This document shows positions 1 through 64,000 of a DNA stretch of 64,000 bases, piece after piece. The notes beneath the pieces were generated by a model. The model did no database searches, was not told where the DNA came from, and saw only the letters and a program-made list of their open reading frames with translations. The stretch's first letter is position 1. Every line of letters begins with the position of its first letter. Source of the stretch: an uncultured Nitrososphaerota archaeon (GTDB taxonomy: Archaea; Thermoproteota; Nitrososphaeria; Nitrososphaerales; Gagatemarchaeaceae); assembly GCA_963718895.1 (NCBI GenBank), contig CAVRAG010000008.1, positions 864,001 through 928,000 of the forward strand, in the 5' to 3' direction. Made by a program: the position numbers and the translations under genes.

Positions 1-36
1 TACCGGATTCGACGCAGACGGGAGGCTGATATGAGC

Positions 37-714
37 CTATGCTAGTTGACTAGTGTACATGTTGCAATAGGTCTGGAGCTGCCAAAGTCCAACGGTGACG
101 CTATGAATGTCTTGGTAAGACGCCGTGCCGCCTCCTGGAAGGGTCTGGGATGTCTGCCTGTCCGTTAGGGTAGAAAAGGTGTAGCCGTCCACCCAAGGCA
201 AATCCTCCAGGCCCGTGATACGCTGGGGCTGGAAGACGTTGGCCCTGCTAGTGAGTAATCCTGAACATTCACTCAAGCCGCTAGTTTGGTTTTCGCTCTG
301 AGTGATTGAAGGCGACGATGCGGACAAGTTAGCCGCTTGACCTGTTACTGACCCTGTTACCCCGAATACGAATGAAACCCGTATCTCGCCACTACAAGCA
401 AGTGATCCGTTCAAGTAGCCAATGAACTCAAAGAGATACTCGCCTTCCGGGGTCCCAGACGTATCGACTTTTCCTTCTTCGGTTACGTTGAGATAACTCT
501 GTGATGCCAGCTGGCTGTTATAGTGGATATTCCAACCGTCCGTTGCCGTCACATTCTGGTCATCTTGAGCATCAGTAAAAAGCGTCCAAAGTCCGGCGGG
601 GTTTGACTGGGCCTGAGCGCGGGCGGTGGAGAAGAGTGGGGGAGACGCGAGGAGAAAGATGGCAAGAAACGCAAGACCGACGACAAAACTCCCAGAGTTT
701 CCGGGCTTCTCCAA
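37..714 (-). CDS. Secreted hypothetical protein
   Basis: 225-aa ORF with N-terminal hydrophobic signal (FVVGLAFLAIFLLA..ARAQA); S/T/G-rich mature part. Confidence 0.6.
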   Translation of the reverse strand: MEKPGNSGSFVVGLAFLAIFLLASPPLFSTARAQAQSNPAGLWTLFTDAQDDQNVTATDGWNIHYNSQLASQSYLNVTEEGKVDTSGTPEGEYLFEFIGYLNGSLACSGEIRVSFVFGVTGSVTGQAANLSASSPSITQSENQTSGLSECSGLLTSRANVFQPQRITGLEDLPWVDGYTFSTLTDRQTSQTLPGGGTASYQDIHSVTVGLWQLQTYCNMYTSQLA

Positions 715-904
715 CGTTCCTCACGAGAGGAATCTGTTTTCGTCCGAATCTATTAAGGATTGGTCTGATTCCCAGAAGGGAGAAGAGAGAGGGCGGGCTC
801 GAGGAGCAGTCGACGAAGAGGATGAATCGCTGGAACCGTTACCAGGTCTCCGAAGTCGAGCAACCAGAGCCGATTTAAGGACCGGGAAAACCGCACCCGT
901 CAGG

Positions 905-1738
905 ATGGAACTCAAGCCCTTCGGCCCGACAGGCAGGCAGGTAAGCGCCATGGGGATGGGCACCTACTACGACTTCCCCTGGATCATCAAGGCCAGACTC
1001 GGGAGCAGGGGAGGGGCGTCATCGAAGGTGGAGGCGCTCAAGGCGGGTCTCGATGGAGGCATCACGCTGATAGACACGGCCGAGATCTACAACTCTGAAC
1101 CGCTCGTAGCTAAGGCCATATCCGGGCGGAAGAGGGAGGACCTCTTCATCGCCACGAAGGTCATGTTCCTCCACCTGCGGCACGATGCGCTGGTCAGGGC
1201 CCTCGAAAGGAGCCTGAAGAGCCTCGAGGTCGACTACGTGGACCTCTACCAGGTCCACCAACCCAGCCCGTTCGTGCCGATCAAGGAGACGATGGGGGCC
1301 CTGGAGGAGATGGTCGACGGGGGCCTCACGCGCTCCGTCGGGATCTCGAACTTCTCCCTCAAGCAGACCATCGCTGCGAAGGACGCGATGAAGAAGCACC
1401 GCATCGCCTCGATCCAGATGCCGTACAACCTGGCGGACAGGAGGATGGAGAGGGAGATACTCCCGTTCTGCAGGAAGGAGAACGTCGCGCTCCTCGCCTA
1501 CTTCCCCATGGGCCACGGGAAGCTCGTCTCGAACCCAAAGCTCCGAGAGATCGGGGCGAGGCATGGGAAGACGGCCGCCCAGGTGGCGCTCAACTGGCTG
1601 CTCTCGCAGGAGAACGTCTTCCCCATCCCGAGGGCATCCCACGCGGCGCACGTTGAGGAGAACTTCGGCTCGATGGACTGGAGGCTCACCGACGAAGAGA
1701 AGAAGGAGCTGGATAGGGTCTTCCCTCCCCCGAGTTGA
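905..1738 (+). CDS. Aldo/keto reductase
   Basis: MELKPFGPTGRQVSAMGMGT, IDTAEIY, IATKV, SLKSLEVDYVDLYQVHQP, GISNFS, TAAQVALNW, PIP motifs. Confidence 0.93.
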   Translation: MELKPFGPTGRQVSAMGMGTYYDFPWIIKARLGSRGGASSKVEALKAGLDGGITLIDTAEIYNSEPLVAKAISGRKREDLFIATKVMFLHLRHDALVRALERSLKSLEVDYVDLYQVHQPSPFVPIKETMGALEEMVDGGLTRSVGISNFSLKQTIAAKDAMKKHRIASIQMPYNLADRRMEREILPFCRKENVALLAYFPMGHGKLVSNPKLREIGARHGKTAAQVALNWLLSQENVFPIPRASHAAHVEENFGSMDWRLTDEEKKELDRVFPPPS

Positions 1739-1964
1739 GCGGCGCGGATTCCCGATGAAGCCGACGCTCTCTTCAGAGCAGCTAACTTCACGCTCTGGTG
1801 CTATGCACCGTCCTCGTCCTGAATGGATATGCCAATTAGTCCGTCCGGTACATTGAATCGAGCAGAACAGTCATTTCCATATCCTCGAGAGGTCTGTTAT
1901 GAGCGACCGAGACCGCACGTCCGCTTTGCTCATTACCACGTCGGGCCCTGCCACTCGACAAGGG

Positions 1965-2010
1965 CTAGGGTCCAGTGATGGGCTGGATGTGGATCTCTTC
2001 GCCGTTCTCG
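1965..2010 (-). repeat. Orphan copy 4 of the tes 3' end (ENGEEIHIQPITGP*)
   Basis: Matches 42078-42123; core GGATGTGGATCTCTTCGCCGTTCTCG is identical. Confidence 0.92.
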
Positions 2011-2174
2011 TCGGGAACTTATCTTATGTTTTCCGCTGGGGTTCGCGGTTCAGTTCTCAGCAGATAGCTTTCCAATCCTTCAGGAGCTTGGAAAGCGAGG
2101 TAGGCTGTTCCGATTTGGAAAAGAGAATCAAAAAGAGGTCTATCCGAGTCGAGAGCGGGTAAGAAGTGACTCGC

Positions 2175-3105
2175 TCAAGCCCTAGTAGGGTGGCCTTGTC
2201 CTGTCGCCAGTTTTAGACTAATCATCTGCTTGAGAATCTCGTCCACTGCAACGCAACAATCGTTCTCAGCCTTGATTGCGTGAACGTGTGAAAGTTCCTG
2301 GAGGGTGGAATTGAGAGCTTGGTCACTCGCCTCGGCATCGTCGTACGAGAATCTGTAACGGTCAAACAGACCTCTTCTCGAAATCGTTACCGGCTTTTCG
2401 GCATCCAGAGCGAACCAATAGTAGCTACTATCAAGGTGAATGGATTTCTCGAAAATATTGATGCGGAAATTGTCCCTGATTGTCGGATACCTATTCTTCA
2501 ATAGATGGGCAAATACTGCTCGGTCGAAGTCCATATCGTTCTTCAAGACCTTTTCCTCTAATGCAAGAAATGTGGGACCGTATGTCCATCCCTTTTCTTC
2601 GGGAAGATATCTTACAATCTCAAGCTCCGCTAGCAAAGTTAGATACTTGAACCAATTAGGGTCGCTGGCTTGAACTTCGGCCCTAGTAACGTAGTGGCTT
2701 CCCATGAACAGGATACCTCAAATTGTCGAGGATCATGACTACGGGAGAGAGGAATTGGTCTGCACCTCGCGTCATCGCAAGTTGGTCGGCGGATGCCTCC
2801 ACCATTATTCTTTCGGCTTGAATCTTCCATAAGTCTAGCCTATCCCAGACTTGTCTTCCGCACTCGCCTCTGGTCGTGGCTTGTATCACGTTCATGTCTG
2901 AGTCAAAGATGATTTGTCCAATGCCGTCCATCGGAATGTATCGTAGAATTGGTTCTTCCGCACTTTTCTCATCCTTAATCCATCGCGGATAGTCAGTCCG
3001 AAGTTCGGCAATCCATTTGCCAGATTCGGATTTGATTCTGCCGACACTTGTCAGGTTGCCATAGTGGCGAAATACGTAGTTCTCTATGATTTGCTTAGCA
3101 TCCAT
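2175..3105 (-). CDS. Hypothetical protein (~310 aa, frameshift near 2700), coupled to the C39 peptidase
   Basis: ORFs 2683-3132 and 2175-2705 overlap; ATG at 3105 overlaps the end of the peptidase gene; lower GC than the flanks. Confidence 0.6.
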
Positions 3106-3679
3106 CTTTGGTCTCGCTCTCGAATTCATCAATTCTGGTACTCCTTCCTATTTGAACTTTCAAGAGGTCGAATCCTCCATAGAGCCACTTTCGCTCGAAG
3201 TCGGCAAGACGCTCCGTTTTCTCCATTGGTGGTCCTGGGTCATTGTAAGTTATCCGACCCGCCTGAACGTCGATGTCAATCACCACGACCGCGTGTTGGT
3301 GGTGAGAAACCCCGTCGCCAACGTATTGCCAAGCGATGCATGGTAAGCCCTTTGAAATCTCTTCAGCTATTTCATTCACGGTACGAAATCTAAATCCGTC
3401 ATCAAATTCGACCGACGGGGAAGCAGCCGCTATGTGTCCATTTAACAGAGGAACGTCGCTCGCTAACGTGCCATCACTCTCCCTTACAATTTTCGCTATC
3501 TCACGAATTGTCAGGTCGGTAATTGGCGTCCGCAATCTGCCGCTCTGATTCAGATACTCAATCACCATCTTTACACAGGTTGGCACGCAAAAGAATTCTT
3601 CTTGTTGGGCTATCAAAGGAACATTGAGCTTTCGGCCAACACTCACGTCGAGCGCACCGAGTGTTGTCTTGAGTATCAC
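3095..3679 (-). CDS. C39-like (papain-fold) cysteine peptidase
   Basis: VPLIAQQEEFFCVPTC, HAVVVIDID and YNDP give a Q-C/H/D catalytic pattern. Confidence 0.8.
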   Translation of the reverse strand: MILKTTLGALDVSVGRKLNVPLIAQQEEFFCVPTCVKMVIEYLNQSGRLRTPITDLTIREIAKIVRESDGTLASDVPLLNGHIAAASPSVEFDDGFRFRTVNEIAEEISKGLPCIAWQYVGDGVSHHQHAVVVIDIDVQAGRITYNDPGPPMEKTERLADFERKWLYGGFDLLKVQIGRSTRIDEFESETKDGC

Positions 3680-3806
3680 GCTTATATCACTTCTACGATG
3701 TCTCCTTATCCATCTGGATTCGCGATTTCAATCATAGCCGTGGAGCACCGGTAAAGTGGAGGCAGGATTACAACCTCCTGATGCGCAGCTCAGAATGGGA
3801 TGAATA

Positions 3807-3898
3807 GAAATGAAGACCGAGAGCTCCGTGGCTCTCGATGCTTAGGTGCCGGTGATTGGCTGGATGTGGATCTCTTCGCCGTTCTCGACCAAGGCGCA
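3807..3898 (-). repeat. Orphan copy 3 of the tes 3' end (CALVENGEEIHIQPITGT*) plus 35 bp downstream with a hairpin; direct repeat of 40806-40897
   Basis: Stop TAA at 3842-3844; hairpin CGAGAGC-N6-GCTCTCG at 3818-3837 is shared with the 40.8-kb copy. Confidence 0.92.
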
Positions 3899-4156
3899 TC
3901 TCCAGGAGAAGAGACTTTCAAAGCGGCGTTGATGAGTAGAACAAACCTAGGGAAGAGTGCATCAGCTCCGAGGCGAAGCATGTGCACATAGACTGGTGAG
4001 ACAGGTCACAGAGTCGCGGGCGACGCGAGGGTGCCATCAAACCTGTTGTGGTTTGACTGCTGTGGTCGTGCTGCCGCCGAGCCAACGCTACCGGGGTTGC
4101 GTTTGCGCATGACTACACATGCCTACACATGCCACATAACCTCCTAATGAGCGGGA

Positions 4157-5658
4157 ATGGGTGCCCAAGGTCAGGCAAAAGAGATGCGCACCTTGAGGGG
4201 GAGGCGTGAGTTCCTCTGGACTGCTGCGGTTGTCTCGCTACTGGTCTTGGGGCCCATATCCGTCTTGGGGACCGTCCCTGCCGCCCACGCCGCGGACCCC
4301 ACCACGATTTCGATCACCACCTCGAACGGCGCGACGGTGTGCCCTGGCTCCCTCCACGGGGCCTGGACTACGGGCTCCATTGGGTCGATAGTAACCGACA
4401 CCTGTTCGATTACCGCTGTCGATGAGGCGATAAAGTTGTCCGGGGAAGGTTGGGCTGCATTTGGTGAATTCCTAGACGTTTTCTTTGACCTGGCTATCCC
4501 CGACCCAGGCTGCGCGCTTTACATCCCCCAAGGGACGACCCTGAACGTAGGCACGGGCGTCACCATCTCCGTCACGAGCGAGGCGACTTATTCTGACGCA
4601 AGAAGAGTACGCCATCATCAACGCCGGCACCATCAACAACAACGGGTCCATAATCGGCGTATCCAGTGGAAATGGCGCAGCTACTCAACTCCGGCACCAT
4701 CAACAACAACTACTACCTACAAGCCGGCGCCACCAACACCAACATTGGCATCTTCAACTCCGGAGTCATCAACAACGACCGGGTACTTGCAGGGATACAG
4801 CGACCTCTACGGCATCATCAACCTCGGCACCATCAACAACGAACTATTCGGCTTCATGGAAGGCGACGGCGGCTCAATATTCTTGGGAATACTGCGACCA
4901 GCGGTCAGGGCATATTCAACGATGAGGGTACCATTAACAACGTCGGGGTCGTGTGAACGGTGACCAGCTCATGGGGTGAAATAGGTGATATGACGTCGGG
5001 TACTATCTGCCCCCTCCCCTACGGCATCTACAACGTGGCCGGCGCCATCAACGACTACTGCGGCACTCCACTGACGGATTCTTCATACGGTGGCACCGCC
5101 CCCAACCCCATCTCCTGCGCAACGGTCGTATTCTACGTGGAAGGTGAAGGCGTCACTGGAGCGATCGTGGGTGGGGAAAGCGTGCCAGGAGAGGATGTGT
5201 ATATCGCCATGTCCTGGGGGCCCTTCGTCCTTCCGTGGACGGATGGTGAATGGCAAGAGGAGAGTTTTTCGCCCGCGAACAGCAACACGATTACCACCTT
5301 GGTGGTGTTCTACGAGCTCATTCCCGCCACGGAGTCGTTCACCTACTCCTTCCCTTCCCACCTCATCTGCACGACACACCCATGGCCTGCAATCGGTAAT
5401 GTGGTGCCAACTTCTAACTGTGCTGCGATGGGGCAACCACTATACACCTGCCTGTCCGGCTGCTCGGGCACGGTCACGCTGGCCGAAGGAGAACATGGGC
5501 CTTTCGTGGTGACGTACTCGCCTCTCGTCCCCCCGACCATTCCGCCCACTGGCGTCCCACAGTTCCCCCTTGGCTTTGCTATTCTATTCGCACTCGCGGT
5601 CCCTTCACTGCTCTTGCTGAGGAAGAGGGCGCTGTCACCGAGAAGTCTCGGTATCTGA
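4157..5658 (+). CDS. Cell-surface protein with Asn/Gly-rich beta-helix-like repeats and a PEF-CTERM-like anchor (frameshifted)
   Basis: Signal peptide (..PAAHA), xINNxGTINN repeats spread over frames, C-terminus GVPQFP + TM + RKR. Confidence 0.65.
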
Positions 5659-5971
5659 TTCCAAGGTTGTCGTTGATTTAGGCGTCGAAGTAGTTTCAGT
5701 GGTTGCATTTCTAGAAGTATAGCTGTCGAAGCTCACCGGCCCGATCACCTATAGCTGACGAGTGCCGCGGTTCTAGGGCCATTAAGGATACGATCCGAGA
5801 AGTTTCGATGGAGGAAGGGATTCGAACCCTCGGCGAGAGGTCGAAGAGCCAGCATAACCGGTACAGTCAGGGGAGAAGACAGGGCTCGATGGCCCACATT
5901 GACTACAGCGAGAAAAATGGTTAACTGGACAGTTGGGAGTTTGAGTCAGTAGAATCAAGCTCATCTTCTGC

Positions 5972-6630
5972 TCATGCAGGCACTTCAATGCGACTGGACC
6001 GGTGAGCCTCCAATTCGAATCGGCGGTGGACTTTCCTTCTGTGCGCTCTTTCCAGCCGCGCCTTTACGAGCTTCCTGAGGCGCTTATACTGGTTCCTGAC
6101 CGTCACATCTTTCACCCCAGCCGCTTCCGCCGCGTCGAACTGGGTCAGCGCCTCGCCGTTCAGCAGCGACGCCAGATAGAGGGCTGCGGCCGCCAGTCCG
6201 GTCGGGTAGACGCCGTCTGTGATCCCCGCCTTCTCCGCCTTCGACAGTATCTCGAGGGCGTCAGCCTCCACCTTCGGGTGAACTTTCGCTCTGGAGGCGA
6301 CCATCGCCAGGCATTCCGCCGGGTCGGCGACGGGGATTTTCAGGTCGAGCTCCTCGACCAGCAGCCTGTACCGCCGGGCTACCGCTTTCCTCTCCACGCC
6401 GCTGGCTGCTGACACGTCTGCCAGCGTCGCCGGGACCTCACTCTCCCTGCAGGCGGCATACAGGGACGCGGCCGCAATCTGGGAGAGCGGCCTACCCCTG
6501 GCGAGACCTCTCTCCAGGCTCTTCTTGAAGATGCGAGCAGCCTCGTCCGTGACCGCTACTGGGATTGAGAGTTTCTCGGAGAACTCGATTAGTTCTTCGA
6601 GAACAATCCCTACCTCAGCCCTGTCGGGTT
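5972..6630 (-). pseudogene. tfb: 5'-truncated transcription factor B (TFIIB cyclin repeats only)
   Basis: EAARIFKKSLERGLARGR..IAAASLYAACR and GVYPTGLAAAALYLA..GVKDVTVRNQYKRL; no Zn-ribbon and no start before an upstream in-frame stop. Confidence 0.8.
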
Positions 6631-6671
6631 GAGGGTCGCTTAACGACGTAGCCTATCACCAGCCCAGAGAA

Positions 6672-7906
6672 TCAGGAGGACAGCCATCGCTCCGTATGCC
6701 CAGGCCGGGCACGGTAGACGTCGTGGTAGTAGTGGTGCTGGTGGTGGTCAGGGTTGAGGTCACGGTGCTCCCAGGCAGGGTGCTGGTCACAGTCGAGGTC
6801 GTGGTGATTGTGCTCCGAGGTCAGGGTATTGGTCACAGTCGACGTCGTAGTGATTGTGCTCCCGGGCAAGGTTACAGTGGTTGTAGCGGTGGACGCCGTA
6901 GAGGTGACAGAGCTGGTAGAGATAGTGTCGGAGATGACGGAGACTGTGTTGGAGCCTTGATTGGTCACGAAGACCTCGCCCTTGGCGGAGTCGTAGGCGA
7001 GGCCGATGGGAGCACGTCCCACGGTCACGTTAGCGATCACCGTGTTGGAGGCGTCTGAGATGACAGAGACTGTGTTGGACGCGTAATTGCCGACGAAGAC
7101 CTCTCCCTTGCCGGAGTCGTAGGCGAGGCCGACGGGAGCAGTTCCCACGGTCACGTTGGCGACCACTGAGTTGGAGGCGTCGGAGATGATAGAGACGGAG
7201 TTGGAGCCTTGATTGGTCACGAAGACCTCGCCCTTGGCGGAGTCGTAGGCTAGACCCTGCGAGACCACTTCCAACGGCCACGGTGGCGACTACCGAGTTG
7301 GAGGCGTCGGAGATGACAGAGACGAAGCCGCCTGCGCTTACCGCGAAGACCTCGCCCTTGCCGGAGTCGTAGGCGAGGGCACTAGGACTGCCCTTCACGG
7401 TCACGTTGGCGATCGCTGTTGCTGGTGTCTGAGATGACAGCGACACCGGAGGCGGCATTGGCGACGAAGACCTCTCCCTTGGCGGAGTCGTAGGCGAGGC
7501 CCTGGGGAGCAGTTCCCACGGTCACGTTGGCGACTACCGAGTTGGAGGCGTCGGAGATGACAGAGACGGTGTTGCCCGCGTAATTGGCGACGAAGACCTC
7601 TCCCTTTGCGGAGTCGTAGGCGAGGCCCAAAGGACCGGCGAAATGAGTCACGGTTGCGACCATGGAGCCTGAGGCGTCGGAGATGACGGAGACTGAGTTG
7701 GAGCCAGGATTGCTCACGAAGACCTCTCCCTTGGCGGAGTCGTAGGCGAGGCCCTGGGGAGCAGTCCCCACGGCTACGCTCACGGTCAAAGCCGCTCCTG
7801 GATGAGCCAGAAGAATCAGGGGGCCGAGCAGGACCAGGAGCAGGAGCGCTGACTTTGCCCCGCGCTGAAGCGATGTAGTACGGCTACTGATAAGCTCCGC
7901 GTCCAA
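6672..7906 (-). CDS. YVTN/YncE-type beta-propeller surface protein with Thr-rich tail (frameshifted, anchor missing)
   Basis: About 42-aa repeats VGTAPxGLAYDSAKGEVFVxNxxSNxVSVISDASNSVVANVT; signal peptide. Confidence 0.85.
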
Positions 7907-7959
7907 GGTTGATCAGCGACCCCCTGTGCTCACGCCGGCAATCCCCAGGTACTGTCCTG

Positions 7960-9750
7960 TCACCAGCTCTGTGCCAAGGAGGCGTTCTCGCCGGCAACAC
8001 GACCCATTACTACTCCCTTGGCCATGCCGATTGTGTCTAGCCCAGCCGCAGCCTCTCCAGCTGCATACAGGTTCGGGATTGTGTTACCGTTTATGTCCAG
8101 CACTTGAGAGTCTCCGTTTACTGGGACGCCGCCGCAGGTGTCGTGGAGAACGACGTTCGTCCAGATGGCGTAGTATGGTGGGGTGCTTATCTGGTGGATC
8201 AATAGGGTTGCAGGCTTGCCATAGTCCGGGTCCGCGGGAGGAGAGGCGGCGACGTACGAGTTGTACTTGCTGATTGTTGCGGTCAGGCTACCCGGAGGCA
8301 CATTTATCGCCGTCTCAAGCGCGCCTAGCGTCGAGGCACTGGCGACAAGGTTAGGGTCTACCACTGCGGGAGGTCCGGCCCAGGTCGCGGGATTGATGAG
8401 CTCCCTTGACAAGCCTGCGGAATCCATTATGGTCCAGCACCCGAGAGTTCCGTACGGGCCGGTCGTGTTCTGGTCTATGGTGTAGTCGTAGAACGAATAA
8501 GGCGGATCCCCAAAGAACCACCCCGAGGTCTCTGGAGTGTTCTCGTCCATGTACCTGTTCCCAAGGCTATTCACGAAGATGTAGTCTGCCGCGCTTGATG
8601 GACTGAGGCCCGGCACTGTGTAGGCTGAACCTAGCGGGAACGAGTGATACAGAGTTCCCCACTGCCTGTGCCAAGCGTGGATGTCCATGTTCCTGTCGGG
8701 TTCTAGTGCCGCGCCTGCATTTATCGCCGCCAACAAACCGGTGCCATCGTCGTAACAGAATGGGGTCCCAGAGTAGGTTATGTTCGGTCCAATTCTTGGA
8801 TCAAATAGTGAGCGCAACCATGGGTTCCCCTTCCAACCCCCGGTTCCGACTATCACAGCCCTGTTCGCTCTGAAATACACCGTCCCCGTGGCCGTCTCTG
8901 CTGCGATTCCCAAGACTCTGCCGGTGAGTGGCTGTTCCCTGATTATCTGGGTCATCTTTGTGTTCAGTTCGATGTCGACGTTGCTCAACTTCTTCAGGGC
9001 GGCTATCAAGGGGTTGCACCACCCCGCGCCACCGGCTGCGGATTGAGGATGAGTGGCACCCAGCCCGCTGGGGTCCACCACGTCAGTGACGGTATCGCTG
9101 TACCACCTTGATCCCCAGAATACGGCCGAGCCGGAGGCTGTGGTGACACCACTGAACTTCGCACCATGTGCTACCAACCAGTTCCAAGTGTCCAGGCTGC
9201 GGTCAGCAAAGGTCCGAGCTACCTCGTGCTTACTCTTCTGTCCCGGTGAGGAATACACGGCTGGGTTTCCGAGCGTCTTGGTCTCAACGTTTGTGTAGTT
9301 AGGCACGTGCGCAGTAAGGTCCGAGTATAGCGTCGCTGCCGACTCGTAATGTCCTGCTTTGATCTGCACAGCGTTGCCTCCTCCAACTCCCAGGAGACCT
9401 CCTGAAATCGTGGCACATCCTCCGAGAACGCTGTTCGATTCGACCAACATTACGGTGGCTCCTGCTTCAGCAGCTGCGAGAGCGGCAGGAAGCCCAGCAG
9501 CCCCAGATCCACAAACGATCACATCTGCAGCTTTGTTCCACGATGACGGGACCACAGCAGGTTGTGCCCTAACAGGCGTTGTCGCTTGCCCGGTCGCTGC
9601 TCGCCCTATTTCGGCGAGCTTCGACGCTGCGGGCGAGCTGAATCGCGGCGCAAGAATCGCCCCCGCGCTGAGTGCCGCGGCTCCTCCAGCCGCGGCTCCT
9701 ACGAACTGCCGTCTGGACAGTTTCTTATCCGTGATTTTTTCTTCTGTCAA
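7960..9750 (-). CDS. Tat-exported FAD-dependent oxidoreductase (flavocytochrome c/fumarate reductase flavoprotein family)
   Basis: SRRQFVG twin-arginine signal, DVIVCGSGAAG Rossmann motif, HDTCGGVPVN..IPNLYAAGE; probable TTG start at 9750. Confidence 0.88.
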   Translation of the reverse strand: MTEEKITDKKLSRRQFVGAAAGGAAALSAGAILAPRFSSPAASKLAEIGRAATGQATTPVRAQPAVVPSSWNKAADVIVCGSGAAGLPAALAAAEAGATVMLVESNSVLGGCATISGGLLGVGGGNAVQIKAGHYESAATLYSDLTAHVPNYTNVETKTLGNPAVYSSPGQKSKHEVARTFADRSLDTWNWLVAHGAKFSGVTTASGSAVFWGSRWYSDTVTDVVDPSGLGATHPQSAAGGAGWCNPLIAALKKLSNVDIELNTKMTQIIREQPLTGRVLGIAAETATGTVYFRANRAVIVGTGGWKGNPWLRSLFDPRIGPNITYSGTPFCYDDGTGLLAAINAGAALEPDRNMDIHAWHRQWGTLYHSFPLGSAYTVPGLSPSSAADYIFVNSLGNRYMDENTPETSGWFFGDPPYSFYDYTIDQNTTGPYGTLGCWTIMDSAGLSRELINPATWAGPPAVVDPNLVASASTLGALETAINVPPGSLTATISKYNSYVAASPPADPDYGKPATLLIHQISTPPYYAIWTNVVLHDTCGGVPVNGDSQVLDINGNTIPNLYAAGEAAAGLDTIGMAKGVVMGRVAGENASLAQSW

Positions 9751-9864
9751 TTGTGATCCCTGGTTGTGAAAATGCGACGGCGAGTATATGGGCAGGACGA
9801 GGCGTTTGTAGGCAAAGGTAGGCATGCGTAAATACAACCCTTGTAGCTCGGAATTGCGGTTGAC

Positions 9865-10413
9865 ATGACCGCTCTTGAGGTCGAGGGGTCGATGAGAAGG
9901 AGCGTCTCGGTGCACTTCAGAATCTCGACGAATATGTACGATTCGCTCGAAGAGGAGGCCAAGAATAAAAACGTCAGTCTGAATACGCTGTTGAATCAGG
10001 TAATCTCCCGCCACACACTCGATGACTTGCTGTTCGAAGAAGAGGGATTTGTGAAGATGACCAAGAATACGCTCCGCGCGGCCTTGAGCCTGATACCGGA
10101 TGACAAACTCAGCGAATTCGGCAGGTTGGCGGCAAAGAATGGCGCGGACGCAAGGATGTTGGCGAGGAGCGACTGCATCACCGTTGACACCGTTCTGGAT
10201 GAACTTCGCCTTTTTTCGAGATCCGGATGGTACTCGTTAAATGAAGCGAAAAGGAACGGGAGGGAGATGATCTCCTTGATACACGATCTCGGACCAACAA
10301 CTGGGCCAAGGCAATCCACGGTCCTTAGTGCTTATGCTACGGGTCTGTTCGCGCTGGTTGGCGTCCGTCCCAAGATTACGACCACAAGTTCCTCGGTCAT
10401 GATCGAGTACTAG
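9865..10413 (+). CDS. Ribbon-helix-helix regulator with C-terminal ligand-binding-like domain
   Basis: SVHFRISTNMYDSLEEEAKNKNVSLNTLLNQVI; divergent from the flavoprotein gene. Confidence 0.7.
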   Translation: MTALEVEGSMRRSVSVHFRISTNMYDSLEEEAKNKNVSLNTLLNQVISRHTLDDLLFEEEGFVKMTKNTLRAALSLIPDDKLSEFGRLAAKNGADARMLARSDCITVDTVLDELRLFSRSGWYSLNEAKRNGREMISLIHDLGPTTGPRQSTVLSAYATGLFALVGVRPKITTTSSSVMIEY

Positions 10414-10529
10414 TCCGTTGTCACTGACTCAACGTCAAGGCGACTTGGGGAGTTCGCAGTCGCCTGAAAAGAAACGAAATCGCCTCAAGATCGCGAGGAT
10501 CTCGGAGTACAGCGTAGAGCTTCCAGTGT

Positions 10530-10592
10530 CTATTCGGAGATTTTCAACTTGGCCGCAGGGACAGGCTCAGGCGTCGAGACGCGCACCATAGC
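10530..10592 (-). repeat. Orphan 3' end of HerA-like ATPase A (AMVRVSTPEPVPAAKLKISE*)
   Basis: Homologous to about 15215-15276; AGGGACAGGCTCAGGCGTCGAGACGCGCACCAT is identical. Confidence 0.9.
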
Positions 10593-11076
10593 CCTCAGAG
10601 CGCCCAGGGAAGACGACGTGACAATCTCATGACTGTTACGTCCGTCGGTGGTCAAACCCCATGATACACGAAGGCTATTGCCACATGTGCATACATCTCA
10701 CATCGCCGGAGCGGAGCAGGCCGGTGTGTTCGAAGCATGACTTTCCCGTCACGCTCTACCAGACGTGCGATAGCTTTGAGGATCTCATGAAGACGCACAT
10801 GAAGGACAGCTCCAAGCATCGCGAGTAGCCGCTTCAGCCTAAGGATAGACGCCAAAGCGCGGGGTTCGAGCCGGGCAAACCGCCGCCCGCGCCTTAGACC
10901 TACTTTCCACCCATCAAGGTACGCTCCGACGATGCCGCTGACCCTCTCGGGCCAGCTCCTCCCCTGCAATACAACTGAGGGGTGCCCGGTGACTTGAATG
11001 TGCTGGGCCAGGGCACCGGATTGCGGACGCGCTCTTTTATTAGGAGAACCCGGGGGCCCTGCTGACGGGGAACAGG

Positions 11077-11703
11077 TTGGCAAACCTGAGCACGGCCAAG
11101 ACCCTCGGCGAGATTGGCTCGATCCTCGAGCTGATACCCTTCGTCAACATAGTCGGCTACATACTCACGCTGATAGCGGTGAAGTACATCTCCGACGACC
11201 TTCAGGACAGGTCGATCTTCAACGACATGCTCTACGCCGTGATCACCGGGATTGTTGGAGTCCTGGTCGGCTTCTTCATCCTGCTCGGGGGGATATTTGC
11301 CTCGGCGTTCACGGGAGGGATGAGCGCAGTCGGCGGAGTGATCGCCTTCCTCGCCGCACCCTGGATCGTTCTGATAGTCTCGGCGATATTCGTCCGCCGG
11401 GCGTTCGAGACGATGGCTACGAAGCTCAACGTCGGCTCCTTCCGGACCGCCGGGACCCTGTACCTCATCGGAGCAGCGCTGACCATAGTCTTCGGGGTCG
11501 GGTTCATCATCTTGTTCATCGCGTACATCTTCCAGATAGTCTCGTTCTTCGGGATCAAGGATACGGCCAGCTCACCCCCGGCCTATGCGGGTGTACCCCC
11601 AACGGCCCAGCCACAGGGCGCTGTGAGATTCTGCCAGAACTGCGGCGCGCAGATGCCCGCCGACAGCAACTTCTGCCGCATCTGTGGCGCAAGGCAATCG
11701 TGA
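11077..11703 (+). CDS. DUF996-like membrane protein with C-terminal zinc ribbon
   Basis: AKTLGEIGSIL..IVGYILTLIAVKYISD, FRTAGTLYLIGAALTI, CQNCG..FCRICG. Confidence 0.85.
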   Translation: MANLSTAKTLGEIGSILELIPFVNIVGYILTLIAVKYISDDLQDRSIFNDMLYAVITGIVGVLVGFFILLGGIFASAFTGGMSAVGGVIAFLAAPWIVLIVSAIFVRRAFETMATKLNVGSFRTAGTLYLIGAALTIVFGVGFIILFIAYIFQIVSFFGIKDTASSPPAYAGVPPTAQPQGAVRFCQNCGAQMPADSNFCRICGARQS

Positions 11704-11863
11704 CCCGGCTGGCAGGGTCTGATGATTTCATCGCCCTTTGAAGGTTGTCCGGTACATGCTGAAGGATCGCGCCCGAACCTGTCGCTCTTGCCCGAGACCA
11801 GCGGGGAAGCACGTCGAGGGCGGTTGTCCAGGCTGCGATTCATCCTGGAGGTTCTCGGGGCGC

Positions 11864-12108
11864 CTACTGGGAGATCTTCACCTTGGTCGCGGGGACCGGC
11901 TCGGGCGTCGAGACGCGCACCATGGCCTCGCCGATCTTCAGGACCATGAAGTCGGAGATGTACCTGTCCTCCTCGTACTTGTTGACCATGAATCTGAGCA
12001 TCAGGTCGATGTCCGGGCCGTCGTTCAGCAGGTGGCAGACCTTGATGGAGATGTTCTTGAGGAGCCATCGTAAGAGCTTGGAAGGGCTGGTCGCCGCCAC
12101 GAGGCCCC
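11864..12108 (-). pseudogene. Orphan ~80-codon 3' end of HerA-like ATPase A
   Basis: WLLKNISIKVCHLLNDGPDIDLMLRFMVNKYEEDR..KIGEAMVRVSTPEPVP is nearly identical to the C-terminus of 15198-16323. Confidence 0.92.
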
Positions 12109-12124
12109 AACGAGACGCCGACTC

Positions 12125-13587
12125 TCACCACTGCACGTGGACGTGGTTTACACCCGGCGTCTCGCACGGCACGCCGTGCACCGCTCCCTGCGCCTCGCAG
12201 ATGCTCAACGGGTTCCCAGCGTCCGTGCCAGCCTGGCGCAGGGCGTTCAGCGTCGCGATGAAGGCCGGAGTGCCAGGAGCGTTGGGCGTCGGCTGAAGGT
12301 CGAGCGCCCTCCCCCAGACGTGGTGGCTCGTTGTCCCGACGTGGCTCACGCACGCGTTGTTCCTCGGATTGCGGTATCCGCAGGAGACGATCCAGGTCGA
12401 CTGAGACAGGGCATCGAAGGCTTGGGTTATCGCGTCGAGGTGGGTCTGCAGCCCGTCGTCCATTATGAGCGAATAGCTTCCGTTGTCGAAGGACGCGCTC
12501 GCCGGCGGGACGAACTGATCCTCGTGGGGACGCTCTGCGCCTGAAGGTCGAGGTACTCCTGTCGCATGATGTCCGTCTCGTCCTGGACGAGGTTGTAGGT
12601 CTGCGAGGATTCCTGCAGCGTGGCCGACAGGTCGTACATGATCGGTTCGTTCGGCACTCGGGAGCAGCCGGTGGGCCTGTTCGTCGGGTTTGGCGTGAAG
12701 CTGAAGGTGTCACCGCCGGTCTGCTGGTTGGGGTTCCCGTCGCCGCTATCTGTGCTCTTGCCGGTCACGTTCCAGGAGATCTGGCTCGACCAGCTCGAGG
12801 CCTGCGCGCCCGTGATCTCTATGTGGAACTGCAGTGTGTCGGTCGAGATGAACGACTGAGTCGCGTCGGTCCTGTCATCTCGCTTTATGGTGAATGGAGG
12901 GGTGAGCTTGAAGGTCCAGACCGTGGTCCTCGAACCGAGTTCCATCTCGTCCTGGAAGGTCTGCGTGACCGATTGCGAGTCAGCATCGTTGAGGCTGATG
13001 GTCATGGGCTGAGGGTTGAGAGCGGCCATGTGCGGGATGCACGCGGGGAGATAGACCGAGTCCCCGGTGTAGGAGTTCGGATTCATCGTCGTCGACATCC
13101 ACTCGGCCGCAGTCGTCCCACCCAGAGCGTTCGAGATGGCGTTCTCCGTGGGTGGAGGACTGCCGCTCTTGATCAGGTTTGCGAGCGCCGACCAGTTGCC
13201 GAGATATCCAGGTGCGTCCACAGAGAACGGGGTGGTCGTCTGCTGGCCGTCGCCCGTCTGGGTCGTACTTCCCGAGGCCTGCAGTCCCGTCGTGCTGATC
13301 CCCGTGATGCTTATTGTCTGGGTTCCCCCATCGTAGGTTCCGCCGGCGAAGTAGTCGATCGTCCCGGACGCAGCGAACTGCGCGGTCCCCTGACTGCCGT
13401 TGGCGTTGAAAGTGCCCTTCATCGGGCCCGCGAACGAGTTCGGGGACGGCCCGGGCTGTTGCGGCTGGCCCACGACGAGCTCGAAGCTCCACTGTCCGCT
13501 GTAGCTGCAGTTGAGGCTGTTGCGTCCCGAGATGGTGACGACCGCGCTCACCGCCACGGTCCAGACGTTGGGGGGAATGAGGGCCAC
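12125..13587 (-). CDS. S/T/G-rich protein with C-terminal peptidase M15-like (Hedgehog/DD-peptidase fold) domain, frameshift near 12500
   Basis: SCGYRNPRNN..SHHVWGRALDL..HVHVQW matches the M15 R/SxH..D/HxH pattern. Confidence 0.72.
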
Positions 13588-13639
13588 GCGTCTTCTCCTC
13601 CTCCCAGGGCAGGAGGTCTATTAAGAGATTCTAAGATCA

Positions 13640-13894
13640 GGCTCTGTCAAGCCTTCGTTGGGCAAGGGTGGGCGCTCAAGCATGCTCTCAGCGTGTTGTA
13701 TCCGAGTAGTAAGGACGGATCCCGAGCGAATCCGTCTGACTCATGGGCAAGAAGGGCGGTTGAGGTTCGACCGTCCATTGAACACAAGGCGGGGCACGTT
13801 GGAGCAGTGAGTGGGAACCCGACGACGGGCATCCTCAGAGTCGATGCCTCGAAGCCAAGTTTTTTTGGTTACCCGACAAAGGCCTGACAGAACC
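13640..13894. mobile_element. 255-bp MITE or internally deleted IS with 26-bp imperfect terminal inverted repeats (IS6-like ends)
   Basis: GGCTCTGTCAAGCCTTCGTTGGGCAA (13640-13665) versus the reverse complement of 13869-13894, GGTTCTGTCAGGCCTTTGTCGGGTAA; 21/26 match; no clear target-site duplication. Confidence 0.55.
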
Positions 13895-13896
13895 CT

Positions 13897-13977
13897 CGGG
13901 TGATCTGAGTTCGTAGCTCAAGGTTCCAGATTCGGATCTGCTTGTATCGATAGGGCGATTTTTCCTCTCATGCCAGA
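13897..13977. repeat. 81-bp dispersed repeat, copy 1 (copy 2 at 19495-19575)
   Basis: Ungapped, 67/81 identical; core TGTATCGATAGGGCGATTTTTCCT is exact. Confidence 0.85.
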
Positions 13978-13996
13978 AAAGAGGGCGCTGGCACCG

Positions 13997-14080
13997 CTAT
14001 GGTAAGCCCGGTTCGGAGAGAGGGTCAAGCTTCTCGATGAACCGCAGCGCGTTCCTCTTGATCTCAACTCCGAACGCCAA
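13997..14080 (-). pseudogene. Truncated RelE/ParE-like toxin (N-terminal ~20 codons)
   Basis: MAFGVEIKRNALRFIEKLD followed by an early stop; overlaps the end of the antitoxin gene. Confidence 0.6.
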
Positions 14081-14252
14081 GAGTCTTCATGAGCTCTCTT
14101 TCTTCCACAACCTCGTCGCGCTCTGCTATTGCCTTCTTCTCTACCCTCGTCGGTTCTTCGATTGGTATCAGCCTATCGACCATGTGCTTGTACAAAAGCC
14201 TCAATTCCGTGAGTTCGTCGTGAACATCCTTCAGAGTAACAGACTTTGCCAT
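14064..14252 (-). CDS. Putative RelB-like antitoxin
   Basis: 62 aa, LIPIEEPTRVEKKAI..EEREL; precedes the RelE-like remnant. Confidence 0.6.
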   Translation of the reverse strand: MAKSVTLKDVHDELTELRLLYKHMVDRLIPIEEPTRVEKKAIAERDEVVEERELMKTLGVRS

Positions 14253-14393
14253 CTCGAGGATTCATACGAGGCGCACGCTGTTATTTGTGCCCGTCGCGGG
14301 GAGCCTTCGTTGCCCCACGGAAGGACGCCCTTTTCGATTCGCCGACAGTAATGACCTGCGTCGAGATCTTCACCTCGATGGCCGAGACAAGGC

Positions 14394-14424
14394 TTATTAT
14401 CTTGTATAGACGTTGTATATACAA
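14394..14424 (+). promoter_or_regulatory. TATA-like box and palindromic operator of vapBC
   Basis: TTATTAT at 14394-14400; perfect palindrome TTGTATATACAA at 14413-14424 next to the start codon. Confidence 0.55.
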
Positions 14425-14645
14425 TGGCCGATTCGCTGGTGACGATACGGGTCCCGAAGGAGACGAAGGATAGGATGAGAAAGGCGGGGTTGAACTGGAG
14501 CGAAGAGTTGCGCAAGGTGATAGAAGAGCGCCTGTCGGAGGACCGAAGGCGGGAGGCGCGCAACGAACTGGAGAGACTCCTGATTTCGGTGAAGCCTGGT
14601 TTCGACAGCGGCATCCAGATAAGGGAGTCAAGAAGGCGTGGTTGA
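14424..14645 (+). CDS. vapB: VapB-type RHH antitoxin
   Basis: VTIRVPKETKDRMRKAGLNWSEELRKVIEE; overlaps the PIN gene. Confidence 0.85.
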   Translation: MADSLVTIRVPKETKDRMRKAGLNWSEELRKVIEERLSEDRRREARNELERLLISVKPGFDSGIQIRESRRRG

Positions 14646-15075
14646 GTCCTACGTCGTCGACGCCAGCGTGGTCGCAAAGTGGTTCAACAGAGGGGAGGCG
14701 AACGAGAGGGAGGCCACCCTCCTGAGAGACGCCTGGATCGACCGAAGGACCGAACTGTTCGCGCCTTCGCTGCTCCTCTTCGAGGTCGCCAACGCAATCT
14801 GGAAGAATCCAAATGTTGATAGAAAGACCGCCCGCTCTCTCACAAGACTGGCGGTACGGATCTCTCCAAGCCTCCTCAACCCGAAGGAGGAGGTTGCCGA
14901 GCAGGCGATGAGGTTGGCGAGAGCCCAGAAGATTACCTTCTATGACGCCGTGTACCCCGCCATCAGCAAGTCCCTGTCTTTTCCCCTGATTACCGCCGAC
15001 CGAGAGCAGCTGACCGTCTCACAGGGGTACACAAAGGCGATGCATCTGTCTGCGATCCCAAATCCGGCCACGTGA
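14638..15075 (+). CDS. vapC: VapC PIN-domain toxin
   Basis: VVDASVVAKWF, EVANAIWK, ITFYDAVY, LITAD. Confidence 0.92.
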   Translation: MVESYVVDASVVAKWFNRGEANEREATLLRDAWIDRRTELFAPSLLLFEVANAIWKNPNVDRKTARSLTRLAVRISPSLLNPKEEVAEQAMRLARAQKITFYDAVYPAISKSLSFPLITADREQLTVSQGYTKAMHLSAIPNPAT

Positions 15076-15197
15076 ATCTGCGAACGGCGCCTCTCGCGGA
15101 GAAGACTAGGCGGTTCAAGATGACGCCGCTTGCCCCCCTCGACGAGGGCGCGTCTCTGGAGTAAGGAGGACTCATCAGTGAGATCTCGGCGTGCAGG

Positions 15198-16323
15198 CTA
15201 AAGCTTCCGCGTCTGCTCAGAGACATTCACCTTGGTCACAGGGACAGGCTCAGGCGTCGAGACGCGCACCATGGCCTCGCCGATCTTCAGGAGCATGAAC
15301 TGCGAGACGAACCTGTCCTCCTCATACTTGTTGACCATGAACCGGAGCATGAGGTCGATGTCCCGGCCGTCGTTCAGGAGGTGGCAGACCTTGATGGAGA
15401 TGTTCTTGAGGAGCCACTGCGAGAGCTGGGAAGGGCTGGTCGTCGCCACGAGGACCCCCTGGCCGTACTTCCTGTTCTCGACGACCATGGCGTCGAGGAA
15501 CCCCTTGTAGTTCCCCCTGTCCGGCGCGACGTGGTGCGCCTCGTCGATGATGAGGAGCTGGCGGAGGTAGTCGGCCGGGCCCTTCTCCTTCGCCATGCGG
15601 TAGAGGCGCTTTATGATGACCTGCGAGACCAGGTCCTTCGGCTGCTCGAACTTGAAGGGGGAGAGGTCGACGATGTGGATGCCCGGCCCGAAGAACGTCT
15701 CGAACGAGAGCGACTCACCAGAGTCGAAGACCTTTCTTGCAGCCCCCACCGTCAGAGGCCTCAGCCTCGAGATGACCGCCTCCCGGGACTCTGCCAACCC
15801 CTGGAACTGCCGGTCCTCCCGGTACTCCTCGACCGCCTCCATGAGGTCGGAGATCCGCGACTGCCCGGACTTGGAGATGTCGGCCTGCAGCCTCTCCATG
15901 CTCTTGCCGACTATCCTCTGCTGCAGGAAGCCGAGCGGCTGCCCGTCCTCATAGGAGACCTGGACGTAGTGGGAGACGGTGTCGATGGCACCCTCGACCG
16001 CCTCGTCGGCGTCCCAGCCCCGGTCGGCGGCGAGCAGCGAGAGGTGGAGGTTCCTGCCTGCGGCGTAGACCGTGCAGTAGGGCAGGCCCGAGAGCGCCTC
16101 GGCGTGCTCGCCCGTCCTGTCGAGGATGACAACGGCGACTCCGGTGTCGCCGAGGTGCTTCGCGATGAGGGCGATGTCGTGGGACTTGCCCACGCCGGGG
16201 ATGCCGACGATTACAGCCCCGCGGGTGAGCCACGAGTACTTGACCATGAAGGGCTTCACCTCTCTCGTGTCATGCTCCTCGATAACGGTCCCCAGCTGGA
16301 ACGATTCAGAGTTGAGATTCATG
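15198..16323 (-). CDS. HerA/FtsK/VirB4-superfamily ATPase A (DUF87-like)
   Basis: Walker A GIPGVGKS, ILDRTGEH, Walker B LIIDEAHH, arginine finger ENRKYG; start uncertain. Confidence 0.88.
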
Positions 16324-16547
16324 TCCGAAGAGGTGCAGGGATGATATGAACGCCACGCGTCAAGGCGACGAAGTTGAAGGTTACGGCGAGCCGGACGCGA
16401 AAGTGGTCCGGTCGACAAATGTTAGCTCCACTATCGCGTCGCTTCAAGCTCGGCGATCTCCTCCTGGCATGCCAAACCGGAGGCACAACGAAATTCGGGG
16501 CAGAAGATTCCTTGACCCTGGTATGCAGGATGACACAGTGGACTCGA

Positions 16548-16787
16548 TTAGTCGAGAAGCTTGACAAAACTCTCCATATCTAGCTCTGCGTCGGTAATGA
16601 TCTGTCGCAACGTCCCTTTCTTCAACGTTTGATGCATCGGAACAGTGAGTTTGATTACCTTCTCGCCCTCGACCTTTTCCAACCGTACGTGACTTCCTTT
16701 CTGTCTGACGACTCTGAAGCCCACCTTGCTCAGCGCCTTGATTACATCCCTGCCCGAGGCGACTGGCAACCTGCCGCTCGAGCCCAA
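16548..16787 (-). CDS. hicA: HicA toxin
   Basis: VIKALSKVGFRVVRQKGSHVRL..TVPMH..GTLRQI. Confidence 0.92.
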   Translation of the reverse strand: MGSSGRLPVASGRDVIKALSKVGFRVVRQKGSHVRLEKVEGEKVIKLTVPMHQTLKKGTLRQIITDAELDMESFVKLLD

Positions 16788-16790
16788 GCC

Positions 16791-16994
16791 CTACACCGTC
16801 ACTTCTGCAATCTTATCGTTCTTCGATCGCTTGACCTGTGACGCATCGACCTCCAAGTAGAGTTCGATGGCTTCTTTGATGTTGTTGAGAGCTTCTTCCT
16901 TGTTGTCTCCCTCGCTTATGCAGCCAGGGAGAGAAGGAACGTAGACCGAGTAGCCGCCCTCCTCCTGGGGCTCCAGAACTACCTTGAGCTTCAC
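16791..16994 (-). CDS. hicB: HicB antitoxin
   Basis: EGGYSVYVPSLPGCISEGDNKEEALNNIKEAIELYLE. Confidence 0.92.
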   Translation of the reverse strand: MKLKVVLEPQEEGGYSVYVPSLPGCISEGDNKEEALNNIKEAIELYLEVDASQVKRSKNDKIAEVTV

Positions 16995-17076
16995 AGTTTA
17001 CCATTTACGGTTGGTGGGTAATAAGATTGTTGCGAAAATCAATGACCCATCTTGAACCATTAGCGAGAAACAGAGT

Positions 17077-17517
17077 TCACAGTGGGTTGCTTTCGCGGGC
17101 CGATGGGTTATCATTCCAGATGTCTACGGCACGCTTCCACTTGTCAAGGAAGTTTTTTGCCCAGACTGTCACGGCCTTGCCTCCCTGTGTGCGAAGCTTC
17201 CCGCTCTCATCGAGGAAGGTGACTCGGTTCCGCTCCACCATGTAGCCGAGTCTCCCTCCGGCGGCGATGAAAGCTTGCTCGGGCTCCCAGGTGATCGAGA
17301 AGCCTGGCATCGCCAAGCTCTGCCGAATGTATTCCCGTATCGCCTTCTTGCCGGCCACGGTGGGCTGGTCCGGCGGCAGGACGACTGCGTCATCCGCCCA
17401 GAAGGATACGATCAGGTCCACGTCCCGGTCGGCGGCGGCCCGCGCCCAATCTCGGCTCACCTGCATAAGGGAGGCGCGCTCGGCTTCGGAGTCCATGACA
17501 TCCACGCGGGATACCAA
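17077..17517 (-). CDS. SnoaL/NTF2-like (DUF4440) protein
   Basis: WADDAVVLPPDQPTVAGKKAIR..GKAVTVW..W. Confidence 0.8.
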   Translation of the reverse strand: MVSRVDVMDSEAERASLMQVSRDWARAAADRDVDLIVSFWADDAVVLPPDQPTVAGKKAIREYIRQSLAMPGFSITWEPEQAFIAAGGRLGYMVERNRVTFLDESGKLRTQGGKAVTVWAKNFLDKWKRAVDIWNDNPSARESNPL

Positions 17518-17689
17518 GGGGCCAACCGGCTTAAAGATATTCAGATCCCTACTTTGATGCCGACGATGGTCGTCCTTCTGGTCAGCCCCGAGTGCTTGAG
17601 CATGAAGGGGTTCCCCTCCTTGCCGTTCCTCTCGACCACGTCTCCGGCTGGAACGATTCCGTGTTGAGGTTCATGCATGAGAGAGTGGA

Positions 17690-17790
17690 GGGAGGATATG
17701 AGCGCCACGCGTCGAGGCGGCTCGGTGATGGATGTCGTCCGGTTTGTAGGACGACACGAAGACATTGGTGTCGATAAATGCAGCTTTCAG
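17690..17790 (-). pseudogene. Truncated VapC PIN toxin
   Basis: KAAFIDTNVFVSSYKPDDIHHRA directly after the RHH antitoxin; similarity is then lost. Confidence 0.65.
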
Positions 17791-18065
17791 CTGTAGCCCC
17801 TGCCTTCTGAAACGATCTTCGCTGCGCTCTTGCGCCCTTTCAACCCTGCGGCCATTCTCTCCTCGAATTCGACGTCGGACATGTTGCCTGCCTCCTTCAG
17901 CAGCTCCGCAATGTCATCATTGGCGAAGAGTTCCGGATGCTCTTCCATGTGCTCGTTCAGCATGTCCCTGACGGCCTCAGATTTGTTCTTGTAGACTCTC
18001 GCCTTGACGAGGCGTTCTAGCTTCTCGTGTGTCTCCTTCTCCACCTTCACGTGGATGGGTTCCAC
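17787..18065 (-). CDS. RHH/CopG antitoxin
   Basis: IHVKVEKETHEKLERLVKARVYKNKSEAVRDML. Confidence 0.8.
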   Translation of the reverse strand: MEPIHVKVEKETHEKLERLVKARVYKNKSEAVRDMLNEHMEEHPELFANDDIAELLKEAGNMSDVEFEERMAAGLKGRKSAAKIVSEGRGYS

Positions 18066-18241
18066 GGTATCACGATTGTAACACGCAGCCTATAATCATG
18101 TCGCGACGTCAAGAGCCTGCATCGTGGCACACGAGGAAGGTTCGCGGAGGGTCACCCGGACGTGGGAAGCGGCCCGACGGGATGCAGCCAACTGTCTGGG
18201 CTAGTCTTCGACCGCAGGGAGGCAGGGCCTTCCTCCTTTGA

Positions 18242-19450
18242 TCAAGCCCTGATCTTGGTCTTTCGAAGGGCGACGAGAGCCAGCGGCAGCATCACCCCGA
18301 CCGTCACGGCAACCAGGAGCAGGTAGGAGGCAGAGAGCGACGTGCTGGATGCCTGGCTCGAGGTGGACGGGGTCGTGGTGGCCACGTTTGAGGTCGTGGG
18401 GGTCGTGGAAGCGGTCGTGGGCGCACTCGAGGTCGGAGAAGTGGAAGAGACGGAAGTCCCACTCGATGAATCTGATATCACGGCTACGGTGCCGGGGATG
18501 AGCGAGTTTGCTGCATAGACCGCTCCGGTCCCCGGATCGTAGGCTATGTCCGTAGGCTGGGTGAAGCCGGTGCTCCAGGTCCCTATCACCTTGTTGGTGC
18601 TGTCGGAGATCACTTCGACCTCGTTCTCCCCGTTCATGTATATCACGCCTTTGCCGGAATCATACGCCAGTGTCCCTTCCCATCCGAAGTTCACTCCGCT
18701 GACGGTGGCGACGACCTTGTTGCTGCTGTCCGATATGACCGAGACCGTGCTGCCTGACTGCGCGAAGATCTCGCCCTTGGCAGGGTCATATGCCAGGAAC
18801 CCAGTGGCAGTGACGGGTATGGTCGTGATGACGGAATTCGTCGAATCTGATATGACCGCAACGTTGGCGCCTCCAGCCTGGCCGTTTGACTGTGAGAGGA
18901 ATATCTCCCCCTTGGCTGAGTCATAGACCATCGCGAACGGGGTCTGGGTCGTGATGTTGTCCACGACCTTGTTGGTGCTGTCCGATATGACCTGGACCAC
19001 GTCGGGGGTCGGGGTGTCGTAGGCAGATGGAGACACGAATATCTCCCCTTTGCCGGAATCGTAGGCTATGCGCGTCAGGTTAGGAAGGACATCGGTCACG
19101 TTTCCGACGATCTTCTTGGTCGCGTCCGATATGGCGTATGCCACGGCGCCGCCTGTCACCCACATCTCGCCCTTGCCGGAGTCGTAGGCCAGGTCGTACA
19201 CGCCGCTAGGTCCTGTTATGTCGGCGACGACCGAGTTCGTGGTATCCGAGAAAATCTGAACATCGTCGCTCTGGTAGTTGGCGACGAAGACCTCACGCGT
19301 GGCGGGATCGTAGGCTACTCCGACAGGGTTGCTTCCTGCGGTTATTGTCGTGGTCACACTGATGGCATGAATTGTGTTGGCCGCCGATAGAGCAAAGAGC
19401 ACGATCATTATCAACCCGAAGAACTTGGGAGCCTTTGCTTTCACAAATTG
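18242..19450 (-). CDS. YVTN/YncE-type beta-propeller surface protein with S/T linker and C-terminal TM anchor
   Basis: Repeats AYDSGKGE..VISDSTNKV; signal peptide; start approximate. Confidence 0.85.
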   Translation of the reverse strand, partial: QFVKAKAPKFFGLIMIVLFALSAANTIHAISVTTTITAGSNPVGVAYDPATREVFVANYQSDDVQIFSDTTNSVVADITGPSGVYDLAYDSGKGEMWVTGGAVAYAISDATKKIVGNVTDVLPNLTRIAYDSGKGEIFVSPSAYDTPTPDVVQVISDSTNKVVDNITTQTPFAMVYDSAKGEIFLSQSNGQAGGANVAVISDSTNSVITTIPVTATGFLAYDPAKGEIFAQSGSTVSVISDSSNKVVATVSGVNFGWEGTLAYDSGKGVIYMNGENEVEVISDSTNKVIGTWSTGFTQPTDIAYDPGTGAVYAANSLIPGTVAVISDSSSGTSVSSTSPTSSAPTTASTTPTTSNVATTTPSTSSQASSTSLSASYLLLVAVTVGVMLPLALVALRKTKIRA

Positions 19451-19494
19451 AACTCCGCGGCGCGGCGCCGGGCAAAGAGTATTTAACGATGCCC

Positions 19495-19575
19495 CGGGTG
19501 GTTTGGATTCGTAACCCAAGGATCTTGATTCGGGTCTGTCTGTATCGATAGGGCGATTTTTCCTTTCATGCCGGA
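19495..19575. repeat. 81-bp dispersed repeat, copy 2
   Basis: See 13897-13977. Confidence 0.85.
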
Positions 19576-19781
19576 CAGTAAGGCATACTGGCTCCCGCCA
19601 ACAACCTGCTGCAGCCGACCGTGGACGGCGAGATGTCTCGAACGATGGCTTCTACGCCTGGCGCTGGGTCAGGGTCTGGAACGCGCCCCTGGGCAGCTAC
19701 GGCGGAAGCCGCACGGAACAGTACACCACGCCGACGCCGCCCGAGAGCACCCCGGACCTCCCTACGGCGTCTACGGCCTGG

Positions 19782-20219
19782 ATGTTCGACAACGCCCCCG
19801 CAGACGGCGCGAGGTCGACGGGCTGGGTCGACATCCCGGGAGGTCCAGCCCTGGCATCCGACCCGACCAAGTGGCCGAGCGTGCGCCAGCTCGACGGGTT
19901 CGTGGCGAGCGTCTACCAGTATCCCGAGTTCGGCCTCGTCTACTACATCGTCGTCTACGACGTCCTGCCGAACGCGTGCAGGGTGACGATGTACCCTGCC
20001 CAGAGCGTCACGGTCGAGCAGTGGTGCTCTGTCAAGAGCTCCTCCGCACCCTACATGGCCGAGGGCCACATCGCAGGAGACCCCGCCGGTACGCAGACCT
20101 TGCAGCCTCCTGCAGCGAGCAACGCCGCGACCTCGACCGCCGTGACGTCGGGATGGACCGACCCGAGCGGTGCCCCGACTCTGCCGGGCGGAGCGGGGAC
20201 TGAAAGTCCCGCCGAATGA
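19782..20219 (+). CDS. Hypothetical protein or gene fragment
   Basis: GC3-rich reading frame; 5' end unclear. Confidence 0.35.
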   Translation: MFDNAPADGARSTGWVDIPGGPALASDPTKWPSVRQLDGFVASVYQYPEFGLVYYIVVYDVLPNACRVTMYPAQSVTVEQWCSVKSSSAPYMAEGHIAGDPAGTQTLQPPAASNAATSTAVTSGWTDPSGAPTLPGGAGTESPAE

Positions 20220-20512
20220 AGAATCTCCTTCGACCTCGAATCTTCTCTCACCTCAGCAAACGGTCGGCGAGAACGGCGAAGCGACCCACATCCAGCCGAC
20301 CACAGGAGACCCGGGTATAGGGCAGAACCCGAAGACACCCTCTCAACCCTCTTCGCGGTTCAGGAAGCTCAAGGACGGCCTCCAAAGGCGCAGAGTCTTT
20401 CGCCAAAGTCCTCTCGGTTCCATCATCATCGAGCCGAGATTCAGCCCGCACATGGATGACGACCCTCGATGCATCTCCGCGGTTTCAATCTTTATTAATC
20501 GTGGAAGCCGTC

Positions 20513-22160
20513 ATGGCGACGAAAGAAAGCTGACCCACGGACCCCCGCTCGAGTCGAGCGCACCTTCCTCGTCTTGGTCCTGTCTCTCCTCCTCGTTGCA
20601 TGTATCCCCGTGACGGTGTCGCCCATGCATCTACCAAGACCGCATCCGTGGACATCGTCTCGACCCTCTCGAGCTCCTCGTGTGAGGACGCGGAGACGAG
20701 CACCCAGTGGTCCTGCAACATATCCGTGGTGAAGGGCAGTGCCGTCGTGGTGCTCCTCGGCTGCTTGAGCGTGACCACCGACTGCTCAGGCGACCAGGCA
20801 CTGGTCGGGGACTCTGAGGCAGACTCCTATGCGGGTATCAGCAGCGTATTCACTCCGTGCTCCTCTGAAGGCTGCAACGAGTACGCGTTCTGGACGTCGC
20901 CCACCATCACGGGGGTGGATTCTATCACGTTCAAGGTCTCCGAGAAGGAGTTCTTCGCCGCGGACATCTTCGACCTCACAGGGGTGAATTCGTCGGTCGC
21001 TCCGACCCACTTCGGCTTTGGGTCAGTCTCGGGCGGAGTTCCCGGCGGCAGTCTCACGTCTCTCGAGCCGTTCACGGGGGGCATCGTGCTGGCAGGGGTG
21101 GTCGCCGACTCGGTCCAGAAATTCTTGGCGGGCGCGGACTACGCCATGATCCCCGGCCAGCCGTGCCCTCAGGGGTGCGACGGCACACTGGGAGACTGGC
21201 AGGCCGCGGAGTACAGCAACCCGGCCTCCGGCTCATCGTTGCCGGTCGCCTTCAACTACCCGTCCACGAACGGCGGCTGGCAGGAACTGGCGGTTAGCTT
21301 CGCCCCGGTCAGGGCCTCCACCACCATCTCCTGCGCCGGATCCTTCGTCGCGGCGGGCGGCTCAAAGTGCACCGCCACCGTGACGGGGGATGGTCCGAAC
21401 GGGACGGTGTCGTGGTCGGCCAATTCCACGGGCACCTTCTCCCCCACCACCTGCACTGTATCCTCGGGCCAGTGCGACGTCCTGTTCACGCCCTCGAGCG
21501 CCGCGGCGGTCAACGTGACCGCAAGGTATGGAGGCGACGCCAGCAACCCCTTGACGGCGGGGAGCGCCGTCCTGAAGGTCGAAAAAGCGACGCCCCACGT
21601 CGGCGTGGTGTGCGGACCATCCCCTGTCCCGACGGGCTCCGAGACGACCTGCACCGCAACTGTCACGGGAGCGTCGCCTGCGGGTACGATCACCTGGGCC
21701 TCGAGCGGAGTCGCCAGACTTCTCGCCCGCCGCCACCTGCACCCTCTCGGCGGGGGCCTGCGCCGTCGACTACGTGCCCTCCCTCTCCTCCATCCCGATA
21801 GTCGTCACCGCGGCCTACTCGGGAGACGGGAACAACAGGGCGAGCTCGGGAACCTTCCAGCTCTCGACCGTGCAGGCTCAGAGCTCATCCTCCACCTCCG
21901 TAAGCACCACCTCTTCGACCATCGCTTCCACGCCCACGACCTCTTCCGCCTCGCCATCGTCGGCTTCGACGACGAGCTCTCCCTCTCAGACAACGACAGC
22001 AAGCCAGCAGACGAGCACCGGCGGGTCCTCTTCCTCCGCGCTTCCGCTTTCATATCTGGCGGTCGTCATCGTCATACAAGCCGTCATACTCGTCGCGCTT
22101 GCCGCGCGCCCTGCCAGAACGCCGAATAGACGCGCATTAGACCAGTCGCACGCACCTTAA
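20513..22160 (+). CDS. Surface protein with Ig-like repeats, S/T linker and TM anchor (frameshifted)
   Basis: Two repeats CTATVTG..GTxxW..C.V.F/Y.P..VTAxYxGDxxN; C-terminal TM followed by a basic tail. Confidence 0.7.
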
Positions 22161-22308
22161 ACCCGGGCGCGCCCTAACGTCTGTATTTCTCTTTTGCACG
22201 ACGACGAAGGAGACCAGAAGGAAGACGATGGAGAGAAGCTCCAGGGCCCCATCTCGAGGAGAAGCTGCAGGAATGTCCTGGAAACTCAGCCACTGAAAGG
22301 GTTGGCTT

Positions 22309-22815
22309 TCATCGTTGTGCCTTTCTTACCCATTCGTGGAAGCCAACGATTGGTGGGTCTATTTCCAGTTGCCAGAGCAGCGCATTGATTTCTCCTCGAT
22401 GTTGCAGTTCCTCCTCTATCATGTGATGCAGCATGTCTCCGACTCTGATGGTCTTCACAATCCGACCATCCCTGTATCGAAGCACTCTGTCGATGTCTTG
22501 CTCGTCCAGATGTTCGATGAAACTAGTGACAAGCAGATCAACTTCATTTTCCTCCTTCACCACCTCTCTCTTCGTATGTCGCTTCCGAGCGTGTCGTTCA
22601 TAATCGGGCAGTCGATTCTCGTAAACATACACGAACCACCACCGGTAGGCGTCCAACACGTGGACAAAGATGTCGACCATCGTCGGGAAAGAGGCACCGC
22701 TGGGCTGATACCTTACTCTGGCGGGAACCTTGCCAAAGATGGTGTTGAGATACCTCTTCCTTGCGAAGGAATTGTATTCGTACCAGCGCCTGATTGTTTC
22801 CAGCTCGGTACTCAA
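22309..22815 (-). CDS. DinB family protein
   Basis: YNSFARKRY, IFVHVLDAYRWW, HMIEEELQHRGEINALLWQL. Confidence 0.85.
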   Translation of the reverse strand: MSTELETIRRWYEYNSFARKRYLNTIFGKVPARVRYQPSGASFPTMVDIFVHVLDAYRWWFVYVYENRLPDYERHARKRHTKREVVKEENEVDLLVTSFIEHLDEQDIDRVLRYRDGRIVKTIRVGDMLHHMIEEELQHRGEINALLWQLEIDPPIVGFHEWVRKAQR

Positions 22816-22889
22816 TGACAGTCTAACTTGCTACGTAGCTAGATAAGGACCTTGAAAGAGGTGACCCCTCGCGAGAAGGACAGATGTCA

Positions 22890-23195
22890 CTACTCCTTCG
22901 CTGCGAGAGACAGTATCTGCTTGTAATTCTTCGTGTCCGGATTGAACAATGGGATCTTGGCGGCATCGCTGACGCTCACGGCGATTGAGATTGGATCAGT
23001 TCCAAAGATGTGCGTGGCCACGTTCAGTTCCCTCAGCAACCGGATGATGTTCAACAGGTAGAGGGATGACACAGGAAGCAGGACCATACGTTCCTTGACT
23101 AGCACCTTCGCAGATTTCTCGAAGAAACCCTGCAGATACACTACCCGCAGGTCACGCGAAGCTGATTGGATCCGGCCGACTTCAGAGTCAGACAT
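22890..23195 (-). CDS. Small single-domain LAGLIDADG-like protein, copy 1
   Basis: LRVVYLQGFFEKSA..LLREL..DAAKIPLFNP; resembles the C-terminal half of 31311-32508. Confidence 0.65.
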   Translation of the reverse strand: MSDSEVGRIQSASRDLRVVYLQGFFEKSAKVLVKERMVLLPVSSLYLLNIIRLLRELNVATHIFGTDPISIAVSVSDAAKIPLFNPDTKNYKQILSLAAKE

Positions 23196-23329
23196 GGCAT
23201 AGAACATCAAGACTATTCTTAAGCACAACGAATCCGATATCGACTGCTTAGTCTCTCATGACCTTGGGCTTGAAAAATGGCGAGGATTGAGGCAAACGAA
23301 ACCGGTGAGCCACGTGACCTGCCGTACGC

Positions 23330-23707
23330 CTAACCCTCAATCCGCTTCAAGATCTTGTCTTCTTCCTCTCGCAGCTTCTTGACCCTGCCGCCTATGCGGC
23401 GGGCCCACAGAAAGTTCACCGCTCCGACATACAGCCAAGCCACTGTCAGAAGAATCAGCAACCCTTCGAATACAAGAAGCCCCGGGTCCAGCAGGTTGAC
23501 TGTCGCTGTCGTCTGTCCGGTCGCGAAGGGAAGTATGACCTGCGACGCGTAGGATGCAAGCAGGAGGACCGAGACGATGAGCGTGACGATGGATAGCAGT
23601 CTGATCCTTGCCGTGCCCTCCTCGACGCGTTGAACGAACAGCTCATTCAGTTCCATCGCCTGGATGCCTGGAGGCATCTCCGGAGGAAAGTCTTCTAAAT
23701 CGGACAA
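23330..23707 (-). CDS. Two-TM membrane protein
   Basis: Two hydrophobic helices and a charged C-terminal tail. Confidence 0.65.
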   Translation of the reverse strand: MSDLEDFPPEMPPGIQAMELNELFVQRVEEGTARIRLLSIVTLIVSVLLLASYASQVILPFATGQTTATVNLLDPGLLVFEGLLILLTVAWLYVGAVNFLWARRIGGRVKKLREEEDKILKRIEG

Positions 23708-23841
23708 GTGGCGGTGTTGAGCCGTTCCGAAATAAAACCATTCCTTACGTCGCGTAAGGCTCCAGTAGCGTATGGGGGGACGATTCGCAGTTTGACGAGC
23801 TCTGAGAGCTTAATTACTACAACGCTCACTCTTGCGACCGG

Positions 23842-24153
23842 TTGAAGCCTAGCAGGGCCAGGCTGCTTTCTCTGATGGAGATCCTGCACGCCCTAAGGGA
23901 GGGCCCGCTCATCCGCAACAGGATCAGCCAAGTCTGCAACATCAACTACCAGCGCCTCGTTGAGATGCTCGAACATCTCGAGAAGAGGGGGCTGATTGCC
24001 CACGCTCTGCAGGAAGGCCACGACTCATACAGCCTCACGCCGGAAGGTCTCAAGGTCTCGATGAACTACGAGTGGATCAATGCGATGGTCGTGGGCGATG
24101 CACCGGAATCTTTCGGTACGCCTACGCATCAAGGTTCCAAGGGGCCACCTTAG
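23842..24153 (+). CDS. Winged helix-turn-helix protein
   Basis: EILHAL..RNRISQVCNINYQRLVEMLEHLEKRGLI..YSLTPEG. Confidence 0.85.
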   Translation: MKPSRARLLSLMEILHALREGPLIRNRISQVCNINYQRLVEMLEHLEKRGLIAHALQEGHDSYSLTPEGLKVSMNYEWINAMVVGDAPESFGTPTHQGSKGPP

Positions 24154-24258
24154 CCACGCGAATCTTCTCGCTTCCAAACCCGCATTTAACCTTGCCTTAC
24201 AGCGCGTAACTACTGCGAGTAAGGAATTCTCTTTAAGCAAACGACGTCCCTTCTCCCT

Positions 24259-25570
24259 ATGTTCACTCGTTCGAAGCAGGAAACGGTCGAAAGGGAGGGC
24301 CGAGATGACGGAGCGGGGCCGGCTAGGCCCATCTGGATTGGGTATGGCCTCACAGGTGGCCGGATTTCTCTGAGCCACGCCGAACTGAGGAAGAGACTCA
24401 TTATCTCCGGTCGCAGGGCCGACGAGATGGCCGCTCTGCTGGCTTTCGCGTGCAGGGAGGCGGGGCTGAGAACGCTCGTTCTCGACCTGGACGGCTCGAT
24501 TGCCGAGCGAGTCTCGGGCTACTTCGAGGCCTACGACTTCAACTGCTTTCTCTACGATGCCTTCGAGATCGAGGAGGAAGACGCCGTCAGGCACAGTCAG
24601 CTCCTCGCGGCCGCGTACACTTCTGCGCTGGGGCTGGATGCTGAGGAGGAGGCCATCCTGATCGCCGCAATGCACAAGCAGGCGGTCGAGGACACAAGGG
24701 CGAGCCCGGCCCCGCTCTTCGCCCCCATCGGGGCCGTGGAGGGGTTCAGGGGCTTCTACGTCGAGAAGCTCCAGGGTAGGATTGGAGGGCTCCGATACCT
24801 CGAAGTAGCTGAAGGCGGGTCGCTCAGGTCTCTCCTGTCGCTCCCCGGGTCGTTGGTAAGCTTCAGGAGCGCCCGTTACGCCCAGGCGATGGAGCTAGCG
24901 GCCGCAGCCTTCATTGCGAAGCTCCTCGATATGTGGCCTGCTGCCAAGACCACTCCAGACGTGCTGATAGTGAATGGCGCGCACAGGCTCTTCAAGGCCA
25001 CAGCGCGCCCCGCGCACACCAACAGGCTCCTCACGGAGTGGCTCGACTCGCAGATGACCGTGATCCTGGCCTGCGACGAGACGCAGTTCCTCGACGAGGC
25101 TGTCCCCCAGGCGTTCCCTCTCAAGATAATGTCGAGCGACGCCTGGAACGAGGGGGTCGAGGACCGGTGGAAGGCAAACACCAGGGAGCCTCTGCTCCCG
25201 AACGCCTTCGTGCTCGCCGACGGCCACTACGGGCACCAGAGGGCGTTCATAGCCAGGAACTACGAGCAGAGGGCCTCGCCGCTGAGGTCCGGGCCTGCCG
25301 CGGTCGAACCTCTGAACAGGGAGCAAGCCGACACGCTCACCACGCTAATCCTCCAAGACATCAAGAGCTACGAGGCCCCGACGAGAAACTCGATCGATTG
25401 ATTTCCTCTCCGCGGAGTTCGGCGCCGACCGCGTGAAGGGCGAGCTCGACCGCCTGCACTCCCAGGGACACATCGCGCTCGAGAGCGTCGACGTCAGGTC
25501 GGGGCCCTCCATCATGGCCTACAGGCTGACGGAGTCCGGCGTGACCCTTCTGGAGGCGCTCTCCAATTGA
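24259..25570 (+). CDS. Degenerate HerA-like ATPase with C-terminal wHTH (frameshift near 25400)
   Basis: IWIGY..KRLIISGRRADEMA (Walker A lost), LVLDLDGS, LIVNGAHRL (Walker B lost); continues as ELDRLHSQGHI..YRLTESG. Confidence 0.65.
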
Positions 25571-26593
25571 CCTTCACACTCGCGGCCCTGCCGCGCATCC
25601 AGACGCAGTGCAAGGCGATAGACACGCTCACGGACGGAGGGCTCCCGACCGGCACGATAACGCAGATCTTCGGCGAGAAGGCGCTGGGCAAGTCGATAAT
25701 CTCGTTCCAGACGGCGTGCGCGGCCGTCGCGGCCGGGTCGAGCGCGATCATCCTGGACACCGAGCAGTCCTACGGCTCCTACCTGGTCCCGTACTGGGCG
25801 GAGCGGATGAGCCGGAGGTTCGGGAAGGACATCCCGATCTACGACGTGAAGCTCGAGAGGACCCCCAAGGTGAGCGGGAAGAAGAAGGGGGTCACGAGGG
25901 GCCAGGTCATCTCCGCCTTCAGCGGCGTCCTGGACAACCTCGGGATCGTCTACAGCGACATGGGCCTGAACTCGCTCGCCGACGTCGTCTCCCCCGAGTT
26001 CCACGCCGAGATACCGAAGAGCGACGGGCCGTCCGTGATGCTCCTCCAGGCGCCGGACGTGATCGACCTGCTCGCGCTCCACGGTATAGACGCGAAGAAG
26101 ACCGTCTCCGAGGGGTCCAGGGTTGAGCTCAGGCTCCAGTCGACGCCCACGTACGAGTCGGTCCTGCACCAGATCGATCCAGCAGACCAAGGCGAAGCTG
26201 CTGATCTACGACTCGGTCTCGGCGCCCTTCAAGGCGGCCTTCTCGAACACCCAGGACCTCCCGGCGAGGTCAGCCGGCCTCGCGATGCTGCTCGCCCACG
26301 CCCAGCGGCTCTGCGTCGAGTTCGGCATCGCGGTCGAGGTGGTCAGCCACGTCTCGATAGACCCCATCAAGGCGTGGGACCGGCGCCCCTACGGCGGGGT
26401 GATACTCGGCCACGACGCCAAGTTCTCGCTCGAGCTGACCAAGGGGACGGCCAAGAGGAACGCCGCGGCGTCGGCCGTCAACCCCGAGGACGGGGCCGAG
26501 GGCGTCAAGGCGTTCTGGGTCGCCCGGCACCCGGCGATGGAGGAGTACTCGAAGTTCGGGTACTCGAGGCAGGACGACGAGGGGTTCCACTGA
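25567..26593 (+). CDS. RadA/RadB-like RecA-superfamily ATPase with a large internal insertion (frameshift near 26175)
   Basis: IDTLTDGGLPTGTITQIFGEKALGKS, IILDTEQSY, LLIYDSVSAPFK, GGVILGH. Confidence 0.8.
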
Positions 26594-26595
26594 CC

Positions 26596-27683
26596 ATGGG
26601 GCTCCTCCTCAAGGGGTTCGTGCTCGTCGTCGGCCTCGTCTCGCTGACGCTCGGGATCTTCCCGGTCTGGATAGCCTGCTTCGGCTACCTGGCGTACTCG
26701 CTCTGGTCATCGACCCGGCGCAGGAACGTCTACGTGATGGACAAGACCGGAGGGGAGCAGGTGCCTCCGCAGCCGAACAAGCGCGGCTTCTTCAGGAAGC
26801 GGTACGCGGTTGCGGGCCTCCTCTTCATCCTCGCCGCGCGTCGCGGCCGCAGACAGGGGGACGTACTCGCCGCTCGTCTTCCTCTCCCTGGGGGTCGTGA
26901 TCATCCTCTCAGGGGTGCTAAGCTTCGGCCCCGGGCGGCTCGACGGTCCGGCCCGTCCCCGGCTCGATCCTGCTCAGGTCGAGGTGGTTCCCCCTCTCGT
27001 GGACGTCCCTCGTCGAGGTGAAGTTCGCCACGTCCCAGATGTCAAAGGCGCTCTCCTCGGTCGGGAGCGAGGTGCTGCTCACCACCGACTCCGAGAAGGT
27101 CTCGGTCTACCTGCCCGTGAGGGCGCTCGCACTCTCAGCCCCCCAGGCGGACAGGAAGGTCGTCGAGAGGTTGGAGCCCATAGCGAGGTCCCTGAGCGGG
27201 AAGGGCGCCTACGTCCTGCCCCTCGACGGCAAGGAGGCCGGCGCCCGGCTCTCCTGGTCCCTGAAGCCCGTGGACCTCGCGCTTGAGTACGGGAGGAACG
27301 GGGTCGTCTCTCTGAACTCCACGCCCTTCGACGCGCTCGTGCTGAGGCCGGAGGGCCACCTCGTCGAGGCCGCCGCGGCGTACGTGAAGGTCCCGAGCAA
27401 GAAGGAAGGGATGGCGGTCCCGTCGGCGGGGCGCAAGCTGGAGAGCCAGCCGCTCGTCTGGGAGGCGCTCGAGGTCCTGGCGGAGAAGTTCCAGGGGCGC
27501 GAGGCGGACGCCTACACGACCTTCCTGAGCAGCGTCTGCGCCACGCGGGGCGAGGCCCTCGGGGAGAGGCTGACCAACGCGGGGCCGGGAGGCTCGTCGA
27601 CCGTCACGATCAGCGCCCTTGGCTCGGACCAGGTGGTCCTGACGAGGCCGCAGCTCCGGGCGATAGTGAGGGTCTATGGCTGA
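26596..27683 (+). CDS. Membrane protein (about 4 N-terminal TMs plus a soluble domain), frameshifted
   Basis: MGLLLKGFVLVVGLVSLTLG.. joins ORFs 26810 and 27018; starts 2 bp after the RadA-like stop. Confidence 0.6.
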
Positions 27684-28119
27684 CCAGATGATAGACTACG
27701 ACTCAGAGGAGTTCAGGAGGCTCGGGGCGGTCCTGGCAGCCCTCGTCGACCTGAGGGAGGCGGAGATACTTTCGAGCTGCCGGGAGGTGATAGACGCGGC
27801 GTTCGCGGACTCGGCGGGTGGGTGGGTCATGGAGGTCCTGCGCAGGTCCTCCGAGCCGCTGAGCCTGCGTCAGCTGGCGGCGAGGTGCAAGAGCGGGAAG
27901 CGGTCAGTCCTGCCCGAGGGCAGGGTCAGGATGGTTGTCGACGGGCTCAGCAGGGCGGGCATGCTCGTGAACCTCGGGACCCCGGAGAAGCCGAGGTACT
28001 CCCTCGACGGGGAGGACAGGCGCGTCAGGGTCCTTGAGAAGATTTACGGTCCTACCGCTTCGCGGGGTCTGAGGGAAGTCGTTAGCAGGGCAACGAGGGA
28101 GCAAAGCGACGACCGATAG
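27676..28119 (+). CDS. Winged-helix protein
   Basis: VMEVLRRSSEPLSLRQLA..VDGLSRAGML..PRYSL; overlaps the upstream stop. Confidence 0.65.
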   Translation: MADQMIDYDSEEFRRLGAVLAALVDLREAEILSSCREVIDAAFADSAGGWVMEVLRRSSEPLSLRQLAARCKSGKRSVLPEGRVRMVVDGLSRAGMLVNLGTPEKPRYSLDGEDRRVRVLEKIYGPTASRGLREVVSRATREQSDDR

Positions 28120-28189
28120 TCCGAAGAGTCATCAGGACCAACCCTGCAAAGGTTGAAGACTGCATACTCTGCAGTGATTCCCTGCGTTG

Positions 28190-28327
28190 ACGTTCCTCCT
28201 GACTCCGGCGACGGGAAGCCGCTTCATCGGGAGAAAGGAACTCGTCCCTGAGCTCGTCACAGAGCTTTCCAAGAACAAGATCGGTTTCTCGCTCTCGGGC
28301 ATCCGGAGGATCGGGAAGACGAGTGTG
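28190..28327 (+). pseudogene. N-terminal fragment of an archaeal AAA/STAND-type ATPase
   Basis: PATGSRFIGRKEL..SLSGIRRIGKTS, ending just after Walker A. Confidence 0.65.
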
Positions 28328-28376
28328 TTGCTGTTCGCGATGATGTTGGCGCCGACCAGCATCGGTCTCGTGGCGC
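28318..28376 (-). repeat. Internal fragment of HerA-like ATPase B (ATRPMLVGANIIANSNTL)
   Basis: Matches ATRPILVSPNIIANSNTL at about 29582-29637. Confidence 0.8.
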
Positions 28377-28419
28377 GTCCCCTTGAGCTTCTCCTAGGTA
28401 CCGGTGCCGCACCATCTAT

Positions 28420-28530
28420 CTATCGGGAGATTTCTTGCACCTTCGCCGTCTCGACCTAGTGTCGGGCGTCGAGACCCGCACCATAGTCTAGCCGATCTTA
28501 AGGAAGGTGAAGTCCGGGTTGAACCCTGCC
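28420..28530 (-). repeat. Decayed orphan 3' end of HerA-like ATPase A
   Basis: FLKIG*TMVRVSTPD..TAKVQEISR*; aligns to 11864-11970. Confidence 0.75.
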
Positions 28531-28549
28531 GGCCGCCATGGTCGTCCGG

Positions 28550-28921
28550 CTACAGCATGATCGCATCGGGGAGACCGCTGAAGTGCCCGTCTCCCGTCAC
28601 GACCCTGGCCGAGCCCGCCCTCGCGGTCGCCAGGATTATCGAGTCCATCATCCCCCAGTCTCTGACCGTCTTCTTCAGGGTGTGGTTCAGCTCCCCTGCC
28701 AGGAGCGCGATCTGCCTGTCAACTGGCGTGAGGAGCGTGCGACCCACTATGAACGCCACGTCCTCCTCCAAGGAGGGCCACTTCTCCCTGAGGTACTTCT
28801 CCCTGAGCTCGGCGAGCGTGACGGTCGAGGTCGCGGTGCGGTCGCCTTCGATGTACCCGCGGACCTTCCGCCCCGCCTCCGTCCCCCTGAAGTACTCGAC
28901 CCAGGCGAACGAATCTATCAC
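28550..28921 (-). CDS. vapC: VapC PIN toxin
   Basis: IDSFAWVEYF, TLAEL, GMMDSIILATA, VVTGDGHF. Confidence 0.92.
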   Translation of the reverse strand: MIDSFAWVEYFRGTEAGRKVRGYIEGDRTATSTVTLAELREKYLREKWPSLEEDVAFIVGRTLLTPVDRQIALLAGELNHTLKKTVRDWGMMDSIILATARAGSARVVTGDGHFSGLPDAIML

Positions 28922-28925
28922 GTAC

Positions 28926-29147
28926 TCATAGCTCGTGGGGCGCTTCCTCCTTTCGCGTGAAGGGCTTCATCTGAGGGTGGGCGCCGAACATCGACTCGGG
29001 GACGTTCTCGGCCTTGCTGATGAGGCGCCTGACGGTCTCGTCCATGCTCCTCGCACCGTACTTCTCCTTGAGGTCCTCGAGCATCCTCGCCGTCGTCCTC
29101 TTCAGCTCCACGGTCGTCGTGGCTGTAGTCGCTGGCATGGTTTCCAT
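28926..29147 (-). CDS. VapB-like antitoxin
   Basis: TTVELKRTTARMLEDLKEKYGARSMDETVRRLI..SMFG. Confidence 0.8.
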   Translation of the reverse strand: METMPATTATTTVELKRTTARMLEDLKEKYGARSMDETVRRLISKAENVPESMFGAHPQMKPFTRKEEAPHEL

Positions 29148-29330
29148 AGCCCATAGCCCATGGTTATCTTAAAGCCTTCGTCAGGGATGCCCCCTGAGCG
29201 TTGAGCTTGCGCCGCATGTGCTGCACCACCCCCTCGATCTTTGTCGCGCCGCAGCTGCACCGGTACCTCAGCCTCTTGCCCTGGCGTCCCGAACGCTCCC
29301 ACCTGTGCCTGTGAGCGGACGGTCCTGCCC

Positions 29331-29374
29331 CCATGGCGTCGGGGAAGCCCTTGTAGTTCCCCCTGTCCGGCGCG
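29331..29374 (-). repeat. 44-bp internal fragment of HerA-like ATPase A (APDRGNYKGFPDAM)
   Basis: 42/44 match to 15485-15528; lies 12 bp after the ATPase B stop. Confidence 0.8.
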
Positions 29375-29386
29375 GCGAGCCACCGT

Positions 29387-30526
29387 TCAGACCTGCCTGT
29401 TCAGGACTGCAAGGTTCGGATCGACTCTGCAGCGGATGGGGTTGAGCGGCTTTGGTGAGTTGATCTGGATCATCGCCTCGCCGACCGGCAGCCGCCTGAG
29501 GGAGTCGGCTGTGGATGCCCCGCCCATGAAGAACCCTGCGGCGGTCTCGATGTCCTCGGCGTTGTTGAGCATGTGGCAGATGAGCGTGTTGCTGTTCGCG
29601 ATGATGTTGGGGCTCACGAGGATCGGCCTGGTGGCGCAGGTGATGAGCGAGAACCCGTACTTCCTCAGCTCGATGGCGCACCTCTCGGGGATGCTGATGT
29701 AGTCCCGCCTGTTCGGGCAGACGTGGTGGGCCTCGTCTATCACGAAGGCCAGGGAGATCGCGTCGCCCGAGGGCTTGCTCCTCCTCCTGACCTCCTCGTA
29801 GACCTGCTTGAGGACGACCTGGCTGAGCAGGTTCCTCGCGTTGTCGTCTGGGAGCACCGACAGGTCGATCACGGTCAGGTTCGGCTCGAAGAGCTGCGCC
29901 ACCCCGAAGGTACTGTAGGAGCGGTTGAAGGTCGCGCCCACCTTCGAGACCGTCAGCGGCCAGAGGCGCGATATGGCAGCCTCGATGGCCTCGGGCCAGC
30001 CGCCCTTGTCCTCGTTCTCGCTCATCAGCCTCTGGAGGTCCGCTATCAGATCCGTGATGGTGAGGACCTTCTTGGACCCGCGGTAGTGGCGGGACAGGGT
30101 GGTCCGGAGGACGCGACCCTGGAGCGGAGAGAGCTCCTGCAGGTAGGAGACGCGGTAGAAGTGGTCCACGAGCGACAGCCAGCCCTCCAGCTGCGTATCC
30201 AGGTCGCCCTCCTCGAGCCCGAAGAGCGCTATGGAGAGGTTCTCGCCGGGTCGGAGAGTGACGACCCTGTTGGCTCCGGCGAAGGCCTCGGCGTACTCGC
30301 CCGTCCTGTCGAGGACGACCGTCGGGACGCGGTTCCCGGCCAGGCCGGCGCACACGACCTTGGCGGTCGTGGACTTGCCCGAGCCCGTGGTGCCGGTGAT
30401 GTGGACGTGCCGGGCGAGCGACCGGAGCTCGAGGCGCACGTCGCCCTTGGGTTCCGGGTCCATCGCAAGCGTCGCACGGCCCAGGAGGACCGACGGCGTC
30501 TGCTTCGGTTGTACGGTGTTCTGCAT
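29387..30526 (-). CDS. HerA/FtsK/VirB4-superfamily ATPase B (DUF87-like)
   Basis: RHVHITGTTGSGKST, VLDRTGEY, FVIDEAHH, ELRKYG, LPVGEAMI. Confidence 0.9.
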   Translation of the reverse strand: MQNTVQPKQTPSVLLGRATLAMDPEPKGDVRLELRSLARHVHITGTTGSGKSTTAKVVCAGLAGNRVPTVVLDRTGEYAEAFAGANRVVTLRPGENLSIALFGLEEGDLDTQLEGWLSLVDHFYRVSYLQELSPLQGRVLRTTLSRHYRGSKKVLTITDLIADLQRLMSENEDKGGWPEAIEAAISRLWPLTVSKVGATFNRSYSTFGVAQLFEPNLTVIDLSVLPDDNARNLLSQVVLKQVYEEVRRRSKPSGDAISLAFVIDEAHHVCPNRRDYISIPERCAIELRKYGFSLITCATRPILVSPNIIANSNTLICHMLNNAEDIETAAGFFMGGASTADSLRRLPVGEAMIQINSPKPLNPIRCRVDPNLAVLNRQV

Positions 30527-30811
30527 GTTAGTAACGACGTCGTGACCATCGGATTAGCTCACGGTCTCGCTTTCGTGACCATGGAGGGCTCCACGGTCAC
30601 GTTTCCGGTACCATGCGTTGATTTGTCGGTCACGCGCATGATACCGTCGTGCCTCACTGAAGCGCATAGATGAACGCCCGATCGAAGGGTCGGGCGCGAT
30701 TTAGGCCTGTGCACGAGAGCGGTCTGCGACAAAGCGCGGTGAAGGTGGGGAGGCGACCGTGTACCGCACAGGAGGAAGGAAGGGAGGAATGACAGTGCAG
30801 CCACGTCAGCA

Positions 30812-31198
30812 CTACATCGCGTACAGGTAGGGCATGGTCGGCTCGAGCGTACCATCGACGGGGTTGACCTTGAGGCGCAGGGCTTCCAGGGTCGTCACGC
30901 CGAGCAGGAGCGCGTCTCCGGGCCCCACCAGGACGGTCACCGCCCTCTTCGAGGAACCATACTCGATCACGGCGTCGGCCAGACCCGCCTCCCTCGTCGT
31001 GCCGTCGGCGAGACTGACCTTGATGACCTCGTTCGGGGTTATCCCGAGCTCCCGGGCCAGCGAGGGCGAGAGCTTCGTGTAAAGCGCTCCCGTGTCGACG
31101 AGCATCTCCACATCCCTGTGGCCCTTCGTCCCATGCACCCGGACAACCACCCTGGTCTCTCCCATCTTCATTGACTCACTGAAGACCAACGCCGGCAA
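30812..31198 (-). CDS. Clan AA (retropepsin-like) aspartyl protease
   Basis: MLVDTGA..LADG..LLGVTTLEAL..VNP. Confidence 0.85.
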   Translation of the reverse strand: MPALVFSESMKMGETRVVVRVHGTKGHRDVEMLVDTGALYTKLSPSLARELGITPNEVIKVSLADGTTREAGLADAVIEYGSSKRAVTVLVGPGDALLLGVTTLEALRLKVNPVDGTLEPTMPYLYAM

Positions 31199-31310
31199 TA
31201 AACATTAGCGCCACGGTCGCCCGGCGCTGCAAACCACCTCCGGCTGCGTTTGCAACGGATGAAACCGATCACCGTTCCGTTGAGCCAAAACTCAAAGGAG
31301 GTGATAAGAA

Positions 31311-32508
31311 ATGGAAAGCAACGAAGGTACCAAACCCAAGAAGGCAGCAGGGGAGGAAGGACACAGAACGCGATGGCCAGAATACACAGACCTCGAAAGG
31401 CAGCTCCTCGACCACAAGTTTCGCCCGCCTGGTGACTGGGAATCCCTCGAATTCATGAACGACTTTTGGAACGTCGTCCACGATGAGAAGGATCTCCAGC
31501 AGTACCGAAGGCTGGCGAGAGTGTGGCAGATGAGATGCGCAGCACCCCCAATCCCATACAGCGAGATCGGCACAGCACTCGAGTTCGACAAGATCGAAGC
31601 GAACAGGATGTTCTCCGGAAAGAACCAGAGGACAAACCTCGCAGAGATGTACCTCAACCGCGCCATGCTCGGGAGACCGCGCAACGGCTGGAAGTGGATA
31701 CTCGAATGCACACCCAAACCGACCAATCCGTATCCCAAGGCGACACAAGTCCCCGAGCAGATCCGAGATTACGGCGACGTCCTCGAGTTCCTGAAGCAGT
31801 TCCCGCGGATTCCCGAATCGAACCCGAACCTCTCATTCTTCGGAGTGACGAGCGGATGGGCCGAGGCGCAGAGACCGCAGCTGTTCAGCTTCCTGCTCGC
31901 GTTCCTCGTCGGCGATGGTGGCAAGTACTACTCAGAGTACGAGAGTAGAGCGAGGCACTATCGGAAGGCGGCGATGACGACGAACATGAAGCGGACAGAC
32001 AGCAACTTCAGGGTTCTCAGGTACGTGCAGCTGTGTCTCGAGACAATCGGCATTCCGTCGGGTGAGATCGATGCGCACACGCTACCGAATGGCTACGAGG
32101 TCATAAGGTGGAACTCGGTGTACAGCAACCTCATCACGTGGATCGTCCGCGTCTGCATGGGTCTGAAGGAAGGAGAAAGGACGAGCGAGAATCCGATAAA
32201 GATGGAGTGGCTTCTAGGCTGTCCGCACGACTTCATCGTGGCATTCCTTCAGGGACTAGGCAGACTCGGATGGGCACGTGCACAAGTCCGGGTACTATGC
32301 AGACATCAGCAGTGTTCCGAACTCAGAGTTCTACGTGCGACTTCTCAAGCGAGTGTCAGTAGAAGCGAACGCCTATCCCAGAATCATGCCCCAGAGCGTA
32401 CACATGTCATTGCAAGACGCGCTTGCAACTCCATTGTTCAACCCCATCATCAATAGCTACAGACATCAAAAACTCCTCGAACACGCAAAGCAACGTAAGC
32501 TCTTGTAA
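31311..32508 (+). CDS. Free-standing two-motif LAGLIDADG endonuclease-like protein with N-terminal extension (frameshift near 32260)
   Basis: FLLAFLVGDGG and, across the frameshift, AFLQGL-ADSDGHV; no intein C/HN splicing motifs seen. Confidence 0.7.
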
Positions 32509-32593
32509 ACCCAGATCCGTCGATTCCTCCCCCTCCCTCTTTTTTTCTTCCGTGATGATTAAATAAGATCACAGTATTGTTAAGTGATGGATC

Positions 32594-33244
32594 TTGAGGA
32601 CCGAGAGACTGGGCTGGGTCTACGCTTGCGTTGAACCAAGTGCCCGAACTCGAGGCGTGCGATTGCACGGGATACTTGAGTTTGATGAGAAGGCAAAGCT
32701 GATTCAGGAACGAACAGGACCGGGCTATGACTTGCTCAAGGGCTTGACGATGGAAGATCCTGATGCCATTAAGAGTAAGATTGTTGAGATCCTTCAGGGT
32801 AATCTGGAAGAGACTGCGGGCCTCAAGCTCGAGCCAGATTATACGAAATTTGTCATTATGGGGAGGCAGGAATTCGAGAAGGTCGCCAGAAAGGCAGGCT
32901 CGATGTACTACCAGGACGTTGATCGACACAAGGACATCAAGAGACCAATAACCGTCTACTTCTCTCCTTTCCGGAGCGCTTCAACGGGCAAAGTGAGGAG
33001 CAAGCACATTCTCGTGATAGATGCTGACGGGAAAGTTGCGGATGACTGGAGCGACCCTTCGGGCTGGATAGTCGGATGGACCGACAAACCGCTGACCAAC
33101 CTCAACGCTCTCAGTATGGTCAGAGAGTTCCTCGCGGAGAACGGGATATCGATGTCAAAGCGCGATAGAGCCTACAGGCTTAATCCGCAGGCGATGAGGA
33201 ACAAGTTGGTTCAATTCCAGATTCCTGAGGAACCGAGTCCCTAG
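32594..33244 (+). CDS. Hypothetical protein
   Basis: 216-aa ORF with upstream AT-rich TATA-like sequence (TTAAATA near 32559). Confidence 0.55.
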   Translation: MRTERLGWVYACVEPSARTRGVRLHGILEFDEKAKLIQERTGPGYDLLKGLTMEDPDAIKSKIVEILQGNLEETAGLKLEPDYTKFVIMGRQEFEKVARKAGSMYYQDVDRHKDIKRPITVYFSPFRSASTGKVRSKHILVIDADGKVADDWSDPSGWIVGWTDKPLTNLNALSMVREFLAENGISMSKRDRAYRLNPQAMRNKLVQFQIPEEPSP

Positions 33245-33299
33245 AGCTTGACCTCGGTCAGACCTGGGCATGAGCTTACATTCAGGAAAGTGGGGCGTC

Positions 33300-33547
33300 G
33301 GAAGTAAGATTCACGAGGCATGCGACAGAGAAACTCCGTATGCTCGAAAGCCATGGTGTGAAGATATCGAGAGCACAGGTGGAGCGGTCGGTGCTGGAAC
33401 CGGAGAACATCATCTCAGGGTTGGGAGGCAGGTCCATAGCCGAGAGCAGACGACGAGGAACACGCCCTGCGGGTCGTATTCGTCAGGGAGGAAAGCCAGA
33501 TATGAGTCATCACCATGTATCAGGCGAGGAGAGGGAGATACCATTGA
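33300..33547 (+). pseudogene. Decayed DUF4258/BrnT-like toxin
   Basis: RFTRHATEKLRMLESHG..QVERSVLEP..HALRVVF..*VITMY, with a frameshift and an internal stop. Confidence 0.6.
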
Positions 33548-33750
33548 ACGTCCATTACAGCAGGGACGAAGACATCCTGACCTACGAAGTCAGCGGCGAA
33601 CCGATCGACTACGCCGAAGGGATGGACTCTGTTATCGTCCACTTCACCAAAGACGGGAAGCCCGTGATGCTCGAGATACTCGATGCAAGGAAGTTCCTCG
33701 CTCAGACCGTCGACGCGACAAAGAAGAGAACGGTTTCTGCACGCAGTTAG
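33544..33750 (+). CDS. DUF2283 antitoxin-like protein
   Basis: VHYSRDEDILTY..VIVHFTKDGKPVMLEILDA. Confidence 0.8.
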   Translation: MNVHYSRDEDILTYEVSGEPIDYAEGMDSVIVHFTKDGKPVMLEILDARKFLAQTVDATKKRTVSARS

Positions 33751-33753
33751 CCG

Positions 33754-34038
33754 GTCGGCCCGATCTGGGCGGGCGGCGAACACGGAGAAGCCGAGGTCCT
33801 CAGCGATTGCTATAGGAATTCCCTTCAGCTGGCGGCAAAGATGAGAGTCGAGTCGATCGCCTTCCCTTCGATAAGCACGGGCGCATATGGGTATCCGATT
33901 GGCGAAGAGAGCAAAGTGGCGCCGAGGACAGTCAGGGGGTGCGTAGAACGGGAATCGGGACCATCGGAGGTTCGTTCTGTCCTGTTTGACCTGCGCGATC
34001 TGGCAATCTACGAGAGCGTTGCATCCAGCCTTCGGTGA
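33754..34038 (+). pseudogene. Orphan C-terminal half of a macrodomain (O-acetyl-ADP-ribose deacetylase-like)
   Basis: VGPIWAGGEHGEAEVLSDCYRNSLQLA..SIAFPSISTGAYGYP; N-terminal half absent. Confidence 0.85.
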
Positions 34039-34099
34039 AGGGCGAGGACCAAGGCGAATCCCCTTGACACTAGGGCGGATTGGCGACTGGAGATTTCCT

Positions 34100-34408
34100 G
34101 GTTTTTGGTCGCCAGCGAGGCGACTCGCCTGTATTTCTTGCTCTTCGCGTCCGCATCGAATAGTGGAAGCCTCACCGCATCGTCCACGCTTAGGCTACTG
34201 AGATTCGATTGGTTCCGAAGACGTGCGAAGGAACATTGAGGTCCTTGAGAAGCCGTATCAGGGCAACGAGTGAGAACGATGAGACGGGAATCACGACCGC
34301 ACGTTCCTTGGGGCTGATCTTCGCCGACTTCTCGAAGAGGTCCCGAAGGAAAGCTATCCGCAGATCACGTGACGCCGACTGAATACGTTCGAGTTCAGAT
34401 TCTTGCAT
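34100..34408 (-). pseudogene. Small LAGLIDADG-like protein, copy 2 (frameshift)
   Basis: RIQSASRDLRIAFLRDLFEKSAK.. close to copy 1; continues SVDDAVRLPLFD in another frame; shares upstream TGCTTAAGAATAGT with copy 1. Confidence 0.7.
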
Positions 34409-34454
34409 GCCAAGATACTTCAGAACTATTCTTAAGCATCACCAGAATGCATTT

Positions 34455-34901
34455 TCAGAGAAGACGAATAGCAGGATAGTCCTTCGCAGGTCGATAATTC
34501 ATTATCAGGACATCAATCGCGCGTTTGGTTCCGTCTTCCGCGGTGACCGTTACTCCCTTTTCCTGCAGGTTCTCCTTCACATGCCAATCGAGGTTGTCAT
34601 AGGCATAGTCTGAGAGACCTTTGATGCAGAGCCAGACGTCGACGTCGCTTGCCTTGGTCCATCTTCCAGCCGCCATCGAACCGATGATCCAAGCGCCTTT
34701 GAGTTTCCCTTGTTTCTGATGATATTTGCAATCTTCCTCTGCGTAGTCATCATATTCTGTAATACAATCGTACTCGTCGAGAACAAGCTCCAAGGCGCCC
34801 AGGCCGTCGTCCCGGCGTATCGGGTCCTTGTGACGGCGATGCTTCCACTTATCCGCCTGTATGGATTTCGCTTCTCTCTGGATGACTTCGGCCTCTAACA
34901 T
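34455..34901 (-). CDS. Minimal nucleotidyltransferase (MNT)-like protein
   Basis: IIGSMAAG..SDVDVWL..IDVL. Confidence 0.7.
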   Translation of the reverse strand: MLEAEVIQREAKSIQADKWKHRRHKDPIRRDDGLGALELVLDEYDCITEYDDYAEEDCKYHQKQGKLKGAWIIGSMAAGRWTKASDVDVWLCIKGLSDYAYDNLDWHVKENLQEKGVTVTAEDGTKRAIDVLIMNYRPAKDYPAIRLL

Positions 34902-34948
34902 GGAGTAATCAGCCCCGGACAGTATTTAGGGGGATCTGAGGACGAGAT

Positions 34949-35743
34949 TCAACTCTTCGGGTGTTGCGTGCCTTCGTCGTGTTTCCCTAGATATTCATAC
35001 TCGCCAGGACTCACGAACTTGACGAGCCCTAGGTCGCGGAGCACCTGGAGTTGCTGCCTTATCTTGGGACGTACGTTGTGATTGTCGCGATGCTTTCCTG
35101 CCAGTTCCTCCTCGAACTCGTAGAGCTCATCGAGCTTGAATGTGGTTGGCAATCTCTCGACGCACGTTAGTATGTCCGCGACCCAACCCCTGAGATTGGG
35201 TTTGGTCCTGAGGAGGGAATTACTCTGTTTCCATTGTGCTAGGACTTCCTTCTTTTCTCTAATTACTCCTTGATTGACGACTTCAATCTTGCCGAGCTTC
35301 GGGATATCGTCAAGCGAATAGAGACACCCTTGCCAACCGGCACGTCGTGCCGTCGGCGACAATGGCCTCCTGGGAATTATGCAGCTAGTCGTTATGCACG
35401 ATCTATGAATTATCGTGAGCGCTTCTGCCGACCAGTTTGGTTGATCGTAGTGCAAGAGAAACATGGAAGGCTGTGTTCCTGAGAGGATACTGTTTAGTGT
35501 CGTATGATACTCTGACCCAAGGAGAACGTGAGAGAATCTGTGGGCGCTAGACTTGAGTTGGAATCTCTCTGAGCAGGTCGGAGAATAGAAGTCGTAAACA
35601 CTCGTCCCTTGTGGGAAGGATGCGAGCTCAACTCCACATGACGGGCAATAGAAATTCTGAAGAGCCCACGCTTCCGTTGAGACTCTAGCTATCTGAGAGG
35701 CACTCTTAAGTCGGCCATCCGGAGGAGGTAATGCCAGCTCCAT
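34949..35743 (-). CDS. DpnI-like / Dam-replacing family methylation-dependent restriction endonuclease
   Basis: SASQIARVSTEAW..YCPSCG, FQLKS, PRRPLSPTARRAGWQGC, C-terminal wHTH KIRQQLQVLRDLG. Confidence 0.92.
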   Translation of the reverse strand: MELALPPPDGRLKSASQIARVSTEAWALQNFYCPSCGVELASFPQGTSVYDFYSPTCSERFQLKSSAHRFSHVLLGSEYHTTLNSILSGTQPSMFLLHYDQPNWSAEALTIIHRSCITTSCIIPRRPLSPTARRAGWQGCLYSLDDIPKLGKIEVVNQGVIREKKEVLAQWKQSNSLLRTKPNLRGWVADILTCVERLPTTFKLDELYEFEEELAGKHRDNHNVRPKIRQQLQVLRDLGLVKFVSPGEYEYLGKHDEGTQHPKS

Positions 35744-35849
35744 ACCCTTCCAGTCATGGCAGCAATCAGACCTTATTCTCCTTTATTCCTTCGGGGGGAA
35801 TCGACCCAATCCAACTTCCTCTCCTTGGCTTACCGTCTCAATGTTTGGA

Positions 35850-36160
35850 TTAGATAGACTCAGCCAGCGATCTTATTTCCTGAAACTTCTTGCTACGTAA
35901 CCGTTTGCTGAAAACTGGGATGCGCGCCGCTTCCTCTACGTTAATAGATACTGTGATTGGATCAACTCCGGCAACTCGGGGGAGGCTCCGATACTCCGCA
36001 GAAGTTCTACGACGCCGTTGAGATAGGACGGGCTCACGGGTACCCAGACCGTTCTCGACTTTACTTCCACCACCCCCAGACTTTCGAAGACACCTTGTAT
36101 GAAAACGAGTTTGACATTATCAGGAGCCGCCCTGACCAAATTAGAAAATGCGTCACTCAT
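35850..36160 (-). pseudogene. Small LAGLIDADG-like protein, copy 3 (frameshift)
   Basis: VKLVFIQGVFESLG..LLRSIG then GVDPITVSINVEEAARIPVFS..SLAESI*. Confidence 0.65.
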
Positions 36161-36479
36161 GCATTCAACCGTCAGGGAATCTAATAAACACCCCCGCTGG
36201 ACTGGATGAGACTACAACCTATTCCTTGTCTGTCGTCGAATTGCGTGTGGCAATCTTCCGGACCTTGATGGTGACCAAGTCTCCTTCCTGAATTTGGAGC
36301 GCGGCGCGAATCTCCTTCGGGATTGCCACGCGTCCCAATGCCTGAACCTTCGCTGTGAAGGTGATTTCCAATCTTCCTCATACCGTTACCTAAACACATT
36401 ATTTAAGGACATATGCTCTAATGTTTCCTTATAGCATATACCAAATCTTTAGAAAAAGACCTAGCTAGGCAAGTTCAAG

Positions 36480-36731
36480 TTGCCGCTGAAGGAGTCTGAA
36501 GGGAAAGTTCTGCTCGCCCTCCTCCTGAACGGAGACACTCCGATTATGACACTTCCAAAGAAAGCAAATCTCGGTGGCAATGCGGTATACAACTCCATCA
36601 GGTGGTTGTCTGAGCGCAGCCTGGTTGAAGACATCAGGGAAAAGGGGCGGCCGGGGCGTAGAATCATCAAGCTGACCGAGAAGGGGAAAAGAGTGGCGGA
36701 GCTCCTTCTGAAGGTCGAACATAGTCTCTGA
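36480..36731 (+). CDS. wHTH (MarR-like) regulator
   Basis: AVYNSIRWLSERSLV..RRIIKLTEKGKRVAE. Confidence 0.7.
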   Translation: MPLKESEGKVLLALLLNGDTPIMTLPKKANLGGNAVYNSIRWLSERSLVEDIREKGRPGRRIIKLTEKGKRVAELLLKVEHSL

Positions 36732-36767
36732 AAGACTCAAAAAGTATCTCGGATACTATATTGCGGG

Positions 36768-37265
36768 ATGCAATTCGGTGGAGCGAGGACTCCTCTAGCG
36801 AAGCTGGGTATCAACAGGAAGTATGTCTCCTTGCCCGTTGGCAAATCACCGCAGTCTTCCTCCTCGGCCGTTTCGAAGTCGATGCGATCCAACAAGGCGT
36901 CAGGCACAAAGCCCGAACTCACACTTTCAAGACTTCTTAGGAAGAAAATCAGGCGAAATTCCCTTCCCGGCCGACCTGACTTCGCCTATTCGCGGGAAAA
37001 GGTGGCCGTTTTCGTTAACGGTTGTTTTTGGCACAGGTGCCCTGCTTGCAATCTTCCCATCCCTAGAAGGAACTCGTCCTTCTGGAAGCGCAAGTTCTCC
37101 AGAAACGTTGAGCGAGATGAACTAAATCGCAAAGAACTCGAGGCGAAAGGATGGACGGTCGTTGAACTTTGGGAGCACGAGATTAAGACTAGCCCAAAGG
37201 ATTCGTCGCTCAAGGTACTTAACGCGCTGAATCGGTCTTTGCGGGGCGACCGACTAAATCGGTGA
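36768..37265 (+). CDS. vsr: Very short patch repair endonuclease
   Basis: MRSNKASGTKPE, LPGRPDF, AVFVNGCFWHRC, FWKRKFSRNVERD, VVELWEHE. Confidence 0.92.
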   Translation: MQFGGARTPLAKLGINRKYVSLPVGKSPQSSSSAVSKSMRSNKASGTKPELTLSRLLRKKIRRNSLPGRPDFAYSREKVAVFVNGCFWHRCPACNLPIPRRNSSFWKRKFSRNVERDELNRKELEAKGWTVVELWEHEIKTSPKDSSLKVLNALNRSLRGDRLNR

Positions 37266-37271
37266 ATCGGG

Positions 37272-38531
37272 ATGTCTAGAGAGTCCAACGAGTCTCACAA
37301 TCCTGGTCCAAGTCTCTCTCATCTCGCTAGCTCGGATTCTCAGGTCTCGCTGTTCGAGCCTGAAAGTTCCCTTCGAACCCGAAATCGGTGTACGGACAGA
37401 TGGATTAAACTGATGAGGGATGAACTCCCTAAGATCTTCTCCGTCAATTCCGAAGGACTCGTCGTAGCTAGAAACCGCCTAAGAACCATGGATGAGAAAC
37501 AGGGCGAAGTCATTAAGGATACAGCCAAAGGGTCGAGCCAACGCTATTCTGTCATATTCACGAACCAAGGGGAAAAGGCGAAATCCAATCCGAACCGAAT
37601 CAATTTCGAAGTTTCAAAGTCGGAGAGGGTATTCGACCGCTGTCTGGTCTCCTCTTGCAGAAATCCGAGGTCGAAAAAGGGCAACATACGGGGTTTGTGC
37701 AAGGGAAACCAACACAAGCATCTTGAGGTAATCGAGAAACGTAAAGATCTGCCAGACGGCACGTACTATGCGAGACGCAATGACGAAAACGGTCACTTGG
37801 TAACTGGACCTCCGTTGACGGTTTCTCAAGCAGAGGACCTTCTCAATTCACTCAAGACTAAACTAAGGGAAAGAAGGGAAAGAAAGAAGAAAAGCGGAAA
37901 GGACGAGAGGGATGAGAAGAATCCCCGATTGTGGGGCCCATCTGAACTTAAGAAGCTAGACCATTATGTCGACTGGGTAGGCGTTCTCAGGGAGGATGGC
38001 AGCGGACGAGAGATTTTCGCCCCATGGCACGGGGGCATCGCGGAAGTCCTTCTTACCTGGATAGGGGCCGATGAAGAGAGAGGAAAAAAGGTGGATGAGT
38101 TTGTGGGCGACGTGCTCCAGAATGTAGTGGTAGGCCACATCAAGGATTCGACGACGATGCAGATAGAGTATGAAAGAGGCCTCGGTGAAACCGAAACAGG
38201 TTGCAAAGGACTCGGGGCGCTAGACGTGATTTCCTCTGTGAGGAGTGTCGTAAACAAACACTTCGATGACACAAACGAAGGGATAAGCTGGAAAGTTGAA
38301 GACCGGGAACCGTTCGAGCAAGTTCCCATTAGAATAGTAGCGGCTATGATGGCTCTGGGCTTTGCTGCCGAGGAGGCAAACAGGAGTGATGCTTGGTTCT
38401 GCAAAGAAATCCTAGGGGGAGAGAAGTCTCATTACGCGAGCGCCTACATGTCAGCGGTCTACTATCTCCTCAGACGAGCAAAAGCTAGTCAACCCCAAGC
38501 GACGATGGTAGTACAGGCAATGACGCGTTAA
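37272..38531 (+). CDS. Hypothetical protein, candidate restriction endonuclease
   Basis: 419 aa, low GC, between vsr and a convergent C5 methyltransferase; Cys/His cluster; call is from context only. Confidence 0.5.
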   Translation: MSRESNESHNPGPSLSHLASSDSQVSLFEPESSLRTRNRCTDRWIKLMRDELPKIFSVNSEGLVVARNRLRTMDEKQGEVIKDTAKGSSQRYSVIFTNQGEKAKSNPNRINFEVSKSERVFDRCLVSSCRNPRSKKGNIRGLCKGNQHKHLEVIEKRKDLPDGTYYARRNDENGHLVTGPPLTVSQAEDLLNSLKTKLRERRERKKKSGKDERDEKNPRLWGPSELKKLDHYVDWVGVLREDGSGREIFAPWHGGIAEVLLTWIGADEERGKKVDEFVGDVLQNVVVGHIKDSTTMQIEYERGLGETETGCKGLGALDVISSVRSVVNKHFDDTNEGISWKVEDREPFEQVPIRIVAAMMALGFAAEEANRSDAWFCKEILGGEKSHYASAYMSAVYYLLRRAKASQPQATMVVQAMTR

Positions 38532-38540
38532 GCGACCGAA

Positions 38541-39632
38541 CTAGATTGTTTGATACACCAGTGAGTCTTGGGGTGGACTGAGCCCCTCTTCTCGCAGAAT
38601 CGCTTTGGCCATGGCTGAGGAAAGCTTGACAGGGACTGAATTCCCTACTAGTTTGTACTTTGAAGTCAACGTCTTGGCGGGAAACCTGTAGCTGATAGGA
38701 TAACATTGCATCGACGCGCATTCTCTGACCGTGGGCTTACGATATCTGACTTCGCCCTTGTAATCGGTCTTGATTACCATGGTCTCCCTTGAAGCGTTGA
38801 ACTGGGTTGCCATCACCGTCCGTGAAGGCCTGTCGAGGTCGTCCGGGAATTTCATCTTCCCGTAGTATGCGTGGGCGACCTTCTGCCTCTTGTTCCTCTC
38901 CGCCTCCTCCTTGGTCATGAGCGCATCATCGGGGCTCATGAAGTGGTCCTCCAACTGCCGTGAGGGCATCGATAGCTTGTAGTTGGGATCATGGACGACC
39001 TTTCGCTTCGGTACGGGTTCGATGGGATTTGGAAAGGCATCGATGACCCTTCTCATCGGGACCCACGGTTCGTAAAGCAGGTTATCCAGCGTCAAAGCAG
39101 ATTCCGCGAAGTGTGTCTGAACCGGGCTCGGGTACTTCCCAGAAAGGAGCCTCAGGCGCTTCTGCGGAGCCCCGAAGTTGGCCGAATTGAAGACTTCCCG
39201 GCGCGGGATGTCGAAGAATCCGTCTTCAGCTATGCCCATGTCCTGAAGACGGACACGAGAAGGAAGCGTTTGCAGGAGGCGTGGAACGTTCTCCATAATC
39301 CACCATTTTGGTTTGAGTGTATGCACGAACTTGAAATATGCTAGGACCAACTTCATGCCTTTCTTGAAGTCGCCGCCTCCCCCTCTTTTGGATCCCGAGA
39401 ACTCAGTACAGGGTGGCCCTCCGATCAAGACATCCGGGTGGGGGAACTGAGATGGGTCCAGCGTCTCAATGTCAGCCTTGACAACCTCAGCTTCAGGCTG
39501 ATTCAGCTTGTGCGCCTCCAGGGCAGGGTTCCAGTTGTCTATCGCGTGAGTGACTTGAAATCCCATCTGTCTGAATCCTTCAGAAAAGCCACCTGCACCG
39601 CAGAAGAGATCTATGACGGTGAGACGACCCAA
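38541..39632 (-). CDS. DNA (cytosine-5)-methyltransferase
   Basis: DLFCGAGG, GGPPCTEFS, MENV, PQKRLR, TVRECA, VGNSVP. Confidence 0.95.
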   Translation of the reverse strand: MGRLTVIDLFCGAGGFSEGFRQMGFQVTHAIDNWNPALEAHKLNQPEAEVVKADIETLDPSQFPHPDVLIGGPPCTEFSGSKRGGGGDFKKGMKLVLAYFKFVHTLKPKWWIMENVPRLLQTLPSRVRLQDMGIAEDGFFDIPRREVFNSANFGAPQKRLRLLSGKYPSPVQTHFAESALTLDNLLYEPWVPMRRVIDAFPNPIEPVPKRKVVHDPNYKLSMPSRQLEDHFMSPDDALMTKEEAERNKRQKVAHAYYGKMKFPDDLDRPSRTVMATQFNASRETMVIKTDYKGEVRYRKPTVRECASMQCYPISYRFPAKTLTSKYKLVGNSVPVKLSSAMAKAILREEGLSPPQDSLVYQTI

Positions 39633-39829
39633 AGCTAACCTTTTCGGCCCTTTTGGAGTCTATTAAATACTATTCAATACTCCAGACATACGAGGGAAAC
39701 AGAGGATAGTACAGGTCTTCTGAATCCCAAGGATCGCAGGCTACCAGTGTCCAAACGACGTAATCCTAGTGATCTCACGGTCCTGACGCACACTCCTTGA
39801 GAGTTGGTGGTTATATCTAGGTTAGAGAT

Positions 39830-40771
39830 ATGGGAACCGTGAACAGAGCAGTCTCTGTGCAGGGAGGTTTGCTTGACCTGTTCGCGCCCAAGTTCGGTCT
39901 GGACTCTCTTGGCGCGCCCGGTGAGACAATCATTCTGAAGGTCGTGATAGAATTAAGGAATCAGGGGAGGCTCGTCCTCTTTGCCTCGTATCCAATCAAT
40001 GGGAGGCACGTCCAGATAAGAACGAAGAAGCTCATCGAGCTTGGTCCTGAGGTGAGTGTGGTCTCAGTGAGCCGATACTCGAAGAAGACCTTCATCGCAG
40101 AAGCCAACGATGCGCTCTCGCGCCAGAGCCTGCAGGATCTCCGCGCTTGGTTTCAGATGGCGAGCAGCTTTCACTCAGCGTTGAAGGGAAGCTCGCCCCC
40201 GCGAACCTTGACAGCCTGTACACCGCTGCGGCGAAGGTTTTCGCGCTCATAGAGTGCCAGGGCGCGACCCTCAGGGTCGCTCTTGGAGACGAAGTCGAAC
40301 TCTTCGACACGTCGAGGCGTCGACTAGTCGGGATGAGGATGGAGGGCGAGAAGCTGACTCTCGAGAGGACCTTTCAGCACGGCGGAACTTCGCGTCTGAC
40401 AAGGATGGGGGGTGCCTCGTTTGACGATGAACCGAAAACCGAGAGGCGACGGAGATTGGATAGTTTATGCATTCCATGCCGTGGTAGGCACAGGAAAAAT
40501 CAAGATTCTTGATGTCGTTGTGCTGGATTCAGAAGGCAATCTAGTAGATGAGACCGGAGGATTTCATCTTGTTGAGGTCGACGATGGCAGAGTAACCCCA
40601 AAGAAAGTGAAACTGTTTGTCCAAGAATTTACGGAGGGTTTTCTTCACGCCGAAGGCATCGACGTAGAGCTTCCACTTGAGAACATCAGGCTGACCGATC
40701 TGGATGGGTTGAGCGCGGTTCTCGCCAGGGCAAACTCGCAGAAGTATGGGCCGATCAGAGACCTCCGCTAG
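39830..40771 (+). CDS. Hypothetical protein (frameshifted over three ORFs)
   Basis: Overlapping ORFs 39830, 40147 and 40412; upstream TTATAT. Confidence 0.45.
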
Positions 40772-40805
40772 GCGACGACGCGAACAGTTCACCCGGGGAG
40801 CAGCG

Positions 40806-40897
40806 GAAATGAAGACCGAGAGCTAAGTGGCTCTCGATTCTTAGGTTCCTGTGATTGGCTGGATGTGGACTCTCTTCGCCGTTCTCGCCCCAACGCA
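40806..40897 (-). repeat. Orphan copy 2 of the tes 3' end plus hairpin; direct repeat of 3807-3898
   Basis: Stop TAA at 40841-40843; encodes ENGEE(+1 nt)IHIQPITGT*; hairpin CGAGAGC-N6-GCTCTCG. Confidence 0.92.
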
Positions 40898-41046
40898 TGG
40901 CCAAAATAACAGGTTCTTGACCTAATGGTCGCCGGCCCCGCCGCGGGCCGTGTAGCTCAACCTGATTACGACATCGGGGATGGCGCTAGAGTCGAAGTCC
41001 CAGTCTGAATCTCAGGGACGTCTCGCGACCTGGTCTATTGGAGCAC

Positions 41047-41457
41047 CTAGGATGTCGAGTAGGTCTTGAAGCTCGTTTCGTTGGTCATTTGATTGACCGT
41101 GCCCTCGACCCAGCCCTTTGTCGAGTTCAGCCAGCCGAGCTTCTGGGACTGGGTCATGTAGGTAACCGACCCGGAGAGTGTCTCCGTAGTGGCGGTCGTC
41201 TGCCTGCCCGTCCCCTTGCCCGTCAGGACGATCACTTCCCCATCCGGGGTGGATTCGATGGCCCTCGATTCGTACTCGAAGGTACCGTCCAGCTTCTGGG
41301 TGATGTCTACGGTCTCGAGGTGGCTCGCTGTGTACCTACCATTGACCTGACCCTGCGCGTTGTACTGGACCTTGATGCCGGACTCGGAGATCTCCTTGAT
41401 GATTATTGCGGTCGCCTTCTCGGTGCACTCGCTGATCTGCTCGCGCTTCCCCATCAT
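41047..41457 (-). CDS. Hypothetical beta-rich protein (cargo between tes-end copies 1 and 2)
   Basis: 136-aa ORF MMGKREQISE..; in frame with the upstream tes remnant. Confidence 0.65.
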   Translation of the reverse strand: MMGKREQISECTEKATAIIIKEISESGIKVQYNAQGQVNGRYTASHLETVDITQKLDGTFEYESRAIESTPDGEVIVLTGKGTGRQTTATTETLSGSVTYMTQSQKLGWLNSTKGWVEGTVNQMTNETSFKTYSTS

Positions 41458-41469
41458 GGGCTTTCCCTC

Positions 41470-41550
41470 CCACGTCCCGGTTATAGGTTGGATGTGGATC
41501 TCCTCGACGTTCTTACCCAAGACGCAGCCACAGCCGGCTACGCGCCCGCC
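41470..41550 (-). repeat. Orphan copy 1 of the tes 3' end (GGRVAGCGCVLGKNVEEIHIQPITGT, stop replaced by TGG)
   Basis: Ungapped 81-bp match to 42078-42158; 22 of 26 residues identical, many third-position changes. Confidence 0.92.
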
Positions 41551-41558
41551 CGAACAGC

Positions 41559-42068
41559 CTAGCCCTTGAGGGTTATCGTACCTATCTGGGCGTACTGGCA
41601 TCCCGATGACGTGCTGTAGGCCCCCGCGCAGGACTGTCCGCCGCTGGCCGTCGTGTAGGCTATCCACAGGGACCCGTTGTAGGTCTGACTCATGACTGCG
41701 GGACCGGTCGCGTTGAGGTTGTGGACCGTCACGGACTGCCCCGACGAGAGCATGTTGCCGGAGAAGTCGCCCGGGTCCGCGGTGAAGTACGCGGCTGTGG
41801 GAGAGAGGTTCGGGTCGCCGGGCACGTACGCGACGGCTACGTTGTACCACGTGGAGCCGTAGGACTGGCTGACCTGCGGGATGGTGATGTCGCCCGTAGA
41901 GGCGTCGTAGGTGATGGCGTTGCCGCCTGCGCCGCAGTTGGTCCTGAGGTAGGGGATACAGGTGTCGGACGAGGCAGGCGCCAGGTAGATCGAGTAGACG
42001 GAGAGGCCGCCGTAGGCCACGATGGCGATGAGGACTATCGCCGCGACTATCTTGACGGTTCTCTTCAC
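41559..42068 (-). CDS. Membrane-anchored secreted protein (first cargo after tes)
   Basis: MKRTVKIVAAIVLIAIVAYGG N-terminal TM; starts 9 bp after the tes stop. Confidence 0.7.
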   Translation of the reverse strand: MKRTVKIVAAIVLIAIVAYGGLSVYSIYLAPASSDTCIPYLRTNCGAGGNAITYDASTGDITIPQVSQSYGSTWYNVAVAYVPGDPNLSPTAAYFTADPGDFSGNMLSSGQSVTVHNLNATGPAVMSQTYNGSLWIAYTTASGGQSCAGAYSTSSGCQYAQIGTITLKG

Positions 42069-42077
42069 GTCGCTGAC

Positions 42078-43751
42078 TCAGGTTCCGGTGATGGGTTGGA
42101 TGTGGATCTCTTCGCCGTTCTCGCCGAGAGCACAGCCGCAGCCAGCCACGTGGCCGCCACGCCTCAGGGTCCCGCGGTAGAGACCGTCCTCGAGCTTGCG
42201 ACCGACCTTCTTCTCCCAGGCCTCGATGGGCATACCGTACTTCTGCTGGACCTTGTCCCTGTACCATTCAGGCAAAACATTAAATGAACAAAATGGTATA
42301 ATTCTCAGGTCCGGCGTGAGGTAGTGGATGTCGCAGCGCTGGAGACGCTCCTCGTCCTGGTTATATTTATCTTGAAAATGCATCATCCCCAGGAACATCG
42401 ACTTCAGGTGGAAGTCGCCTATGGCGGCGTAGTCGTGGCGTATCAGTGCGTTGGTTATCATCTTGGAGAACGAGAGCCCCTTGGGCTGCTTCTGCTTGTT
42501 GACGAACCTGTTTATCTGGGTGAGGACCTTCGCCGCAATCACGTACCTGTTCGTCCCGGAGTATATCTCGTCCGTCTTCTCCTCGAGGTACTCGACGAGC
42601 CCCTGGATGTCGACGAAGTTGGTCAGCGGGACGAGCTTCTTGGTCTCGGCGTCCTCGAAGACGTAGGTCCCGGCTCCGCAGGCGAAGTGTATCGAGAGCT
42701 CGTACTGCTCCTTCTTGGTGAACGCCTCGATGAACGACGTGAGCGGCGAGCACGACGGCACGGGGAACCAGCCCTCCTGTGTTATCTCGCCGTTGGTCTG
42801 CTCCTCTATCCTCTTGATGCAGTCCGGTATCGTTATGCGGTACTTCTCCCTCTCCTTCTTGGTCATGCGCCCCGTGAGCGAGACGGGCTGGAAGTTCACC
42901 GCGTGTACGGTGCCGAGGTTGCGGTGCCCAAAGTCGATTATGGAGCCGAGCTCGTGGTCGTTGATGCCCTTGATCACCGTCGGGACGAGCACCACGCCGA
43001 TGCCGGCCCTCTTGCACGCCTCTATCGCATAGGGCGCCTCCCAGTGGTTCTTGGGGTTCGTCTTGGGCGACGTGCCGTCGAAGGACATGTAGAGGTTGGA
43101 GACCCCGGCGACCTTGAGCCGCTGGGCCATGCCGGGGTCGAGCGCGAGGTTGATCCCGTTGGTGTTGAGCTGGATGTGGTCGACGCCCTCCTCCTTCATT
43201 ATCTGGATTATCTCGGGCAGGTCGTCCCTTATGGTGGGCTCGCCGCCGGTAATCTGGACCGAGTTCCCGGGGACCGGCCGCTCCGCCTTCAGGGTGCGGG
43301 CCATCTCGCGGACCTGGGCGAGGGTGGGCTCGTAGACGTAGGCGCCCTCGAGGCCCTTCTTGACGTAGAAGAAGCAGTACCAGCAGGTGAGGTCGCAGCG
43401 GTTCGTCACGATGATGTTCGAGAGCCCTGTGTGCGAGAGGTGGTTCGAGCAGAGCCCGCAGTTGGCGGGGCACGAGCAGACGTCCATGGGGACGTTCGCG
43501 GCGTGGGTGCCCTTGCCGTCCTTCCAGTACCTCGAGAACTTGGCGAACATCTCGTACGACCCGAAGTAGAGCTCCTCGGTCTCGCCGTGCTGGGGGCAGG
43601 TCTTGGTCATGAAGACCTTGCCTTCGCGCTCGAAGATTATCGCCGGCAGTATCTTGTTACAGTCCGGGCATATCGATTGAGTCTGTCTGATGAAGTTCCC
43701 TTTCGAGACCTCCCTCCTCAGTTCTAGGGAGATGTCTGCGATCTGAGCCAT
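42078..43751 (-). CDS. tes: Radical SAM tetraether (GDGT) lipid synthase, Tes/MJ0619 family
   Basis: N-terminal CPDC..KTCPQHG, CPANCGLCSNH, TNRCDLTCWYCFF (CxxxCxxC), QITGGEPT, FQPVSLTGR, MHFQDxYN, CDIHY..RIIPFC. Confidence 0.9.
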   Translation of the reverse strand: MAQIADISLELRREVSKGNFIRQTQSICPDCNKILPAIIFEREGKVFMTKTCPQHGETEELYFGSYEMFAKFSRYWKDGKGTHAANVPMDVCSCPANCGLCSNHLSHTGLSNIIVTNRCDLTCWYCFFYVKKGLEGAYVYEPTLAQVREMARTLKAERPVPGNSVQITGGEPTIRDDLPEIIQIMKEEGVDHIQLNTNGINLALDPGMAQRLKVAGVSNLYMSFDGTSPKTNPKNHWEAPYAIEACKRAGIGVVLVPTVIKGINDHELGSIIDFGHRNLGTVHAVNFQPVSLTGRMTKKEREKYRITIPDCIKRIEEQTNGEITQEGWFPVPSCSPLTSFIEAFTKKEQYELSIHFACGAGTYVFEDAETKKLVPLTNFVDIQGLVEYLEEKTDEIYSGTNRYVIAAKVLTQINRFVNKQKQPKGLSFSKMITNALIRHDYAAIGDFHLKSMFLGMMHFQDKYNQDEERLQRCDIHYLTPDLRIIPFCSFNVLPEWYRDKVQQKYGMPIEAWEKKVGRKLEDGLYRGTLRRGGHVAGCGCALGENGEEIHIQPITGT

Positions 43752-43830
43752 TGCATAGCCCTGGTGCAAACATACGTTATAAGCCTTTTAACTTCTCTGA
43801 GGGTAAATGGTGAAATGAGCGCGGGACGGT

Positions 43831-43888
43831 CCGGAAGACGATTCTTCTGTATCGCGTCCGCGGAATCGGGCGCATGGGTGAATCACGG
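43831..43888. repeat. ~58-bp non-coding direct repeat, copy 1 (copy 2 at 45942-46000)
   Basis: CCGGAAGACGATTsTTCTGyATCGCnnnnGCGGAATCGGG(gt)CGCAnnGGTGAATCACG. Confidence 0.8.
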
Positions 43889-44174
43889 GGGCGGCAGAGG
43901 ACGGCACGGGGCAGGACGAGCCCGGGCGGGGTCCAGCCATCCGCCCATCCCTCCATTAATTCAACCGCGGGTCGAACGGGCGAGCTCCGGGCTTTTGCGT
44001 GCGAACATGACCGGGCCCCGTGGCCGCTTGGTCGTGCGACGGCGCGTCGAGCACCCACTGCCGACGGAAAGGTCGGCGCACGCAAGCGAGGTGGAGGGAG
44101 CAGGGACCGTTCGCTCCCGGACCTCCCCTCCTTCCGGCATCGACGTACTGCTCGAGAGGACTCCAGTCAGCTGG

Positions 44175-44615
44175 TCAGTTCGGAGCCGATGCAACATCGG
44201 TCGAGGAGAGCGCGTCCGCGACCTCTTTCCGCCCGACCTCCTTGACCTTGTCGAAGTGCCTGTCTGCGGAGACGATCGCATCGGCGCCCCCGTTCATCGC
44301 CGAGGCGGCGTGGATCGAATCCCTCGGGTCGAGGTGGTACCTCCTCATCACGGAGAGGGCCTCCGCGAGCAGGTCCCCGTCGACGGCGATGAGCTCCAAC
44401 CCCGGCATGTTGAGAAACGCCTCGCCGGCCAGCACCGACGCCTCAGCGGTCCTGTTCTTCTTCACTATCCACACGATTTCGTCGAAGGTGAGGGCCGAAG
44501 AGGCGGCTCTTACCCGGCCGGATTGGACGCGCCTCAGCAGCGAGCGCGCGTCTTCCCCCTCCTTCCCGAGGTCGAGGTTCGCCGAGATGAAAACGTTGGC
44601 GTCCAGGTAGATCAT
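44175..44615 (-). CDS. vapC: VapC PIN toxin
   Basis: IYLDANVF, LTFDEI, PRDSIHAASA, VSADRHFD. Confidence 0.92.
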   Translation of the reverse strand: MIYLDANVFISANLDLGKEGEDARSLLRRVQSGRVRAASSALTFDEIVWIVKKNRTAEASVLAGEAFLNMPGLELIAVDGDLLAEALSVMRRYHLDPRDSIHAASAMNGGADAIVSADRHFDKVKEVGRKEVADALSSTDVASAPN

Positions 44616-44878
44616 CCTCGCTTCACCGCCTCGTTCCTCTCTTCCAGTTCTTCCTCGTAGGCGTGGACCGATACCCTCCCCGTGGACCTGGCGCCGCCGC
44701 TGCGTGCGATCTTCTCGAAGACCGCGACCGCGTCCGTCTCCTGCTTCTCGATGATCGCACGGTTGTCCTCGAGTCTGAACACGACCTTCGAGCCGGGATG
44801 GATGTTCAGCGCCTTCCTCATGACCCGAGGGATGACCACCTGCCCCTTGGGCCCGACCTTCATCTCCTCTTCAATCAT
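44612..44878 (-). CDS. AbrB/MazE antitoxin
   Basis: KVGPKGQVVIPRVMRKALNIHPGSKVVF; upstream palindrome GTTATAC-N4-GTATAAC at 44891-44908. Confidence 0.9.
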   Translation of the reverse strand: MIEEEMKVGPKGQVVIPRVMRKALNIHPGSKVVFRLEDNRAIIEKQETDAVAVFEKIARSGGARSTGRVSVHAYEEELEERNEAVKRG

Positions 44879-44946
44879 GTATGATTCGAGGTTATACTCT
44901 TGTATAACTGTGATTTATACTCATCGTCCTGGAGTGACAAGTGACC

Positions 44947-45124
44947 GGTGACGGGGTCCCCTCCGAGAACTTCCCCTCGCCGGACGGCCGCTGTCCCGTG
45001 GTAGTCGCCAGTTGGGACGCCCACGCGACCATGTTCCTGGTGGAGCTCCCAAGAAGAACGGCTCGAACTGTGCCTGAACGCGCTTCATCCGGAGCCCCTT
45101 CTCTCGTGCTTCTCTCAGGGTGAA
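44947..45124 (+). pseudogene. Orphan 3' end and downstream flank of the beta-propeller gene at 55692-56684
   Basis: GDGVPSENFPSPDG..VVASWDAHATMFLVEL..KNGSNCA* versus GDGVPSENFLSPDG..VVSNWDSRATMFFVELQKNGLNCT*. Confidence 0.85.
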
Positions 45125-45290
45125 GGATGAATCGGGCGCGGGGCGCGCCAGCGAGGCAGGTCCCGACCGGTCCTGGCGGCCGAATCATCCTCTCCTGTGA
45201 TGATGGTGAATTGGGCGTGGAGGGGAAGCCTCGGCGCTTGAAACAGGGGCCAGGCGTGGCGCTTATATCTTACTGTAAGGAAGTAGTGCT

Positions 45291-45563
45291 ATGAAGCAGT
45301 ACCAGGTGACGCGTAAGCTTCAGGTCACCATCCCGAAGAAGCTGGCAGACAAGACGGGGATAAGACCGGGCGACTCGGTCGTCTTCGAGGAGGCCGATGG
45401 GGCGATAACGCTGAGGAGGGCAGGGCGCGGCGAGGTAGACAGGCGCGCCCTGATATCCGCGATCGAAGGCATGGCGGGCGACATGGAGAAGGTCGGGCCG
45501 AAGGTGAAAGAAGCGGAGCGGGGACTGGTTGAAGGTCTTTCTCGACACGTCTCTCCTCAGTGA
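45291..45563 (+). CDS. AbrB/MazE antitoxin
   Basis: VTRKLQVTIPKKLADKTGIRPGDSVVF. Confidence 0.9.
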   Translation: MKQYQVTRKLQVTIPKKLADKTGIRPGDSVVFEEADGAITLRRAGRGEVDRRALISAIEGMAGDMEKVGPKVKEAERGLVEGLSRHVSPQ

Positions 45564-45924
45564 CGCGGGGCTGGCCCGGTTTGCGAAGGAGATCGCAGAC
45601 GGAGTCGAATCAGGCAGCACCTTCTGCGTGTCTGCGGTCACGCACTTCCAGCTGCAGTGGGGGTACTCGATGGCTGGGATGTCCCAGGCAAAGTACGATG
45701 CATTCCTCGACGCGACCAGGACCGAGGTGGTGCCGCTCACCAAGACAGACGCGGAAGAGGCTGCTTCGATGAGGCCGGGCAGGGATGACATCCCGGACGC
45801 CCTGATCGCTGCTACCGCGAAGAGGTATGACGCGAGCGTATGGACCCTCGACAGGGACTTCCTGAGGTTGCTTCCAAAGGCGCGCGTCCGCCTGCTGAGA
45901 AAATCCCCGGACGTTGAAGGGTGA
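45529..45924 (+). CDS. vapC: VapC PIN toxin
   Basis: VFLDTSLL, DALIAATA, VWTLDRDF. Confidence 0.85.
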   Translation: MKVFLDTSLLSDAGLARFAKEIADGVESGSTFCVSAVTHFQLQWGYSMAGMSQAKYDAFLDATRTEVVPLTKTDAEEAASMRPGRDDIPDALIAATAKRYDASVWTLDRDFLRLLPKARVRLLRKSPDVEG

Positions 45925-45941
45925 ATCGAGCGTGAAACCAC

Positions 45942-46000
45942 CCGGAAGACGATTGTTCTGCATCGCTGTTGCGGAATCGGGGTCGCACCGGTGAATCACG
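45942..46000. repeat. ~58-bp direct repeat, copy 2
   Basis: See 43831-43888. Confidence 0.8.
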
Positions 46001-46172
46001 AGCATTTGCGTGCGGACAGGACCGGGCCTCTTAGCCTGCCGCCCGCCGATTCCGGGGTCACGAGACTGCCGTCGCTCACGGACAAGGGGAAGAACGCGAT
46101 CAGGCCGCGTCCCGCGTGAGTCCCAGGGGCGTGTTGCTTATCTAGGGCCGGGGGGGGCGATTCTTCGTGAGA

Positions 46173-46530
46173 ATGAAGACCAAAGGGGGACGTTCCTTCA
46201 CCGTTGCCATCGAGAAGGGAGAGGTCGGATACTACGTCGCCAGCGTGGTCGAACTTCCCGGATGTCATACCTAGGCCAGGACCCTGAAGGAGCTGGACGC
46301 ACGGGTGAAGGAGGCAATCGAGCTCAACCTCGAAGCAGGGGGCGGTGACCTCAAGATCCCTGAGCTCGTCGCTGTGAAGAAGGTCCGTGTTTGAGCGGTC
46401 GCGGCAAGAGGAACAGCGGGCTGCGGGCACAGAGGTCGAGAGGCGTGGTCAGGGCGCTCGTCAGACTCGGGTTCTCGACAAGGCACACAGACGGGTCGCA
46501 CGTCTTCCTGAAGCAGCCTCATCGACGAGG
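46173..46530 (+). pseudogene. Decayed hicB (internal TAG) and truncated hicA
   Basis: GYYVASVVELPGCHT*ARTLKELDARVKEAIEL; VVRALVRLGF..GSHVFLK. Confidence 0.8.
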
Positions 46531-46740
46531 CCTAGGACGACCCTCGGAAATAGGACGGGGCCGGCCCAAGCCATGGCGAGACCCGACGGCGAAAGGTGTA
46601 TCGAGCGCGGGACGGCTGTGTTGCATCTCCGGGAGATTTGAAGCGGCTTTGCGTGGGGTGATGCCTCGTAGAACGAGTTAAGCAGGGCGCTCAGTCTCAG
46701 CAGAGAGGCACCGGGTCCTTCTCCGTCTGGAATCGACGGT

Positions 46741-47148
46741 TTGGCTCTTATATCAAGGTCGAACGACTCGATGGTCATGAGCCCAAACAAGAAAGTCGTA
46801 GAGACGTACATAGATGGCCTAGGTAGGATGGACCGTGCGGCGCTGCTCTCCTGCCTGGCGGAGGACGTAGAGAGGGTGGAGTGGGCCGAAGGATTCCCCG
46901 GGTCGGGAATCCCGGTGCGAGGAAGGACCGCCGTCATTCAGAACCTGGATCGCCCCGCGGACGTGGCCCTCCAAATCGAGATCGCGAGGATGACGGAGGA
47001 GAACGACGTCGTGGTCGCTGAGGGCACGGCTCGCGTCACCAAGAAAGGGAGCGCCCCCGTGACCGTCAGGACTCTGAGCGTCTTCGAGTTCGAGGGTGGC
47101 AGGATGAAGCGCCTTGACTCGTTCACGGCTACGGTAAACTCCCCTTAG
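46741..47148 (+). CDS. SnoaL/NTF2-like protein
   Basis: NKKVVETY..LAEDV..VVVAEG..VFEFEGGRMKRL. Confidence 0.85.
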   Translation: MALISRSNDSMVMSPNKKVVETYIDGLGRMDRAALLSCLAEDVERVEWAEGFPGSGIPVRGRTAVIQNLDRPADVALQIEIARMTEENDVVVAEGTARVTKKGSAPVTVRTLSVFEFEGGRMKRLDSFTATVNSP

Positions 47149-47374
47149 ATGGGCACTGGTGGGGATCCTTTCACACCCCATCCGTCATGCAACACGCCTC
47201 AAGACAACCCGAAGACGCGCCAGTGGCCATCGGACTCGCCGGTGAGCCGCAACGCCGGATTTTTGTCCCGTGAATCGAGTCTGGACTGCGCGCTTCGCGT
47301 GGGTAGGCGACGATGCGGGCGTCGAAACGGCTTCGGCTCTCCTCCGGCAAGTGGCGAATTGAGGATACGGGGGC

Positions 47375-48157
47375 TCACGAAGCCTGTGCTGCTACGCTTT
47401 CCCGGGATGAGGGACCTACGTCCCGCTCCACCCTCCCCAGCGGGGTCAGAGACATCACCGAGAGGTAGAGGAAGATGGTCGCGCCGAGGGTGAGGAAGTC
47501 ACCCAGGATCGTCACGGGGTCGGTCGAGCTGATGGAGGAGGTGACCAGCGAGAGCACGAACAGCAAGAGTGCCAGGCTGAGCAGCCGGATGTTCCTGTTC
47601 AGCGTCTTGTCTGGCGTCCTTCGTGAGCCGACAGCGGCCGCGACGCCCCCGAGGCCCAGGACCGCCACGGCGACGACGATCAGCAGATCGAACGCGACCA
47701 TGAGCAGGAACGGCCCTCCTGGGGAAGAGCTTCCCGGCAGCAGGGAAAGAGAGGTGAGTACAGCGCAGCCCTCGAGGAAGACTAGGGTTGCCGCCAGAGC
47801 GATGCCTGCCGGTTTCCTGACCTGCACCCAGCCGAGGACGTTCCTGTGGAAGAAGTCCGAACTAATCGACACGAGCACGGTCCTGTCGATGAAGGCAAAG
47901 GACACTCCGATGATGGCCAAGAACGGGAGAACGCCGACCGAAATCCCCAGCAGGTCGTTGGACTGGGGGATGAGGTTCTCCGAGAGAGTAGCGACGACCG
48001 CGGTCATCAGGAAGATCGACCAGAGGGCTCTGCTGCGGTAGGTGGAATCAACGAACCCCCTTCTCATCTCGAGCGCACGATAGATCCCGAGGAGGAGGAT
48101 CGCCAGCTGTGCCAGGTTGGTGACGTCTGTGATCAGGTAGGTCGGGTCACCTGACAT
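47375..48157 (-). CDS. About 7-TM membrane protein (receptor-like), paralog 1
   Basis: Seven hydrophobic segments; YRSRALW, DFFHRNVLGW, RRTPD, LTPLGRVE; overlaps the KaiC-like stop. Confidence 0.7.
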   Translation of the reverse strand: MSGDPTYLITDVTNLAQLAILLLGIYRALEMRRGFVDSTYRSRALWSIFLMTAVVATLSENLIPQSNDLLGISVGVLPFLAIIGVSFAFIDRTVLVSISSDFFHRNVLGWVQVRKPAGIALAATLVFLEGCAVLTSLSLLPGSSSPGGPFLLMVAFDLLIVVAVAVLGLGGVAAAVGSRRTPDKTLNRNIRLLSLALLLFVLSLVTSSISSTDPVTILGDFLTLGATIFLYLSVMSLTPLGRVERDVGPSSRESVAAQAS

Positions 48158-48815
48158 GTGGCAGGACCTCCATCCCTGTGTTCGAGACCGAGAAGCGGAA
48201 GTATCCGTGGAGCGGCGGAAGGCCTAGCATCTTCCTCACGCGGAAGAGGGGGGTTATGGCTAGCCCCTCTTCGTAGAGCCTCATCTCTATGACGCCGTCG
48301 AAGAGCTGTTCCATCGTCGTGAGCACGTTCTGGGGGTGCATACCCTCCTCGGCGAGCGCGAGCAAGACCGAGTCCTGCCGCTTCAGGTCGGCCAGGAGCT
48401 GGGACCAGTAGCCGTACATCGATTCTAGCGGGTTCAGCACTAGAAGCGGCGAGAGGACGTCGGTTGCCACCCTGACCCTCCTCCCCTTGTTCCTGTGGAC
48501 GGCCTCCTTGATGTTGTACGAGATGGAGGTAGAGTCGCGGAGGTCGCACTTGACGGCGGAGCCGGAGCTCGCAATCCACTCGGGGACTCTGTCGCTGCCT
48601 ACCCCGACCCCTTTCATGTCCTTCATGACGTCAGAAGCCGGGCGATGGGTGGCGTAGAGGCAGTAGTCACCCTGAACCAGACCTGAACGAATGAACCAGT
48701 AGCCCAGCGCCTCCTTGCCGATACCAGGCGGGCCGACGACCAGTATGGCTGATCTTTCAGGGTACCCATCGTTGCCAAGGAGGTTGTCGAGGGATGGGAC
48801 ACCCGTGGAAACCAA
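48147..48815 (-). CDS. Single-domain KaiC/RAD55-like ATPase with degenerate motifs, paralog 1
   Basis: VSTGVPSLDNLLG, GPPGIGKE, QLFDGVIEM, RVRKMLG. Confidence 0.85.
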   Translation of the reverse strand: MVSTGVPSLDNLLGNDGYPERSAILVVGPPGIGKEALGYWFIRSGLVQGDYCLYATHRPASDVMKDMKGVGVGSDRVPEWIASSGSAVKCDLRDSTSISYNIKEAVHRNKGRRVRVATDVLSPLLVLNPLESMYGYWSQLLADLKRQDSVLLALAEEGMHPQNVLTTMEQLFDGVIEMRLYEEGLAITPLFRVRKMLGLPPLHGYFRFSVSNTGMEVLPHVR

Positions 48816-49110
48816 GCGATACTAGGAGGAGAGTCAGCGCCAGAGATAAGTGTATCCAGCGCGCGTGACCGACGCCGACAAGTCGAGTCCTTAGTTTCCA
48901 GTGCGGGGCCATCGGTGACCTTGGAATCTGAACTTGTAGTTCAGGTTACGCCCGGGGCGCCTTCCATCATCTGGGAACGAAATCTGGCGTGAAGGATTGG
49001 GATTTGAACCGTGCCCCACGCGGCCGAATCTCCGATCGGCCCAAGGACAGTCCTTGGGACTTGGACGTGTCCATTCTCGCGGCAGGGAGACCCGGAAAAA
49101 GGCGTGCCGC

Positions 49111-49875
49111 TCACGGATGAACTGGCTGTGTCATGCCGCTCTCGCCTGGCTTCGAGGGGACGCCCACCTCCTTCTCGACGCGGCCCACCGGAGATAGCGC
49201 CATGACCGCCTGATAGAGGAAGTAGGCGGCCGCAGGGACGAAGAAGTCAGAGATGAGATTCCCCAGGTCCGCCACGGTCACGCTGAATGCTTGGAACGGA
49301 ATCCAAACGGTAAAGAAGAGGACCATGCAGATGATCGCCAGACCGAGCATCCTGACGAACCTTCTCATCGACCTCTCCGGAGTTCTCCGAGCTCCGACGA
49401 CCAGAGCCGCTGCCGAGTATGAAAACACTGATATTATCACGGCGAACCAGAGAACCACCCCTACGCCGGAGAGGATGGCATTCGAGGATTCGAGTAAGGC
49501 GAAGGCCCCCGCCGTCGAAATTGCGAACACCAGGACGTACAGGGGCTTCCTGAGACGCTGCCACCCCAGCGGGCTCCTGTGAAAGAAGTCCATTTCCTGA
49601 GTAACCCCGATGCTGCTGTCAACGAAGGCGAGAAGGATCAGAACTATCACAAGAAACGAGAGCGTACTCAATGGGTTTGAAGCGGGCAGGTCACTCGCAA
49701 GAGTGAAGAGAATGAGAGTGATCATCGTGCCGCCGGCCCAGAAAGCCCGATTCCTGTAAACCCCCCTGACGAGGACCCTTCCTAACGTGAACGCCCTGTA
49801 CGTCGCGAAGAGGAAGATGCCTAAGGCCGCAAGGGCGACCGGCGTCTGCGCCGCATTGAAGATGTCACTTAACAT
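49111..49875 (-). CDS. About 7-TM membrane protein (receptor-like), paralog 2
   Basis: YRNRAFW, DFFHRSPLGW, RRTPE, LSPVGRVE. Confidence 0.7.
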   Translation of the reverse strand: MLSDIFNAAQTPVALAALGIFLFATYRAFTLGRVLVRGVYRNRAFWAGGTMITLILFTLASDLPASNPLSTLSFLVIVLILLAFVDSSIGVTQEMDFFHRSPLGWQRLRKPLYVLVFAISTAGAFALLESSNAILSGVGVVLWFAVIISVFSYSAAALVVGARRTPERSMRRFVRMLGLAIICMVLFFTVWIPFQAFSVTVADLGNLISDFFVPAAAYFLYQAVMALSPVGRVEKEVGVPSKPGESGMTQPVHP

Positions 49876-50533
49876 GGGGGGTGACCTCCATCCCTGTGCT
49901 GGAAACCGAGAAGCGGAAGTATCCGTGAAGCGGTGGCAAACCGAGCATCTTCCTCACGCGGAAGAGCGGTGTGATCGCGAGGCCCTCCTCGTAGAGCCGC
50001 ATCTCGATGACCCCGTCGAAGAGTTGCTCCATGGTGGTCAAGACGTTCGGGGGGTGCATCCCCTCCTCGGCAAGGGCGAAAGTCACGGAGTCCTGTTGCT
50101 TCAGGTCCGAGAGTAGCTGAGACCAGTATCCGTACATGGATTCAAGAGGATTGAGGACGAGCAGTGGAGAGAGCACGTCGGTCGCGACCCTGATCCTTCT
50201 CTGCTTGTTCCTGTGGACGGCCTCCTTCACGTTGAAGGAGATCGCTGTGGAGTCGCGGAGGTCGCACTTGACCGGCGAGCCGGAGCTCGCCATCCACTCA
50301 GGGACGCGGTCGGCTCCGATTCCCACGCCCTTCATGTCTCTCAGCACGTCGGAGACCGGACGGTGGGTGGCGTAGAGGCAGAAGTCGCCCTGAATCAGAC
50401 CGGAGCGGACGAACCAATACCCGAGGGCTTCCTTGCCTATTCCCGGTGGCCCGACGACCAAGATCGCAGACCTGTCCGGGTACCCATCACCGCCGAGGAG
50501 GGCATCGAGCGATGCCACGCCGGTGGAGACCAT
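49865..50533 (-). CDS. Single-domain KaiC/RAD55-like ATPase, paralog 2
   Basis: 222 aa, colinear with and highly similar to 48147-48815. Confidence 0.85.
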   Translation of the reverse strand: MVSTGVASLDALLGGDGYPDRSAILVVGPPGIGKEALGYWFVRSGLIQGDFCLYATHRPVSDVLRDMKGVGIGADRVPEWMASSGSPVKCDLRDSTAISFNVKEAVHRNKQRRIRVATDVLSPLLVLNPLESMYGYWSQLLSDLKQQDSVTFALAEEGMHPPNVLTTMEQLFDGVIEMRLYEEGLAITPLFRVRKMLGLPPLHGYFRFSVSSTGMEVTPHVK

Positions 50534-50823
50534 ACGATGCCGTGGTTACTAGGAACGCAGGAGATAAGAGTATCTCGACGCTGTCACGGCAACAACGGGC
50601 TTGTCGCTTTGCGATAATGGCAGTGCGGCCATCCTGCCCGCAATACACGACTACCCCTGGCCGGCCCTTTGTCCGCCACGGCGAGCGAACCCCATTCCCC
50701 GACGACCGCTTCCATCATCGTCATCCTCCTTTCGTCTGGCGCCCCCAAGCCATCGGTCGGCGCGCTGCCGGCGCAAACCTGGCAATTCGGACTTCGAAGG
50801 GGTCCCCCTCCCTTGTTGTCCAG

Positions 50824-51204
50824 TCAGTTGTCAGATGGACCGGGTCCAAGCAAACCACCCCGGAGGCCGTGATAGACATTGTGGGCCGAGACCACTCCGA
50901 CCAGGGCTACGACGAGCTCGGCGATTCCAACCACATCCCCGCCGAACGGGATCGTGTCGCGAGTCGACAGCAGCTCCACCAGGAAGACGATGATTGGTAT
51001 CCAGAAGATTATGCCGGCGAGGAGCGGACCGAGCTTGAATCTTGCACGCAGTAAGAGAATCGTAGCGATCAGACCCACAAAGAAGATGGGCTGCGCCTCG
51101 GACTGGAAGGCAGGGTCGAAACCGAGCCCCTCTATCACCCCGAGCGCATCCAGGATCGCTGCGCACGCGATGCAAATCCACAGGACCTTCAAGCTCACGG
51201 CCAT
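50824..51204 (-). CDS. Four-TM membrane protein
   Basis: Four hydrophobic helices. Confidence 0.6.
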   Translation of the reverse strand: MAVSLKVLWICIACAAILDALGVIEGLGFDPAFQSEAQPIFFVGLIATILLLRARFKLGPLLAGIIFWIPIIVFLVELLSTRDTIPFGGDVVGIAELVVALVGVVSAHNVYHGLRGGLLGPGPSDN

Positions 51205-51502
51205 GTGGATCTCCCTCCGCGCTCAGCCACTAACCCAACGCTCTCCTTCAACAGGACCCCGCGTCCAAGCACCAGACTTCCCAAAGAATTGAGTGCGGGT
51301 TGCCCTAGTTTTCGCACTCGTCGGCAGGCTTCGAGACAGTCCGATTCGACGGCGCCGGGGAGTCTGTCTCGGGACGAAGCCCCCTGCAGACAAATCCCAT
51401 GGTTCGATTTCTCTACGGGGCATGAACTCGTCGCCGGCGACACGGTCTCGTCCCGAAACCGATATAAAACGGAGTTATGAACTTACGACAAGGTTCCATT
51501 TA

Positions 51503-52231
51503 GTGGGCGCAAAGATTCCAATCGGCATCGCCGGGCTGGACTCCATCCTCAGGGGCGGACTCCCGGAGGAGCGCGTGGTCCTCGTACTCGGCGAGCCCGG
51601 GACGGGAAAGACAATACTGTGCTCCCAGTTCCTCTACCACGGCGCATCCACGGGTGAAGGGAACGCCGTCTTCGTCGGGATGAACGAGCCGAAGTCGCGC
51701 TTCATCGCGGAGATGGCCCAGTTCGGGATGGACTTCGCCAGGCTGGAGTCTGCCGGGAGCTTTTCGTATGTCGACGCCACCGAGATCAGGCGGATACCCG
51801 AGCAGGCAAGGGTCGGGCGGATCCCGGTGGGCGGCAAGGAGCTGGGGGTGGTCAACCTCATCGACATGATCCAAGAGGCCGTCGAGAAGACCAAGCCCAA
51901 ACGGATAGTGGTCGACTCGATCTCAGACCTGATATTCCGATTCCCCCTCGTCGAGGAGCGCAGGCCGGTGGTCCTCGACATGGTCGAGACCCTGCAGTCC
52001 TCCGGGGCCACCTCGCTGCTCACGAGCGAGCTGCTGTCGACCGGGGACGAAAGAGCCCTGCAGCCGGAGGAATACCTCGCGGAAGGCGTGATACTGTTAC
52101 GGACCCTGAGGAAGGGCGTCAGAGCTCTCCAGGTCCCAAAGATGAGGGGCTCGGACGTCGACACGGCCCAGAGGCCCTATGCCATCAAGGACAGGGGCCT
52201 GGAGGTCTACGCGACGGAAGAGGTCTACTGA
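51503..52231 (+). CDS. KaiC-like ATPase with intact motifs
   Basis: GIAGLDSILRGGLP, GEPGTGKT, RIVVDSIS, EEYLAEGVI, KMRG. Confidence 0.9.
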   Translation: MGAKIPIGIAGLDSILRGGLPEERVVLVLGEPGTGKTILCSQFLYHGASTGEGNAVFVGMNEPKSRFIAEMAQFGMDFARLESAGSFSYVDATEIRRIPEQARVGRIPVGGKELGVVNLIDMIQEAVEKTKPKRIVVDSISDLIFRFPLVEERRPVVLDMVETLQSSGATSLLTSELLSTGDERALQPEEYLAEGVILLRTLRKGVRALQVPKMRGSDVDTAQRPYAIKDRGLEVYATEEVY

Positions 52232-52244
52232 GCCCCAGCGCGAT

Positions 52245-53036
52245 GTGATGCTCTTGGCGGCCATCGAATATTCGGACATCCCGGAACCGGTGCTGGCGGT
52301 CCTCAAGACTTCCAAGATCGGCTACCTCTCGGTCAAGTCGGAGAAGGGAGACCTGTACACCTATCCCGTCGCCTTCCTCTTCTCAGGGAAGCAGGTCTAC
52401 ACCATGACGCCCATAAGCGCGGCGAAGCTCAGGTTCATGAAGGCCAATCCGGGTGTCTCCTTCCTCGTCGAGAACAAGGGCCTGACTCTTGGGGCGGTCG
52501 GCGCGATGGTACAGGGAAACGCCAAGGTCTACAGCATCGCGAAGACCGTCTCCTCGATCCTGTCGATCGGTCCCAACATGGCCAAGTATGCCAAGAAGTA
52601 CCCGAGCCAATTCACGTTCTACGCACGCGGGAAGCACCTGCCCGACGAGAGGAAGCTCTACAAGTACAGGTTCATACGGATCCAGCCGACCAAGATCCTG
52701 TACTGGGTCGGGTACGAGTTCGGGCGCTACAAGGGGAAGGGTGCAAAGGAGGACGCGCTCGCCGGCGCGTCCGACGACGAGAAGATGGAGGCGTTCGCCA
52801 CCCTGATGAAAGGGGCGGACGAGGAGTTCGCAGCGGGGGAGGTCCCTCCACCGACCGGAGAGTGGGCGAGCAGGGTCGAGGAGGCGGTCGAGAACGGAAC
52901 CATCTCGGAAGAGGAGCGCCAGGCGATGGGTTCGTTCAGGGGCTTCCTGAGACAGGCGACCGAGCAGAGCAAGGTCGGGCACAAGGTCACGGATGATGAG
53001 AAGCGATTGCTGAAGAAGTGGAAGTCGGCTTCCTGA
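52245..53036 (+). CDS. Pyridoxamine 5'-phosphate oxidase-like (FMN split-barrel) protein with helical C-terminus
   Basis: IGYLSV..YPVAF..AKLRFMKANPGVSFLV..IRIQPTKILYW. Confidence 0.7.
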   Translation: MMLLAAIEYSDIPEPVLAVLKTSKIGYLSVKSEKGDLYTYPVAFLFSGKQVYTMTPISAAKLRFMKANPGVSFLVENKGLTLGAVGAMVQGNAKVYSIAKTVSSILSIGPNMAKYAKKYPSQFTFYARGKHLPDERKLYKYRFIRIQPTKILYWVGYEFGRYKGKGAKEDALAGASDDEKMEAFATLMKGADEEFAAGEVPPPTGEWASRVEEAVENGTISEEERQAMGSFRGFLRQATEQSKVGHKVTDDEKRLLKKWKSAS

Positions 53037-53364
53037 GTAGCAACGAGCACTCAACATCTTGGAAGGGCTCGCCCTGAAATCGTGTCGGAACTCGACCTGA
53101 TCCGCGGGTGGTTTGCATACGGCGCATGGGCTCGCCAAGAGCACCTCCAAGCCTTCTCCAAGCTGTCACCCTGCGGGCGCCGGGCTCTTACGCGCGAACT
53201 GGACCGGACCTTGCGGCCGCTCTGATAGGTCAGGACGACAATCCTCCCGCATCAGTGCACACGACGCCCGGTGACGGCGGCTAGGGTGCTGCGGAGGAGA
53301 GGAGCCCCGTTTGAAATGTCTGACCTTCTCCACCACGAGCGGAGCTGCACGGGAAACCAGGGCG

Positions 53365-53637
53365 CTAGAGAGCTGTCACGACCCAAAGGTAGCCGGCCAG
53401 GAGCGCGGCCACCGCGAGCACGGCCACGACGACCAGGAGCGTCCGCCTGCCGTGCCGCTGCCAGGACCTGCTCGGAGGGCCGTAGGTTATCCCCCTGTGC
53501 GGGCCCTCTATCTGCGCGACGAAGGACGGCACGTGAAGCGATTGGGCCACGTGCTTGTGCGTAGTCCCGCAGCGCTTGAGGTGCCTCTCGTAGTGGCTGT
53601 CGCTGATGAGCGTGCGGCACTTGGGGCAGACAGGCAT
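53365..53637 (-). CDS. Small Zn-finger protein with C-terminal TM
   Basis: CPKC..HLKRC; hydrophobic tail. Confidence 0.6.
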   Translation of the reverse strand: MPVCPKCRTLISDSHYERHLKRCGTTHKHVAQSLHVPSFVAQIEGPHRGITYGPPSRSWQRHGRRTLLVVVAVLAVAALLAGYLWVVTAL

Positions 53638-53795
53638 GGTTGAACTCCGTTCTTTTGGGGTCGAGGCCGCTGTTACGTGTTTCTGGCTTTCTCGAAGGAC
53701 GAGGCTCTGCGCTACCTTAGCGTCGCTTCGCTCTGGTCATACAACGACCTTGCGCGATGACGAACGAATAGGCCCATCGACCTTGTCCGAAAGGG

Positions 53796-54797
53796 GTGCG
53801 TGCGGGCTGGCTTAATACGGGGCAGCCGTTGATTGGAGACGTGAAGAAGACCCCGACCGACTGGCTCCTCGAGGAGGACCAGCCTGCCGCCGGGTATCTC
53901 GCCCTGACACAGCTCCTGGGCAGGGGTGAGAGGGACCCGGACGTCGTCGCGGCCCGAGAGCAGATTCCCCGAAGGGGCTGGGCGGCGGAGATAATGGCCG
54001 CCCAGGAGCCGGAGGGCTGGTGGGTGAACGGCGAGAAGAGCCTCTACACCCCGAAGTATCTCTCGACCAACTGGATGCTCCTGATGCTCGCCGACCTCGG
54101 GATGACCAGGAGCGACCCCAGGATAGCGAAGGCCTCAGAGGTCTGGATCGAGCGGTTCTCGAGGCCGGACGGGGGTTTCGGGACCAGCGGGAAGAAGAGC
54201 CATCTGTGCGTGGTGGGGAACACGACGAGGGCGCTGGTCCAGTTCGGGTATGCGGACCACCCGAGGGTCGCCATGGCCTTCGAGTGGCTGGTGAAGAACG
54301 CGGCCGAGAAGGGAGGCTGGTCGTGCTTCGGGAGCAGGAGGAACCTGGACTCCTGGGAGCCCATGAGCGCCTTCGCCGTGTATCCCAGGCAGCGGTGGAC
54401 CAGGGGCATGAAGCTTGCGGTGGAGAAGGGTGCCGAGTTCTTTCTCGAGAGGGAGATGCACGTCCAGGGAGACCACTACGAGCCATGGTATCGCTTCCAC
54501 TACCCGGTCCACTACTACTACGACCTTCTCGTCGGCCTCGACTTCATGACAGCCCTGGGGTACGGCAATGACCCGAGGCTGGGCCACGCGACAGAGGTCC
54601 TCAAGAAGAAGAGGTCGAAGGACGGGAGATGGAACCTTGATGCGGTCCATCCCGACGCGGAGGGAGGGACGGCAGAATGGTACAGCAAGCACCCGACGCA
54701 GGCGCCCACCCCTTTCTCGCTCGAGAAGACCGGAGAGCCGAGCAAGATGATCACGCTGACGGCGCTCAGAGTGCTGAATCGGCTCGGGGGAGATTGA
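53796..54797 (+). CDS. Prenyltransferase/squalene-cyclase-like alpha-alpha toroid protein
   Basis: WLLEEDQP, QEPEGWW, YTPKYLSTNW, RFHYPVHYYYDLL, KRSKDGRW, PSKMITLTAL. Confidence 0.7.
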   Translation: MRAGWLNTGQPLIGDVKKTPTDWLLEEDQPAAGYLALTQLLGRGERDPDVVAAREQIPRRGWAAEIMAAQEPEGWWVNGEKSLYTPKYLSTNWMLLMLADLGMTRSDPRIAKASEVWIERFSRPDGGFGTSGKKSHLCVVGNTTRALVQFGYADHPRVAMAFEWLVKNAAEKGGWSCFGSRRNLDSWEPMSAFAVYPRQRWTRGMKLAVEKGAEFFLEREMHVQGDHYEPWYRFHYPVHYYYDLLVGLDFMTALGYGNDPRLGHATEVLKKKRSKDGRWNLDAVHPDAEGGTAEWYSKHPTQAPTPFSLEKTGEPSKMITLTALRVLNRLGGD

Positions 54798-54861
54798 TGA
54801 CGTCAGGCGGGCATCGAAGTGAATGTCTAGGCTCCAGGTCCTGTCCAGTCAACTGGTGACC

Positions 54862-55200
54862 TTAGACCCGCCTCACGCGGGACGGTGACGATGCCGGAGA
54901 CCTACGATCATGATGCCGACCAGCTCGCCCTTCCTCGTCCGCATGATGACGCCGTCCTGAGGCTCGATTGAGTCGTCCCGCCTCTCTGGGCTTGCCGAGC
55001 GAGATGTAGAGGACGTCGCCCTTCTCGTCGTAGTCTATGTCCAGCTTGTCGGGCTTCATGACTAATCCTTCCATATCAGTTCACCCTTGATCCTCTTCAG
55101 ATCGGAAGTGAAGTGCGCTGTTATCATAGCCTTGTGCCTGTTCCTCTCCCTGTAAACCGCGACGAGGTATTTTGGCCCTGGATGCGTCTACTCGAAGAAT
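54862..55200 (-). pseudogene. DUF2283 gene (frameshifted) with upstream toxin remnant
   Basis: IDYDEKGDVLYISLGKPREA; upstream KYLVAVYRE..MITAHFT..IWKD* fragment. Confidence 0.65.
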
Positions 55201-55250
55201 CTGACGCTTACCTCTCCTCCTCCGTGGCTCTTAAATATGTGCATGCGCTT

Positions 55251-55487
55251 GTGCACACATCAACGACCAAAGTCATCAGCCTCTCCAACGAGGCCTACGG
55301 CGAGCTCAAGAAACGGAAGGCGGCGGGAGAGTCGTTCTCGGACGTGGTCCTCAAGATCGTGAAGGGAAAGAGGTCAGAGTCGATTATGGAGCTCGCCGGG
55401 ACCTGGGCGGGGGGCGACGCCGACGAGGTGATAATGCGGTTGTCGAAGCAGCGTAGCGCCACCAAGCCCAGGGAGTTCGGCGCCTAG
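55251..55487 (+). CDS. VapB-family antitoxin
   Basis: TKVISLSNEAYGELKKRKAAGESFSDVVLKI..LAGTW. Confidence 0.85.
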   Translation: MHTSTTKVISLSNEAYGELKKRKAAGESFSDVVLKIVKGKRSESIMELAGTWAGGDADEVIMRLSKQRSATKPREFGA

Positions 55488-55550
55488 TTGGTCTGTCTCG
55501 ACTCGGACCTGCTGATCTCGTTCCTCCGCGGCCAACCGGCGGCGAAGTGG
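55488..55550 (+). pseudogene. Truncated VapC (about 20 codons)
   Basis: MVCLDSDLLISFLRG, then similarity is lost. Confidence 0.7.
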
Positions 55551-55691
55551 ACTAGGCCCGTGATCGCCCCGTCCCCGGTGCTCGTGTCCGTGATGACGAC
55601 GGAGAGCGAGGAGGCGTTGTCGGTCTTCGCGCCCGCCATTCGGACAAAGGTGTATTAGTCGAGAATCGGGCCGATTTCAAGGGAGAGCAGA

Positions 55692-56684
55692 TTGCACCAG
55701 AGCCTGGGAAGGAGAAGGACGCTCCTGGCGCTGGCCGTCCTGGTACTCGTCGCCGCGGGCGCCGCGGCCGCCTACGCGTACCTTGTGGTGTACCAGCCGG
55801 GAGCATCCAGGCCGCAGGGCGCTCTCTGGTCCAAGACCTTCGACTACACCCCCGGAGTCAAGATCTGGTCGGCCGACGATGACGGGATCGGGCAGGTCGT
55901 CGTCTCGCAGGACGACTCGACCATCCTGGTCGGCACCGGGCAGGCGATAGGCAACGGGAGCATCTACGCGTACGGCGAGAGCGGGACGATGCTGTGGAGC
56001 CACCAGCTCGACCGCTCCGTCTCGTCGATACGCACCTACGCCAACGGCTCGGTCATAGTCGTCAGCGGTTACGAGATCAGGCAGAATCCGGCGGGGACCT
56101 ACGAGAACCCTGCCCTCTTCGTCTTCGACGGGCGGGGCGCGGAGCTGTGGAACCAGAGCTTCGCCGGGCAGTCGGTGGACGCACAGGTCTCCTCCAACGG
56201 TTCGAGGCTAGCGGTCGCGACCGATGCGGCGCTGCTCTTCATGAACGACCAGGGGAACGTGATCTGGAGTTTCGCCCTTGGGGCCCGGGGAAGCTTCGAG
56301 GGCTTGGCGATGTCGCCCGACGCGAGCAGCGTGACCGTCGCCGTGTACTACTCTCCGGCGAGCAACATCTCGCAGACCGTCTCCCGGTCCCTAATCGTGT
56401 TCAACTCGATTGGAAGGGTCGTCTCCAATCGGACGACGACCGGTACGCTGACGAATCCTCCTCCCGGCATCACCAGCGACCTGACCTCGACAGCGAGCGC
56501 GTCCGAAGCCTCGTCGACGACGGGCCAATCCTGCGCGCCCGCTACCTTCTGGAACGGCGATGGTGTCCCGTCTGAGAACTTCCTCTCGCCGGACGGCCAC
56601 TATGCCATGGTCGTCTCCAATTGGGACAGTCGCGCGACCATGTTCTTCGTGGAGCTCCAGAAGAACGGCCTGAACTGCACCTGA
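55692..56684 (+). CDS. Membrane-anchored PQQ/WD-like beta-propeller protein
   Basis: N-terminal TM; repeats GTMLWS, GAELWN, GNVIWS. Confidence 0.7.
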   Translation: MHQSLGRRRTLLALAVLVLVAAGAAAAYAYLVVYQPGASRPQGALWSKTFDYTPGVKIWSADDDGIGQVVVSQDDSTILVGTGQAIGNGSIYAYGESGTMLWSHQLDRSVSSIRTYANGSVIVVSGYEIRQNPAGTYENPALFVFDGRGAELWNQSFAGQSVDAQVSSNGSRLAVATDAALLFMNDQGNVIWSFALGARGSFEGLAMSPDASSVTVAVYYSPASNISQTVSRSLIVFNSIGRVVSNRTTTGTLTNPPPGITSDLTSTASASEASSTTGQSCAPATFWNGDGVPSENFLSPDGHYAMVVSNWDSRATMFFVELQKNGLNCT

Positions 56685-57132
56685 ATGCGCTTCAGCTGGG
56701 ACCCCTAATCTCTGCCTCCAGCGGGCTCCTCTCCGAGGGTGAACGGCGGCTCGAACGGAAGGGTCCTCTGCGACGATTGACCACGAACGCGGACTTCCTG
56801 AATTTCCTCTCGAAGGCCCCGCGTGCGGCTGCTGCGTGGTTGAGGCTAGGCCGACCGGACGGCCCGTAGTCGGGTGGCACGGGAGGGTCACTGACCGGCG
56901 GGGCAGCAGAGAACGGCACCGGCCAGGACGGACGCGGTGGGAGAGCCCGGAGGTCCACCGTGAAGTTCAGCTCGTCGACCCGGCCCCAGGGGCCGAGGGC
57001 GGCTATCATGCAGCAGCCAAGACTGGACTTGCTGCCCGAAGATGCGTGCGCGCAAAGCGTGCTCCCTGCATTAACAACATGTCAGAACAATTCAGCTAAA
57101 GACGTATCATGACTTAGAACCACCAAACTGCC

Positions 57133-57306
57133 ATGAACCCCATCAGCAAGCCAAGGCGGAAACAGATCAGGGGAAGAGTGCGCGAGAAGATCGGCGGGAT
57201 GACAGGCAATCGGAAGCAGCAGATATCTGGCAGGATGGAACGATACGAGGGGACGGCTCGCCTTGAGGTAGGGAGGGTCGCCAAGAAGATCAAAAGGCGA
57301 CTCTAG
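57133..57306 (+). CDS. CsbD-like small basic protein (not in the ORF track)
   Basis: 57 aa, KQIRGRVREKIGGMTGNRKQQISGRMERYEG. Confidence 0.6.
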   Translation: MNPISKPRRKQIRGRVREKIGGMTGNRKQQISGRMERYEGTARLEVGRVAKKIKRRL

Positions 57307-57462
57307 TCAGAATTCGTATTTCCGCTACTCCAACCTCCTCTACGGAACTCGACGAACTCCCTTGACTACGCACGGATGGACTTGAAATTCATCCACCCAG
57401 CCGCGAATCGAGCGCGGAGAGCTAGCTACCGGCCGTGACTCCGACCCTAAACGGCATCGCGC

Positions 57463-58164
57463 CTATCCGAACGGCAGGTACACCACGCCAATCCCCTGGA
57501 CCGACACGCCGACCGGCGCGAACGGGAGGAATGGACAAGAGGGCGCCGCGATGGGGGCGAAATCGGACGCGTTGACCTGGGAGTATCCCACCGCCATCGG
57601 CATCCCGCTGCAGCGCTCATAGGGCGCCGAGCGGTCGTAGAACCCCGTCGAGCTGCCCAGGGCGGTGACCGTGTACACCATCGAGACGTAGTCCATGGTC
57701 GGCGTCGGGATGATCGAGGCGGGGGAGGCTGTGATGACGAAGGAGTGCGAGACGGTCTCGGCGCAGTAGGTCCCTGTCCCTCCTCCGCTCGCCGTGCAGC
57801 TCTCGGTCCCTATGGAGAGCTCGAACGGGTAGATGCCGTTCACGAAGTACTGCTTCTGGTACAGGCTTGAGTTCCCCTCCCAGACCGACTGGTAGGTCAC
57901 GCAGATGTATCCGGTCGAGCCGGGCTGCATCAGGAGCACTGGGACGTTCTCCATGGTCATGGCGGTCCTGCTGTTGTACACGTCTTCGCTGCAGGACTGG
58001 GGTACGCTGGTCGTGACGGTCTCCGAGCTCGTCGACGGACCTGTCGACCGCGGGGCGGCCGTTCCGGAGTAGGACGACGCGGCGATGGCCGCTCCTATGA
58101 CCGCCGCGGCCACGACCAGGGCTATGACCGGACGGGCAAAGCCCCTGACCGGTCGATCGCTCAT
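57463..58164 (-). CDS. Secreted or membrane-anchored hypothetical protein
   Basis: N-terminal hydrophobic helix, S/T-rich, paired Cys. Confidence 0.65.
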   Translation of the reverse strand: MSDRPVRGFARPVIALVVAAAVIGAAIAASSYSGTAAPRSTGPSTSSETVTTSVPQSCSEDVYNSRTAMTMENVPVLLMQPGSTGYICVTYQSVWEGNSSLYQKQYFVNGIYPFELSIGTESCTASGGGTGTYCAETVSHSFVITASPASIIPTPTMDYVSMVYTVTALGSSTGFYDRSAPYERCSGMPMAVGYSQVNASDFAPIAAPSCPFLPFAPVGVSVQGIGVVYLPFG

Positions 58165-58260
58165 CCGTTCCTAGCCTTCTGGACATTCGGCGCAGCTACG
58201 TGATTAATAGTTTTGTCCCAGCGGGGCCCGGTCACGAGAAGGCAACGCGTGAGGTGACGA

Positions 58261-58530
58261 CTAGCCGTAAATGATGGTGGTCGCGCTGAGCCAGAGCAGG
58301 AGCGTCCCGAGGATGAGCAGGAAGGGAGACCCGAGGACCAGCGTCCTCTTCTCAACCTGGCCCCTTCGCAGGAGCGCGACCACGGAGACCAGCAGCGAGA
58401 ACTCGATCACGAGCAGCTCCGCCTCCAGGAGCCCCTTCAGGAGGGCGCTTCTTGAGACGATTTCGACCGTCCCGAGGGTCGTGAGCATCGTCGCTGCGGC
58501 CGTCGCGATGGCTGCCGCAATCAGGTTGTA
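58261..58530 (-). CDS. Small membrane protein or fragment
   Basis: Three hydrophobic segments; start uncertain. Confidence 0.4.
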   Translation of the reverse strand, partial: YNLIAAAIATAAATMLTTLGTVEIVSRSALLKGLLEAELLVIEFSLLVSVVALLRRGQVEKRTLVLGSPFLLILGTLLLWLSATTIIYG

Positions 58531-58644
58531 GTTTGCTTCGTGAGGGGTCAGTTCGTCGCTGGCCGACGTTGCGCGGAAGACAGGATTCCAGGGGGTAAAT
58601 GTAAGCCGTTCGGTCTCGACCAGAGATTGGAAGGAAACGGTGGC

Positions 58645-60822
58645 ATGGTGCGCCCCCGGTCGAGACCAGAGGATGCTTATAGGCAGGCGCTGTTCCATTC
58701 TCGGCTCGAGAGCCTGTTATCGAGACTCCGGGGTCGGACGGTCATCCTCATCGCGCTGCTCATCGTCGTGCCTTTCGCCGCGATATCAACAGCCCTGCCG
58801 GCCCATGCCGGAGGGTCGGGCCCGGTCTGCCCGGCGGGGACGTCCTACGACTCTGTGGCAGGCGACTGCAGTGGGTCGGCCACCTGCCCGGCGGGCTTCG
58901 TGAACACGGGCCCCAAGTGCGAAGGGTACGCCACCGGGTACTGTCCCTCAGGATATTCCTATGAGGCGGTCTTCGATTCTTGCGTCACTTGCCCGACCGG
59001 CACGAACTTCAACCCGCTGGCTGGCAACTTCTGCTCGGCACCCCCCATCTGTCCGCCCGGCTTCGCGAACATAGGCCCCAAGTGCGAGGGCTATGGCACC
59101 GGATACTGTCCGTCGGGCTACTCCTACGAGGCGGTCTTCGACTCCTGCGTCACATGCCCTGCGGGGACGAACTTCGATCCTTCAGCCGGCAACTTCTGCG
59201 CAACGCCCGCCATCTGTCCACCCGGAACGACCCTCACGGGGTCGACATGTTCAGACGGGTCCAAGCCGACGTGCCCCACCGGCACAGGTACGACGTTCAA
59301 CACGACCTACGACGATTGCAGTTTACCCTCTACCACGACGCCCTACCTGTGCGAGGCAGGAACGTACAACGACAGTGGGCGGTCCTGCCAGTCCATACCG
59401 ACCTGTCCAGCAGGCACGGCCTTCGACACGACCTACGACGTGTGCAGCGTACCGTCCACGACGACTCCCTATCTGTGCGAGGCGGGGACATACAACGACA
59501 GCGGGAGGGCCTGCCAGTCCATACCTGCTTGCCCCTCGGGGACGAGCCTCACCGCTCCTTCGTATCTCTGCATCGCCGGGGCATCTTTCCCATGCCTCGT
59601 AACCTCGGCCCTCGGCACATTGAGCATATGCACGGTGATCGGCCAGCCGGACCTGACTGCCCTGGCCGCCGGTAAACCCCCCAGTGCCACCTCGATCGGC
59701 AATCCGACGGCGGTCGCCCTTGACTCCAAGGGAGACCTCTGGGTCGTCGACAACAGCAATGCTCGGGTCCTGGAGTACAAGCCTCCCTTCTCGACAGACG
59801 AGGCCGCCAGCCTGGTCATTGGCCAGACGAGCCTCACCGGGTCGGGGGACTCGTCGCCGGCAGGGAGCCTTTACGGCCCCACGGGCCTCGCGTTTGACTC
59901 GGCCGGGAACCTATGGGTGGTCGACACGGGCAACGACAGGGTCCTCGAGTTCAAGGCCCCGTTCTCCGACGGGGAGATGGCGTCCCTCGTCCTGGGGCAA
60001 CCCACCTTCGGCGGGTACATCGGGCAGACGACCGCCGCGGGTATGAACTCCCCCTCCTATCTTGCGTTCGACCCGAGCGGGAACCTGTGGGTAACCGACC
60101 AGGGCAACAACAGGGTGCTCGAGTTCACGACCCCCTTCTCGATCGGCCAGAAGGCATCGGTGGTCCTCGGCCAGTCGAACTTCACCTCGCTCGCCCCGGC
60201 ATCGGGCGCGAAAGGCCTGTTCGAGCCCCTCGGGATCGGGTTCGACTCGAAGGGAGACCTGTGGGTGGTCGACAGCGCGAACCACCGCATCCTCGAATAT
60301 GGCGCCCCGTTCTCGACCGATGAATCCGCCAGCGTCGTCATCGGCCAGCCCGACTTCAGCGGAGGGGCCGGGAGCGCCACGGGGAGCAATGTCTATGCAA
60401 TCACGTTCGACTCGGGCGGCAACCTCTGGGTCTCGGACGGGATTAACGGGGTCGCGGAGTACGCGGCTCCCCTGTCGACTGCCGAGATAGGCAGCCAGAT
60501 GATAGGCCCGAAGACCGTCACGGGCAACGGCACGACGCCGGGCTCCAGGCTGAGCGACCCTCAGGGCCTCGCGTTCGACTCGGGCGGCAACCTCTGGATT
60601 GCGGACTACGGACACGGGAGGGTCCTGGAGTACGGCAGTGGCGCCCCATCCTCCACAACATCCAGTTCGTCCTCGTCGACCACATCCTCAGGCACATCTG
60701 GGGGAGGAGTGCCGGTCTTCCCCTACCAACCCGTCATTGCGGCGACCTTCACCGTCCTTCTGGTAGCCTCCTACCTGCTCATCCGCCGCCGCACAGGGCC
60801 GTGGGACCACGGTCCTCGCTGA
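58645..60822 (+). CDS. Surface protein: Cys-rich tandem repeats + NHL beta-propeller + PEF-CTERM-like anchor
   Basis: Duplicated CPxG Cys-rich units, NHL repeats PxGLAFDSxGNLWVxDxxNxRVLE, GVPVFP + TM + RRR. Confidence 0.85.
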   Translation: MVRPRSRPEDAYRQALFHSRLESLLSRLRGRTVILIALLIVVPFAAISTALPAHAGGSGPVCPAGTSYDSVAGDCSGSATCPAGFVNTGPKCEGYATGYCPSGYSYEAVFDSCVTCPTGTNFNPLAGNFCSAPPICPPGFANIGPKCEGYGTGYCPSGYSYEAVFDSCVTCPAGTNFDPSAGNFCATPAICPPGTTLTGSTCSDGSKPTCPTGTGTTFNTTYDDCSLPSTTTPYLCEAGTYNDSGRSCQSIPTCPAGTAFDTTYDVCSVPSTTTPYLCEAGTYNDSGRACQSIPACPSGTSLTAPSYLCIAGASFPCLVTSALGTLSICTVIGQPDLTALAAGKPPSATSIGNPTAVALDSKGDLWVVDNSNARVLEYKPPFSTDEAASLVIGQTSLTGSGDSSPAGSLYGPTGLAFDSAGNLWVVDTGNDRVLEFKAPFSDGEMASLVLGQPTFGGYIGQTTAAGMNSPSYLAFDPSGNLWVTDQGNNRVLEFTTPFSIGQKASVVLGQSNFTSLAPASGAKGLFEPLGIGFDSKGDLWVVDSANHRILEYGAPFSTDESASVVIGQPDFSGGAGSATGSNVYAITFDSGGNLWVSDGINGVAEYAAPLSTAEIGSQMIGPKTVTGNGTTPGSRLSDPQGLAFDSGGNLWIADYGHGRVLEYGSGAPSSTTSSSSSSTTSSGTSGGGVPVFPYQPVIAATFTVLLVASYLLIRRRTGPWDHGPR

Positions 60823-60946
60823 GGGACAGGTCCTCCAGGACGGGAGGTCCCTCTCGCCGAGGCGTCCGCTCCCCTCTCTTTCTCCCACCGTAAGAAAGGG
60901 GGTCCAGCTTAACTACAAGTGGCCTCAAGGACACTCCAGACACACT

Positions 60947-61333
60947 ATGAGCGCAGTGGAACAGGACGCAAAGACAACGGTTGAAGAGCTCCTGAAGGTG
61001 ATCTCGACGAAGAACGTCATCGCCGATCCCATCGAGGTCGGCGACAACGTGGTCATCACGATCACCAAGGTCGGTCTCGGCTTCGGGACTGGTGCAGGCG
61101 AGGGGAAGGGGGAGAAGGGCGAGGCGGGCAGCGGGAGAGGGATGGGAGGGGTGGCCGGCGTCAGCCCGGTGGCCGTGATCATCGTCCACAAGTCGATGAT
61201 GGGGCCCGAGGGCGTCGAGGTCAAGTCGCTGGTGCCGCCGAGCGCGGTCGGAAAGGCCATCGGCGAGATCGCCTCGACGATCATGGAACGGGTCGGCAAG
61301 TCAAAGCCCAAGACCGAGAAGAAAGCCGAGTAG
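60947..61333 (+). CDS. GerW/YtfJ family protein
   Basis: VIADPIEVG..KVGLGFGTGAG..GGVAGVSPVAVI. Confidence 0.85.
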   Translation: MSAVEQDAKTTVEELLKVISTKNVIADPIEVGDNVVITITKVGLGFGTGAGEGKGEKGEAGSGRGMGGVAGVSPVAVIIVHKSMMGPEGVEVKSLVPPSAVGKAIGEIASTIMERVGKSKPKTEKKAE

Positions 61334-61417
61334 CCGGGTCGAGGAGGGAGACGGTCGCCCTTACTGCTCGAACTTCTGGCGATTGTCCTTCTCGCGTTCC
61401 TCGGCCTGATAGTTGCT

Positions 61418-61960
61418 GTGCTCCTGATCCCGTTCGAGGTCGTCTTCGAGGGGTCAAGGACCGGCTCCTCCCAGGAGAGCAGCATCGCAATCCGGTGGCT
61501 CGGCCTCACCCTCAGGCGGGTCAGACCCGGAAACCGGGCGGAGAAGCCTCGGAAGGCGAAGCCCTCAGAGGACCTGGACTCGAAGAAGACCGGGTTTGAC
61601 CCCCGTCGTCTCTGGAGGATACTCACGCTGCTCCGGGACTCGACCGCACCCCTATCGATCATCGCGAGGTCCTTCCCAAAGGCGGTCTCGGTCAGAAGGA
61701 TCTCCATCGACCTGACCTTCGGGCTCGGCGACCCGGCCGAGACTGCGCTGGCCGCAGGATACATCTGGTCGTTTGCCTGGATCCTCGACCGGTCGGCTAG
61801 GATCTCGCTGGCCGTGCACCCTGACATGGAGGCCCTCCGGCTGGACGGGTCGGTCTTTGCGCAGCTGAGGGTGAGGCTGTTCCCCCTCGTCTCAGCTTTC
61901 GTGAGGGCCTACCTGCACAGGTCCTTTCGGTCGCTGATCAGGGAGGTCAGAAGCCGGTGA
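61418..61960 (+). CDS. DUF2953-like protein
   Basis: FGLGDPAETALAAG..VHPD; usual neighbour of GerW; start may lie further upstream. Confidence 0.75.
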   Translation: MLLIPFEVVFEGSRTGSSQESSIAIRWLGLTLRRVRPGNRAEKPRKAKPSEDLDSKKTGFDPRRLWRILTLLRDSTAPLSIIARSFPKAVSVRRISIDLTFGLGDPAETALAAGYIWSFAWILDRSARISLAVHPDMEALRLDGSVFAQLRVRLFPLVSAFVRAYLHRSFRSLIREVRSR

Positions 61961-62241
61961 TGGACGTCCAGAGGGAGACGAGGATGCAGGCGGACGCGTC
62001 CTTCACCGTGGGGGAGAGGGTCTTCTACGTCGTATGCGAGGTCTCCACCATGAAGGCCTTCGGGGGGAAGGCCGGCGGGACCATGGTCTCTCCGGCGGCC
62101 CTGCTGGTCGATGAGGGCGGACGCCTCTACTCGGTGCCCCTCGGAGCGGAGGAGATGGATGTCGAGGAGATCCTCCGCCTCGTACCATCGTTGAAGGATA
62201 AGACCCGGCCAGTTCCGGACCCTGAGCCAGGCTCAATATAG
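61957..62241 (+). CDS. Small GerW/YtfJ-related protein
   Basis: FTVGERVF..GTMVSPAALLV. Confidence 0.55.
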   Translation: MMDVQRETRMQADASFTVGERVFYVVCEVSTMKAFGGKAGGTMVSPAALLVDEGGRLYSVPLGAEEMDVEEILRLVPSLKDKTRPVPDPEPGSI

Positions 62242-62373
62242 GCGACCGTAGGGTGAACTAGGCTCCGGGAGGCCGACCGACCATCCGCCTTCTTTCCCAT
62301 ATCAAACAACCCCCGGTGTCATGTGAATTCTAAATTCATGTCTCTGAATTTCGGATTCGTACGGCTTGGGATC

Positions 62374-63528
62374 TCAATCAGCTCGTCCTGTCGATATGGG
62401 TGGCCCGTGCTGGCTCTGGATCTCCGCCTCGACCAGCAGTCCCCGGGGTCGTCGGCGCAAGATGAGCAGGACGAACGCGATGCCCGTTATCACCAACAGG
62501 AACTGAAAGGAGGCGATCCTCCACATCACGATCCCTGCCCACGAGGAGAACCCGAAGACGGACGAGAGGTACGACTGGACTGCGAGCTCCATTACCCCGG
62601 AGCCTCCTATGGAGATCGGTATCGCCGACATCGTGACACCCCCATAGGCTACGAGCGTAGACGATAGGAGGTCGATCTTCACGTCCGCGGCGGAGAGGAC
62701 GATCCAGAGCGACAGGCCAATCAAGATGGCCTCGACCGCGCTGAGGGCGAAGACCGCCGCTGCCAGAGGTAGCGACTCCCTGCGCAGCATCGCACGCGCC
62801 GCCACGGAGAACCCCTCGGCGCCCTTCTCGAAGGTCCTCATGAGATGGCGCGCCCTTGTCCTGCCCATCAACCGCGAGGCGACGCGGAACATCCAAGTGG
62901 GGACCCTGAGAGGACCCCTCATCGCCGGTAATAGGAAGACGACGGTGTAAGCCGCGGTCAGGAGAATCACGACGACCATGATGACAGAGCCGACGGCGAG
63001 CGCACCTCTCGAGAGCGCGTAGATCGATGCCACGAGCCCGAGGGCCGAGGCGACGTAGACCTCGGATATGAGCTCGAAGTAGCCGATCCAGAAAGCCTTG
63101 CCGACCTCTACCCCCCTCGAGTTCAGCCACGCTCCGCGCAGGAACTCTCCCCCGCTCATCGAAGGCGTCGAGAGGGCGATGAACTCGCTCGCCATTCGGG
63201 CGGTGGCGAGCCCGCTCAGGTCCTTGTGAGGGTCAACGAGCCTCGTCGCCACCAGCCTGAACCTGATTACCTGGACCAACAGCCGGCCCACGGAGACTGC
63301 CGCAGCCGCGAAGAAAGCGACGTAGCCAATCTTCTCCAAGTCCGAGAGATTCACGCCTGATAGCAACGAGATCGCCAGGATGACAGTGGTGCTCACGACA
63401 AGACCGGCGATGGCCCAGGAGACCGCCCGCTTGGGCAACCCGAGGTCGCTCGCCGAGCTGCTCCCACCCTTGCGGGCCATCCCAATCTCTCGAGCATCTC
63501 TTGTGGCACCCACCTCGCTCACCGACAC
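62374..63528 (-). CDS. Lysylphosphatidylglycerol synthase TM region / UPF0104 flippase-like membrane protein
   Basis: TPSMSGGEFLR, IPISIGGSGVME, WRIASF. Confidence 0.85.
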   Translation of the reverse strand: MSVSEVGATRDAREIGMARKGGSSSASDLGLPKRAVSWAIAGLVVSTTVILAISLLSGVNLSDLEKIGYVAFFAAAAVSVGRLLVQVIRFRLVATRLVDPHKDLSGLATARMASEFIALSTPSMSGGEFLRGAWLNSRGVEVGKAFWIGYFELISEVYVASALGLVASIYALSRGALAVGSVIMVVVILLTAAYTVVFLLPAMRGPLRVPTWMFRVASRLMGRTRARHLMRTFEKGAEGFSVAARAMLRRESLPLAAAVFALSAVEAILIGLSLWIVLSAADVKIDLLSSTLVAYGGVTMSAIPISIGGSGVMELAVQSYLSSVFGFSSWAGIVMWRIASFQFLLVITGIAFVLLILRRRPRGLLVEAEIQSQHGPPISTGRAD

Positions 63529-64000
63529 CTAGACAGTGGCTCCTCCACGGGCGCAGTCACCGGCCGCCTGGAAGGCGGCAAGGGGAAGCAGAGCCAGGGG
63601 TGCGCAACTGCGGCTGCTTGCGGCACGTGGGCCGCAAGGACGATCGGGAGACGCGAGCCCTGGTTCGCTGAACGGGATTCCAGTTCAGGCTGGGGCAGCT
63701 GGATCGACTTCTCGCCTGCCTGGCTGACATACCATCTGGGCGTCGCAGGGGCTTAAATGACTAATCTACGAATTTCTTCGCCGCCGGTTCAGAAAGATGA
63801 TTCGGGATGTGGACGAGCGCCGGCTCAATGGCTCCCGGAGTCGTCGAGGCGGGACAGGTACATTCCCGCCCACCTTGCCCGCGGGGGTCAGTAGAAGGAA
63901 CGCCCCGACCTCAGCGCGTCGGGAGGGAGCTCCGTTCGGCCTCAGAGTGGTTTTGGCATGACCAGCATGACCTTGGCGAACTCCTCGATGAGTTCCGCCA

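Follow-up and report, generated by a model that had tools for sequence, protein, structure and literature searches.

Repeated 3' ends of the tetraether synthase gene separate unrelated cargo in relatives of Ca. Gagatemarchaeum

How did the end of one archaeal gene come to be repeated along the chromosome, with different genes between the copies? The 64,000-nt stretch of DNA analysed here (the window) raises this question. Five 3' ends of its membrane-lipid gene tes (tetraether synthase) had been predicted in one orientation, and the remnants had been interpreted as former gene ends that incoming DNA replaced and pushed downstream. The copies in the window, their counterparts in related genomes and metagenomes, and the genes around them were analysed.

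Orphan tes ends and their cargo in the window

The tes gene (42078..43769, minus strand) encodes a 563-aa homologue of tetraether synthase / GDGT-MAS with the Pfam domains PF04055 (Radical_SAM) and PF23545 (zinc ribbon, Zn_ribbon_HMPTM), and the solved GDGT-MAS structure 7TOL matched its residues 26-520 with an E value of 6e-130. On both counts, tes is a predicted member of the Tes / GDGT-MAS radical SAM enzymes. Its last ~83 nt constitute the working end A (42078-42160). Four orphan ends were located on the same strand, with left ends given in positions counted back from the end of tes. Orphan B (41470..41550) comprises 27 codons from about -81 and has TGG in place of the stop, its frame continuing into the next ORF. 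Orphan C (tail 40841-40897, 40800..40897 with a post-stop hairpin) starts at about -50 and contains a 1-nt insertion; orphan D (tail 3842-3898, 3801..3898 with the same hairpin) starts at about -48, and orphan E (1965..2016) at about -48 to -54. All five ends were found on the minus strand at the predicted places. A further orphan, F (20264..20310, plus strand), is inverted relative to all other copies. A degenerate 28-mer of the tail recovered five window sites at no more than three mismatches, against 0.00 expected from 100 shuffles; these were four known copies and the new inverted one (20270-20297), copy C escaping the search because of its insertion.

When the last 123 nt of tes were compared by BLASTN with all 3.1 Mb of the genome, five orphan copies were returned inside the window and two co-oriented copies outside it (C8:848039-848066 and C8:843353-843384). 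The latter are both decayed and lie 16 and 21 kb past the window edge, and no comparable tes-tail match was obtained elsewhere in the genome. Among its 2136 gene ends, that of tes alone has orphan copies. The observation is thus confirmed and larger in extent than first noted. Over the last 16 codons, 14 synonymous and 5 non-synonymous changes separate the four co-oriented orphans in the window from the working end; in addition, C has a frameshift and B has lost its stop. Copies C and D also resemble each other for ~45 nt beyond the stop codon, including a 7-bp hairpin, with 92% identity over 85 nt.

The cargo between the copies was generally as first described. Cassette 1 carries a 169-aa protein with an N-terminal hydrophobic segment (41559..42068, minus strand), beginning 7 nt past the tes stop; its homologues in two other genomes (71-72% nucleotide identity) lie away from tes tails. 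Cassette 2 carries a 136-aa protein (41047..41457, minus strand), and neither protein belongs to a Pfam family. Between C and D lies a 37-kb mosaic block (3899..40799) with a GC content of 0.50-0.69. It contains a TFIIB fragment, NHL beta-propeller proteins, an FAD oxidoreductase, DUF996, a PIN toxin, two HerA/DUF87 ATPases, a RecA/KaiC-like ATPase, DinB, an aspartyl protease, a DpnI-like enzyme and a C5 methylase, and no recombinase, PF00589 being absent. The low-GC (0.47-0.49) cargo between D and E (2175..3679, minus strand) consists of three ORFs. Its description as a C39 peptidase pair was not borne out, as only ORF 3095-3679 matched a C39-like peptidase family and the other two had no match in the Pfam search. 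The conserved far flank is an aldo/keto reductase gene (626..1738, plus strand, convergent with tes), which is 94% identical in nucleotides to that of a relative, G007, where it too lies behind the last strong orphan.

Recurrence, origin and break points of the orphans

Arrays of tes tails were found in most genomes of the genus (Ca. Gagatemarchaeum relatives), including the 2.25-Mb single-contig chromosome of G007, and in 56 of the 80 metagenome contigs examined, with up to 12 copies per contig. An assembly artefact or strain chimera might be suspected, as many assemblies break within or right behind tes and 19 tail copies are truncated by contig starts. However, the recurrence of arrays in independent assemblies, in an unbroken chromosome and in so many metagenome contigs, together with array junctions common to several genomes, leaves this explanation almost no credence; the breaks would be accounted for by the tes 3' end itself. 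When downstream gene order was compared across relatives, repeated tes ends with differing cargo recurred. Most cargo consisted of a single small gene (median 608 nt), frequently of toxin-antitoxin type, and the units were flanked by direct repeats of the target 3' end. The predicted polarity also held: orphans lay solely downstream of tes at all seven positive genome loci, and 188 tail copies in metagenome contigs were co-oriented versus 6 inverted. A lineage-specific insertion hot spot at the tes 3' end best explains these data.

The orphans have a coding history. Long orphans in relatives differed from the resident end with pN/pS of 0.05-0.23 and pS of 0.27-0.50, values resembling those of intact-versus-intact controls, and their nearest relatives were intact tails rather than other orphans. 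This coding-type divergence indicates that they were once the working ends of diverged tes alleles. The array was also proposed to be ordered in time. However, identity to the working end did not fall with distance from it (rho negative in 5 of 10 arrays, mean -0.12), and a block of two cassettes had been gained or lost within an array. Intact tails were phylogenetically not out of step with their gene bodies. Synonymous divergence of the tail was raised, but since this was so in an array-free sister clade as well, it provides no evidence for tail exchange.

The orphans were 45-294 nt long, and none of the 145 with a defined start (108 distinct junctions) exceeded 294 nt. Their starts were multimodal and concentrated near -294/-283, -78 and -51; about 20 unrelated cargo contexts ended between -258 and -294, and 12 at -78 to -80. 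This clustered pattern was repeated in genomes. The starts clustered at several positions and not at one, and each cluster had ragged edges. The data do not support the argument that remnants of variable length speak for homology and against a fixed crossover; the multimodal lengths with their hard maximum point to preferred break sites. In all, the original interpretation is supported as regards former ends, polarity and the lack of an integrase, but not as regards time order and remnant length.

Preferred break sites bear on a first alternative, in which homologous recombination acts alone. A tes tail with its cargo, on circular or linear DNA, would be recombined with the resident tail by the host machinery in an rhs-type C-terminal displacement, and the endonuclease-like gene described below would be a mere passenger. 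Tail homology of 45-294 nt is present at every unit, the two-cassette block was gained or lost exactly between two tail copies, two 99.8%-identical lineages diverge upstream of -78 in one and the same tail, and the arrays lack recombinases. For rhs displaced-tip arrays, Jackson et al. 2009 (PMC2935791) put forward integrase-free homologous recombination through circular intermediates. As an existing array gives all cassettes tail homology, restriction to one gene could furthermore be self-reinforcing. Nevertheless, homologous recombination alone does not explain why the ends of ~20 unrelated cargo contexts gather within 17-36 nt of -294, why no orphan among 145 is longer than 294 nt, or why only tes is affected among 2136 gene ends. 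Because the tails are only 80-93% alike, uninterrupted identity would also be short. We regard this alternative as unlikely.

Equally unlikely, in our estimate, is ordinary site-specific integration at an att site inside the tes tail, by elements or by a host enzyme acting in trans, with the arrays being decayed elements or integrase-less satellites. Prophages e14 and 21 integrate at an att site in icd. The unique target, the discrete orphan starts and the distribution confined to one genus would fit such integration. Of 68 thaumarchaeal integrated elements, 14 lie in protein-gene 3' ends, with site re-use leading to arrays (PMC6563490), and incoming elements push older ones inward in tycheposon islands (preprint 10.1101/2020.12.28.424599). 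The main text of PMC6563490 does not include tes among its named targets, nor does "radical SAM" occur in it.

The search for enzymes argues against site-specific integration. PF00589 had four matches in the genome, all outside C8:843-907 kb, and none in the arrays of six genomes; PF16795, PF00239 and PF01867 had none in the arrays of five. TBLASTN with the genome's four integrases against the arrays of 54 genome stretches and 324 kb of metagenome contigs was negative, and not even integrase fragments were seen, unlike in tycheposon islands. Thus, none of the arrays searched yielded a tyrosine or serine recombinase, a resolvase or Cas1, in line with the prediction that no integrase would be visible. 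The cargo side of the junctions had no conserved motif, the tail core was missing from viral contigs, and units of ~0.6 kb are too small to encode an integrase of their own. Likewise as predicted, DNA folding of six tail copies (z-scores -1.41 to +0.16) revealed no attC-like fold.

A LAGLIDADG endonuclease-like gene at the tes 3' flank

A gene for a double-LAGLIDADG endonuclease-like protein is specifically linked to the tes 3' flank. In the window it is a frameshifted relic (31311..32553, plus strand), sharing 53-54% identity with intact members across residues 9-308, with the second motif region in a different frame and interrupted by stops. The closest tail copy, C at 40841, is ~8.3 kb away, and none adjoins the relic. 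The original prediction had overlooked this gene. Close family members, defined by at least 48% identity to the G017 copy, shared a contig with tes or tes tails in seven of eight contexts, no more than 11 kb apart. The gene is the first behind an intact tes, and convergent with it, in three genera (G017 C10, G042 and G049). The other linked members are in G015 (3.5 kb downstream), the window and the metagenome loci L148 and L223, and the 13 kb fetched around the G041 member contained no tes. At L174, the first gene behind tes is a 26%-identical family member. In three of the four cases directly behind an intact tes (G042, G049 and L174) no orphan was detected alongside, G049 having only a doubtful 20-nt core-like stretch. 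The gene is rare (4 of 80 metagenome loci and a handful of genomes), and most cassettes carry unrelated cargo.

Two LAGLIDADG motifs are present in the protein, near residues 188-198 and 300-309, and both contain a conserved acidic residue. Across 31 sequences D195 is invariant and D308 nearly so; in LAGLIDADG homing endonucleases, these acidic residues are the catalytic ones. Pfam LAGLIDADG_3 matched four of six members, and the family sequence profile retrieved nothing from the PDB at E<=1. The AlphaFold model (pLDDT 90.1) had PI-SceI, I-DmoI (TM 0.65 on target) and I-Tsp061I as top Foldseek matches, which together with I-SceI gave E values of 4e-6 to 5e-4; WhiA, a non-cutting LAGLIDADG relative, was matched as well. 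The modelled structure accordingly has a predicted double-domain alpha-beta-beta-alpha-beta-beta-alpha LAGLIDADG fold.

The most recent insertion seen is a 1.44-kb insert directly behind the stop, distinguishing two strains with 96% identical tes genes, and its sole gene is the endonuclease-like gene of G017 C10. The insert terminates in a 27-nt piece from inside tes whose start, -209, is also that of an older orphan in that array; an AGG microhomology forms the junction with the flank of the other strain. The ORF therefore lies between the working C-terminus and a 27-nt displaced remnant, although most orphans have other cargo. The homology-anchored insertion originally proposed thus has one recent instance, with homology at its left junction and 3 nt of microhomology at its right.

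A LAGLIDADG gene tied to the locus is a possible source of site-specific breaks. The explanation we favour, though with somewhat less than even confidence, is an endonuclease-triggered, homology-anchored replacement of the tes end, repeated many times with passenger genes. In its favour are the linkage of the gene to tes, the most recent insertion, the motifs and fold of the protein, the clustered break points, the restriction of orphans to tes, the lack of recombinases in the arrays searched and the precedent in fungal mitochondria described below. Double-strand breaks by the free-standing homing endonuclease resident in the tes 3' flank would be the trigger. The left end of the break would be repaired by homologous copying of a donor tail and the sequence behind it, while the right end would anneal to a tail copy or be joined through microhomology. 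Homology with the tes tail would thus serve as the anchor for incoming DNA, and the resident tail, from break point to stop codon, would stay downstream as an orphan. Genes between two tail copies, such as toxin-antitoxin and restriction-modification genes, would travel as passengers, and later recombination between tail copies would add, delete and occasionally invert blocks. The tes gene would stay whole because its body always keeps an attached tail copy. Cleavage of tes by this protein, the position of the cut and the origin of the orphans from such cuts are all predictions. Several break-point classes would require several specificities or resection hot spots, which speaks against this explanation, as do the rarity of the gene, the missing orphans at G042, G049 and L174, the distance of the relic from any tail copy, the phylogenetic agreement of intact tails with their gene bodies, the empty PDB profile search and the match to WhiA.

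More speculatively, the locus may be a chromosomal "homing cassette array", in which an endonuclease cutting the tes end has made an integrase-free, self-renewing gene-capture platform. Each repair would bring in a donor tail with passengers, the previous tail persisting as a scar. An entire soil-archaeal genus would share and shuffle 0.6-kb cassettes at one address, among them toxin-antitoxin, restriction-modification and secreted-protein genes. If so, long cassette arrays can arise through break-induced, homology-anchored repair, archaeal gene capture is possible without integrases, and integrase-based surveys of mobile DNA overlook a whole class of flexible islands. Public data already show more than 100 distinct cassettes at the tes address. 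With its one fixed address and 20-nt marker, it offers a means of following horizontal gene flow among uncultured Thaumarchaeota of acid soils and peat.

Comparison with known systems

Like integrons, the tes arrays are built of cassettes of ~0.6 kb that hold a single gene and are each marked by a repeated site, and toxin-antitoxin genes are abundant among them. In contrast to integrons, they have no adjoining intI (no PF00589 in the arrays, including those of five relatives; VapBC pairs, SnoaL and KaiC were the upstream neighbours where intI was sought), nor do their tail copies fold like attC sites (z -1.4 to +0.2). The cassettes also face both ways, 142 ORFs being oriented as tes and 170 opposite; these were counted with a crude in-house gene caller, and some are spurious antisense ORFs. 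A homing cassette array would, if real, be a functional analogue of the integron made from break repair.

Islands with att remnants that are anchored at tRNA or other genes, namely tycheposons and thaumarchaeal integrated elements, share repeated partial copies of the target 3' end, new arrivals that push older ones inward, and cargo of defence and niche genes. They contain integrases or fragments thereof, whereas none were found in tes arrays. In rhs arrays, displaced gene ends likewise lie downstream of the full gene and co-oriented with it (PMC2935791), and in tes arrays, too, each such end carries a piece of conserved sequence. However, rhs displaced tips are the variable functional payload, whereas tes tips are conserved and the payload consists of separate genes between them.

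The closest layout is that of the G017 C10 unit and the mobile ORFs (mORFs) of Glomus and Allomyces mitochondria. In these mitochondria, LAGLIDADG ORFs bring along the C-terminal end of a foreign gene and the native end is shifted downstream; the two versions are distinguished mainly by synonymous changes, and no integrase takes part. The genes concerned are atp6 in Allomyces and atp6, atp9, cox2 and nad3 in Glomus (PMC3630166). Both show the order of gene core, foreign C-terminal segment, LAGLIDADG ORF and displaced native C-terminus. Unlike in the mitochondria, tes is a chromosomal archaeal gene, its endonuclease gene is convergent rather than in phase, the events recur, up to 12 times on one contig, most units hold unrelated passengers instead of the endonuclease gene, and cutting is predicted. 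If the proposal is true, the replacement-end mechanism of fungal mitochondria extends to archaeal chromosomes, where it is repeated and carries passengers.

Copies of the tes 3' end and the genes between them

The tetraether synthase gene (tes; 42078-43769, minus strand) encodes a radical SAM enzyme that is homologous over its full length to the solved GDGT-MAS. Four orphan copies of its 3' end, each repeating its final 46-81 nt, were found co-oriented with it on the minus strand, as the original prediction had claimed: B (41470-41550), C (40841-40897), D (3842-3898) and E (1965-2010). A degenerate 28-mer search of the window with this tail returned five sites, against 0.00 expected by chance, one of which was a sixth copy that the prediction had overlooked (F, 20264-20310), lying on the plus strand and thus inverted relative to all others. 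F marks the left border of a stretch whose genes lie on the plus strand (about 19.8-28.5 kb), possibly an inverted block. The proposed BLASTN check, run with the last 123 nt of tes against the whole genome, recovered orphans in the window and two decayed, co-oriented copies outside it, at 848039-848066 and 843353-843384 of the whole contig C8 (16 and 21 kb to the left), with nothing comparable elsewhere. Among 2136 gene ends in this genome, tes was the sole one with orphan copies; the next candidates for a second such gene were rejected as full-length tandem paralogues or as having no orphan copy.

Counted back from the tes stop codon, B begins at about -81 and C, D, E and F at about -50. By manual count, the window copies differ from the working end by 14 synonymous and 5 non-synonymous changes. 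C and D also have in common about 45 nt past the stop, including a hairpin. In B (41470-41457) the stop has become TGG, and the frame continues directly into the following ORF (ITGTWEGKPMMGK).

The cargo differs between copies. A single protein of 169 aa, hydrophobic at its N-terminus, lies between the working end and B, and a single one of 136 aa between B and C. Three low-GC ORFs separate D from E; only one of them is C39-like, where the prediction had named a C39 peptidase pair. The C-D interval is a 37-kb mosaic of PIN, HerA/DUF87 ATPase, DpnI-like, C5 methylase, NHL and other genes. Its low-GC part includes genes for a methyl-directed, DpnI-like endonuclease (34949-35743, minus) and for a C5 cytosine methylase (38541-39632, minus). 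Two HerA/DUF87 (mad8-like, TrwB-like) ATPase paralogues (15198-16418 and 29387-30526, both minus) lie inside the island, together with fragments at C8:858752, 875860 and 851458, and PADLOC on 10 cargo proteins found nothing besides HerA/mad8-like matches. A 147-aa ORF in the island (5972-6415, minus) contains a single TFIIB repeat and is a transcription factor B fragment or short paralogue.

Immediately upstream of tes are two VapBC (PIN plus AbrB/MazE) pairs (44175-44878, minus; 45291-45924, plus), and gene order on this side is not kept even relative to the 95%-identical genome G007. On the other side, the ancestral arrangement is tes facing a convergent aldo/keto reductase gene (626-1738). 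In G007 the corresponding gene, at 94% identity, also comes after the last strong orphan. Both decayed copies left of the window lie past this conserved gene, so the variable region either spans ~63 kb or has been rearranged.

Occurrence across the lineage

The array is a property of the lineage and not of one assembly. Among named records, a Candidatus Gagatemarchaeum stordalenia MAG is the closest (tes 97%). When gene order behind tes was compared across relatives, same-genus genomes showed repeated tes ends with differing cargo, as anticipated. Among 20 downstream regions examined, tes was followed by co-oriented orphans, 11 to about 95 codons long, in G001, G007 (whose chromosome is a single contig), G009, G010, G012, G014, G015, G017 and G020, whereas G008, G024 and five genomes of other families had none. 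A search of 76 genome loci where the tes 3' end is complete, with the tail of each locus as its query, found orphans in 6/8 loci with tes identity of at least 87%, 1/23 at 80-85% and 0/45 at 74% or below; all were downstream and co-oriented, with none up to 10 kb upstream.

Scanning metagenome contigs with a 23-nt tail core yielded 98 stretches, 80 of which were analysed (L145-L224). At least two tail copies were present in 56 of these 80, with a maximum of 12, and all copies were co-oriented in 51 of the 56; overall, 188 copies had the main orientation and 6 were inverted. No contig pairs of at least 96% identity differed by cassette indels, and at 88% or above the matches were mostly trivial tail-to-tail ones. 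No description of the tes array was found in the open-access literature, including searches for tetraether synthase with genomic island, integration or mobile elements, and the words tetraether, integrase, mobile and island have zero occurrences in the Gagatemarchaeaceae genome paper. The observation in the original prediction was confirmed and extended, while its interpretation stood in part: the coding origin of the remnants was supported and their age order was not.

Origin, order and lengths of the orphans

Long orphans from relatives, compared with the resident tail, gave pS of 0.27-0.50 and pN/pS of 0.05-0.23, matching the pN/pS of 0.05-0.17 among intact tes genes across species. The nearest sequence to each long orphan was an intact tail, often that of another species, and never other orphans. 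This coding-type divergence and kinship to intact tails indicate that the orphans once served as working ends or were copied from them, in line with the original proposal. Long orphans were rejected as stand-alone genes, their 5' ends having no start codon. In G014, the HicA-like and PIN cargo ORFs have an in-frame stop codon exactly where a long orphan begins; orphan lengths of 113-122 aa from TBLASTN in this genome were discarded as over-extended past the stop codon, the nucleotide starts being -283/-284.

The predicted time order was not supported: identity to the working end showed no gradient with distance along the arrays. A block in G014, consisting of a HicB-like gene, an orphan, VapBC and a further orphan, is missing in G012; its edges are exactly two tail copies, and it was gained or lost inside the array. 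Plain homologous recombination with circles, a route proposed for rhs (PMC2935791), is an unlikely reading of the arrays.

Exchange of the working tail was not apparent either. Tail-versus-body identity revealed no discordant tails, and synonymous divergence, higher in the tail in 146 of 153 non-independent pairs, was rejected as an exchange sign because the array-free 80-85% clade peaks likewise at codons 49-98 from the end. There, divergence is 0.63 versus about 0.44 in the array clade and 0.85 versus about 0.60 in the array-free sister. Synonymous-site conservation reflecting an embedded DNA site was not seen in the tes tail, in an alignment flawed by two wrong ORFs.

Variable remnant length had been taken to favour homology-anchored insertion over a fixed crossover. 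Instead, the lengths were multimodal: the 145 metagenome orphans whose 5' end is defined, representing 108 distinct junctions, all measure 294 nt or less, and longer tail copies were intact genes (11) or cut by contig ends (19). The start clusters were -294 to -278, -80/-78, about -60 and about -51/-48, all with a sharp upper and a ragged lower edge. About 20 unrelated cargo contexts adjoin starts from -258 to -294, and 12 adjoin those from -78 to -80. Genome orphans repeated this pattern, with starts at -283, -283, -284 and -293 beside four different cargos and at -209 twice. In 132/145 the 3' end was no more than 5 nt from the stop codon, and the cargo between copies had a median of 608 nt, recurrently including HicA/HicB, PIN/AbrB, Fic/Doc, GNAT, aspartyl protease, DUF2283, cupin and HerA-like ATPase genes. 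Just 3' of the -78 class, at about -69 to -37, tails of the 87%-identity clade carry GGG-N4-GGG-N8-GGG-N6-GGG on the sense strand, a possible G-quadruplex stretch judging by the motif.

Recombinases, an endonuclease-like gene and a candidate mechanism

In agreement with the prediction that no integrase was visible, neither profiles nor TBLASTN gave a recombinase match in any array searched. Of four PF00589 matches in the source genome, not one fell in C8:843-907 kb, and the arrays of G007, G012, G014, G017 and G010 gave no match to it; PF00239, PF01867 and PF16795 were likewise without matches in the arrays of five genomes. TBLASTN with the four integrases of the source genome gave no match in arrays from 54 stretches or in 324 kb of metagenome contigs. 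The tail core had no matches in viral contigs, and the tails fold without significance, giving no attC-like site. A conserved integrase at C8:1339 kb was rejected as a trans-acting enzyme: this 444-aa tyrosine recombinase (C8:1337640-1341140) belongs to an ordinary tRNA-linked element, because its N-terminal frame resembles a translated tRNA 3' end and a HerA-like ATPase gene, of the HerA/DUF87 family also seen in the island, lies beside it. An unseen site-specific recombinase (compare PMC6563490 and the tycheposon preprint) is considered unlikely.

A protein family of roughly 400 aa recurs in the arrays, with two LAGLIDADG motifs and conserved acidic residues. Pfam LAGLIDADG_3 matched 4/6 members, and the predicted fold (high-confidence model, pLDDT 90.1) resembles PI-SceI, I-DmoI and I-Tsp061I; a family sequence profile had no match in the PDB. 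At least 58 homologues of the endonuclease-like protein exist, the member on G017 contig C10 having 395 aa. Paralogues of 25-35% identity are widespread in the family (44 of 81 genomes). The close subtype is the first gene behind an intact tes, and convergent with it, in three genera (G017 contig C10, G042 and G049), lies 3.5 kb downstream of tes in G015, shares contigs with orphans in L148 and L223, and persists in the window as a frameshifted relic (31311-32553); G041 is its only context without tes nearby. In G049 (L244, about 8150-8170), ~20 nt similar to the core of tails from other clades (TTCACATCCAGGCC) lie between the tes stop and the convergent endonuclease-like gene and, from their sequence, could represent a very short orphan. 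The most recent event found is a 1.44-kb insert immediately behind the stop that distinguishes two G017 strains whose tes genes are 96% identical. Its sole gene is the endonuclease-like one, and its terminus is a 27-nt tes piece starting at -209; an AGG microhomology marks where the insert meets the other strain's flank.

Break repair started by the putative endonuclease would proceed as follows. The enzyme would cut the tes tail region in alleles without its gene; on the left, repair would copy a donor tail through homology, together with anything behind it, and on the right, annealing to a tail copy or microhomology would rejoin the end. The resident tail from cut to stop would stay as an orphan, genes trapped between two tail copies would be passengers, and later copy-to-copy recombination could delete, add or invert blocks. 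Such a model accounts for the length maximum and the ragged edges, for many cargos sharing a boundary, for orphans of coding origin, and for tes being the only gene affected and integrases being absent. Against it, the endonuclease-like gene is rare and in three cases adjoins tes without orphans, there are several boundary classes and not one, and tail/body and divergence comparisons gave no sign of foreign origin in the working tails.

Endonuclease-started break repair is tentatively ranked first of the readings, at somewhat below even chances. The G017 layout matches that of mitochondrial mobile ORFs. In PMC3630166, mobile endonuclease ORFs of Glomus and Allomyces mitochondria are described with a displaced native end that carries mostly synonymous differences, and the likeness extends to the order of elements: gene, replacement end, LAGLIDADG ORF and displaced native end.
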